Assembly: GCA_035221665.1 (NCBI GenBank)
Contig: JAVHYY010000086.1
Location: forward strand, 372,001 to 436,000
DNA from: Okamejei kenojei
Taxonomy: Eukaryota
Direction of reading: 5' to 3'
Length of the DNA stretch: 64,000 bases
The notes beneath the pieces were generated by a model. It was not told the DNA's origin and made no database searches. It saw nothing but the letters and a program-made list of their open reading frames with translations. The position numbers were made by a program, and so were the translations under genes. Each line of letters begins with the position of its first letter. Within the stretch, counting starts at the first letter, position 1. Positions 1 to 64,000 of this stretch are shown here, one piece after another.

Positions 1-215
1 AATTCCCTGCCACAAGAGGGTAGTGGAGGCCAAATCACTGGATGGATTTAAGAGAGAGTAGGAAAGAGCTGTAGTCGAGTCAAGGGATATGGGGAGAAGT
101 CAGGCACGGGTTATTGATAGCGGACGATCAGCCATGATCACAATGAATGGCGTTGCTGGCTCGAAGGGATGGATGGCCTCCTCCTGCACCTACGTTCTAC
201 GTTTCTATGTTTCTA
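1..215 (+). mobile_element. CR1 LINE 3' end fragment
   Basis: Matches the 3' end of the long CR1 copy (44150-44368), e.g. GATCAGCCATGATC...GAATGGCG...GGCTCGAAGGG, and ends in a TTTCTATG-type tail at 201-215. Confidence 0.8.
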
Positions 216-2552
216 ACTGCTCTGTCGCAGAGGACTCTTCACGGACTGTTCCCAGGGACGCATTCAGAGGCCGTCATTCGGGTGCTGCTGGAAGGTCATC
301 AACTCGGTGAAAGACGCTCTTTGGTGTGCCTGAGCTTTGTTGATCTCCCAGCAAAGCGAGATGTCCGTCGGGGAATGCTGCCGACTGCCCTGCTGCAGAC
401 TGCAGGAGTGCAGCAAACGCCAAGGCTCTGTGGGGAGGACCACAGTCTCGGGTCTTTCCGCTGCTGGGCATGGGGAAGAATGTGGTGGAGTCGCCCCTCA
501 AAATAATGGAAGGGATTCCACGACAGTGGGCCACATGAGTGGCAAGATTGGGAGGTAAAATTGTGCAATTTATGTAAACGTTATTGAATGTATGTTTAGC
601 CTCCGAGAATGTCGGATGGGTTTTTGGAATGGTCATGTATTGTAAATATTTATTTCTCGGATAAAGTATATTTTGATATACAAACACTATGACTGTTTCC
701 ACGATTGACAATAATCACAGTTATTTTTCCCATAGTCGGGGTCTGCTAAGGCTGAACCATTTCCATGTAAAGACGCAGTCAAATGTTGCGATTTCTTAAT
801 TTATGGCTGCTCCTCCGCAACTGCCCTGATATTCGCGTCACTCCGCGACAAAGTGAGCGAGGGTGCTTTTGAATTATCCTCCAATCTCCAATGGTTTGTT
901 TACATGACGTACAACACGTTGTATAGTTAGCATATTGGAAAAGATGATTTGTGGATCATTGTTAACCTATATTTTCTTTGATTTTGGAGATATATTAGGA
1001 ATTTTTCATCTCAATATTAACTTGACTCTGAAACCCCTGGCCGCCAGATAATGTTTATGTATTTTGCATAAGTATATCATTTTAAATTTTAGTGAGCTGC
1101 TGACTGTTCACGTGCTGGCGGCGACGCGGATACTACACAGAGTGAACGGTGCGCGGTCCAATAGTGATTCCACTGGAGACAGAAACAAACCGCCATACTC
1201 CCTGACCACGAACGGAATCCAGGCAGCAACAGACTGTGCGCAGAATGCAGAACACCAGACCGCTCGATATACTGCTGCAACTCATGGAAATTCCAAACCT
1301 ATTTTGCCGGCTAGCTGTGGTTAAATTTCAACAATCACCCAGCTGCACTCTTTATAAAAACAAATCACACATTTTGTCGGCACATGTGGCTGCTTCAAAG
1401 CTTATGAGTCCCAGGATCAATCCTGTAGTCGGGTGATGTCTGAGTGGAGTTTTCCCGTCTCTCTGCGACCGTGTCGGTATCGTCCTGGTGTTCTGATTTC
1501 CTCCCGTATCCCAAATGCGTGTGATTTTGTTTAGGTTAATTGGCCTCTGTAAACATGCACAAAGTGTGTAAGGAATAGATGGAAAAGTGGAATAACATGG
1601 AACAAAATAGATCGGGTCATCGATGGTCGGCGTGGACTAGGTGGTATGACGTCATCAGGAATGAATTTCATATGCCAAAACATGGCAGATGAAGGTGAGT
1701 GGAACTGAAAACATTGATGGGAACATGGCTCCTTGCACATCCTTCTGGCTTTGTTTTAACTTACATCATATAGAAATCACGTGAATTTCTTAAAGAAAAT
1801 ATCAAATCATCATAATAACTCCTTTTTTCTCGACATTGCCGAAGCGACTGCACAAATGTCCACTGCCTGTCGACTTTGGACGGATGCCGTTAATACTGTG
1901 GTGATTTGTTTTTATCATGGCATCATATAGTCTTACAGCGTGGAAACACACCCACACCGGCAAACATGTTCCATCTACACTAGTCCTACCTGCATGCGTT
2001 TCGCCCATATCCCTCAACATCTCTTCTATGCCATGTACATGTCAACGTTCTTCTTAAACTTTGCGATTGTGCCTGCCTGAAGTACTTCCACCGGAAGCTC
2101 GTTCCAAACGCAAACCCCCTTTGTATGAAAAGTTCCCCTTCTGGTCTGTATTCAATCTTCCTCCCCACTCAACTTAAATCTACGGTCTCTGTTTCTCGAC
2201 CCCCAAGAGACTCTGTGAGTTTAACCGATCTATTCCATTTGTGAATATGCACCTTATTGTTGTTTTGTTTATCAATCTCAGGCTTCGCACCTTCACTACC
2301 GGTTACCAGAACAAGTATGCCTTTCTCAACCACGGTTGATTCAAGCGGATGCGAGTACTCCGGGTGAAAAGCTGGCTTCCGGCTACGTGTATTTCAATTG
2401 GATGAGACCCCGCTGCCCACCCACATCTCTGACTGCATCACTGGGGCACAGGGCAGTGACAGAGAATATCCAGAGACCAGCATACTGAGAAAACGCTCCA
2501 GTTTGTGTCTCTTCAAGTTTGGAACTCAGCTAGTACAGAGTGAACTGGTAAG

Positions 2553-3022
2553 ATGCGTTTCATCAGCAACTGCGTTGTGTGGGGAGCGTTTCTAACAGGT
2601 AATTCTTGATCAATATATTCAGTTCCCTCGCCTTTCTCAGTCAGGTTTTGGTTTGAGAAGTGCAATCTCATGGCGCTCCGGTGTCTGTTGCTATATCAAT
2701 ATATTTATTTTACAGTCACGATTCATGGAGAATCTGTCACACAGCCAATGCCCTGGGCGACGAAGTCAAAAGGAGAAGCGGTGATTTTAACCTGTAACTA
2801 TGATACCACATGGACTGGATATACTTTATTCTGGTACCGACAATATCCAGGCATGCAGCCCGAGTTTACTATGTCGAGAGACACTAGCAACAATGAAGAC
2901 AAGGCCCAATACGCTGATACTCGTTTCTCTATTGAACTCAATACCGCGACTAAGTTCACCAGCTTGAGTATCTCAGGGCTGGATCTCAGCGACTCTGCAG
3001 TCTATTACTGCGCACTGAGGCG
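2553..3022 (+). CDS. TCR alpha/delta V gene segment, germline, apparently functional: leader exon 2553-2598, V exon 2716-3022
   Basis: Leader MRFISNCVVWGAFLT ends at a phase-1 GT (2599). Acceptor TTTTACAG ends at 2715. The V exon reads VTIHGESVTQ...LTC...FWYRQYPG...DSAVYYCALR with both canonical Cys and the Trp, followed by an RSS. TRAV versus TRDV usage cannot be determined from sequence alone. Confidence 0.93.
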
Positions 3023-3060
3023 CACATTGATGCAAACAAGTTAAGCCCCTTACAAAAACA
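3023..3060 (+). promoter_or_regulatory. V recombination signal sequence (22-nt spacer, 23-class)
   Basis: Heptamer CACATTG 3023-3029, spacer 3030-3051, nonamer ACAAAAACA 3052-3060. Confidence 0.9.
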
Positions 3061-3977
3061 TCGCCTTTGTCTTGCTCTCTGCTTCGCTGATGCGGTTGGG
3101 TGTGCCTGTTTTCCTGTACTCTTTCAGTTGTCGGTTGCTTTCATTCTGTGCAGGTGTCCTGGTGGTTTTAATGTTTCCAACTGCGAGCTGCTTCTCCGGA
3201 ATCCGGCTCCATATCATTAGCCGCTAGCCGCAGAGAATTACAAGAGCTCTTACGACACTTGGCAGCGGGATAGGAAATGTGACCAGTTTTCTGAAACGTT
3301 TGTTCTGTTTCACTCTCCCTGGGACCAGGATAGCCTGCCTAATAACTGTATATTTTTCTGTTTTAATTATAGAACCAAGGGTGTCACTGGATGGAGGATG
3401 GACTGGCCCGGAAATGTCAGAATTACGTTGACCAATTCCACTTCACCGACACCCTGACAGACTTTCTAATTTCAGATGGTGGTTGGTCTTCACTAATAGC
3501 AGCAAAATTGACCAGGATGCGGGAAGAATAGGAAGTCTATAAGCCAAAATATACTACCGCAAATGGCGGATTAGCAGTAATGCAGATGGGTAGTCCCCAT
3601 TGGGCTCTGCTGAGTAATCCAGATCTGAGTCGCTGGATATATCACTGGACACCAGATGCACAGCTACAGCAACTGCTAAAGTAAATCCCCTGATGGATAT
3701 TCACGCGAGGGCAGTATAATGAAACACTTTAAATACGCCTGGCGCATTGCCCAATGGGCGACTGCACAAATGTGCAAATATCTTAAAGCAGTAATTACTT
3801 TTTGCTCAATGAGCCGGTGCTGAAATACTTCTCTTCATCGCTAAAGTCTGGGAATTCCTCCCCAGCGGCGACATGACAACGCCTTCACTAGAAGCTTGTT
3901 CCAGATCATAGCTCTACTATACCCCCTCGAGGGAGTTCGCAAAAATGATAGGATGAGCAGGTTAGGACTAAATTAGG

Positions 3978-5100
3978 CAGCATAGTGTCGTAGCTGTAGA
4001 GTTGCTCCCTACACTGTCTGAGACCCGCGTTAGAACCTGAGTACGGTGCTGTCAGTAACGATTTTGCAAGTTCTCCCCATTGGATAAGACGACGGCGCCT
4101 CGCGGCAGCGGCCTCTGCAGTCCGTCTGTCTTTTCTTTCTTTATGTCTTGATAGGTGTATGTTTTGGTTTAAGTTTTATATTATTTTTAGCTGTGTACAT
4201 ATGTGGGGGAGGGGCGGAGGTGCGGGGGCAGGGGGACTGTTAAATCTCTTCCCTGTACGAGGACTCGAATTTTTCCCTGTCGAGTCTACGTTGTCGTTAG
4301 GGCCTAACATCGTGCAGCCGGCGGCCTCCAACCGGTATCAACCTGGGGCTCCAGTCACACAGCCTGCGGACTCACCATCGCGGAGCTGGCCGACTTCGGA
4401 GCGAGGAGCGCTGTGGTGGCGCGCGGCTGCGACCCGACTTCGGAGTTGCGGGGGCTCCGGCTGCAGGCCCTGTGGACGGTAACATCAGGAGCTCGCGGGT
4501 CCCTGATAGGAGACCGCTTTTCGGAGCTCACGCAAAGGGAACTTCTCCCGCCCGAATCGAGGGGTTTAAATCGACCCTTAGCAGGGCCTTATATCGCCCA
4601 GCGCGGCTTAAACCACCGCGGACTTACCATGGCCCGCCGGGGGCTCTAACATCAAAAGCCTCGATCAGCTCGATGCTGCAGTTTGACTGTTTGACTGCGG
4701 GAGAAGAATAAAAGCAGAGCACAGGGAAGAGATAATCTTTTTGCCTTCCATCACAGTGAGGAGGTGTTTGGAAATTCACTGTGATGGATGTTTGTGTGGA
4801 ATTGTGTTAATTGTGTGTTTTGTTTTTCTGTTATGACTACTGGAACGTAATTTCGTTTGAACCTATGTTTAAATGACAATACACGACATTCTGATTCTGA
4901 TTCTGATTCTGATGACTGCCTGGGTTTTCACCGGGTGCTCCGGTTTCCTCCCAGACACGAAATAGGTACAGAAATATGGATTATTTTTAATGTCTGTAAA
5001 TTGTCACTTGTCTCCAGCTTGTAGTATAATGCTATTGTATGGGGTGATCGTTGGTAAGCGTGGATTCTGTGGGACGAAGGGTCTGTTTCTGATATCTTGA
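3978..5100 (+). mobile_element. tRNA-derived (HE1/V-SINE-like) SINE split by a GC-rich non-autonomous repeat (about 4085-4912) ending in (ATTCTG)n
   Basis: SINE head at about 3978-4080 and SINE body (GGGTGCTCCGGTTTCCTCCC) resuming at about 4915. Relatives of the inserted repeat lie at about 27890-28620 (-), 49400-50070 (+) and 55810-56440 (-), sharing a CCATCACAGTGA...TCACTGTGATGG-like hairpin. Confidence 0.6.
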
Positions 5101-5334
5101 TCCTAAATTTCATGGGCGCAGGAGGCGGAGTGTATGAAATCATTAGCGGATTGGGCAACGTGAATGCACACGTGAATCACAGTGGGAAACTTTGATTCTG
5201 CTGTGTGGGGATGTTTTATGTTGGACTCTATCGCGTGTTGTGTTCTTTATTTTATTGTTTGGCTGTAGGGTGACCACACATTTCACTGTAACAACTGGTA
5301 CATGTGACAAATAAATGTAATCTTGTATCTTGTA

Positions 5335-5960
5335 TCGTGTCCTTTACCCAGGGTTGGAGAATCAAGATCAAGAGTAATTAGGTTAAAGGTGAGAGGGGAA
5401 ATATTTAACAGGAACGGGAGGGAAACATTTGCAATTGTGAAGGAGATGCGTATCACCTGGGGTACTTGTTCATCACTCAATGAAAGTAATCATGCAGGTA
5501 CAGCAGGCAATGAAGAAAGCTAATTGCACGTTGGCCTTCATAACCAGATGACTTGATTATATGGGCAAATAGGTCCTTCTGCTGTTGTACAGGGCCCTAG
5601 TGAGACCACACCAGGAGTATTGTGGAACGACATTCGTGCTATTGAAGGAGTGCACCGTAGGTTCGCGAGGTTAATTCCCGGGATGGACGGGACTGTCATA
5701 TGTATATATAATGGAGCGGCTGGTCTTGTATACACTGGAATTTGGTAGGATGAAAGGGGATCTTTTTGATAGTTAAAATATGATTAAGGGATTGGGCACG
5801 TTGGAGGCTGGAACCATGTTCCCGATGTTGAGAGAGTCCAGACCTAGGGACCACAGTTGAAGAATAAGTTGTAGGCTATTTAGAACGGAGATGAGGGAAC
5901 AGTTAATCACCCAGAGTGTTGTAAATCTGTGGAAATCGCTGCCCCCGTTGAAGAGGAGAT
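5335..5960 (+). mobile_element. CR1 LINE ORF2 C-terminal fragments
   Basis: Degenerate LYRALVRPHxEY and RVVNLWNSLP-type coding remnants homologous to 43680-44170. Confidence 0.75.
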
Positions 5961-6084
5961 CCAAGCGAAATCCAGGAAAAATTATTACTGGATACATGTC
6001 AAGTGAATCCAACATTGTCTGGAAGAGCAGTAGCAAGGTTGCAATTACAATATTACATTGCAACATGTGTTGATAAATGGTTAC

Positions 6085-6975
6085 AAGGTCATAAGTGATA
6101 TGTGCAAAATTAGGCCAATAGGCCCATCTAGTCTACTCCGCCATTTAATCATGAATGGTCCATCTCCCCCCCCCCCCCCCCCCCCACCACAACCCCATTA
6201 TCATGCCTTCTCCCCATAACCCCTGACACTCGTACAAAATCAATAATCCGTCCATCTCTGCCTCAAATATATAAATTGATGGCTCTTGTGTGGCAAAGAA
6301 CTCCACAGTTTCACCACCCGTTAATTAAGAAATTCGTACTTTTCTTCCCAAAGAAACGCAATTCTGTTCTGAGGCTAATGGCCGTAGACTCTTCCACAAG
6401 TGGAATCATCCTCTGCACGTCCACTCTAAGCAAACCTTTCACTAGTCGGTAAGTTTCAATGTGCCCCCCCCCCCCCATGATGTTTCCAAACTCCAGCGAG
6501 TACAGGCACATTGCCGTCAAACGCTCATCATATGTTGACTGACTAATTCCTGGGACCGTTGTTGTAAACGTCCTCTGGACCCTATCCGAGCTACCACGTC
6601 CTTCTTTAGATATGGTACCCACAATTGCTCACAATACTCCAAAAGCGGCCTGACCAGCGCCTTATACTGTCTTAGTATTACATACCTGTCTTTTTGCATT
6701 CCAGCCATGTTGAAATAAATGCTGGCATTGCCTTGCTTACTACTAATTCGATTTGCAAATTAACTGTTCTGGTAATCCTGCACCAGCACATTCAAGTCCC
6801 TTTGCCCATACGATTTCAGGATTCTTTCCCCATTTTGGAAAATGTCTACACCTTTCTTCCTACTACCAAAATGCGTAGCTCCACATTTTGCTAGTCCATG
6901 TTCCATCACCACTATTAAACTACGCATTCTCCAACCTATCCATGTCGTTATGCAAAGTCCCGGCTTTCTTACTCT
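6085..6975 (-). mobile_element. CR1 LINE 3' fragment
   Basis: The ORF track shows YKALVRPLLEYCEQLW and LYSLEF motifs; CR1 3'UTR near 6100-6230. Confidence 0.8.
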
Positions 6976-7189
6976 ACCTGTGTATGGATCATGCTCCCGG
7001 AGGAGGCAGTTTCATCGTAAAAGATTTTCGCAAGTTTCAAACATTTTGTGACAACGTACATGGATAAGATATGTTTAGAGGAATATGGCCAATCGTAGGA
7101 AAGTGGGGTGTGCAGATGGGGTACTTTGCTCAGTGTGGCAGGTTGGGCTGCCGGCCTTGTTTCACACGCTGTATGACACCAGGAATCTA

Positions 7190-7690
7190 TGCCAAGATCG
7201 AAGAACAACCTTCCCTCCAGCCAAGGCGTAAAATTTCTGGAATAAACATCCTAGTCTCCAACTCTACTAAATCTCTCTACCTCTTCATTTGGATGACAAT
7301 TCGGCATTTCGACGACTGTCTTGGTTATATTGTCTCTCGTGAAAACGTTCAAAACTTGAAATGTCAAATCACAACATCGTTCGGTCCAGAGAAATGAAAT
7401 ATCTAGACCTACACAGTCTCTCTCGGAATTGAACATCTCCAGTCCTGGCAAATTTTTTGTCATTAATACTCTGCCACTCCCCGGATTAATGCTATAATTG
7501 CTGACATATTGCGATCTGAACAACATTGCACGTGCAGTCCTCGCCAACGTCCCAGACCAGATGGTTAAACTCCACTTATACCCAACTGCCTGCGACTCCT
7601 GAAGCGAAATAAGCCCACACCTTAAGATGGCCGAGGGAAACAAGATCCTACCAGCCCCATACAAATTAAGTCGCATTGCTTGCAAGCCGA
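7190..7690 (-). mobile_element. Possible decayed L1/Tx1-type APE endonuclease fragment
   Basis: ORF 7251-7685 contains LISLQES...IWSG...AMLF...GRVL, resembling the LQETH..WSG..GILF..GRLL spacing of Tx1/L1 endonucleases. Weak match. Confidence 0.3.
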
Positions 7691-8299
7691 TTTCTCATGA
7701 ACAAGAAGGAGAAAAAGGCCCTGTTTCCGTGCTGTATAACATGCAACTACCACTTACAGTGAGAGTTTGTTGAATATACCTGCCCCTCCCGTGAGGAAGA
7801 GTTGGCGCTGCGTCACCTTTAAATATTTATCGTCTCGTTTTAGACTCCTGCCCTCTTTTAGAGACCTGTATCCGATGAACAAAATGAAATAGTAAGATTA
7901 AACGAGAACTTACCAGTTTGAAGTTTGATCTTTATTTTATGAGAAGTTGCGATGAGTGATTTCGTGAAGAACCCGCCAGCACGCATGCGCAAAATTCTTC
8001 AAAGCAGCGGTGTGGAATCACAGAATTAAACAACAATGACTAATATAGTAAGATTGAAGATACTCTAATTACCAGTTGACCTTATAGTAGAGGGTTTGGA
8101 GCGGAGGGCACGAAATCCCTCATTGCAACTCCTCATAAACATAAAGATCAAACTTCCAACTGGTAATTTCTTGTTAAATCTTACTATTTCGTTTCGGAGT
8201 CACGTGACTGACTTCGTGAAGATTTCAAAGCTATGTGATTACATGCCATGGATCACGTCCATGCTCACACACTGCCGCAATTCTGATGGAAGGAGTATG

Positions 8300-9381
8300 T
8301 TAACGTATTTCAGACTTGACAAGCTGAAAAATAAAGTAGTATCTATTAACACAAATCAAAAACCACTCACTCGGGGATAAAAGTTGATGGGTGACCAGTA
8401 CATAACACTGTCTCCGCAAACGTACCAGCAGCGGGCACAGGTTTATTGTAAAACCGCTGAACGTAGCTTCGCTAGCGCAGCCCGCTGTAGCGAGGATATG
8501 GTCCATGGGAACCTCCATTGTCCTCGCCACTGATGTGGATGCAGCCCTGGTAGACTGGGATTTAAATATATTAGTATAAATACCTGCTGCATCCAATACC
8601 ACCCTGAGCCACCTGGAGATCGTCTGCACCGTCACCCTGTGATGCGGCTTCTTATGGCTGATCAGCATCCTTTCTCCATTTTCCCTGATGGTATGCGTCA
8701 CTTGTATATAGTGCCGAATGTGGGTGGCTATGCAGAGCCTCACATCAACGGGGTATGCCGGAAATATTAATTGTAGCCCTGTAGTCCCAGGTCTGTGCTG
8801 CTTGAGTAACTCATCAATAAATAAGGTTACTCTCTCAGGGGTTGAGACAATGTTATCCAATTTTATCTTTTGCAACGTCTGAACCCGCTGAGCTGATGTT
8901 AGCGCCATTAACATCACCATATTCAGGGTGAATTTATCCAGTGGTAGTCCAATCATTGGCGACCAACTCCTGAGCAAGGTCATGCTACCACTATGTCATA
9001 GGTGATGTTCTATCGTGGTCGGAGAGGGTTCGAATTGAAGACACCCCTCATCAATTTGGACACAAGCTGGTGAGATCTTACTCCTAAGTAAAGGTAGGAT
9101 GACAGTGCGCTCCTGGCACGGTTGATGGCGCTGTAGCTGAGGCCCTCATCATGGTGCAGCCCCGCGAGGAATTCCAGCACATGGGGAATCGTGGTAGAGT
9201 CATACGTGATGTTTATCCGGCTGCAGTAGGCCTCCCATTTCCTGATTTGGTTGAGGTACTGTCGTCTAGTGGATACTCTGCACGACGCTGCAATGGTGTC
9301 CATGGTCCTAGGTGTTAGTCCATATTGCAGGAGTGGCCTCTTCGGAACCTGCAGGCCAACAGGTTCAGATAACCATGGCAC
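8300..9381 (-). pseudogene. DIRS tyrosine recombinase (SAM-like N-domain 9010-9381, catalytic domain 8300-8983), disrupted
   Basis: GLSYSAINRARSALS (N-domain); SAQRVQTL (catalytic Arg). The HSTR motif reads QSTR, GW reads GC, and the frame shifts before the catalytic Tyr. Confidence 0.85.
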
Positions 9382-9532
9382 GGATGGGATTCCCCTGTAG
9401 TGGGTTTAGTCACCAAATCCGGACACCTGTTAATATGTGCCCATGGTTTCTTTAATCATCTCTAGGACAACCGGATACTATCGTTATGTATGTCAGTCGG
9501 GTATTATTAAATGCCTGTTGCAGAATCTGATT

Positions 9533-11350
9533 TTATTTTCTGCAACACCCGACTGATGAGGCAAAATGAAGGAAATGCATAGAAAAACCATTTCCCCAGT
9601 GCAGCGAGAAAATGTCCATCGCTACTGCCCCAGGATCTGGTTCCCAAGATACATATGTTGGTATCTGATGATTCAATCTAGACGCAAAATGGTCGATGTC
9701 TGGTGTCCCAAATTTGGCGATAATTTTAGCAAATATTTGGGGATTCAACATCCACTCAATATTATCGTTGAACACTCGTGACCTGGTGTCCGCCACTGTA
9801 TTGAGCTTACCCAGAAGGTAGGTAGCTGATATCCAAATATTTCTGTCTCTGCACCAGAGCCCGATTGAAATGTCCAATTCATCACAAGATATTGACTTGA
9901 TACCACCCATATGATTTTAGTATGCTACCACAGTGGTGTTATTTATTTGAAGACGGACATGCAGTTGACGTAAATTCATGCAATAGGGCTCGTAGTCCGT
10001 GAAATGCTCCAAGCATCTCTAAATAGTTTATCCCTTGTGATAATAGAAGGGTACACTTGTGTAAATCCCATCTACCGCCACAACTGGAAGTGGCCGGTAG
10101 CTCCCCAGCCTTGGGAGCTTGCATCGGTTTGTACCAAGACTGATGGGTCCGGTACAATGATGGGATTGAATAAGTCTCGAATGTTATCAATCCACCATTG
10201 TAGCTCAACTTATTCCTTGATTGGCAGCTGCATAAGCCTGTCAAAATGTCCAGAATATGTTTTTAATGCTGAAATTTTTGTTCTTTGCAAATTGTGATAG
10301 TGTAGAGGACCAAATCGTGCAGCTGGAAATGTAGCTACTAACTTCCCAATTACCTTAGAAGCAGTCCTGATTGTTGGTTTCTTCACGCAAGCAAGGTCGT
10401 TATATGCTTCAATAACATATATTACCTTGTTATCTGGGATGGTAACAATCATTTGATTGGTGTTAATTGTGAACCCCAGATAGTCCATGACCTGTGAAGG
10501 GTAGAACTTAGATTTGTCTGGATGGATGGCAAACCCTATGTTTAGAAACAATGCCTTAGTAGCGGTTACTGCTAAATTTGTTGATTCCATGGTCTTCCCT
10601 ACAATCAAGATGTCGTCCAAATATGCCATGACAATATGGTTTTGTTTCCTCAGGGATGCCAATATAGGTTTCAAAATTGTTGTAAATAACCTAGGGGCTG
10701 TTGTAAGCCCATCAGGTCGGGCTCTATATTGCCGTAGCTGATCCATCCAAACATACGTCAAGAAATTTCGGTGATGTTTCCGTATGGATACTGAATAGTA
10801 TGCATCTTTTAAATCGATGCATGCCATAAAGCACCTTTTGGAAATCAGTGATATGGCTGTTTCAAACGTGTCCATTTTAAAATGGCTATTTGTTACAAAA
10901 GTATACAAATGGGTTAAATCAATAATAATCCGACATCCACCATCTTTTTTAGTTTTGGTAAAGATGTTCGATACGAACTGAAGAAGTTCGTGGATCGTTT
11001 TCTCTATCACCCCTTTTGCATGTAACCTCAAAATTTCCTCATGTCCCTTCCGTTATGTCCGTATGGGAAAGCGCAAATTTCCGGTCTGGTACATGTTGAG
11101 GCGGGAGAAGTTGATCATTTATGAATTCAATTTCATACCAATGAATACATTGTAAAATACACGAGTCTGAAGTCATAGAGGTCCATGCATCCCAGAATAG
11201 ACGTAACCTCCCACCAACTTGTGAGATTAAACATGCAGCACTTGCATGAGTACCACACCCCCTTAGCTCCATGGTTACCGGTGGGGCCTGACGTTCCATG
11301 CTTTGGTGTTCCGTTGTGTTGCTGGATTGTGGGGTTGGCGCATCTTCCAC
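9533..11350 (-). pseudogene. DIRS pol: reverse transcriptase, RNase H and DNA N6-adenine methyltransferase-like domain, frameshifted
   Basis: RT motifs CIDLKDAYY, GLTTAPRLF, YLDD and YLGF. RNase H motifs QTDASSQGWG, INYLEM and NTVADTRSR. MT-like DIDHFAS...WEPDP...DIFSLHW followed by a frameshifted YAFPSF (FPPF-like). Confidence 0.88.
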
Positions 11351-12300
11351 GCCGGTCGCTGCTGGCCCTGCCCTAAAAAAGGCTTTTGTTGTTGGGGTGC
11401 GGCCGGCGTGTAGGTCCTTGCTGGTCTTCCAGGTGGCCCCCGAGGTCTTCCATATGGCGTTTGTCTTCGCGCCGCCGGCCAGCTGGACGGAGGTGGTTTC
11501 ATCAAACTGACTGCCTTCGCCTCCTTGTCCAGGTCCTTGACCTGTTTAGGCAGGTCCTCACCGAACAGCTGTCTCGGTGGTGGCGTCGCAGATGCCTTGT
11601 ACAATCCCGCGATAATGGGGTTAAGAGGCGGCTTCATGGCGATTTTACGGAAAGTGTTGATTTCGTGTTGTGTGTTACAGAATAACGCCAGAGCATCTTC
11701 CTGCTCCTCCGTCATCTCCATACGGTCAACCGATCTGGCAAAGGCAGTAATCCCCGACGTTAGTAATTTCAGGATCGTCTGTAATTTAAGTTCCTGTGCC
11801 CTTATTCCTGGGCTGATGTTGCCCCAGATCGGCGTGTTGACTGTTGGTACGTTCAATGATATACCGTTGTTCGGGGCCTTGTACTTGTTCATAACTCGGC
11901 TAGGACCTGATCCTGCAGCTGGTGTGTAATAAGGAAGTCAATACTAGCCGCTAGCTTGGCCTGCAATGACTGTCCCGAGGGCTTGGGCTGTGCGAATTTG
12001 GAGACCACCATCCAGCAGTTCCGCTTGAGGTTTCTCTGGTGCTGCAGGTCCCTCCGCCGAACCTTCCTCCATGTCACCCAGCTGCTGATCCCTGGCACCT
12101 CCCACTGATGACGGGGACAAGCTAGGTGGCCAGTAGCATGTCTCCTGGAGCTGGAGGACATCCGGTCCTGCTGCTGGAGATTCTGTTCTAAGAGACGCTC
12201 TATCATGCGGTCTTACGGGCATTGCGACCGCCGCCGCTATCTGTGGGCAACAGGTCGACTTCCTCAGGTTCTCCTGAACCACTGAGGCTTCTGCCATCGG
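11275..12300 (-). pseudogene. DIRS gag-like ORF (ORF1), frameshifted
   Basis: KYKAPNN...VPTVNTPIW...LFGEDL resembles vertebrate DIRS ORF1; it lies directly upstream of RT inside the element. Confidence 0.7.
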
Positions 12301-14559
12301 CCTGCACCTCGTCGAGTTGATGACTAGGGTGCCTAGGCAGGATGTCGCTGCGTGCCGCTCCAGCGGGGCTTCGCAACTCCCACGCGGACATGCCGTTGCT
12401 CCGTAGTCTTCCGGACGGTGGCGGCCCGCCTGTCTGGAAATACATGAGCGGCGAGGAGTGGGTTTCAGCCGCCGAAGCAGGGTGCACCGACGTCCGCCTG
12501 GGCTTGCCGCCTGTCCTCCCCGAGAGAAAGACGATGTTCGGTCACGTCCAGCCGCTAACGCGGGGTGCGGTGACCGAAATGATATTCCACCAGCCCGCGA
12601 TCTCGCAGGCTCCTCCAATGGCGAGTCTGCGCCGGCCGCACCTGCGGGGCTCCCAGACTCAGGCCTCGATCCCTCACCGGTCCGCGATCTGGCGGACTGC
12701 TGCGGTGGCAAGTCGACGCCGGCCGCTGCAGCGGGGCACTCCGATTTTTGTGCGGTCCTTCCCCTGGGCCGCCCTCTGGTGACCTGTATAGTAGGGGAGA
12801 CAGAACGTGCCGCAGAGCGGGTAACACGTTTACGCACCTTTTTCCCACTGCCCCTATGCTTAGGTAACAGTGGTAGGGGTCAGGGTCATCCCTACCCTGC
12901 TCCCGCGCGGTGCTCCTACCACTGTGCGGCTCCATGGATAGCCGTGGTGGAGAGTCAGGTCCTGGTAGAGTAGGGCTCCCCGACTTCCGCGTCCTTTTCC
13001 CGACCCGACGAGCGGGTGCTGCCGTTGTCTCCTGTCGGAAGTGCAGCAGTTGGAGGTATTTCTTGAACTCCCACCCATCGTCCCTGTGAACGAAAATTGG
13101 ATTCACAGGATCTACCCAACTCAAGGATAGTTCCTCTTACCTGAGCGGTCCTTTTTGAAGGGCTGGTGGAGGAGCGCACTCCCCCCCCCCCCCCCCCTCA
13201 GCCGTCGACTGCAACTGCGAGCGACGATATGGCGCGCATGCGTGCTGGCGGGGTCTTCAGGAAGTCACTCACGTGACTCCGAAATGAAATACCTCCACTG
13301 ATAATCAACTTGTGTGATTTTAAAAAAAACTTGTCTGATTTTAACCCTCCATAACTCCTCGGGGTTTTTTTCGCTGCAGAGGGAAACATCGGCTTATCAA
13401 GTCCATCTCACAATTCACACCGTCCAATATTAGTACCATTCTTGTGAATAGAGTTGCATACTCCCTAGTTTAAATCGATTTTTAATAAATTATTTCGAAA
13501 AAGAATATCCCTGTGCTGTGCTGTTTCATGAAAGGTTTTTTTCTGTGAATTGCTTACTTTGAGTGCAGCAAACATGCCACTTCTTTCTTAGGTCAACACT
13601 TTCTTCTGAATGATCTATCCCCAAACATGTACCGCCGTCACTCTCCTTCATCGGTTCTATCACATCAACATTCTTCATATTTCCAACGGATCAATGCATT
13701 GAGATGAATTCGCCCTAATATCTGGAATAACATCAAACGCTGTTCACCTCTCAGTTTTATGAATTAACACATTTCTTTAAAGATAATCTGTTGATCAAGA
13801 ACATTTTTTGCCGATTTTTATTTCTGGTCGTTTGTCACATAATATTTGCTTATCCTTTATTTCATGAAATGCCAACAGTTGAAATATATCAATGCTGCTG
13901 TTGCAGCTGAATTGTATACGATGTCCTCTAGAGGTTTCCCTGTGATTTACATAATGTAGACCGCTGCCAAAGATTATTTCTCTTTCATTTTGAAATCCAG
14001 GATCATATTATTAATGGATGCATGTTAAGTGAATGGAACGGTGTGGGGAAAATGCATTACAAATACTACAAATAAAATGTTGTATTACATCGCAGCATGT
14101 GTGGATAAATGCTATATGACATGTGTTTTGCTGCATCTTCGTGCCACGTATTTACATTTAAAAATAGAATGTGTTGTTGCTGGAGAAATCGAAGGGGGAT
14201 AAAAATGCTGGAAACATTCAGCGGGCGAAGCAGCATCTATGAAGCGAAGGAATCGATGACGTTTCGGGTCGAGACCGATCAGTCTGAATGGTCTCGATCC
14301 GAAACGGCACCTATTCCTTTGCTAATATATTTGGTCGTTCATTGGATCTGGCACAGGTTAATTCTCTTCAGATTCAGGTTTAGGTGCATTGTTGTTATGT
14401 CTCTCCGAGAGCTTTAAAAGGTTTTGGTTTTCAAGCAATCCAATCAATATTATAAACAAATACAAACAATTCAATCTCAGTAACAGGTAGTGTAAAAGGG
14501 GAAATCGGAGTGCAGCGCGTTGTTCAAGTTTAGGAGCGCACTGCGGCGTATCAGATTCA

Positions 14560-15090
14560 CAAAGCACAATGTCCGCAAGTGGATAGAGGTGAATCGGCAA
14601 TACCCTGGCATATGAAAGAGCGGCTCAGAAGCCTGACAACAGAGGGGTAGAATCTGTTCTGGAGTCTGATGGAGCGAAATTTCAGCCTTCTGTATCTTCT
14701 GCCGACGGGAGCAGGAAGTAGAAGGAATGAGCGGGGTGAGACGTGTCTTTGAACATGTGGCATCCGTTTCCCAGGCATTGTGAACTGCAAATGCAGCCAA
14801 CAGTGCGGGGTTCACTTCGTGATATGGACCCGGCTTCTTCCAGAACTATCTGCAATGTATTGGTTATAGGGCAGATACGTCCCCACAACTAGCTGTGATG
14901 CACCCACAGTAAGCGTTCTATGCTAATCTGTATCAGCATGTTTGAGTCATCAGAGGCAGGTGAACGTTCCTCAGACTTCTCAGTAATGGTGTTCGTCTGC
15001 CGTTGACTGTTCCTTCCATGTGGTCGTCCATGAAATATCGTTGGTAATATTAACTCCTTTATTATTTGATAATATTAACTCCAAAGCGTG
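14560..15090 (-). mobile_element. Rex1/Babar-like LINE 3' fragment
   Basis: FKDTSHPAHSFYFLLPS and RLQNRFYPSVVRLL C-terminal motifs, similar to IIKDSSHPA...LLPSG at 48870-48925. Confidence 0.6.
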
Positions 15091-16489
15091 TGTTAACTCC
15101 CGGTGCCCCGGTTTGCGCCCACGTCCTAAAGGCATGCGGGTTTGTAGGTTAATGAACCTTCTGTAAATTTCTCCACGTTTGTAGAGAGTTGTCCGAAAGA
15201 GAGATAACATAGAAATAGTGTGTACGGATTTTCGATGGCGGCCTGTTTCCATGTAACACCCATCCCCAACTCCGCATCCTAATCCCTCCCTGGTTTCTCT
15301 CCGCTGTGAAACCATTCCCCCAACATCAACTACCCCCCATCCTTTACCTCAAATATTAAATGTATGGATGTTCGCCTCGCCCGTTCACCGTCCCCAACCT
15401 CTTATGGTTCCCCAATGGTTTTAGTTGCACTTCCTTGAATTGTGGGAATAGAGCAGGTATATAATTAGCTGTTGCATCTACATCAACAAGAAACTGAAAA
15501 TGCTAGTTAACAAAGATATCGTCCTCCATGGGAAAGTGATGCACGTTGGAGGGACCATTGCTGATAACTTTGAAAAAAGTAAAAGTTACGCATTTTTGCA
15601 CTAACGGTCATCTCGTGTGATTGTTTTGTTTAAAATTAAGTATTTGGGTGAAATTGTTAGCGATTAGAGCGTACATTGTAGGAACAGCGTTATGCCCGAT
15701 ACACAGAGATTGCAAAGATGTAGGGAGGACTCAAGAGAGAACAGTAAATGGACGGTTGGGCAAAGGGTCGGTAAATGGGCAACGGAAGACAATGTGAGAA
15801 GTGTGTTGTTTTGCAATTGCAAACCAAAGCAAGCAGGGATTGGATAAAATCGAGGAAATAATACCCAGCGAGCAGTTTAAATATTTGCCTTCGAGCAACA
15901 TTCCGTCTTCTATGTGAGAAAAACTTCTACTGAGTCAGTTGGAATTATTTGAATTGAACTCTTGTCAGCAGTTCAGAGAAGCCTCCACATACTTTGCTGA
16001 GAAGTGTTCTTCCTTCTGTGCGTTCTCGTAATGCAAAAAACGATTTTAGAATTGTGAAATTCCGCCAAACGCATTTAAACTATTTAACGCCTGATGCAAT
16101 GTCCTCTGTTAATCTCTCCATCCATTTAAATATAAATATATTTTAAAATAAATAGAATAATACTAAATCCTATTATAATATTTTTTAATATATTATATTT
16201 GTATGGACTATAGACAATAGACAATATGGGCAGGAGTAGGCTATTCGGCCCTTCCAGCCAGCACCGCCATTCAATGTGATCATGGCTGATCAACCCCAAT
16301 TCGTACCCCGTTCCTGCCTTCTCCCCGCATCTCCTGACTCCGCTATGTTATTTTTATATGTATTCATATGTGTTTTAATATTAATATTTATGTTTATTAA
16401 TATTTATGGTCAGGGTTTATTTATGACTTGTCACTTCTCATCACCTTCCGCACAAATCTATCCAAAACATTGTTTATTATCAAACCAGC

Positions 16490-16795
16490 AGAGGTGCGGC
16501 AGCGGTAGCGTAGCTGTTCTGTACCGCCAGAGATCCGGTTTTGATCCTGACCATTGTTGTTGCCTGCACGGAGTTTGTCCGTTATCCGCGAGATCCATTG
16601 TCCGTTCTCCCCGTTGGTTTTTATCCGTGTGCTCCGGTTTCCTCGACTTCTCCAAAGACGTATCGATTTGTAGGTTAATTGGTTTCGGTAAAGTGGTAAA
16701 TTATCCCCTGTGTGTAGGATAGTGTTAGTGTGCGGAAGTCGCTGCTCAACGCGAACTCGGTGGGCCGAGGGGCCTGTTTCCGCGCTGTATCTGTA
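16490..16795 (+). mobile_element. tRNA-derived SINE (HE1/V-SINE-like)
   Basis: Degenerate A/B-box head, GTGCTCCGGTTTCCTC core, and a CR1-derived 3' tail TGGGCCGAGGGGCCTGTTTCCGCGCTGTATCT. Other copies at about 1400-1640, 15100-15255 and 24985-25200 (-). Confidence 0.7.
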
Positions 16796-18536
16796 AAGGA
16801 AATATATGTGTGTGTATATACATATTATTGTACGAATGTGGGAGAAGCAGTCTACCAGAAGGTTATCACGAATTGTGGTCTGGGTACTTACAAAGAAAAT
16901 TATAGATAGCCTCAAAAAGAAGAGATGATGAGCATGGAACGGTTGAGGAACGGAACTGTGAACCTATTGCTATCGAGAGCTGAAGGCTTGGCTGTTGGAT
17001 TCAAAGTATTCAGCGTTTAATTGTAAATAAGGTTATGGAAAGATGTGTGCAGAAGTTGCCGACAAGTCAAAAGTCACGATTCAACCGTGATCCTCATAAA
17101 TACCTTAGCTGGCACAAACAGCAGAATGATCCTTTATTGTTCGTAATGTTACATTTTAATTGGAAGCCTTCTCCATTTTTCTTAATGTCTGCCCAACTGC
17201 GGAGTCCTACCCGCGATGCACTGGAGTCTAAGAAGCTTCTTTTCGAGCTTTTTCCTCTTGTTTTTTTATTCTGCACTCTTTGCCTCTGTAGAGCTGCAGC
17301 ATCTACGCTGCGGTAGTGGCTTGGGAGATAAATGCCAGACCAATCAGACAAGCGAACCTCCTCCGTTTACCGCCCCGACTACTAGACTTCCTTAAAATAT
17401 AATTAGATTCCCTTGCTTGTATAAACACCATCCGCTACCGTTGGTAACACCTGGTGAAGAGTGAATCTTTAATTTACATTGTAACCTAATTATATTAAGC
17501 AGATTTGTAACCTGCGAAATCAGAGATGGGTTTAGAGAAGAATAATGTGATGAGGGGGAACAGTCGAGGACCGGAATAGTAGAGCTATAGGCATTCATAA
17601 TTGTAGGCGTGGCGCGTGGAAACAACGGATGGAGGGTTTGTTGGTAAATCAAGTTCAGAAAATAATGCTTTAGAAGGTGGCGCTGATCCCAATGGATATC
17701 AAAACAGCAAGCGCTCAAAACAGATATGGGGTTTGAACAATGATACTGGTACGCCGAATTTACCTACTTCACCTCCGCCATTCGCCTCGGCAGAGATTCA
17801 GTGTCGGCGCTGCATCAATGAAGGTGGGACATTAATGCAAATCAATTCAGAATCCCTTTACCACACAGGGAAACTTACTCTCTTTACCGCCATCTATTGG
17901 ACACTCGTCTGTTACACTCTGCTTCCATTAAAAATATAATTAGTAATGCCAACTTGTATGAAAAGCGCCCACTACCTTTGGCTGCACCTGGTGCAGAGTT
18001 AATTATTGTAATGAAAACCGAAATGTAATGCGCCACTGTAAGAAGCAATGACGCATTACATTGAGTGCGAGAAGCAAAAATAAAATCGACCACACATTAA
18101 CGTAAATGTTGCAACAAGAATTTCATTAAACACTGTGCATTTACATACGTAACCATGGAACGTCTGAAAGAAGAGCAGAGGAATGGAACATGCAGTATTT
18201 AGGACCACAACTCAATGTCTGTTTTCATTGCGTGCTGGAGACCTTGCCGCTGGGTTCAAAGGAAAGTGGAAACAGTTAACGGCGAGGCTCAATTCCGGAA
18301 ACATTGCTCCAGCACAACATAGCACACGGTTCCACATGGCCGCCCTTCCCTTTGGGCATTTTTGACAGCGCACCCGTGTCACATGTTAAATAGATGGCCA
18401 CATATGCATTCTAGTGCATGGGACGCGTTCAGATTGTATTTCCAAGCCATTTTTTGGGAAGTTGATGCGGAAAGATTTCAGAGAAAACTCTTTAATTACC
18501 TAGTTTTTGCACTCACGAATGGATTAGTATTGTAAT

Positions 18537-19448
18537 ATTATTTTAAACCACGTTCCCTCGATTTTATTAAGCGTACAGTTAGGGTGAAGGGTCATTCGAG
18601 TGCCTGGAGCAGCTGCTCTCTGAACCTCCTCTGGGTCACAGTGTAAATGAGCGTGTTTGTTCAGGTGTTCAACAGTTGTAGCATAATTCCAGTTTCTTAA
18701 AGTATTGGAAATGGGTTCTTCAAACCCCTGTACACAAATGCAATCGTAATTCGACAGAGAAGGAAATATGCTACAGTTGTTCCCCAGAGCAGCATGAGCT
18801 GCTGGAGATTGCAAGGAGTAAAATTAAGGACCGTCTACGGTTTGCGATCTCGGGGTCCTCACTACTGAGATCGCGGAGTTTTCTACGGACACGACTGGCC
18901 ACTAAAATGCGTCTGACAGTGAGCATGTTCATCAGCATAATCAAACAAAACGGAATAACTGGGGTCAGCAGCTGTTGAGTCCAGGAAATGCTATCCACGA
19001 GGGTAGAATATAAAAGTGATATCGTATTCGGCAACCCCACAGTATACCCTGCTTATTCCTGAGATAATAATTGTACGCAAAATGCCAGGGCGCGTTCGGT
19101 AAACAGAAGAACGCAGATAGGGTCACAATAACCACCACCGCGGTTCTCTCGGTGCAATATCTGGTTCTCAGATTCTGAGTGGAAATGGCCACCAAGCGAT
19201 CAAATGTGAAAGCTACCGTGAGCCAAGCAGAACAGGCTACGGCTGCGGGAGCGAGGAACATAATGGACCTGCACACAGTATAGTGGAAGAGGAATGTGTC
19301 CACCCAGTAAAGGTCGGCAATCCGATGTAATATCACTTCGCAGACGATCACTGAGAGGTCCACCGTTGCCAAGGCCACCAGGTGACGAGTGGTGCATTTA
19401 GAGAGACCAACGTTTCTGCGGGAAGGATCACAATCGCCAGCAAGTTCA
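18537..19448 (-). pseudogene. GPR139/GPR142-like class A GPCR pseudogene (main exon)
   Basis: Acceptor ...CCCCAG then (V)NLLAIVIL, GLSKCTTRHL, FTFDRLVAIS and WTQQLLTPVIPF, homologous to the 36974 and 52122 genes. At least three frameshifts (about 19420, 18985, 18797) and in-frame TAA/TGA codons in the TM7 region. Exon 1 was not found. Confidence 0.88.
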
Positions 19449-22400
19449 CTGGGGTTGTAGAAAAGAGAAAACTGTCGTTCCATATAAGGGAAACGCGATG
19501 CTAATTTGGAGGCGGGCGTCAGTTTTAGGTACGCTTTGCTTACTTGTTCGAAAACAATTGGCCTACATGCAAACCTGCGTGCGTGCTAAGGAGCTGGGCG
19601 TATTAGCTCGCAGCGGTATTCGCAAGCAGCGTGAGCTGTCTACCAGCCACCATTGATGTACCTCAGACTGCATATTGCAGCAACATGCCCGCATCAACAC
19701 CATCGGCCTGGACCTATACCCTTCCCGGGGATAGCCAGGAAACATGGAGTGGAAAGTTAGATTCCCATTTATCCACTGGAGCACTTACCTTTAACACTAT
19801 TCCCATCCAAACCCATTGATAAACTCCCAAGCCCAGAGATCCGTACACCAGCTTAATCAGTGAGGATTAGTGATAACACCCCTTCCACAATAATTCTCAA
19901 CAACGGTGCCGCATAAATATGCCTTCTCCCTCCCCGACGCTTCACCCTGTACACACACGATCTCGACGCAAAATTCGACTGCGACTGCTCCGACAAGTTT
20001 CCAGGTAAGCACTATCTCTACGTCAGTATCAACAAGACGAAGGAGCAAGTTATCGATTTCACGAATATCGGTGGATCGCCGGCACCATCAACGTTGCTGA
20101 AGTGGAAGTGATTGAGGACGTCAAGTTCCTCGGAGTTAATATTACCAACACCTTTGCTCGCTTTCCTAAAATTGTGAAATGGACGGTGATTTCCTTTGGT
20201 TTGAATGTACTCCCTGATACTGCGCTCACGAACAAACATTCCGCCTAACAGTCAATTAATCAACTGAGAAACAGTTTGAAGGGAAGTGTAGTGAATAACA
20301 CGACTAAAGTTAGTGTAAATCGGGTGCACCTTTCGGATCAGCATTTGCTTATTGGTTTGCAACATTTGCAGGGACGGTGTACAGTGGAGTCTGAAGAACG
20401 GTTTCGGCCCGAAACGTTGCCTATTTCCTTCACTCCATAGATGCTGCTGCACCCGCTGAGTTTCTCCAGCATTTTTCTGCACAGTGGAGATTACCTGCAT
20501 GCGATGCGATGGTCGTTGAATAATGTCCACAATGAAAATTAACGAAATTTAAAGCCATAAAAAGGGAGACCATATGGAAACAAATATAGGTGCGGGTAAT
20601 GTAATCGCCCGAGGTATAAGCACATACAGCCTTTATCGCTCAACCTACTTTGGCTGTTATTTCACTTAACAATATTGCAAGGACCATTCTCTACCAGTCC
20701 CAGTAAACGGCAAACGGTGAAATGCATTAAAACCATACAATAACTACATTATCTTCTGGTTATTCCCCAAACCCCATTCCCTGAATACAGCCGAGTATCT
20801 AGTACATGTTGTCACATTATTTTAACTTTATCTTCAACAATACCGCTTCCCAATCAAATGTCGTCACTGTTATCCCACATTAAACCATCAAGTGCATACC
20901 GGGTACTCCAATTGATGCCTGGGTTAGGTAATAATAATATTCAACCGACATGTGCATCCGACCCATTTCTCCTTCAAAGCGACCTCGGAAATGCAGTACA
21001 AAGCTTAGATAAGTCATAGTGGGAGGTTAAACCGCTTGACATTTATAACCCAAGAAGAAGATTAACGAGTTATTGCGATTACCTCCCTGTGAACATTCAT
21101 CACGGATTTTGCTCCCGTGTGATGTCATACGACAACAATCACGAGGGTGGCGTTCACTGCACATGCACCAATTGTGCACGTACAAAACAAACACACTGTA
21201 AAGTAGGATTGCGAATAATATTGCTGAATTTAAATATGTTCCACGGGGTTGCAGCTGCAGAATTGTCCGACAGAAATATTAGTCAACAACGCACGATCCA
21301 AGGAGGAACTGCAGATGCTGCAATGAACGGAAGGTAGACAGAAAAAGCTGGACTAACTCAGCGGGACTGACAGTATCTTTGGAGAGAAGAAATGGGTGGT
21401 GGTTCGGGTCGAGACGTTCTTCACTCTTAAGAAGGGTCTCGAACCGAAACGCCACTCCAGCTCTTTCTGCCTATCGTTTGTTGATTTGAAGAACTTGAAC
21501 TACAGTTCCCAGACACAAACCCAATCGCTTAACAGTCACCCATTATCAATTTTGTCCCAGTTGTTTCCAGTGGGCCCTGTTGCACCGTTAATTAGAACTG
21601 TTCTTGTGAGTGTTCTTATTTACATTCTTCAGGGTGAAAGATCAGGGGGAAACCTATGATCTCTGTTCCTCGACGCACCTACTCTGAAAAGATACTCTGC
21701 ATCTTCCCGATCTTATTTTCTATACTTTGTACGTCTCTATAAGAACAGCCCTCATCCTCCTGCACTCCATGAAATAGAAACCCAGCCTACAGAACCTCTC
21801 CTCATGGCTCACACCCTCTCGTCTAGGAAGTATGCTCATAATGTTTTCTGAACCCTTTCAAGCTTGACAAAATCTTTCCTATAACAAATAATGGTGCCCA
21901 GAACATAACGAAAATATTAGTGTGCAGGAACTGATTGTTGGTCTGCACTGTCCTTGAACTGAACTGTTGGTCTGCGTAATAAAATGTAATCATGCATCCT
22001 TGATTTCCTCTCAGGATTTCGCATTTCGATAAAATACCTCAGTTCAGAATCGCATCGTTCTACTCTTCTCCATTGAAGACTCACGTCTCTCCACTGTTTC
22101 ATTCTATGTCTTCCCTGTCTCACAGAAGTCCCTTCTACGCTTTCCATTGTGCGACGCGTCTCCTTGTAATGTCGTGAGAGGATCAGGGCGCAATACATAA
22201 AGAGTTCCCTGCGAGTCTGTTACCAATTCTGGCATAACTTCTTTGTACTTCGCTTCTGTACTGTGGACCCTTTAACAGAAGTGATTTCAACAACAATTCG
22301 CTACTAGACGCATCATGGCATACCACAGCGGAAGACAAAATACTTGCTGACTGTGTAAATTTTATTGGGGGTTCTCATCCCCTGTCCGTTTACGTACCTA

Positions 22401-23349
22401 CCGTGCCTTCCGATGCCTGCGTTCGATATGCATGTTCACGCACATCTACCAAACATCCATCTAAGTTGTTGCAGTCAGACGTGGTCGTGCCGTCCGAGCT
22501 ACCTTCTAAGGACCATTTGGGACGACGAGCGAGCATACTCTGCCGTACTTGCTTGCTTACCGTCTGTTGTCAGCTCCCAATCTCGATTGTAACCCACTAG
22601 GCTGTTTCAGTCGCTTTTTGGAGGCTTATAATTGTTAATCAACATGATCAATATGTCTGGCTACAGTGATTATCTTACCGTCGTTGTATTGTTAGATTAG
22701 ATTACGGAATTCCGAATGTAGTACAAATGGATGAGTGAATTATCCAGCATTATAATCATAAAACAAATGTATGCTCTTTAATAAAACGAACATAAATACT
22801 TAGTACAGTAAAGAACCAACTGCCTCAAACTCTCCTTCGGTAAGCCAACATCGTTTTTTTTTTCATTGTCTGCTGTGATCAGTCTCTGTTTCAAGAAAAC
22901 AGCCACCCAAGTGGATACAGGAATGCATTCTGTTCACAATAAGCAGTGAATAAACTCTGAGATTGACAGCAAAACCAAGAACATGGTTAACTTAGAAGCA
23001 TCTACATTATTTTTTTTCCTACGGCCTCCTTTCTGTTTCTCACGCGAGAGATACTTTAAGATGTATTTATTCCCTCAATGCACGAAAGTTTCTCTTTTGT
23101 CAAGTAGTGGGTCTCCTAAATGAACGAGTTTAGCGTCAATTTGCTTTCAATGGAGAAGTGGTTTCTCCAGGTATCTCACCGAAAGCAGACAGTCACTACC
23201 GGAAATAGACAGAGTCAAGACACTGTGTAAATTCATCTCTGACTGCGTCTCCTACCCGCACACAAGCTGTGAATTTCGCGGCAGCTGCCCAAGCCGCAAT
23301 GAACGACATCCATCCACGAGATAGCAGCTGTGCGCTTGAAATTCTCGCC

Positions 23350-23388
23350 AGTTATTGTACGAGTATATAGTCCATTCTCATCACTGTG
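23350..23388 (-). promoter_or_regulatory. V recombination signal sequence (23-nt spacer)
   Basis: Minus strand: CACAGTG (23388-23382), 23-nt spacer, ACAATAACT (23358-23350). Confidence 0.92.
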
Positions 23389-24362
23389 ACCTACTGCGCA
23401 GTAATAAACTGCCGTATCAGTCAGACGCAGTCCCGAAATTGTCAATCGATATTTTTTCTCCGACTGCTGGACTGAGTCCGAAAAACGATTTCGAGCGAAT
23501 TCAGCCTTCAGCTCAGAGCCACCGTTAGTGTATCGCCGGACCACAAACTCGGGCTGCCCGCCAGGATACTGGCGATACCAGAATAAGTAATAATTATCCT
23601 TAGAATAGGTACATGTGAAAGTGACGCTTTGACCCTCTGTATATGTGAGCGGACCCTCCTCTTGGGTGACGGAATCTGAGTCAACCAGACCTGGAACACA
23701 TTATAGTGAGTGAAGAATTAATGATACAAAGTAAACACACACGACTTTGGGAAAACGTAGCGACTCTTCGACAACGTTAGGCAACAATAAGAGCACACTA
23801 TTCCTGTCATAGCAAACTGAGTTTGACCGTGTGGAAATCCTACATGAAAATTCACTATTACCAAAACCAATGCCAATGTTATTCATCTCATTCTACGTTG
23901 TATTGCCGCTCTTTACTGGAACATGTTTATATGTTTTGTAATATACTGTCTTGTGCTGCACTTTCATTGATAACATCGTTTTTAATCCCCTGTATCATTT
24001 GTAAACGCATCATACATCTATTACGTGACAATTCTTCAGCGATACGAACGTTTTCTGTGTCTTCTGTAGGATGTGAGTACTTGACCTTTACTTTCCTGAT
24101 GACATTTATCTCAAAATATGCGTTTCGTCAAACTATGTTATGAAACTATCAGTTCACATTTCTTAATGGGGTTGCGGACAATACACGATGCCATACTTCT
24201 TTAACAAAGGAATTACCAAACCGTTCGATGTTGCTTTGAAATTAACTCCTTGGATCTTCATGCAGTCAGGCACTTGCCCTGGAAATGCAACAGTTTAGAG
24301 AAATCGCTCTTCTTACCGGCAACGAATGTAACCCACGCCGCCGCATGTAGCAATAGTCGCAT
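23389..24362 (-). CDS. TCR alpha/delta V gene segment, apparently functional: leader exon 24362-24317, V exon 23690-23389
   Basis: Leader MRLLLHAAAWVTFVA ends at a phase-1 GTAAGA; 626-nt intron; acceptor GTTCCAG. The V exon GLVDSDSVTQEEGPLTYTEGQSVTFTCTYSKDNYYLFWYRQYPGGQPEF...DTAVYYCAVG is open throughout. Confidence 0.93.
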
Positions 24363-24454
24363 GTTTATGAACTTGGTTGCAATAAATCAGGGTGTCTGAG
24401 ATACCCGCAGAGCGTCCGTCTGACAGCACTGCGTGCACTGACTGACACTTGCAC

Positions 24455-24462
24455 GACGTCAT
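24455..24462 (-). promoter_or_regulatory. CRE-like element in the V promoter
   Basis: Minus strand ATGACGTC(G), a near match to TGACGTCA, about 95 nt upstream of the leader ATG. CRE-like motifs are known in TCR V promoters. Confidence 0.4.
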
Positions 24463-26319
24463 TTCCTACAGAGAGCACACCAAATATAGCGAGCGATGCG
24501 GGGTTCGTCGTCACTCTCATAAGTAAAGAAAGGTGTTTATTGCAGACAACTCAGCCCTCAACGTGGATGTGTTTTGATACATGAAAATGAAAGAGAAGAC
24601 AATAGTTTGCTTGCTATCCTACCGATAAATCAATGGTAATACTCCTACGAATCACTGCATTACACCAGAGTCGAATTAACCTCTACTCACTGCAGGTCAA
24701 GTTCCAGATGACATGGGTGAGGACGTCAACAATGAATAACCGGGTAGACAAATTGATTTTCACGTCACACGAGAAATACCATGATGAATCCTTCAATGCC
24801 CCCTGAGAGAGTAAGGTATTGGATTCCCACTATCCGGCCACACTGTGGACAAACCAAATTAGTAGTGTTAAAAGGGGTCTAACTATGGTTCTACTTATAG
24901 TAAAAGAGGGAAGAATTACTCCTATTTGTAAGAATGAGTCTTTATCACGGTTTCCGCTTTAGTAAAAGCATTTAGTTTTAGTTTAGTTTAGTGATACTGC
25001 GCGGAAACATGCCCATCGGACCACCGAACCCACGCCGACCAACGATCCCCGCAGACAAACACTATCCTACAAACGCTTTGGACAATTTACATTTGCAGCA
25101 AGCCAATTAACGCAAAATCCGGTACGTCTTTGGAGTGTGGGAGGAAATCGAAGATCTCGGAGAAACCCCCCACGCAGCTCACGGCGTCCGTACGGAGAGC
25201 ACACTCTCAGTGAGAAATTCGGAGGCATTTAGTGTGAACAGCTGACACTTTATATGCTTCAACCCTTGTCAAATGATTTTTTTTCCAGCGTTCTGTTCTG
25301 ATATATTTACAAGACTTCTCTGCTCAGATGTGGGTTATGGACTACGTCACCCGGGCGGAGCGAACTGCGTTTGCCTACTGCGGGAAAAACATCGACAAGA
25401 AGATGTGCTGATCACTGGAACTACTAGGCGTTTCGGCAAATTGATGTCCGAGTTGTGTGCATATCATTGTACCTAACACACGCCGCAACAGATCAGGGCA
25501 AAGATGCGTTTTTCTTTTTGACGTAGCAGCAGTTGGAGTTCTTGGGACCCCGATATGAGTTTCGAGATTTTAACATTGTGAAAATTCAACACCATGATTA
25601 AAAAATTCAACAACATAAATATTCAACTATAGTATCAGGTAGCATATTGTGGCATTTAGACCATTTATTACAACTGATTTAAATTATTCTCAATTCGTTC
25701 TGCAAAGTGTCACGGTTGCAATGTAATCGAACGTAACACAATTCAATGTCCGATAACACAAATATATAACTTTATAACCATATAAACAAATAACCATAAT
25801 ATGCATTATATTATTCTAAAAAATAAACAATCCAACAAAAAATGAAACATACAAACGGATGTCTAATGTCTCTGCCATCCCATCACAATGGCATTTATAG
25901 TAATATTGTATGTACCATCTAAAATGATAATGTGTAAAATGCTTTAAAGCACAGATAATATGGTCACATTTACATTTCCGGTTTTGAATGATGTCCTCGG
26001 CGATTATAACTAAATTGAAGCTGACTTCATGTGGCATCGTGTTGATTTCTGCGGATTCGATGCTGAAACACACTGAGTTGAGAGACAGAGATGCCTGTAC
26101 AGTGGGGAGCGACACCGCATCTCTTTGTGAGATGCAGCTGAACCACGAATTGAATCAAAGCGCGCAGCGGCGGGGTCATGACCAAAGAGGGCTGAAGGAT
26201 ATAAAACAACATTAAAAAAAACATGTTCATCAAAGCGTCTCTAGTTAACTCAAAATAAGTTCCGGAATTGAACTAAAAACGGTTAATACGAAAAGTGTTC
26301 AAAGTGACAAACCGTTTCA

Positions 26320-27890
26320 ACTTTTACACTCCCCTTATCTGCTCAATAACCTTATCCCCTCTGACCGTACAGCCCTCTGGACACTCTGCAACCCTGATAT
26401 AATAATCAATCCCGCCGACAAGAATTATGCCGTGGTAATCTGGCGTGTTGAGCTCTACCGGGCAGACGCTAGGAGACAACTCTCAGACACCTCTTCCCTC
26501 TTGGAGCATGATCCCACAGACGAGCACCAGGCCTTAATTTCACACACCAATTCTGATTTCAGCACTTCTGGCGGTCTGCTTTTCACAGCCTCCAAACTTA
26601 TCGTTCCCAGCCCGCAGTGCCCGGTTTTGCCTGCTCACCAAAATCCACAAACAGAACTGCCCTGGCAGACCCATTGTTTCTGCCTGCTCCTGTCCCAGGA
26701 GAGTGATTTCCACGTACTTCAATTCCATCCTATCACGCCTCGTCCAGTCTCTCTCCAGACCTACGTCCAAGATACCTCACATGGATTTTGTCTCCTTAAT
26801 TACTTCCGCTTTCCGAGCCCCCACTCCCTCGTCTTTAGGATGGACGTTCAGTCACTCTACACGTCCACTTCCCACCAGGAATGGCTCAAAGCCCTCCGTT
26901 TCTTCCTCGACCGCAGAACATTCAAATGTCCCTCTACTAACACTACTTGGGTAGTGGAGCGGTCCCCACCCTCAGCAACTTCTCATTTGATTCATCCCAC
27001 ACCCTCCAAGTCCAATGCGTCGCTATGCGAACCAGCGTGGGTCCCAGCTGTATCTGCCTCTTTGTAGTATATTTTGACCAATCCCTGATCCAGGCGCACC
27101 CTGGCCATATCCCGGACTCTATCTCCTTTACATAGATGACTTCATCGGTGCTACCTCTGGCAAGCATGCAGAGCTCAAAGACGTCATCAACTTCACCACA
27201 AATTTTCATGCTGCACTCAAATCTACTTGGACCATCTTCGACATCTCCATCTCCTTTCTTGATCTCACAGGCGTCATCACAGGAAATTGACTATTGACTA
27301 ACGTCGATTACCATCGTGAGGGAGGACCGCAGTGTGGGCAGGAGAAGAACACTGGGGGACCCGGCGCAGGGGAGCCGCCGTGGGGGAGGTTGGGGAAGAA
27401 CAATGGACAATAGGGTGCGGGGTCAAATTACAATGGGGATCTGGCGTGGGGGGGTCTGCTGAGGGGGGCGGGGTGGGGACAAAACCCAGAAAACGGCATG
27501 CTTTGTAACTTTGTAACTCCACCCCTTACTCCTAATTCCTCCGCCTACTTTTTCGCCCAAGATTAAGTGTTCCATACTAGGACATCCGAGATGTCCTCAT
27601 TCTTCTCGTGGATGAGGCCATCATTCCTGCCTCCTCTGTACCACGCAGCTCCACCCTTGGTCCTCGTCCCGCTATTCACAACAGAGTCCGCCTAGTCCTT
27701 ATTTCCCACCCCATCAGCCATGGCATACAACATATAATCTACCGCAATGTCGCCACCTCCAACAGGTTCCTACCACCAGCCACATTTTCCCTGCCCCATC
27801 CCTTTCCGCGTTCCAGACACCGTTCCTTCCACAACACCCTAATTAACTCCTCCTTTACCATCCAACCCACCGCTCACCTCCCTCCCCAGG
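26320..27890 (+). mobile_element. Penelope-like element RT fragment, decayed and interrupted
   Basis: PADK...VVIW, MDVQSLYTS, AMRTSVGPS and YIDD-like remnants; interrupted by an unrelated insert at about 27310-27520. Confidence 0.75.
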
Positions 27891-28624
27891 TAACTCTTGG
27901 ATCATGGAACACTTTATTGTCATTCAGACCTTACGGTCTGAACGTAATTTCGTTGCCTGCAAACATACATATTGTAAATAACAAAACACATAATAAACAC
28001 ATATTTAACATCCACCACAGTGAGTTCACCAGACCTCCTCACTGTGATCGAAGGCAAACATATTATGCCTTTGTCTCTTCCCTTATTTTTCTTCCTCTTC
28101 CTCTGCGCTGAGGCGACCCAGGCTCTGATGTTGTGACCGCACCTGGTGACATAAATAAGTCCCGCGGCTGAACCGCGCTCCGCGAACGGGCCGGTTCAAC
28201 TCCGCGGCCCGGGGCGGTCGAAGCTGCCGAAGCTGCCGCCCTCCAGTCCAGCGGACGCAGCTGTTGCCGCGGGAGCTCCGGAAAAACAGGTCACCAACCT
28301 GTGACCTGCGAGCTCCCGACGATGTCGTCCACTGGGCCCGCGGCCGGGCCTCCGAAGTCGCCGCCGCCGCCACCGCCACCGGAAAGCCGCCACAGCTCCG
28401 AGTCGGGCCGCCGGAACGCCCGAACCCGCCACAGCCCTGAAGTCGGCCAGCCTCACGCTGGTAAGTCCTGGCTGGCTCTGCCTCCGGAGCCTCGAGGTCG
28501 GTCGCAGTTGGAGGCTGTCAGCTCCGCCATTAGGCCTCAGCGCAGACGGAGACGGAGACGGGGGATACGACAAGAAAAAGTCGCGTCCACCCCCCACCCC
28601 CCCCAAGAAAGAGACTAAAACTTT

Positions 28625-30100
28625 TCTCCCCTGCAACCGCAGAACTTTCCCTGCAACCGTAGAATATGCAATACCTTTCGCTATACCTCCTCCCTCGACT
28701 CTGTCCGGGAACGCGACAGTTACATCGATGACTGCTTTGGTGTCACTCCTGCACCACACACAACTGACTGACTTCATTCATTTCACCACCAACTTCCATC
28801 CGGCACTCAAATACACTTGGGACCATTTCCGACACTTCCCTACCATTCCTTGACCTCACCATCTCTATTGCAGGTGATACACTCCTGACCGACATCCACT
28901 ACAAACCCACTGATTCCCACAGCTAACTGGACTACTCTTCCTCCCACCCTGCTTCCTGTAAGGACTCCATCCCCTATTCCCAATTCCTTCGTCTACGCCG
29001 CATCTGCTCCCAGGATGAGGTGTTTCACACCAGGTCATCACAAATGGCCTCATTCTTCAGAGAACGGGGATTCCCCTCCCCCACTATTGATGAGGCTCGC
29101 ACCAGGGTCTCCTCCATACCCCGCAACACTGCCCTCTCTCCCCATTCCCCCACTCGCAAACAGGGCAGAGTCCCCCTGGTCCTCACCTTTCACCCCACCA
29201 GCCGGCAAATACAACAGATAGTCCTCCGCCAGTTTCGCCACCTCCAACGTGACCCCTCCACCCGCCACATCTTCCTATCTCCCCGCTGTCTGCCTTCCGC
29301 AAGACCGCTCCCTCCGCGACTCCCTTGTCAATTCTTCCCTCCCCTCCCGCTCTGCTCCTTCCCGGGCACTTTCCCTTGCAACCGCAAAGAAATGCAACAC
29401 TTGTCCCTTCACCTCCCCCCTCCACTCCTTTCAGGGACCCAAGCAGTCCTTCCAGGTCCGACAGAGGTTCACCTGCACCTCCTCCAACTCATCTACTGCA
29501 TCCGCTGCTCCAGATGCCAGATGATCTATATCGGTGAGACCAAGCGGAGGCTTGGCGATCGTTTCGCCGAACACCTCCGCTCGGTCCGCAATAACCAACC
29601 CTACCTCCCGGTCGCTCAGCACTTCAACTCCCCTCCCATTCCGTATCCGACCTCTCGGTCCTGGGCCTCCTCCATGGCCAGAGTGAGCAACACCGCAAGT
29701 TGGAGGAACAGCACCTCATATTCCGCTTGGGGAGTTTGCATCCTTTGAGCTTGAACATTGAATTTTCTCAATTCTGTTAACCCTGCTGTCTCCTCCCCCT
29801 CCCACCTCTCCCCAGCCCTCGGGGCCCTGGCATTCCCTCTGTCTCTGTCTACCTCCCCCACCCTAGTCGCATTAGCTTCTCATTTTCACACCACAAACAG
29901 CTTACAATGGCTTGTTCCCTTTATCATCGATACGTTTTTGCATATCTTTCCTTCATTGTTCTTTATCTCTCAATCACCGTCTATATCTCTCGTTTCCCTG
30001 ATCCCTGACCAGTCTGAAGAAGGGTCTCGACCCGAAACGTCGCCTATTTCCTTCGCTCCTTAGATGCTGCTGCACCCGCTGAGTTTCTCCAGCATTTTGT
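28625..30100 (+). mobile_element. Penelope-like element 3' part (RT C-terminus and GIY-YIG endonuclease) with terminal repeat
   Basis: YIDD..., FLDLTISI, YKPTDSH, IPYSQFLRLRRICS and IYCIRCSRCQMIYIGETKRRLGDRFAEH (GIY-YIG). The 3' terminal segment contains CTGAAGAAGGGTCTCGACCCGAAAC. Confidence 0.88.
30014..30041 (+). ncRNA. Minimal hammerhead-ribozyme-like core (Penelope-associated)
   Basis: CUGAAGA, stem II GGGUC-UC-GACCC, GAAAC, then a GUC triplet. A second copy lies at 30644-30671. Stem I pairing is weak. Confidence 0.55.
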
Positions 30101-30104
30101 GTAA

Positions 30105-30760
30105 CACGCGACAGTCTTTTCAGGTTAGGCAGCGCCTCACTTGCAGCTCTTGCAATCTCGTCTACTGTAATTGTTGTTGTAAGATTAGGAATCTTTATAC
30201 ATCGGCGAGTCAAACACACTCTGGACGATCTTTTTGCGGAAAACATTCGCTTTGCCTCCCTGAACGTTAACGATTTCCCCGTTGCTTGACACTTTTAATT
30301 CTCCTTCCCATTCCGAAACAAATCTTTCTGTCCTCGGTCTCTTCCATTGTCAGAGTGAGGATAAACGCAAATTGGTGGAACAGCATCTCATATTCCGCTT
30401 GTGCAGCTCACAGCCCAGTGATAGGACTATTGATTTCTCTCCCTTCAGGTGGCCCCGGCAATCCCTCTCTCTCCATCCCTCAGCCACCCAAGCCGCACTA
30501 GCTTTTCATTTTCTCCCTACAAACATGTAACAATGGCTTGTTTCCTATATAATTGTAACTTTTTTTTGACAATCTTTCATTCATTGTTCTATATCGCTCC
30601 AAATCACCATCTACATCTCTCGTTTCTCTTCTCCCTAACCAGTCTGAAGAAGGGTATCGACCCGAAACGTCACCCATTCCTCCTCCCGATCGATGCTGCC
30701 TGTCCCGCTGAGTTACCCCAGCTTTTCGTGTCAACCTTCGATTTAAACCAGCATCTGGCG
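30105..30760 (+). mobile_element. Second, more decayed Penelope-like 3' segment in tandem
   Basis: RQSFQVRQRLTCSSCNLVYC and EQHLIFRL repeat the GIY-YIG region and terminal repeat of the preceding copy. Confidence 0.75.
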
Positions 30761-32534
30761 CTCCTTTTTACGCATAACACGGAAAGGTAGCTGTGATCCC
30801 TACGAAAACGTCTGTGATGGCGTTCAGCTCCGGACAATTCGAGCCAACACCTCCATTAAATATGATCATGGCTGTTCATACAAAATCAATACCCTGTTTA
30901 GATTTTTCCCCACATCCCTTTATTCCTTTGGCCCCAAGAGCTATATCTAACTCTCTCTTTAATATATCACGCAGGTTTTCCAGATATGCTGCCTAACCCA
31001 TGCATTACATCACCGTTTTGTGCATTTTTGTTTTACGAGCCAGCATCTGCATTTCCTGGTGACAAAATCAATTTCATTCCATAATTTATTTGGTGAGCAA
31101 GGAAGGCTATCGCCCGTTTTTCATCCAAACATGTGTCCTCCTCCAGTGTTCAGGTCCTTGCTCCTTCTCCAGATTCACATTATCTCCAATTTGCTACGTC
31201 CATTGGCACCTGCATCAATTTTGCTGCTGGGGAGAGTGCCACATCTAACACGTGATCTCACAACGGCTAACTTCACAGACCAGCTGATATAATTTTCGCA
31301 AGAACGGAAAATGACTCAGACAGTTTTGCTGGACAGTAAGGTGGTTCCTGTGGAAGCACATTTTGTACTAACCTCTTCTATTACTTCCCGTTCAGGATTT
31401 ATATAACTTCTCGCTTAGAATTGTTTTTACCTCAGAGATACCCCAATCGCACCATGTAGTTGGCAACAATGCAGAATTAACGGCGAATAATAGTTCTAAT
31501 ATCAATGGAAATGATGGTATACCGCTATACGTTAAACAGTTTGCTTGTGGGTAGAACATCTGGACAGTGAAATGAGAAGGGAACGGGGAACTCGTATAAC
31601 GTAACTGCGGCCTTAAATCAATCGGAGCAAGCTGGTACATTGTCTATCGTATCAGCACAATGTAGAACCCCCAAAGAACATTATTCGGCTTATCATATGA
31701 TAAATATTCTAGTAATCTACGCTGACGATGCGGGTCTCTTTGCTAAACAATCCTTCTATTACTGCCTTTATTACACGTTTGGAGTACACAGCACCGTATA
31801 TATAAGATTGCTAAGACAACAAAAATCCTCATATTCAGCTTGTGAGTAAAGAAGTGAGTAATGGAGTAAATTTTATAAGCTGAACATGTTATAAATTTTA
31901 TGTTTTATTCACGTAAAAACATGAATCCTTGAAGTCTAATCAGGCGCGGTAGCATTTCTGGAAAGAGAAACAGGATACAAATCGTATCACTCTTCGTTCT
32001 TGCTCGAACCCTGCCTGCGCAGGGCCCATCGCATGAGTTATGTCCTTCAGTACTCTCCCAGCGCAATACTCCGTGCGCCAGCAGGTATGCGCTGACAGGG
32101 AGGGATCACCCAGTAGCGCTAGGTTAATTCCGATTAATCTTAAACGCACGGCCATTCCCTAACTGTTGCTTCCCGATATGACTAGTTTTACCAATTTCCG
32201 AGCAGATCGGCCTGCTGATTTTGTACACGTCAACTGCGCAGAAGGTGAAAAGGATGGTTGGTAGCTAATTAACTCAGTTTTGCACCAACAGAAAATCAAA
32301 GAACTTCTGCACAAGCGAGAAGAGTACGGAGACGAATTTCACTTCCTTGGCCTTCATATAATATTTTATGTTAAAGTTGCCGACAACGGGGCAGGATGGA
32401 CAATGCACGGAATGTCGTAATCAGCCAACAGGGACGTTGGCAGTGATGGCCGAGGAAAGAAAATAATCAGAAACCAGGTAACACGTGCGCATTGACGTGC
32501 TAGAGTAACTCAGATGTCAGGCAAAATCATCTGG

Positions 32535-33200
32535 CTTCGATAGATCGGGTGGTCAAAAAGGCTTTTGGCACATTGGCCTCACCAGCTAGAGTGTTGAGAA
32601 TAGAAGTTGAGTATAACAGTTATTAAGACGTTCGTGAGGCTACATTTAGTTATAGGAAATGTGTTTGTCATCCTGGAAAGGGTACAGACAAGATTTACGA
32701 AGATGTTACCAAGACGAGAGGATCTAATCTATAGGCAGAGATTGAGTAGGCTGGGCCTCTATATGCGACCGTGTGCAATGACAATAAAGAGATGTTATTT
32801 ATGTATTTATTCCTTGGAGCGCAGAAGGTTGAGGGGGGAATCTTATAGAGGTGTATAAGATAATGAGAGGACTAGATCGGGAACATGTATGGAGTAACTT
32901 GCCCGAGTAGGCGAACCGAGGATCAGAAGACAATCGGTTTAAAGTGAGGGGGAAAAGATCAATATAAATCTGATGGTCAACCTTTTCACACAAAGGGTGG
33001 TGGATGTATGGAACAAGCTGCCAGAGGACGTAGTTAAGATAGGGACCATCGCGACATTTAAGAAGCAGTTAGACAGGCACATGGATAGGACAGGTTTGGA
33101 TCAAATACTGGCAGGTGGTACTAGGGTAGCTGGGACATCTTGACCGTTATGGGCAAGTTGGGCGAACGGGCCTGTTTCCACCGTGTCACTCTATGACTAG
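32535..33200 (+). mobile_element. CR1 LINE 3' fragment
   Basis: LERVQTRFTKMLP, YSLERRRLRG, and a CR1 3'UTR (GGGCCTGTTTCC). Confidence 0.8.
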
Positions 33201-33839
33201 GATCATTTATACACAAATTGCTGGAGTAAATCGGTCGTTCAAGCAGCATATCTGGAAACAAGGGAATATGTGACATTTCGGGTCGGAACCCTTCTTTATA
33301 GTATTCTGTATCTATCGGCGGTATAAACCAGCATCTACAGCTCCTTCCTGCACATGGGAATACACTGATAGACGACGATTTGGGCCAAACTCTTCTTCAG
33401 ACATCGGCTATGTATGTCTTCCAGAGACGTACGATAACCCGCTGATTTATTCAAGAAATTTGTAATTTATTGAAGATTTGAACATCTGCTGTTCCTTCTA
33501 CCAAAAAGTTCATTTTGGTGCACTTTGCTTTCCCTTATTTTACAAAGCATGCATGGAGGTTGATACAGATTCGTGAATTTTGGAAATAGATAATAAACGT
33601 GTTTATTGTTAGCAAATGTTCACCCAGCCGAAATGGCATCGATGATTACATGAATGTTTTGAGAGATACACACCACACGGGTGAAAACTCCAAATCCATA
33701 ACAACCTGTCACTGGGGATTAGGATAACAGTAACATTAGTGCTTCACACAGTATATTTGGCCCACAGTTTGAGTTGGTTCACCGGCAGTTCTAATCCGTG
33801 ACTCAACACATCATCGACAGCATTTCTCCTCGTAGCATA

Positions 33840-36800
33840 ATGCGTTGGAATCAAATAAGGACGGTGGAATTGATTTATTATCCAATACTTGCTGCAGTGG
33901 GGGTTTTCGGTAGGTCTTCATGCGCACAATGTGTCGGTTGAACAGTGTGCTAAACCGTACGTGTTTTGATCGTGGAAGGAACAGAGAAAAGTAGTGAAAT
34001 TAATTGTTGGTGACAGAGGAGGAAGGTGGATGCATGGAGGGGAAATTGAGTTATCGGTCGATGTCGATGAGTGTTCCTCACCAGTGCAGCATTATTATTT
34101 TATATTCCTTTTTAACACTGAATTTACTCTTACATCACACGAGTGGAAGTGCCAAGAAGAGCAGAATAATTAATAATATGTTCGTCAAAAACGAACAAAT
34201 AATAAAATGGCGATATATTTTCATTCTTACATTGGTCATGTATGCTGTTCTTTAGAGAGCCAGTGGTTAGACAGAACAAGCATCAGATAAAGGATGGCGA
34301 GAGCGGTGGGAGTGGGGGGTTGTGTGCAGCGGTAGAAAAGCATTCGTAAGGAAAACGACACTAAGATGGCATGGAACTAGTGCGGGAGAGCGACGGAGTA
34401 GGGGTGACTGACGGACTGAATGTCGCTTTTACGTCAGGCTCAGAGGGCACAGCAGTAACTCAACCTGTGCTTTCTGCGTGTTTTTCCTTTGTGTCCATTC
34501 CTGACTTAGAAATAATTGAATTTGTTATTTCTCGTTTGCCATTGTTTCCAGTCTTCTGCCCTTTTTGTGCGGACTAGTTCTTAAATGAGCGGTGGACCGA
34601 AACGTACTTTCTTCCCTGCGCTGTACGAAACTAGTGCAACAAATGCACAGAGTTAATTTAGAAAAGGAATTTTTACAATTCGGTCTAAAGAACATTACAG
34701 CGATTTAGCCGAGCAACATAATACGTTGGTGTCGGATACGGAAGGTAGATTTGATTTTAAAATTTCTGCTGCAATTGGAGCTCTTGTTAGGTCTTAGTGA
34801 GCACACATTCTGGATGAATAGTATACTCTACCCTGCAATGTTTTTTTTTAACATCGAAGGTGCAGACAAACATATAGGGAAATAAATTATTGGGGATAGG
34901 AGAGGAGGATACATACCCGGAAAGGAAAAGAGTTAATGTTCGATACCGATGATTATTCCTCCGCATTGGGGCAGATCGTTTTCAATTTATTTCTAGCAAT
35001 GCATTTATTCTCACGCCACGTACGCGTCGGCGCTATGTAAAGAAGAATAACACATTTATTTTGGAGAAACCGTCAACTAAAACGTAGCGCTTTAGTTACA
35101 TTCTTATGATGGTGGTGCGTCCTATTGACTAGGCAGCAAATGCTCAAGAATAGCATTGGACATTTACAATTCGAGATGTATTCGAACATGAAGCATTACT
35201 GAGATGGCATAAGCATAGTGCACGACCTATGTAGGAACCAAGAAAGAATCGGATTCGCGCGACATATTGAATGTTCCTGGATTTGTTTTTCCTCAATCGA
35301 GTCCGACGAGGATTTGCACGCAATGATGCCTCGATGTTGAAAGCAGGCAACTGGTAAGCAACACGATTGCACTTATTTGGTTTAGTGCTACCGGACTGTG
35401 TCTCTTGCACGTGCCTAAACCCAATGCCCTAATGCGTCATCATGAATTTAATCTCACGGTCCAGAGGTACAGAGCGGACATGATACAGTGTCGATACTTT
35501 AGGTGACATATGTCAATCAGTTAAGTTGTTAATTAAGTAAACATTCTCTAAACTGCATTCATTTCCCTCTGGTCAATGGTTACGGCATTCGCACCATGCA
35601 CCTGCGTCAGAGTAGTCAATGTTGCACAATCTGCTGGGACATTCTGATATTTTCTGATTTCATTCAAGGTTGCATCTGCAACAGTTCAGTTTTGTCTTAA
35701 CATCTCACGATTAATAAAGCTGATGCCCCAGCGCGCCTGAGACGCGAATTCAATCGTGCCCTCACGACCAGTATGTGTGCTCTTCCCATATTTTCGCCGC
35801 GAAGGCGTGGTATTCGTTTGCATGTTGCGATTTCACTCACATAACCAACATGTGCCGGTTTGTTGACGCCATGGCCTAAGTCAGTAGGAGTGCGCCAAAT
35901 CAGAGTGTTTCAATGGTACTTTATTCCCGTAGAAACAGAGACACATAGAAACATAGAACATAGGTTTGCCTGCCTTCTCCCAATATCCCTTGATTCCACT
36001 AGCCCCTAGAGCTGTACCTAACTCCCTCTTAAACCCATCCAGTGACTTGGCATCCACTACCCTCTGTGGCAGGGAATTCCACAAATTCACAACTCCCTGA
36101 GTGAAAACGTGTTTTTCTCATCTCAGTCTCAAATGGCCTTCCCTTTCTTCTAAGACTGTGGCCCTTGGTTCTGGACTCGCCCAACATTGGGAACATTTTT
36201 CCTGCATCTAGCTTGCCAGTCCTTTCATCATTGTATATGTTTCTATAATAACCCATACTCCCTCTACACTCTAGTGAATAGAAGCCAAGTTTCTTCAAAC
36301 TTTCCTCATATGACAGTCCCGCCATCCCATGGATCAATCTCGTGAACCTACGCAGCCCTGCATCAATCACAAGGAAGTTCTTCCTCAAATTATGAGAAAA
36401 CTGCACACAATACTCCAGATGTGGTCTTACCAGAGCCCAATACAACTGCAGAAGAACCTCTTTACTCCTATACTGAAATCCTCTTGTATGAAGGCCAGCA
36501 TTCCATTAGCTTTCTTCACTGCCTGCTGTAACAGCACGCCAACATTCAGCGACTGGTGGAAACGGACATTCAGGTCTCGCTGCACCTCCCACTTACCTAA
36601 CCAAACTTCGTTAATATAATAATCTGCCTCGTGTTTTTCCGCCAAAGTGGATAACCTCACATGTATCTATATTATATCCTGATTGAGCCTCATCTGGTTG
36701 TATAATGTGTCCACGACTCCTGTTCACAGTCTCCATATCGCTTCTCTGCATGTAATTTCGTCGATAAAATCATTGGTGAATTTGGAATGGGCAGTTGACC

Positions 36801-37914
36801 CATGTCCATGTAAACAAATCAACGGTTGCACTGTAACGACCTCACTATTTGCTATCATAATCAATGGAAGTCCGGATTAACCCATACAGGCTTCATTCAT
36901 GAAAATCGTTGAATGCGATCTGTTATTTATCAGGCGATAAGCACATGTATGTTTTGTTTTCATTCTCTTTCAGTCAACGTCGTGGCGATCGTGATTCTGT
37001 GTCGAGGAAAGTGTGGTCTATCCAAATGCATCACTCGTTATCTACTGGCCATGTCAACGGCGGACCTCTCCGTTATTATGTGCAATGTAATTTTGTATCG
37101 CTTGGCCGAAATTTATTGGCGGCAATCTTTCTTAGTCAACACTCATGTGTGCAGAATCGTGCACATCCTGGCTCCCGCGGCTGTAGACTGCTCGGTTTGG
37201 TTCACGGCCGCGTTTACATTTGACCGCTTTGTGGCAATTGCCACGCAGCATCTAAAAGCAAAATATTGCACCGAGAGAACCGCGATGTTGATTATAGTCA
37301 CACTGAGCGTAGGTTTCTCTCTAAAGAACATTTCTTGGGCCTTCGCCCATATTCCATACGACATTCCAAATGTGCCGGATCGAGGGTGCCGGATAGCATC
37401 ACAATTCTATACCCGGGCACCATGGATTGCATTTTCTTGGACTGAACAGTTGTTAACTCCAGTTATCCCATTTTGTTTGATTTTGTTGTTCAACGCGCTC
37501 ACTATCAGACGCGTTTTAGTGGCTAGCCTCGTCCGTAGGAATCTCCGGGATCTCGGTCATGGAGAGAAGGGAAAGGACGAAGAGACGAGAAACCGCAGAC
37601 GGTCCGTCGTTTTACTAATTGCAATCTCCATGAGTTTTATCCTGCTCTGGTCCGCAACTGTCACACATTTTGTTAGCTTTCGAATTGTGAGCGCTTTCAA
37701 ACGTAGGAGTATCAGTAATCCGTTCCCAATATTTGAACAAATTGGGATCATGCTTCAGCTGCTGAGCGCCTGCACAAACACGGCCATTTACACCGTGACT
37801 CAAAGGAAATTCAGATTAGAGATATTCCTTGCGCTCATGTACCTCTGCAGTCTCATGAGGAAATTGGCGAAGTCGAGAGAAATGCAGAGGAAAATAGACA
37901 TTATTATTTTGTAA
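33840..37914 (+). CDS. Orphan class A GPCR, GPR139/GPR142-like, 336 aa: exon 1 33840-33909, exon 2 36974-37914
   Basis: Exon 1 MRWNQIRTVELIYYPILAAVGVF ends at a phase-1 GTAGGT and joins acceptor TTTCAG to give (V)NVVAIVIL. Seven hydrophobic segments, ADL in TM2, FDRF in TM3, disulfide Cys in TM3 and ECL2, CTNTAIY and helix-8 RKFR. The spliced CDS is 1011 nt and open. Confidence 0.88.
35930..36675 (-). mobile_element. CR1 LINE 3' fragment inside the GPCR intron
   Basis: YWALVRPHLEYCVQF and NLWNSLPQRVV motifs; CATAGAAA tail at about 35935-35962. Confidence 0.85.
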
Positions 37915-38207
37915 CATAGATCGCTATTTCACGAAAAGTGTAGATTTTGTTTCATAAAACACTGTTTTACATAAACATGCGGGCTGATTAGCTAAGATAA
38001 TACATATTAAAATAACTCAAATACAAATGTTCACTGCCTACTTCAACGATGGTTCTGTATTAAGTTATCTTTTGAAACATTGTTCTTCTGCTGCCTTGCC
38101 CGGATTAGAACTGGCGCGAAGATGGATCGTTCGTTGTTGATGGAATATCTTGTGTCCGCTGCGTTCCAGCGACAGTACCACCTATCCAGAGAAAGATAAT
38201 CTTACAA

Positions 38208-38833
38208 ACATAGAAACATAGAAAATAGGTGCAGGAGTAGGCCATTCGGTCATTCGAGCCTGCAGCGCCATTCAATATGATCATGGCTGATCACTCAACT
38301 CAGTGTCCCGTAATTGCCTTCTCTCCATACCCCCTGATCCCTTTAGCAACAAGTGCCACATCTAACTCCCTCTTATATATAGCCAATGAACTGGCCTCAA
38401 CTACCTTCTGTGGCAGATAATTCCAGAGACTCACCACTCTCTTTGTGAAAGATCTTATTGAAAGATATAAGATTATTAAGTGTCTGGACACGCCAGAGGC
38501 AGGAAATATGATCCCGATGTTGGGGGAGTCCAGAACCAGGGGCCACCGTTTAAGAATAAGGGCTAAGCTATTTAGAACGGAGACGAGGATACACTTTTTC
38601 ACACAGTGAATTGTGAGTCTGTGGAATTCTCTGCCTCAGAGGGCGGTGGAGGCCGCTTCTCTGGATAATTTCAAGAGAGAGCTAGATAGGGCTCTCAAGG
38701 AGACTGTGAACCAAGGGATATGGGGTAAAGGCGGGAACGGGGTACTGATTGGGAATGATCAACCATGATCACCTTGAATGGCGGTGCTGGCTCGAAGATC
38801 CGAATGGCCTACACCTGCACCTATTGTCTATTG
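38208..38833. mobile_element. Two back-to-back CR1 3' ends (38208-38450 minus, 38451-38833 plus)
   Basis: The left piece has a (CATAGAAA)n tail, the right piece ends in CTATTGTCTATTG. The junction is at ...TTTGTGAAA|GATCTTATTG. Confidence 0.75.
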
Positions 38834-39679
38834 ACGATTGTCTTTTTGCGACCTTGTGCTCCCATTGCATACTTTGTTTTTATGTCAATTACGCTTTACT
38901 GCAAGATATTTAGACCGCGATGTTTTCTATTCGATCGCGTCACCGCTTCTGCCATACACTGCTGTATCTTAGAATCTCCCTTTCTGCCCTTTACGATGCC
39001 AACGGCAGCAATAATATCTCATCAAGAGACGTCTCACGTTTTTGTCTTCGGCCATATATTGTACCCTGTGGTATTTTTGCACCACGCGGGCGCGGTTTAC
39101 CATCCGTAGATGTTAACTCGACGAATATTTTCGCAGGTAAATCAAAATTATTAAGTTTTAATGAGCAAATCATTATTTGAATATATGACTCGAGAATTGT
39201 ATCCAGTGGCAGTACTATTGTGATATGTTTGAGGACAAACGGAGAAAGTGTAAATTGAGAAATTATTACATTTCGTCGGTCGGTTATATTAGAAATATTG
39301 GGGACGGCTACGATTATGTCTCCATCACGGGTACCATGATTGAAAAAAATATGTGATTAGAATTTAGTTTATCGTTGAAAAGGTAACACGCCACTTAGCT
39401 GATCGCATGCTGAGCAAGGCGTTGGTAGCGCTCCATGGAAATATGAAAATATAAGCCCTGATGGAAACGCGACAAATACATCATTCGGAGGTGAGAGGTA
39501 ATGACGTAGATTACGAATATCTTTGGAAATACAATCCATTGAAATACTTGTATACAAAGGGAAAACCGTATAAATAGTGTACACGGCGACATCCAATGGG
39601 GTCACCGCTAACTTCAGATATCGATATAGTTGTACCCGTCAACAACTTCAATGACCAATTTCCCATCAATCTAGGTAAT

Positions 39680-42600
39680 TAATTAACACTATTAGGGTAT
39701 AAAATGCCATGTGAGATGCGGTTAGGTGGGGAGTTGGATGGGTTTGGCGGGGGTTGGTGGGAGAGATTTCCAACTGTGGCCCGCTATATATGCGACTTAA
39801 CCCAAGAGACCTGCATGTCCGTGGCAATACGGAGAGGCCCAGGGAGCCGTTGGTGAGAGGGGGGAGTACCTGGAGCTGTGAGTATAAAACACATCGCGGG
39901 GCTTGCTTTCACAGAGGCCCAGAGCCGTTGGTGAGAGGGGGGAGTACCTGGAGCTGTGAGTACAACCAAATCGGCAACGTTCCATCTCACTTCCAGAGAA
40001 GGAATCTGGTGAAGCCTCAGATTGGTGGAAGAGGACCCGAGGAAGCAGCTGATTGGGTGCAACCCCGAGTTTACAATTTTACATTTCTGCCTTCTGGGAG
40101 TTAGGGATTCTGGGAGTTAGGCATTCTGGGAGTTAGGGACTCTGGGAGTTAGGGATTCTGGGAGTTAGGGATTCTGGGAGTTAGGGACTCTGGGAGTTAG
40201 GGACTCTGGGAGTTAGGGATTCTGGGAGTTAGGGATTCTGGGAGTTAGGGATTCTGGGAGTTAAGGACTCAGTATTTAGTAGTAAAGTTTAAAGGATATG
40301 TTTTTATGTTTTTTTTTAATATTTAATACAGAGTAATTTGGGAGTAAGGTATGGCAGTGGAGATTGGCCCCGTGGTTTGTTCAGCCTGCAACATGTGGGA
40401 GATCAGGGAGATGGTCGGTGTCCCTGGTGACTACAATTGCAGGAAGTGTGTCCAGCTGCAGCTCCTGGCAGACCGCATTGAACGATTGGAACTGCGGCTG
40501 GATTCATACTGGAGCATCCACGATGCGGAGAGAGTCGTGGATAGCACGTACAGTGAGTTGGTCACACCACAGGCAAAAGGTAAGAGGACCAAAAGGGAAC
40601 GGGTGGCCAATAGCCAGCAAAGCAGTAGGCAGTTAGTGCAGGAGTCCCCTGCGGTCATCTCCCTCCTAAAACAGGTATACCATTTTGGATACTGTTGAGG
40701 GGGATGGCTCATCAGGGGAATGCAGCAGCAGCAAGTTCATGGCAACATGGGTGGCTTCTGCAGCACATGAGGGGGGAAAAAAGAGGGGAAGGGCAATAGT
40801 AATAGGGGATTCAATTGTCAGGGGAATAGATAGGCGTTACTGCGGCCGCAAACGAGACTCCAGGATGGTATGTTGCCTCCCTGGTGCAAAGGTCAGGGAT
40901 GTCACTGAACGGCTGCAGAACATTCTGGAGGGGGAGGGTGAACAGCCAGTTGTCGTGGTACATGTTGGCACCAACGATATAGGTAAAAAAAGGGATGAGG
41001 TCCTACAAGGTGAATTTAGGGGAGCTAGGAGATAAACTTAAAAGTAGGACCTCAAAGGTAGTAATCTCCGGATTACTACCAGTACCACGGGCCAGTCAGA
41101 GTAGAAATAGGAGGATATTGCAAATGAATACGTGGCTTGAAAAGTGGTGCAAGGGGGAGGGATTCAAATTTTTAGGGCACTGGGACCAGTTCTGAGGGAG
41201 GTGGGACCGGTACAAACAGGACGGTTTGCACCTGGAATGGAATGGAACCAATGTTCTTGGGGAGTGTTTGCTAGTGCTGTCGGGGAGGATTTAAACTAAT
41301 GTGGCAGGGGGATGGGTACAAGAGCAGAGAGGCAGGTGGGTGTAAAATGAGGGTAGAAGCAATAGGTAGCAAGGTGAAAAGTAAAAGTGGCAGGCAGACA
41401 AAACCAGGGCAAAAAAATCAAAAAGGGCCACTTTTCAGCAAAATTGTATAAGGGGTAAGTGCGTTGTAAAGACAAGCCTGAAGGCTTTGTGTCTCAATGC
41501 AAGGAGTATTCGTAATAAGGTGGACGAGTTGAACGTGCAGATAGATATTAATGATTATGATATAGTTGGGATCACGGAGACATGGCTCCAGGGTGACGTA
41601 GGCTGGGACCTGAACATCCAGGGATATTCAATATTCAGGAGGGATAGAGAGGAAGGAAAAGGAGGTGGAGTAGCGTTGCTGGTTAGGGAGGAGATTAACG
41701 CAATGGAAAGGAAGGACATTAGCTTGGAGGATGTGGAATCGGCATGGGTAGAGCTACAAAACACTAAGGGGCAGAAAACGCTGGTGGGTGTTGTGTACAG
41801 GCCACCTAACAGTAGCAGTGAAGTTGGGGATGGTATCAAACATGAAATTAGAAATGCGTGCGACAAAGGCAAAACAGTTATAATGGGTGACTTCAATCTA
41901 CATATAGATTGGGTGAATCAAATTGGCAGGGGTGCTGAGGAAGAGGATTTTTGGAATGTATGAGGGATAGTTATCTAAATCAACATGTAGAGGAACCAAC
42001 GAGAGAGCAGGCTATTTTAGACTGGGTTTTGAGTAATGAGGAAGGGGTAGTTAGCCGTCTTGTTGTACGTGCCCCCTTGGGCAAGAGTGACCATAATATG
42101 GTTGAGTTCATTAGGATGGAGAGTGACATTGTTAATCAGAAACAATGGTTCTGAACTTAAGAAAGGTAACTTTGAGGGTATGAGACGTGAATTGGCCAAA
42201 GATTGACTGGCAATTAATTCTAAAAGGGTTGACGGTGGATATACAATGGAACACATTTAAAGACTGCATGGATGAACTACAAAAATTGTTCATCCCAGTT
42301 TGGCAAAAGAATAAATCGGGGAAGGTAGTGCATCCGTGGATAACAAGGGAAATCAGGGATAGTATCAAAGCAAAGGATGATGCGTACAAAGTAGCCAGAA
42401 AAAGCAGCATACCAGAGGACTGGGAGAAATTCAGAGACCAGCAGAGGAGGACAAAGGGCTTAATTAGGAAAGGAAAAATAGATTATGAAAGAAAACTGGC
42501 AGGGAACATAAAAACTGACTGCAAAAGTTTTTATAGATATGTGAAGAGAAAGAGGTTAGTTAAAACAAATGTAGGTACCTTGCAGTCAGAAACAGGTGAG

Positions 42601-44368
42601 TTGATCATGGGGAACAAGGATATGGCGGACCAATTGAATAACTACTTTGGTTCCATATTCACTAAGGAAGACATAAATAATCTGCCGGAAATAGCAGGGG
42701 ACTGTGGGTCAAAGGAGGAATTGAGTGAAATCCAGGTCAGTCGGGAAGTGGTGTTGGGTAAATTGAATAGATTAAAGGCCGATAAATCCCCAGGGCCAGA
42801 TAGGCTGCATCCCAGAGTACTTAAGGAAGTAGCTCAGGAAATAGTGGATGCATTAGTGATAATCTTTCAAAACTCTTTAGATTCTGGAGTAGTTCCTGAC
42901 GATTGGCGGGTAGCAAATGTAACCCCTCTTTTTAAGAAGGGAGGGAGAGAGAAAAACGGGAAATTACAGACCAGTTAGTCTAACATCGGTAGTGGGAAAA
43001 CTGCTAGAGTCAGTTATTAAAGATGGGATAGCAGCACATTTGGAAAGTGGTGAAATCATTGGACAAAGTCAGCTTGGATTTACGAAAGGTAAATCATGTC
43101 TGACGAATCTTGTGGAATTTTTCGAGGATGTAACTAGTAGCGTGGATAAGGGAGAACCAGTGGATGTGGTATATCTGGACTTCCAGAAGGCTTTCGACAA
43201 GGTCCCACATAAGAGATTAGTATACAAACTTAAAGCATACGGTATTAGGGGTTCAGTATTGATGTGGATAGAGAACTGGCTGGCAAACAGGAAGCAAAGA
43301 GTAGGAGTAAACGGTTCCTTTTCACAATGGCAGGCAGTGACTAGTGGGGTACCGCAGGGCTCAGTGCTGGGGACCACAGCTTTTTACAATATATATTAAT
43401 GACCTGGATGAGGGAATTGAAGGCAATATCTCCAAGTTTGCGGATGACACTAAGCTGGGGGGCAGTGTTTAGCTGTGAGGAGGATGCTAGGAGACTGCAA
43501 GGTGACTTGGATAGGCTGGGTGAGTGGGCAAATGTTTGGCAGATGCAGTATAATGTGGATAAATGTGAGGTTATCCACTTTGGTGGCAAAAACAGGAAAG
43601 CAGACTATTATTTAAATGGTGGCCGATTAGGAAAAGGGGAGATGCAGCGAGACCTGGGTGTCATGGTACACCAGTCATTGAAAGTAGGCATGCAGGTGCA
43701 GCAGGCAGTGAAAAAAGCGAATGGTATGTTAGCTTTCATAGCAAAATGGATTTGAGTACAGGAGCAGGGAGGTTCTACTTCAGTTGTACAGGGTCTTGGT
43801 GAGACCACACCTGGAGTATTGCGTACAGTTTTGGTCTCCAAATCTGAGGAAGGACATTATTGCCATAGCGGGAGTGCAGAGAAGGTTCACCAGACTGATT
43901 CCTGGGATGTCAGGACTGTCTTATGAAGAAATACTGGATAGACTCGGTTTATACTCTCTGGAATTTAGGAGAATGAGAGGGGATCTTATAGAAACTTACA
44001 AAATTCTTAAGGGGTTGACAGGCTAGATGCAGGAAGATTGTTCCCGATGTTGGGGAAGTCCAGGACAAGGGGTCACAACTTAAGGATAAGGGGGAAATCC
44101 TTTAAGACCGAGATGAGAAAGACTTTTTTCACACAGAGAGTGGTGAGTCTCTGGAACTCTCTGCCACAGAGGGTAGTTGAGGCCAGTTCATTGGCTATAT
44201 TTAAGAGTGAGTTGGATGTGGCACTTGTGGCTAAGGGGATCAGAGGGTATGGAGAGAAGGCAGGTACGGGATACTGAGTTGGATGATCAGCCATGATCAT
44301 ATTGAATGGCGGTGCAGGCTCGAAGGGCTGAATGGCCTACTCCTGCACCTAATTTCTATGTTTCTATG
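39680..44368 (+). mobile_element. Near full-length CR1 LINE: repeat-containing 5'UTR, ORF1 (Zn finger plus SGNH esterase), ORF2 (APE plus RT), (TTTCTATG)2 tail
   Basis: ORF1: CSACNMW...CRKC, IGDSIVRG, HVGTND. ORF2: CLNARSI, GITETW, YRPPN, MGDFN, SDHN, KSPGPD, YLDFQKAFDKVPH, GVPQGSVLG, FADD. Several frameshifts. The 5' boundary is approximate. Confidence 0.93.
40093..40268 (+). repeat. Minisatellite, 11 x 16 bp TCTGGGAGTTAGGGA(T/C), in the CR1 5'UTR
   Basis: Eleven contiguous units counted directly; nine contain TTAGGG. Confidence 0.95.
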
Positions 44369-44900
44369 TAATACTGCAGCTCTGCATTCCGACTTGCCAT
44401 CATCAAGGCTACTTAAAACTTTTGCAATTATGAATTGTTTATTGATCCCCCATGTATTCGCATGTATTTAGAAACTTTAATTCTGACACCTCCTTCGAAC
44501 CCCAGTTTTTGAAACATTTTAGTTTTGGATTTATTACGCGGCTTGGAAACGGATATGTGGAAAGGGACAAGGTGCAGGTTGGAAAACTCTGCCTTAACAA
44601 TTGAAAACACAAATGTACAGCGAGCTGCTACTGAACATATTTCAAAATGGGATGTCACGGACAATAGAACATAGAATAGTGGAGCTCATGAATTGCACAT
44701 TTCTGATAGAGAGAGGCAGAGGAGATGCAGGGAGCATGGTTCCGCAACGCGCCGCGTCTAGAACCAAAGGTGTGAGGCACTGGATTAAGGGGCAATATAC
44801 TGAAATCAAACATATACGTTTATACTGAGGTGTTATCTCTAACACGAACAAACTTGGAGGACCAAATCTGAACATATTGACAGAAGGATTGTTTCCATAT

Positions 44901-46442
44901 CATAGAAACATAGAAACATAGAAAATAGGTGCAGAAGTAGGCCATTCGGCCCTTCGAGCCTGCACCGCCATTCAATATGATAATGGCTGATCATCCAACT
45001 CAGTATCCTGTACCTGCCTTCTCTCCATACCCCCAGATCCCTTTAGCCACAAGGGCCACATCTAACTCCCGCTTAAATGTAGCCAATGAACTGGCCTCAA
45101 CTACTTCCTGTGGCAGAGAATTCGAGAGACTCACCACTCTCTGCGTGAAAAATGTTTTCCTCATCTGGGTCCTAAAGGAATTCCCCCTTATCCTTAGAAT
45201 GTGACCCCCTGGTTATGGACCTCCGCAACACCGAGAACAATCTTCCTGCATCTAGCCTGTCCAACCCCTTAAGAATGTTGTAAGTTTCTATAAGATCGCC
45301 CCTCAATCTTCTAAATTCTAGCGAGTACAAGCCGAGTCTATCCAGTCTTTCCTCATATGAAAGTCTTGACATCCCAGGAATCAGTCTGGTGAACCTTCTC
45401 TGTACCCCCTCTATGGCAAGACTGTATTTCCTCAGATTTGGAGACCAAAACTGTACGAAATACACCTGGTGTGGTCTCACCAAAACCCTGTACAACTACA
45501 GTAGAACCTCCCGGCTCATATACTCACATCCTTTCGCTATGAATTCTAACATGCCACTTGCTTTCTTCACTGCCTGCTGCACCTGCAAGCCTACTTTCAA
45601 TGATTGGTGTACCATGACACCTAGGTCTCGTTGCATCTCCCCTTTTCCTAATCTGCCAACATTCAGATAATAGTCTACCCTCCTGTCTTTGCCACAAAAG
45701 TAGATAACCTCACATGTATCCACATTATACTGCATCTCCCTTGCATTTGCCCACTCACCCAGCCTATCCAAGTCACCTCGCAGCCTCCTATCATCCTCCT
45801 CACACCTAACTGCACCACCCCGCTTTGTGTCATCTGCAAACTTGGAGATGTTACATTCAATTCCCTCGTCCAAATCATTAATATATATTGTAAATTGCTG
45901 GGGTTCCGGCACTGAGCCTTGCGGTACCCCACTAGTCACTGCCTGCCATTCTGAATAGGCCCCGTTTACTCCTACCCTTTGCTTCCTGTCTGCCAGCCAG
46001 TTCTCTATCCACATCAATACTGAACCCCCAATACCGTGTGCTTTAAGTTTGTATACGAATCTGTTATGTGGGACCTTGTCGAAAGCCTTCTGAAAGCTTA
46101 GATATAAAACATCTACTGGTTCTCCTTATCCACTCTACTAGTTACATCCTCGAAAAATTCTATAAGATTCGTCAGACATGAATTACCTTTCGTAAATCCA
46201 TGCTGACTTTGTCCAATGATTTCACCACTTTCCAAATGTGCTGCTAACCAATCTTCAATAACTGATCTAGCAATTTCCCCATTACCGATGTTAGACCAAC
46301 TGGTCTGTAATTCCCCGTTTTATCTCTCCCTCCTTTTTTTAAATGTGGGGTTACATTAGCTACCCTCCAATCCTCAGGAACTACTCCAGAATCTAAGGAG
46401 TTTTGAAAAATTATCACTAATGCATCCACTATTTCTGTGGCT
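44901..46442 (-). mobile_element. 5'-truncated CR1 LINE of the same subfamily as 39680-44368
   Basis: (CATAGAAA)3 tail at 44901; RT segments DALVIIFQNSLDSGVVPEDW, GVPQGSV and KFADDTK. Confidence 0.92.
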
Positions 46443-47319
46443 ATATCAAGACAGTATTACCTGTGAAGCATGTGGCTTCCTCATCAGCGTATTATCACAC
46501 TTAGCAGTAGCAAACACACTGAAATAAATTGTCTTTATCCTATCCGTTTCCCTCCTCTACCTTTGCAACTGATACTGTCCACCAAAAGGATTAAGAATAA
46601 TGTCGCATCGAGATCGGGTCACCAATCTGTCTTGTTCACTCGCTGTCTTTATCAAAACCGTGTTAAAATATATATATCCATCAGATCACTGACAGCGAAG
46701 TGAGTGGTGCACAGTGCAGTTCCGTTTGGAATCAAATGCTCTTTGATGCACTTTCCATTCCCCTGTTTCACCATGCCTTCCTGGAGTTGACGCAGAATAT
46801 TATCCTATATAATTAAAACTGTAATCATGGATGTGTGCGTGTGTCTGTATAATAACATCTGATCGACAAAACTCCGCCCTAATGGTAAAACAATTACATA
46901 TTTCTACAGAGTATTATCCCGTGGAATCCAACATTGTCTTATCTGAAAAAAAATCATGTTTTATTTCTCGAGTAATTTATGCAAATGTTCACAAATCGGA
47001 AATATATTTTTTCGCAGTCCGCTCGCCGTGGCCCGGCCCGTTCGAGGCAGCGCCGCCTGCTCAAATGATGCCGCAAATAGGAAAGCCCAGCTCCAAATGG
47101 CGGGGGACACTCGGAAACCCCAGTTCCAAAAGGCAGCAAGCTCCGCTCTCCTTATCTCTGCCTTACCCCTTTCCCTGGAGCGTGCAGCATGGAGCAACGG
47201 AACATTGCTATCGGGAAATTGTCCTCCGATGTAACAACCCCTCCCCACAGGAACTGGATTGAAGCCGCTGAACGCGCAGTACTTGGTTGACGCCCGCCCC
47301 GCTCTCTGCTGCCAGATTC

Positions 47320-47895
47320 CCAATCCCCTCGTCCTTCCCCTCTCCTCCTCTCCTATCCTCATCTACTCCTCCCAACCTCCTCCTGTCCCCACCCTCTTCT
47401 CCCCCTCCATCTCCTCTCCCCTTACTCCTCCTCTGCCCCCTGATCCTCTCCGCCTCGTCCTGCAATCCTGGTAAACCTCTCCCCCTCCTCTTCTCACCCC
47501 TCGTCCTCACCCCATCCTCCGCCCCTCTCCCCACGTTTCCCCCTTGTCCCCCGCCACCTCCTCCTTCTCTTCCCCTTCTCCTCCTGCTCGTATCCTCCCC
47601 TCCTCCTCTCCACCCCTCCTTCTCTTCCCCCTTCCTCTCCCCCTCCACACCCCCCTCGTCTCCCCTGCTCTCGCCCTCTCCCTCCTGCCACCCACTTTCT
47701 CCTCCCCTCTACCCTCCTTCCTCCTCTCCCACCACTCTCCCACTCTCTCCCCCGCTTCCCCACCTTACCTCCGCCTCCTCATGCCCCTCTAACCTCCCTG
47801 ACCTCTGTCCTCTCTTAATCCTCTTCCCCACTTCACACCTGTCCCATCCTCTCCCCACTCACTCTCCTCCCCCTCACCCCCCCCTTCCCTCTCCC
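47320..47895 (+). repeat. Polypyrimidine (C/T-rich) low-complexity tract
   Basis: About 570 nt of mostly CCTC/CTCC/CCCT; the Pro/Ser- and Gly/Arg-rich ORFs here are artefacts of the composition. Confidence 0.85.
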
Positions 47896-47899
47896 TGGT

Positions 47900-48926
47900 A
47901 AGTGAACCCCAAGAAGACTGTTGGCCCAGATGGAGTACCTGGTAAGGTGCTCAAAGCGTGTGCACACCAGCTCATCGTCATCTTCACCAGAATCTTCAAT
48001 CTCTCCCTGGACCAGGCAGTTATCACGTCCTGCCTAAAATCAGCCACAATCGTCCCAGTGCCGAAGAAGTCCCCCATCACCACCCTAAACAATTACCGTC
48101 CTGTGGCCCTCACTCCGGTAATCACGAAGTGCTTCGAGAGATTGGTCCTCCAGCACATCAAGGACTATCTCCCTCCAGACTTCGACCCCCACCAGTTCGC
48201 CCATCGCCCAAACACGTCCACAGAAGATGCCATTACCGTAGCTCTACACTCTGTGCTGACCCACCTGGAGCTGGGGCAGAGCTACGTCCGGATGCTCTTT
48301 GTGGATTACAGCTTTCAATACTATCAGCATTCAATACTATCATCCCGGACATTCTCATCGACAAACTGGTCACTCTCGGCCTCCCCACTCTCACATGTGC
48401 CTGGATAAAGGACTTCCTCACCAACCGGCCCAGACGGTGAGATTCGAACTCCACCTCTCCTCCGCTCGCATGTTAAATACCGTCTCCCCACAGGGCTGTG
48501 TGCTAAGCCCCCTCTTATACTGTCTATGCACCCACGACTGTAGTCCGGTCCACAACAACAACCGAATCGTCAAGTTTGCTGACGACACTACAGTAGTCGG
48601 ACTCATCTCAAGGGGAGACGAGGCAGCCTAAAGAGAGGACGTCCTGAAGTTGACAGCCTGGTGCTCAGAAAACAACCTTCTCTGAATACCAAGAAAACCG
48701 AAGAGCCTGTTGACATACTGCATTACAGCATCGTACGGCAGCTGCACCGTGGCAGACAGGGAGATGCTTCAGAGGGTAGTTAGGGCAGCACAGACGATTA
48801 TCGGCTGCCCTCTCCCTTCTCTGATGGACATGTACACCTCCCGCTGCCTCAGCAGGGCGAAGAACATTATCAAGGACAGCTCCCATCCTGCATTTGCCAT
48901 GTCCAACCTGCTGCCCTCAGGGGGGC
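47900..48926 (+). mobile_element. Rex1/Babar-like LINE RT fragment with internal deletion
   Basis: [58 protein letters not shown] and IIKDSSHPA motifs. Confidence 0.85.
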
Positions 48927-50308
48927 GTATATATATATATCCAATATATATCCAATATATATTGGATATATATATCCAATATGTAGCCCATATTGGATAT
49001 AGGAATCCTATTTATTCATTCTATTTATCCATTGTTGTTTATAGATATGTATATAGCGCCGCAGAAACTGTGCACATTATCCCCCCCCCCCTTTTTTGTT
49101 TTTGCACTGAGTAGAAGCAGCTTTTAATCTCATTGTACATCTGTATAGTGACAATAAAAAGGCATTCTCATTCTCATACCCTCCGACTTCCCCCCTCTTT
49201 CCTCTCCCCTCTCTGCCTCTTCTCTCCAATAGCATGGCGGGTGGATCTTCTGTGCATGTGGGGCGTCGTTTAGTGTGTGTGTGTGGGCAGGGGGTGGTTA
49301 GTGTGTGTGTGACGCCGCTGGCCGCCCCACCCCACCGCAACCGCGCGTTGAGGGGATGATAACCAACAGGCCCCCCTTTTGCTAGTAATTTGTAAACTAT
49401 GTATGAAACCCAGCAGATGGTGCCGAACAATGGCTGCCTCTGCCAACGTTCTGTCTCCTCTTTTTCCTCTTTGTTGTTTTTAGTCTTTGTGAAATGGATG
49501 TTTTATTGTACCATTAGGTTTGTATTATGTGGGGGTAGGGGAGGAGATTTTTTTTGTATCTCTTTCCTCGACGGAAATGCGATTCTTTTTGGAATCGTAT
49601 CTCCATCCGCATTGCGGCCTCACATTTCAGGTGTTGCGGTCCCTTTGTCAGGGATCGACCTCGAGAGCTCCATCCGCGGGAGCCTGCGGACTTTACATCG
49701 TGCAGCTCGTGGTCCCTTGTTAGGGACTGACCGTGGGAGCTCCAAGCCGCAGGAGCTTCGACCGATCACACGCGGGAGCTTCGATCGCCCCAACGCGGAA
49801 TCTTCGATCGCCGGCTACGGGGGCTTCAATCGCCTCGACTGCGCAAGGATCGACTTACCCGACTGCGGGACATAATGAGGAAAGAAGATTCGACTATATT
49901 GCCTTCTATCACAGTGGGGGATGTGGGGGAGCTGGTGTGGTGGCTGTTTATGCTAATGTTTATGTAGTTGCGTGTCCCGTTGCTTTTTTTGTAATGATTG
50001 CATGGCAACATCAAATGTTTTTACATTTTCGGCTAATAAATTGTCTACGATTGCGATTCCGATTAGAATGTTCATAGAGGTTCATCTAGCCGATGTGCCA
50101 TTTATGATTACACGCACGACTTCATATTTAACAACTACAAGTGTGCAAATTTCAAATGCAAGTGATTAATGTCATTGGGGATACGGTTAATTGTTCCAGG
50201 CATGCTTCAGTTGCACTATAATTAGCCCAAGTCTGAGATGGTTCGGCAAGTGTTGCAATCACCGTCACTCAGTCACACAGCACCGACACCATTTGACCTT
50301 GCAACAGA

Positions 50309-53029
50309 ATGCGTTGGCATACGATACGGAACGTAGAATCGTTGTATTATCCAATTCTTGCTGCAATTGGGGTTTTGGGTAAGTCTTCGTGAGCACATTT
50401 GGTCGAATGAACAACATGCTTTACCATGCGAGTTTTGATCGTAGGTGTAGAAGAGAGATACAAAAGGGAAAGAAAATGTTGGCGATGGGAGAGCAAGATA
50501 TATCAGCGCAGATGGAAATCAGGTTTCGACGTCGATTATTGTTCCTCTGTGTTATGGTATGATCACCTTCAATTTCTTTCCAACGGTAAAATTATTCTCG
50601 ATTCGCATGAATCGACGAAATGTGTAGGAATGAACTGCAGATGCTGATGTAAACCGAAGACAGATACTTCAAACGAGTACATCAGTGCGGCAGGCAGGAT
50701 CTCTGGATGTGCATCTTCTGAAGAAGGATCTCCACCGGAAACCTCACCCTTTCCTTCTTTGCGGAGATGCTGCCTGTCCCACTGAGTTACATCAACATGT
50801 CGTGTCTACCTTCGCATGTGGAGTACTTTATTTCTTGTTTGCATTTATTTATTCTTCACGCAGCCAATGACTAGAAACAGTAAAAACAAGAAAGTGGAGT
50901 TGTGGAGTTGATGAGCTGTATAATAATATTCGGAAACGACATCGAAACGGCTTGTATGAAATCGGACCGGGGGAGGCAAGAACATCTCTGCAAACGTTTT
51001 TCTCAACCGAACCCCCACCACGTCAGTTCCTGAATTGGCGCCTGGCAGTTTAAATCCAGCGAATGGCAGACAAGTAAATGCTGCTCATTTGATTTAACGT
51101 TGCTGGATTTCAGTGGTCTCAGCACTTGATTAAACCTCAATAGCAAATAAACAATGGATAATAGGTGCAGGAATATGCCATTCGGCCCTTCAAGCCAGCA
51201 CCGCCTTTCAATGTGATCATGGCTAATCATCCCCAATCAGTACCCCGTTCCTGCCTTCTCCCCTTTGACTCCGGTATCTGTAAAAGCCCTATCTAGCTCT
51301 CACTTGAAGGTATCCAGGGAACCGGCCTCCACCTCCCTCTGAGCCATACAAATTCCACAGACCTCCTGTCTTAATGCATCGCCAAAATTTAATCTAATTG
51401 CCTTGAGTTACCGAGCGGACTCGACACAAGGCCGAAAGGTTCGATGACTTTTGGGAAGCAGTTCATACGTTATTTAAAGAAACAATCTGTACTTGTTTTA
51501 ATTGGCATCTGGTCAATGATTACGGCAAGCACTCCCTGAAACTGCTTCGGCACAGTCAATGTTGCACGACGTGCCGGCATGTTCTGAGATGTTTTTTACT
51601 ATATTTCAGGTTACGCAAGCCAGGCGTAATTAAACTGTTGTCACACCGCACCAGAGGCGCGGAATCAAACGTAACCTCATGTGTTGTCTTTGTGTATTGC
51701 TAATTCGATCTCGTCATGAAAGCTTGCGTTTAGTTTGCGTGATGCAGGTGCAGCCTCATCACAACAAAGTGCTCGGCGAATTGGCCCAAGTGAACACAGA
51801 GATCCCTGTAGAACTGGTTCCACGCGGTGGAAAACCCGGTTTTCAGTCGCTTTGTTGGTTCCTCGAATTTCAATTCTGCGATGATGTAATTGGTGAAATT
51901 CAGCTATGCAAGTGTCCGCTGTCGAAACAAACGACGTCATCGAAGCAATGGCCCGATCTTTACTTAACTGTGTGACGGAACGGAAACCTGAAAGTACCGC
52001 CCAGGCTTCACCAAGTGGAATAATTGAATGTGTTTGGCCATTTACCAGTCAATAACTGCATATTTATTGTTATATACAGTATATCGTATCGTATACATAT
52101 ATTGTTCTTATTCTGTTTTAGTCAACCTAGTGGCGCTTGTGATTCTGTCCCGAGGAAAGTGCGGTCTGTCCAAATGCATCACTCGTTACCTGATGGCCAT
52201 GGCAGCAGCGGACCTCTCCGTTATAATCTGCAATGTGATGTTGTATCGGATGGCCGAAACGTATTGGCGGGACACTTTCTTACTCAACTTTTATGCCTGT
52301 AGATTCGTGCACTTCCTGGCTCCCGCGGCTATAGACTGTTCAGTTTGGTTCACTGTCGCATTTACTTTTGATCGTTTTGTGGCCATTTCCACGCAGCATC
52401 TAAAGTCAAAATATTGCACCAAGAGATCCGCGACGGTGATTATAGTCACACTGAGCGCAGGCTTCTGCTTAAAGAACATTCCCTGGGCATTCGCCTATGT
52501 TCCGTACAAGAGACCAAACGTGCCAGATTGGGGTTGCCTGTTAGCATCACAATTCTATACCTGGGCACCATGGATTGCGTTTTCTTGGACTGAACAGTTG
52601 CTCACCCCAGTTGTGCCATTCTGCTTGATTTTGCTGTTCAACGCGCTTACTATCAGACGCATTTTACTAGCGAGTCGGATCCGCAGGATGCTCCGTGATC
52701 CGTGCAACGGAGAGAAAGGGAAGGACGAGGAGATGAGTAACCGTAGGCGGTCCATCGTTTTACTAATTTCAATCTCCATGAGTTTTATTCTGCTCTGGGC
52801 CGCAACTGTCGTACATTTTGTTATCTTTCTCATTATCGCGGCTTTCAAACGTAGGAGTGACATTAATCCACTTTCAACTTTTCAACAAACTGCGATCATG
52901 CTTCAGCTGCTGAGTTCCTGCACGAACACTGCCATTTATACCGTGACGCAAAGGAAGTTCAGCCAAGAGCTACTCCGAGGGCTGAACTACCCCTTTACAC
53001 TGATTAGAAAATTGCTGAAACAGAGATAA
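50309..53029 (+). CDS. Orphan class A GPCR, GPR139/GPR142-like, 325 aa: exon 1 50309-50378, exon 2 52122-53029
   Basis: Exon 1 MRWHTIRNVESLYYPILAAIGVL ends at a phase-1 GTAAGT; acceptor TTTTAG gives (V)NLVALVIL. Same motifs as the 33840 paralogue (FDRF, CTNTAIY). The spliced CDS is 978 nt and open. Confidence 0.88.
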
Positions 53030-53059
53030 CGGCAGATTAAGGCACAGATTGTCATAAGA

Positions 53060-53490
53060 TAATAGGATCATGAGAGGAAGGGGTAGAATTCGGCCCATCA
53101 AGTCTAAACCGCCATTCAATCTAGGTTGATCTACCACACTCTCCTTACCCCATTATCCTGACTTCTCCCCATAACCTCTGACATCCATACTAATCAAGAA
53201 TCTTTCTATCTCTTCATTCAATATATCCGATGACTTTGCCTCCATTGAATTCTGCGGCAACGAATTCTACAGATTCGCCAGCTTCTGACTAAAGAAATTC
53301 CTCCTCATCTCCTTCCCATAAGAACGTCCTTTAATTCCAAGGCGATGACTTCTAGTCATAGCCTCTCCCACTAGTGGAAACATCCTTTCCACGTCCACTC
53401 TATGTACGCCTTTCACCATTCTGTACGTTTCAATGAGGTCCCCATCATTCTTCTAAAGTTAAGCTAATATAGGCCCAGTACCGTCAAAGC
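53060..53490 (-). mobile_element. CR1 LINE 3' fragment
   Basis: Homologous to 6100-6530. Confidence 0.7.
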
Positions 53491-54684
53491 TGACGTTTGG
53501 GTTTTGTTAACCTGGCTCGGTTGAATGCATAAAGTGTGGGTATATTCGTTCAAATATTATACGTCAAGGTCAATCAAATAAACATTTATGCTGCTTACAT
53601 CACTATTTTTTTTCATTAGTTCATCCCCTGAAACGTTTTTCTTCTGGCACCTTGCCCACAATTAACTCAGTCGCGAAGAAGGACAGTGTATTGTTGATAG
53701 GATATATTGAGTCGATTGGACCATAGGAAATTCCATCAAGTCGCTAACTCCCAGTCCCACCGGAACTGTAGGATTCATGTCGAAGATGTATTTCTGTGAT
53801 ACGTTTAGAGACTGCGACATTACCCGTTCTTGCACGTCTATGTATCTCATAATCTCCCTTTCTGTCCTCGACACTTTCCTTAAAGTGATTTCAATTTATT
53901 TTCCGACGGCTAAGTCCTTCCTTGACGCATGTTTTCGCTGTTAAATCAGCTTTTCTAAGTGTCAAGGGACACGTGATTGTTTGAAAACATGACTCGAGAA
54001 ATGTATCGAGTGGCGATACAAGTGCGATGTTTTTTTGGATAGAAGGAGGAAGATTAAATTGAGGGATCATTAAAATTCACTTGTCCGTTTTGTTCGAACT
54101 GCTGACGCGGCGAGGTTAGGATCAACCCTTGCTTCCTTTCTTGTTGAACATGTAACACGCCAATAGGTTGATGACATTAGTAGCGCCTCTCTGATACATT
54201 GGGAAAACACCAGACCTGATAGAAATTATTGTATACATTGAGTAGCAGATGAAAGGCGATGACGTAGATTACAAGACAGTTTTGGAATACATCCCAATAC
54301 ATATATCTGAATGCAATGGGAAAATAATGCAAATAATTTACACACCAAAGATGTGCTGCCATCCAATTAGATCACAATTAACCCGAGATATCTAACTCTG
54401 GACAGCCATCAACAGACATCAATCAATCTAGGAAATAGAATGAATGCGTTTGGCGGTACAAAAATTGCCACGTGGGGGTGTTGTGGGTGGAAGAGGTTTC
54501 CTTCCGCGCCCAATATATATGCAGGACTTTCCCTGCGTTATTTTGAGAAGCCTTGTTCCCTGTAACATTGCTGTGGATGTCCATTGCGATTACAGTATCA
54601 TGACCAGTCGCACGTAAGCGTTTGTAATTGTCAAGACATTTATTAATTCCCATAAATTCTCATGACGCATCGAAATCCATTAAT

Positions 54685-54822
54685 CATTCCATCCGTCCGT
54701 CCATCTGTCTGTCCGTCCACCTGTCTACTGCTCCGTCCGTCCGTCCATCCGTCATTCCATCCATCCATGCATACATCTATTCGTCCACCCGCCCATCAAC
54801 TCGTCTAACTATCCGTCTATCT
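54685..54822 (+). repeat. Degenerate (TCCG/TCCA/TCTG)n tetranucleotide microsatellite
   Basis: Visible directly in the sequence. Confidence 0.75.
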
Positions 54823-56805
54823 GTTGTTCGGCAAATCACCGGATTCAGCCAACATAGTTCGATTCGCTAGGTTTTGTTATTGCTCTACTAAATAAACCAC
54901 ATACACTCACGTATGTCCGTATATCGTGTGACGCACTCGCAAACCCGGAGAACACAGCAGAGCACGACGCAGGATGATCATGTTCTTGTTCTTCTGGCTC
55001 TGTTCCCGACACGGTCCATGGCTGGGGAACTCTCCTCGATGGGAGCCGGACAGCAGTCATCAAGGCATGTTATTATCAGAGCAGATCGTGCCACATGGCC
55101 CCGTCTGAAATGCTGTGCTGCTAATGTGGCTGCTTGCTCGATATTATATTTTAGCTGAAATTGTCCGTTTAACCCTTACACTGCACTCCATTCCTTGGAC
55201 CCATCAGCCTACATTAGCGCCCGTCGAACTATATGCCACTGAGTATACAAACATTAATAATCAAAGGTTCAGTATAATAATCCTATCTCAAAGAATGTGA
55301 GGTGATTATATGTTAAACTAACTCTCCATGCCATAATGGCGTGAGTTATGTGTTCTATCATACACGAAACTTGTCTCGGATGTCTCTGTGAAAGCAAAGA
55401 TTATATGTATGGCCTTACAACTGTCACTATGATTTACTGGTTCCTTATAATCAGCCCAAACAAGCTAATTTCACCTCGCATTAAACTCATGCACACCAAA
55501 CCCCGTTGCATTCGGCCTTCAGGCTCAATTCAACCCCTCTACTCTCTCGGCTACACTCACGCGGCATTAGGACAGTACACACGCGCAGAATATTATGCTC
55601 CCTACATCCGAAACCCCAAGACCACCAATTTGGAGCGTCCACTGCACCCCAATATCAACTGCCCAATATTGTACTTGTGACCCGCAAAGTGGGACCCGTT
55701 GACGGTCTGAATCTCCCATTGGGTGCAATACACGGTCATTGTCATAATCATACTTTGTTAGCCAAGTATGTTTTACAACATACGAGGTATTTGATATGCC
55801 ATGCACTATACTAATAAAAACTAACAGAACACAAAAAATACATTTAAACATAAATATCCACCACAGTGACTCCTCCACATTCCTCATTGTGATGGAAGGA
55901 GAAAGAAAAGTTAAATAGCTTCCCTTCATTGTTCTCTCGCAGTCGGGGGCGATCTTGACTGCCGTAGCTGATGATCACGTTCCTGCATCGGGGGGATCTC
56001 AGCTCACCGCTCCGGGCGATCGGACCATGGGTCGGGACCAGTCGAAAGCCCTTGCGACTTTGGAACTCCCGAATCGGTCTCTCCGAGACTGGGGGCTGGT
56101 TGATGTTAAAGTCCGCAGGCCGCGCTTGGAGCATCGAAGCCAGGCTAGGATTGGGCTACGATGGTAAGTGCGCGCCCCCGCGGTGGGGCTCGCAGTCATT
56201 CCCAAGCAAGGTCTCCAGCTGCATTATGTTGAGCAGCAGAGCGACCGGAGATTCGACCCGGAAAACAATCGCATCTCCGGCAAGGTACGAGATTGAAATC
56301 AGGTATTCACACGCCACCCTCCCCTTCCCACAACACACAACAAACCTGATAACATGAACACAAACTTTATAAACACACTAGATTAACTTTTAAAAAAGAC
56401 GAAAGTACAGAGGCCGCCATCGAGGCGCCACCCGGTGGTCTTATACGGCTTTATCCTTCAATATAGCATATCGACCAGAGATATTAACATATTATAGGCA
56501 TGAGCAATTCCCCACATTGTAACTGTTGCTCAAAACCAGGTTGCCTAGTTGACTAGTCCGGTTGGTATCACCCCGAAATGATGTTTTAGGGGTAACCCAC
56601 CGATTTCCATTTCTCAAACCGCGGCGCAGTGGAATAGCTTTGGCAGTGCTTTCCACCTTTAAGAGAATCGAGCAGGCGGATCGATTGATGGTGCGATTTT
56701 GGGAGATGTACCACCCAACCATACCGTTGGCAATCGCCAGCAATCGGTGTCGATTGCCTTGTCTGACCCAAGAGAGTCGCCTGCCTTGTCTTTTCAACCC
56801 ATACA

Positions 56806-56988
56806 NNNNNNNNNNNNNNNNNNNNNNNNNNNNNNNNNNNNNNNNNNNNNNNNNNNNNNNNNNNNNNNNNNNNNNNNNNNNNNNNNNNNNNNNNNNNNNN
56901 NNNNNNNNNNNNNNNNNNNNNNNNNNNNNNNNNNNNNNNNNNNNNNNNNNNNNNNNNNNNNNNNNNNNNNNNNNNNNNNNNNNNNNNN
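56806..56988. other. Assembly gap (N run), followed by a (CTGT)n microsatellite to about 57065
   Basis: Run of N. Confidence 0.99.
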
Positions 56989-57160
56989 GTCTGTCTGACT
57001 ATCTGTCTGTCTGTCTGTCTGGCTGTCTGACTATCTGTCTGTCTGTCTGGCTGTCTGACTGCTTATCTGCCTTTCGATCTGCTTTGTTTCCACTATAGTA
57101 AGTCGTTTTTTTTGCAACCCCGTGCTCAGCAGCGTTGTGTGCTCGCACGCCACCACGCTC

Positions 57161-57199
57161 AGTTTTTGTACAGCTCTCACGCTGCTCAGTATCACTGTG
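57161..57199 (-). promoter_or_regulatory. RSS of the supporting V (23-nt spacer)
   Basis: Minus strand: CACAGTG (57199-57193), 23 nt, ACAAAAACT (57169-57161). Confidence 0.93.
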
Positions 57200-57505
57200 C
57201 CGTGCGCGGACTCAACGCACAGTAATACAGAGCCGAATCGCCAAATTCCACTTCGGAGATCGTTAACCAGCATATTTTCTTGCCAGGATCAAGAGAACCG
57301 AACAGTCGTCCCCTGGGTGTCACTTCCTTATCCCGCTCGCCTAGAGTATTTCTTTGGAGAAGGAAATTTGGTGCATGTCCTGGGACCTGCCGGTACCAGA
57401 ACACTGTGTACGTACAGTGACCGGAATATGTACAGGTTAAAGTGACGGTGTCGCCATCAGGAGAAGTTTGTAGATGCGGAGTCTGTTCTCCTGGAGAAAT
57501 AGAAT
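57200..57505 (-). CDS. Leaderless supporting TCR-delta V segment of a NAR-TCR cassette
   Basis: Acceptor TTCCCGCAG. Open exon (D)SISPGEQTPHLQTSPDGDTVTLTCTYSGHCTYTVFWYRQVPG...KKICWLTISEVEFGDSALYYCALSPRT with an extra Cys in CDR1. It lacks the signal-peptide C-terminal residues seen in the other V exons, and no leader exon was found between it and the J. Confidence 0.88.
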
Positions 57506-59013
57506 CTGCGGGAATAGATAGAGAAAATAATCATGGGTCTATTTTCAATAATATGCTGTAAAGTTACAACCTGAAGAGATCTTGGTATCTCGCCAGTTTG
57601 CACGGTTTAAAACCGGCGTCAAATTTTCTGATCGTTGCAAAAAGGAATCTAAACTGCAGACGGTGATATACAGCGACCTGTTGGTGTGGAATATTAGTTG
57701 GTATAACGGCTGAAGTGGACGGCAGGGACCCTCAAATGTGTATTGCTCAATCGGGTACATTTGGAAAGCTGTAGGATGAAAGCAGCAGTTTGGGAATACT
57801 TGTGCAGCAGGTCAAGGTGACAGAAAATGCACGATGGGCCGAATTCCTATGCTATGAGTTGCCATGGTTTATCTTGATACCTATTACTTACTTCCCTTTT
57901 ACTTGATGAAATGCAATCATGAATAATTGTTATCATATCGATTATTTCCCACTACGAAAATGATATTTCGAGTAACCTATTTGAAGTATCACAACGGAAT
58001 CCCCAGCAATGTCTGAGAGCAAGGTAAAAGTTTAACTAGCGCTGCCTCTCCCGGGCACTGCGCAAAACTGTACAACTGTCAATCTTCAGTTTGTAGTGAA
58101 ACCACTCTAGATCATATGTGTCTACATTGAACGGGATAAATACAAAGTCCTGACTATATTTTGTCCTAATTCCTCCGACTTTTGTTTCTTTTATATGCCT
58201 TCCACACGTCTGTCACAATTCTATATTCGTTTCCTTTCGTTGCAGTCAGTTTCATTTTTTTTCCAAATGTGGGTCACACGCTTTTTTATTGTTGGCGGTT
58301 TACATTTTCCCACCGTGAGTATCTTTCCCACAGATTATCAGTCGTCGGTTTGGTTCAGTTAGTGCAGGTTTTGCGGGGGTTACTCAATCACACTCAGCAA
58401 TCCTGTTTTATTATTATCATTGCATCTCAGTGGTTTAATATTCAGAGCGCGTGGGTACACGATGCACTGTTCCTCCCTATGCATTGGATTAATGCATTAA
58501 CGCTTGAGAATCTCTCAGGCAGCCACTGTTACGTCGGCGGTTCCCGTTTGTATTTTGCATATTTATCAATTGTTATGGTAAGAATACCGTTGGCAAGTCC
58601 AACAATGATTGCCCCCCCCCCCCCCCCCTTCCAACTTCCAACTCAAATCCGTCTTTCCCTGGGGTGTGTTGTACGACAACTCTCTGCGTACACTCTTTCT
58701 GATGGAACTTAATTTCTCCTCATTCACGTCTCGATGACTCTGCATAAGCACATTGCGAAAATGGCGGTACTTTATTTCGAAGAAGACTGATGTAAAACCG
58801 GTCATGGTAGTGAATTTAATATGTGAACATAATACGTCGACGAAGGCTGTTCTGCGTGAAACATTAACGGATTCAGTTTCCACATCGCCCTCCTATCACC
58901 ATTAGGGTTTCATAACATTTGTACCATTACATGCATTTTTTTCATTTTCAATATTAATATGTTAAATATTGCTGGGAACAAAAGAAGGTGAGGTGAGGTG
59001 TGGTCACACTTAC

Positions 59014-59111
59014 CAGCCGTGACAGTCACCGTTGTCCCCGCTCCATCTTTGTAGTATGTGCTCGCAGAATACCACAGTGACCCGGTTCTTATTCACTCCA
59101 GATCAAGAACC
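59014..59111 (-). CDS. NAR-TCR J segment (coding 59072-59014) with 23-RSS (59073-59111)
   Basis: Reads YSASTYYKDGAGTTVTVTA, then a phase-1 GTAAGT donor. Heptamer at 59073-59079, 23-nt spacer, nonamer TCAAGAACC (+) at 59103-59111. Confidence 0.88.
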
Positions 59112-59441
59112 AGCGCTATTTCAAAGTGGATATAGCGAGATGCTATCCAATATTCCCTGATAATTCACCACATTTACCATCTGTGTATATCGCAGGTCCA
59201 CAATTCTCAGGTCCTCGGGTCCCCGGCTTTTGTGACCTGTTGACTGAGCGACATTTAGTTTTCCAACAGATGGCCTTGGGGCATGAGCCGCTAGTCGATA
59301 CACAAACAAGGGGCAACGCTTCAGAAAGAGAGAAGTTGCAATGAATCCCCACAGAAAATGTATGAGCGAAAACGTATCGTGCCAAATATCAACTCTAAAC
59401 CATCTCTGATCCCCGAGAGTACTATATATTCACTGTCCCGA

Positions 59442-59512
59442 GATTTTTGCTCGGCTCTCTTCCACTGTGATGCTCCAAGCATTGCACAGTGTTTCGCGTC
59501 AGTTTTATATCC
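59442..59512 (-). other. NAR-TCR D segment (15 nt, 59470-59484) flanked by two 12-RSS
   Basis: Plus strand: GATTTTTGC, 12 nt, CACTGTG, ATGCTCCAAGCATTG, CACAGTG, 12 nt, TTTATATCC (weak nonamer). Confidence 0.85.
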
Positions 59513-59827
59513 AAGGGGACTAAATAAGGGAGGTGGACAGAAATTAACTGCTGAGTGAATCCCATTCCAAGTCTCAACTGCTTGAGGGGGACCGCATCTT
59601 GAATTGTTGACTGGAACGAGGCATCAGTCACACCTGCCTCAACCCATGGACAACAATCTCGGGATAGGCGGCACCATCCGTGCACGATCACTACTGAGAA
59701 ATTCGAGTGTGTGAATAGCAGCAATCGAAATTCCGTTTTAACCCAGAACCAGGGTGGCGGAACCGTGGGGTTTAACGGTAGATTTATTCTCCCTTCTACA
59801 TCTCATGCTGCGACAATCTGCAGTGAG

Positions 59828-59865
59828 GATTTTTGTATCACATGAGGACCAGGGCCTTCACCGTG
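59828..59865 (-). promoter_or_regulatory. RSS of the NAR-type V (22-nt spacer)
   Basis: Minus strand: CACGGTG (59865-59859), 22 nt, ACAAAAATC (59836-59828). Confidence 0.9.
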
Positions 59866-60326
59866 TGCTTTGCCACCTGTACTCAGCTTGGCAGTAATAG
59901 GTGGCGCTGTCTTCAATTCTCAGATCCCGAATTTTCAACGTAAAGGTCATTTTTGCTTTGTCCACCCATGCAACAAATCGCCCCCCTCTGGTGATCAGCT
60001 GACGATCTGCGCCGGACTTGGTCTGCTTGAAGAATTTTCCAGCCTGAAAACGGTAAGTACCAGATGAACCATGTTGGAAACGGCAGGAGATTGTGAGAGA
60101 CTGACACTCCTTCCCGGTTACCTCCGTCGGGCTCTGGGTCACCGATTGACTTGCGGAAGCTGGAAACGAAACAAAGAGAGGTGGGAATTGGCATCAGTAG
60201 ACGACTTCAGGACAGAGGATTATTCAACATTCGAAATGCGTTCGGGTATTGAGGTAGTTAGACAGTTTGTGAAGGATACTCACGGCATATGCACAGGCAA
60301 AGAATAAAAAGTAATAGCATTCCCAT
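59866..60326 (-). CDS. NAR-TCR V segment (VNAR-like): leader exon 60326-60284, V exon 60159-59866
   Basis: Leader MGMLLLFILCLCIC ends at a phase-1 GTGAGT; acceptor TTTCCAG. The V reads QSVTQSPTEVTGKECQSLTISC...FFKQTKSGADRQLITRGGRFVAWVDKAKMTFTLKIRDLRIEDSATYYCQA. It shows the FR2/CDR2 deletion and GGRF motif typical of IgNAR V domains. Confidence 0.9.
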
Positions 60327-61543
60327 AGTTTTCTTTTTGGTGGCATATGTTAAGGGGAATTGGAGAACACGGCCCTGGATTGGTCGAACGGGCTGCAAAA
60401 CTGAAATTGTACGGAACACGGCAAATTATCGCAGTGGGATTTCTCTGGGAACTGTGCTGAACATTATTAAAAGGACCCGATCAGTCGGAATGTGCTGTGT
60501 AAAAAATGGAGAGGTTTAAATTGAGAGCCTTCAATGTACTGTCTCTGCTTTGTGCCTCTGAGCATCGCACCACCCTCATTCCCGTCGAGTAAAGGGGACG
60601 TGTTGTTCTGATGGAGAAGAATGCCGCTCCTGTTTGCTCCTCAGTTGTGGTCCAGCAGGCGATTGCCGTGGGTTATTGGAGCGCTGCAGTCGTGCGTCAG
60701 TTGAGAGCTGATGAAGTGGACGCTGATGAAGGTTCACTGTCATCAATGGATCAACAGTGTGAGGCCGCAATGCAACCCGAGAGCTGAGGCTGTACTTAAT
60801 AAAAACAGCAGATTTAATAACCTGGAGATCCGGAACGGGAAGATCGATGTTGACTGTTAATGCGTGCAGTGGGCGCCAATCGCCAGCAATGAACTAGGCT
60901 CAAGGTTGCAGCGATTGCTAAGACCGCCTCTGAGGGAGAGAAACGCAGGTTGGGGGTGGAGGTGGTTTGGGAAATAGACGAATAGCGTAAGTCTGTAAAC
61001 CGAGAGAGTGCTCCAAAGATACTCCCTCCCTTATTGGGGACTGTCGGACTATATTTAATCGGACTTTACTGCGCTTTATCTTGGACCAAACGTTAATCTC
61101 TTTATCATGTTTTTGTACACTGTGGATGGCTAGATGGTAATTATGTGCTGCCTTTCTGCTGAATAGTTGGCAAGCAACAACAGCTTTTCATTTTCCGTCT
61201 GTAAACGTGACGATAAACAATAGATGATATGTGCAAGATTAGGCCATTCGGACCTTCGAGCCAGCACCGCCATTCAATGTGATCATATATATAACCATAT
61301 AACCATATAACAATTACAGCACGGAAACAGGCCCTCTCGGCTCTTCCAGTCTGATCATCTGATCATCTACAATCAATACCCCGAAAACTGCGTTTTTTTT
61401 TTTTTTTTCCTCCCATTATCCCCTGGAGGGAAAGTCGAGATATCTCAGCAGAAAGATGGGATTTTGATGAATAGAAACACGTAGGGTGCAACATATGCTG
61501 ACAATTGACCAATATCTTGATTTATATATCGATATCTGGATTT

Positions 61544-61992
61544 NNNNNNNNNNNNNNNNNNNNNNNNNNNNNNNNNNNNNNNNNNNNNNNNNNNNNNNNN
61601 NNNNNNNNNNNNNNNNNNNNNNNNNNNNNNNNNNNNNNNNNNNNNNNNNNNNNNNNNNNNNNNNNNNNNNNNNNNNNNNNNNNNNNNNNNNNNNNNNNNN
61701 NNNNNNNNNNNNNNNNNNNNNNNNNNNNNNNNNNNNNNNNNNNNNNNNNNNNNNNNNNNNNNNNNNNNNNNNNNNNNNNNNNNNNNNNNNNNNNNNNNNN
61801 NNNNNNNNNNNNNNNNNNNNNNNNNNNNNNNNNNNNNNNNNNNNNNNNNNNNNNNNNNNNNNNNNNNNNNNNNNNNNNNNNNNNNNNNNNNNNNNNNNNN
61901 NNNNNNNNNNNNNNNNNNNNNNNNNNNNNNNNNNNNNNNNNNNNNNNNNNNNNNNNNNNNNNNNNNNNNNNNNNNNNNNNNNNNNNNNNNNN
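61544..61992. other. Assembly gap (N run)
   Basis: Run of N. Confidence 0.99.
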
Positions 61993-63008
61993 AGAAACAT
62001 AGGAAACCATATAACATAGGTGCAGGGAGTAGGTCATTCGGCCCTTCGAGCCTGCACCGCCATTCAATATGATCATGGCTGATCATCCAACTCAGTTATC
62101 CCGTACCTGCCTTCTCTCCATACCCCCTGATCCCTCTAAGCCACAAGGCTACATCTAACTCCTCTTAAATATTGCCAATGAACTGGCCTCCAACTACCTT
62201 CTGTGGCGGAGAATTCCAGAGACTCACCACTCTCTGGTGTGAAAAAAAAATGTTTTCCTCATCTTGGTCCTAAAAGATTTCCTCCTTATCCTTAAACTGT
62301 GACCCCCTTGTTCTGGACTTCCCCCCCAAACATCGGGAACAATCTTCCAAACATCTAAGTCTGTCCAACCCGTTAAAGTAGTTTTATATAAGTTTTCTAT
62401 AAGATCCCCCCCCCTCAATCTTCTAAAATTCTAGCGATTACAAGCTGAGCCTATCCAGTCTTTCTTCATATAAAAGTTCCTAACATCCCAGGAATCCGTA
62501 TGGTGAACCTTCTCTCCTCTGTACTCCCTCTATGGCAATAATTTATTTCCTCAGATTTGGAGACCAAACCTGTACGCAAAAAAAACTCCAGGTGTGGTCT
62601 CACCAAAGACCCTGTACAACTGCAAGTAGAAACCTCCCTGCTCCTGTATTCAAATCATTTTGCTATGAATGCTAACATACCATTTGCTTTCTTCACTGCC
62701 TGCTGCACCTGCATTGCCTACTTTCAATGACTGGTGTACCACGACGCCCAGGTCTCCTTGCATCTCCACTTTTCCTAATCGGCCACCATTCAGATAATAG
62801 TCTACTTTCCTGTATTTGCCACCAAAGTGCATAACCTCACATTTATTCACATTATTCTACATCTGGCATACATTTGCCTACTCACCCAGCCTATCCAAGT
62901 CACCTTGCAGCCTCCTAGCATCATCCTCACAGCTAACACTGACCCCTGGCTTTGTGTGATCCGCAAACCAGGAGAAATTGCATCCAATTCCCTTGTCCAA
63001 ATCATTAA
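61993..63008 (-). mobile_element. CR1 LINE 3' part, interrupted at 63008 by an LTR
   Basis: Colinear with 44901-45880 but with many homopolymer indels (low-quality sequence next to the gap). Confidence 0.85.
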
Positions 63009-64000
63009 TGTGAGGGATAAAGTGATTAAACCCTATTAAAGAAAGGAGTTTTAAAGAGAATTCAAACAGAGAGGGGCTGGAGAGAGGATTCTGACACAGC
63101 AGTGTCTGAAGGTTGCCAGACCCATCCTCGAGTCCTTGAGTAAGAAGAGATTCATTGTATAACTAGAGAAGGGGGTGATGTAGAGAGATCCCTATCAGTG
63201 GAAAGGAGTGTTAGATGGGACCCTTGGTACTATAGCTTAGCTTTAGTACTGATATAGGAAAACTGAGAGGGTTCACTAGGAGGTGAGTAAAACTGGGCCA
63301 GGTCATGAGCAATTGAGCATACTTAATAGAATAAATGAATATTACAACACACCCCAGGTCAAGAAATTGCTCATTACCTATGAACATGTTTGAACATGCA
63401 ATGTATGATATGGGAGGGTGCGAGGGGATGTACGGTGGGAGGTACCTACAGATTGTGCACCTCCGACCCTGATTGGAGAAAGGTCCGGAGGGGAGATTGA
63501 ATGTAAGATTTTGTGTATAAAGGGGGATGATCTCTCTGGCTTCAGTGTGTCTCGAGTTGCAGAGGCACCCGGTCTGCAGACTCGTAAAATAAAGAAATCT
63601 CTGCTTCCAGGATTTAGTCTTTGAGTATTAATTGTGAGCATAAAGGGTATCTCACAAATTTGGCGGCTCGTCCGCGATCGCCACTACCCGGCTGGCTTGG
63701 TGCAGGCAAAGAAGGAGGGGAAGGTGCACCCTGCTGATTTCAGCAGTCTCTGATCTCCTTGCTTGCCAAATCAGCAGTTTGAGCGAGTGATATCCGCTGG
63801 AAAAGACTCGGGAAGCAAGAGGGGGTGTAAGGTAAATACGTACGGGACGGTCGAGTGATTCTTGTGCACAGGACCCAGGTAAGAAAAACGACTATTAAAA
63901 TATTGCCTGGGCGACCGGGGTTTTGTCGGACGGGAATAGTCCGACAAGGTAATGGGAAACCGGAACGGGAGGAGTAAGGTCCGGGAAACCGGGATGAGGC
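63009..64000 (+). mobile_element. Endogenous retrovirus 5' end: LTR 63009-63656, PBS tRNA-Pro 63661-63678, leader, probable gag start at 63952
   Basis: Terminal inverted repeat TGTGAG...CTCACA, TATAA at about 63516, AATAAA at about 63588. TGGCGGCTCGTCCGCGAT matches the Pro PBS TGGGGGCTCGTCCGGGAT at 16/18. Donor-like CAGGTAAG at about 63876 and ATG-GGA (Met-Gly) at 63952. Confidence 0.82.

Follow-up and report, generated by a model that had tools for sequence, protein, structure and literature searches.

Class A receptor genes apparently related to GPR139 are interleaved with T-cell receptor V segments in the skate Okamejei kenojei

Our findings point to a vertebrate expansion of a known kind of receptor that is real and apparently undescribed, part of which stands among antigen-receptor segments, where its relation to V(D)J rearrangement is most likely that of an ordinary bystander. 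The window, by which we mean the whole 64,000-nucleotide stretch analysed here, is C988:372,001-436,000, a portion of an unplaced 532-kb TCRα/δ V-region contig in an assembly of 2.76 Gb. It holds two intact GPCR genes (G2 and G3) and one GPCR pseudogene (G1) among TCR V segments and a V-D-J cassette of NAR-TCR type that spans 59014-60324 on the minus strand, an arrangement proposed in an initial annotation made from the letters alone and borne out by Pfam searches of the open reading frames, tblastn and V/RSS scans (Table 1). The account that we consider probable is that these genes encode GPR139-related receptors, likely of a chemosensory-type repertoire, which were copied along with TCR V segments and are bystanders of V(D)J cutting and inversion.

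Table 1. Antigen-receptor and GPCR features of the window (position 1 is its first letter).
Feature	Position	Strand	Remarks and evidence
V1, TCR alpha/delta V exon	2730..3020	+	RSS at 3023, 22-base spacer; Pfam V-set, V profile, RSS scan
G1 GPCR pseudogene exon 2	18553..19470, start approximate	-	frameshifts, three premature stops; tblastn in three frames
G1 exon 1, start codon to GT donor	20900..20966, approximate	-	blastn with C20 paralogue and translation
V2, TCR alpha/delta V exon	23392..23676	-	23-RSS at 23388; RSS scan, Pfam, V profile
G2 exon 1, N-terminus and first half of TM1	33840..33909	+	phase-1 GT donor; exon-1 profile
G2 exon 2, open up to stop codon	36974..37914	+	Pfam, AlphaFold2 model
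G3 exon 1	50309..50378	+	phase-1 GT donor; exon-1 profile
G3 exon 2, open up to stop codon	52122..53029	+	Pfam
TCR V adjoining NAR cassette on downstream side	57210..57505	-	23-RSS at 57199, extra Cys in CDR1
NAR-TCR-type J with 23-RSS	59014..59072	-	RSS scan
NAR-TCR-type D	59470..59484	-	3' 12-RSS at 59469
NAR-TCR-type V exon and leader exon (~60282-60324)	59868..60324	-	RSS at 59865; Pfam

Decayed retroelement frames, recognized from their translations, occupy positions 8300-12900, 26250-29750 and 40300-46100 of the window; we take them to be recombinase- and reverse-transcriptase-like, Penelope-like and LINE-like. Within the cassette, the NAR-type J (59014-59072) carries Asp at the Phe/Trp position of the FGXG motif, and the 5' RSS of the NAR-type D has a poor nonamer (59470-59500). 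The V at 57210-57505, whose position relative to the cassette is matched in four cassettes of a second contig (C241), is presumably the supporting V of the NAR-TCR. The label draws in part on the general description given in the available portion of PMC3457774.

The receptor genes belong to class A, their open 7tm_1 frames at 36913-37914 and 52028-53029 (Pfam PF00001, E 4e-17 and 1e-17) scoring 62.9 and 64.5 bits against a curated cut-off of 30.5. These frames, as first annotated, are real, but the gene models had missed exon 1: G2 and G3 are two-exon genes with GT-AG phase-1 introns, and the ATG-led starts seen on a single-exon reading are intronic. The missing first exons were found with an N-terminal profile built from 35 homologues. 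G1 extends over approximately 18553-20966. An AlphaFold2 model of G2 exon 2 (pLDDT 78.9) contains the end of TM1, TM2-TM7 and H8; with a TM-score of ~0.7 to peptide receptors, and with peptide and chemokine receptors nearest in fold among the matches listed, the prediction is of an ordinary peptide-receptor-like bundle. Identity as olfactory receptors was rejected: 7tm_1 was matched alone, without the olfactory 7tm_4, and the coding exons are two. Olfactory receptors have a single coding exon.

Among solved structures, human GPR139 is the one that the family profile matches best (E 2e-18, 69 bits; runner-up 47 bits), a comparison confined to PDB chains; as the best profile match of this set, it suggests that the skate family is related to GPR139. 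GPR139 and GPR142 are orphan class A receptors responding to L-Trp and L-Phe. A two-exon gene structure is common to GPR139 (as given in the available part of PMC7318219) and the skate family, relatives of which carry the automatic database name 'probable GPR139'. Orthology was rejected. In the Trp/Phe pocket, formed by E3.32, F3.33, H5.43, W6.48, R6.51 and N7.38, the family consensus reads A, A, E, W, T and V, which keeps one residue in six (W6.48 only); phmmer gave no match of human GPR139 to the single protein at E 0.001; and GPR139 is a single gene with 70% identity between human and zebrafish, whereas the skate family has hundreds of copies (936 copies of its motif). GPR139 is likewise absent among the fold-search matches listed. 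Cys occupies two positions in the skate family, the top of TM3 and ECL2, that are Asp and Asn in the aligned GPR139.

Outside chondrichthyans, the closest relatives come from salamanders, coelacanth, teleosts and amphioxus, and those of bony vertebrates are low in copy number, with 1-5 members per cluster in the clusters looked up. The salamander receptors P0347 and P0400 are the nearest named relatives outside chondrichthyans and offer a tractable low-copy model for a ligand search. GPR210A/B is described, in the available part of Rinne et al. 2019 (PMC6504862), as an orphan close to GPR139/142 that coelacanth, gar and certain fishes possess, and the coelacanth and teleost relatives of the skate family resemble it by that description; the word 'shark' occurs 0 times in that paper. 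By feature similarity, an alignment-free lead, the family neighbours invertebrate GPR139/srw-type expansions (srw-family, rotifer and echinoderm clusters at 0.95-0.97), from which it differs as an independent, vertebrate expansion. Nematode srw receptors are chemosensory.

The family is large. A tight TM3 motif has 936 exact matches genome-wide (0 for the reversed control), clustered on many scaffolds. Since on C988 this motif recovers 12 of 19 loci, and on the analysed part of C241 5 of 11 (17/30 together), we arrive at a rough estimate of ~1,600 family loci, pseudogenes and redundant contigs included; five of ten loci sampled from the motif list are clearly open, which suggests several hundred intact genes. 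A protein search returned 1,273 matches, the named ones in the best 120 being all chondrichthyan and nearly all 'probable GPR139'. On the ten largest scaffolds (C1-C10), for which the list of motif matches is exhaustive, 57 of 96 matches are located no farther than 5 Mb from a scaffold end, against 7.7% expected, which points to subtelomeric duplication, and 10 of 21 clusters on these scaffolds fall within the same distance. The link to antigen-receptor loci anticipated at the outset is partial: the matches are clustered and the window subfamily has 19 of its 57 on TCR contigs, but most of the family is elsewhere. A TCR-specific family was rejected, the majority of the 936 matches falling outside TCR contigs.

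The subfamily of the window appears to be old and to have spread from the TCR locus. In a FastTree of 118 sequences, which contains no GPR139 or GPR142 and from which two five-stop pseudogenes and three short fragments were dropped, G2, G3 and the close relatives of G1 group with six shark genera and a number of batoids in a single clade (support 0.985), whose sister is a sequence from a chimaera (support 0.97). The foreign sequences were picked as best matches, so the tree shows age and not linkage. Linkage in other species was sought by protein search; one search was empty, and another contained no named elasmobranch V in its best 120 matches. A weak hint comes from the catshark: the accession numbers of its closest proteins, XP_038644117-119, come soon after that of UrIg2, XP_038644097 (TCRA/D scaffold), yet these proteins lie on other scaffolds. 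Of the 57 matches to a window-clade motif, 16 are on V-bearing contigs, 3 on contigs with copies near-identical to those of C988, and the remaining 38 in satellite arrays on C3, C5 and C20 that nest within the TCR-locus clade. The C3 (34.9-35.7 Mb) and C20 (2.7-3.5 Mb) arrays carry TCR V orphons, namely broken V2 copies beside the GPCRs, and the C3 array additionally carries NAR-V pieces; with the nesting, this makes a spread outward from the TCR locus likely. Among the 13 NAR-V loci on TCR contigs, all ten cassettes with a checkable 5' flank have a GPCR head-to-head upstream, a layout that is one duplicated unit. In the history that we favour, an ancestral copy of the subfamily would have lain inside the antigen-receptor complex before the shark-ray split, GPCR genes were likely duplicated together with adjacent TCR V and NAR-TCR segments, and the TCR region would later have seeded the satellite arrays on other chromosomes.

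The wider TCR locus confirms a birth-and-death family of class A receptors interleaved with TCR V: C988 has 69 V loci, of which 53 are on the plus strand and 16 on the minus strand, together with 19 GPCR loci, six with a full open exon 2, and 13/19 GPCR loci there and 6/11 on C241 are broken or partial. The initial annotation had taken D and J segments to lie on the left. This was not borne out: no D, J or C besides the NAR cassettes was found in the whole 532 kb of C988, and all 12 matches to a J pattern fall at 82-188 kb of C241, minus strand. On C241, where the V/GPCR survey covered 1-90 kb and 190-526 kb, a segment of Dδ type at about 258.6 kb is followed by 16 V loci (15 minus) interleaved with 11 GPCR loci from 318 kb. 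Five GPCR copies with open exon 2, at 337-405 kb, stand there between Dδ/Jα and minus-strand V with RSS. The intervening GPCRs would be deleted whenever a V upstream of them rearranges. Between Dδ and the first GPCR are two IgH-like V, one inverted (C241:281,703-281,975, minus; 297,259-297,534, plus). A candidate Cα exon at C241:72.9-73.4 kb has weak Ig/TCR C matches (best E 0.009); the TCR Cα Pfam profile gave no match, and Cδ was not located. A second TCR-resident GPCR subgroup (C241:337-405 kb, C988:517 kb) carries Arg in place of the conserved W6.48, a change that may alter activation.

How the window relates to these segments depends on linkage. The window contig is unplaced, so linkage in cis to D/J is an assumption; no join of C988 to C241 was found, the left end of C241 matching repeats only, and the ends of C241 and of a third contig, C176, match C988 as paralogues (up to 95%) and not as overlaps. 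C176 and C988 share long colinear V-region copies at ~85-94% DNA identity, which reflect either segmental duplication on a large scale or haplotypes that diverge strongly, and the C176 counterpart of G2 is frameshifted. Because 53 of 69 V on C988 point right, and because blocks homologous to the J-facing segments of C241 lie on its plus strand, D/J are more likely to the right of the window than to the left, and the leftward position taken as given was rejected. The V at 57200 therefore more likely rearranges by inversion; of the proposal that it excises G1-G3, what stands is the deletional geometry, seen for the copies on C241. With D/J on the right and in cis, rearrangement of any one of the 51 plus-strand V to the left of G1, 22 of them full and open, would remove G1-G3; with D/J on the left and in cis, five minus-strand V right of G3, one of them the NAR V, could do so.

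Median dN/dS among open copies is 0.27-0.35, against 0.63-0.96 for pairs that include a five-stop pseudogene, and intact copies are under purifying selection. The broken and partial loci counted above might suggest that the GPCRs are carried along neutrally by segmental duplication or transposons and do not work as receptors, but the dN/dS of ~0.3 in open copies, the intact splice sites and the retention of the subfamily across sharks and rays make this highly improbable. In all three groups compared, change is faster on the outer face than on the inner: 0.59 vs 0.36 in nine window-clade pairs (Fisher p=5e-4), 0.94 vs 0.28 in six dispersed pairs (p=5e-10) and 0.24 vs 0.16 in one further group, the five tree-excluded copies and three more broken or partial ones having been omitted. 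Pooled dN/dS stays at or below 1, so positive selection is not demonstrated. The faster outer face would fit receptors of differing ligands, as the account we favour proposes; relaxed constraint would equally predict it. The family is large and clustered, has many pseudogenes and changes faster in its ligand-facing parts, as a chemosensory repertoire would, and it is from this sequence pattern that we propose the chemosensory type. A search for expression in three sequence sets, probably DNA contigs, gave mostly repeat matches and two short pieces ~87-90% alike on G3 exon 2, which speak neither for nor against transcription.

The same receptors might instead form an immune repertoire, in which leukocytes or barrier cells would use them as sensors of microbial or damage peptides, clustering would follow from shared regulation, and V(D)J excision would play no role. 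Several placements speak for it. On C15, eight family loci lie within 140 kb around TCR V, IgNAR and PSMB5 (57.40-57.54 Mb, no assembly gap); carrying PSMB5, C15 matches the antigen-receptor complex of PMC12227049, whose available main text contains neither 'GPR' nor 'G protein'. On C10, family members are found between IgH-type C exons, and a two-exon member with open exon 2 (C30:1,639,113-1,641,857) is 136 kb from PSMB8 in the MHC; it forms a deep branch with a zebra shark protein (support 0.924). The predicted fold, nearest peptide and chemokine receptors, and the apparently long residence of the subfamily at the TCR locus would also agree. We nevertheless regard this repertoire as unlikely, for only 7 of the 96 matches on C1-C10 are within 1 Mb of a listed C1-set exon (150 of 269 candidates scored), no family motif match lies near the Ig clusters of C2 (161-164 Mb) and C3 (7.4 Mb), and the concentration near scaffold ends points to subtelomeric duplication.

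It had also been suggested that GPCR dosage varies clonally with V choice. In its functional form, TCR-embedded copies would be expressed in T cells and V choice would set which receptors are kept, coupling dosage to antigen-receptor identity; the five open copies between Dδ/Jα and minus-strand V on C241, and the GPCR head-to-head with every checkable NAR-V cassette, lend it something. The head-to-head layout is, however, a single duplicated unit whose four copies on C241 are all broken, the 38 window-clade matches outside the locus are beyond the reach of deletion, and bystander genes are common in TRB, IGH and IGL (available part of PMC8945572). With at least 57 close paralogues in the genome, the claim was not upheld, and we think such coupling very unlikely. 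Under the bystander account that we prefer, a T-cell clone would lose some GPCR copies through RAG-mediated deletion or have them flipped through inversion, and the loss of a few would presumably have no effect, much as with the trypsinogen genes that flank the Vβ cluster within Tcrb and are silent in T cells (available part of PMC10772921).

The suggestion of an undescribed repertoire is plausible: the expansion is seemingly unpublished, and its role, chemosensory or immune, is read from sequence pattern. A literature search, with subscription papers outside its scope, found no paper on this family expansion, and the available parts of PMC8455134, PMC6504862, PMC10620051 and bioRxiv 2024.05.23.595469 make no mention of it. 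Cartilaginous fishes are credited with a 'relative paucity' of GPCRs (PMC8455134, in part), and the catshark with only 2 canonical and 6 OR-like genes (bioRxiv 2024.05.23.595469, in part). We put forward, tentatively and with more doubt than confidence, that the family is an overlooked fifth vertebrate chemoreceptor-type repertoire. It would comprise several hundred intact GPR139-related receptors and have its anchor in the antigen-receptor complex and MHC, where tetrapods have ORs, and one ancient subfamily would have been amplified together with TCR V and NAR-TCR cassettes. If true, a selected receptor family under the label 'probable GPR139' would revise the GPCR-poor picture of these animals. 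The family can be tested as a candidate for chemosensation or immune sensing in sharks, and its copies mark the duplication units from which the shark TCRα/δ V region was built.

Excision by itself carries little weight, because bystander loss is well known. According to the available parts of PMC10772921, PMC8945572 and PMC3457774, trypsinogens reside in TRB, ADAM6 in IGH and PRAME/ZNF280 in IGL, and ORs flank TRA/TRD; the likeness to the TRB, IGH and IGL bystanders is that of non-immune genes between V and D/J that are lost by deletional rearrangement. The skate locus differs from these known systems in that its bystanders are another GPCR family, interleaved with V gene by gene, and in that the GPCR is duplicated as part of the NAR-TCR unit and has probably given rise to arrays on other chromosomes.
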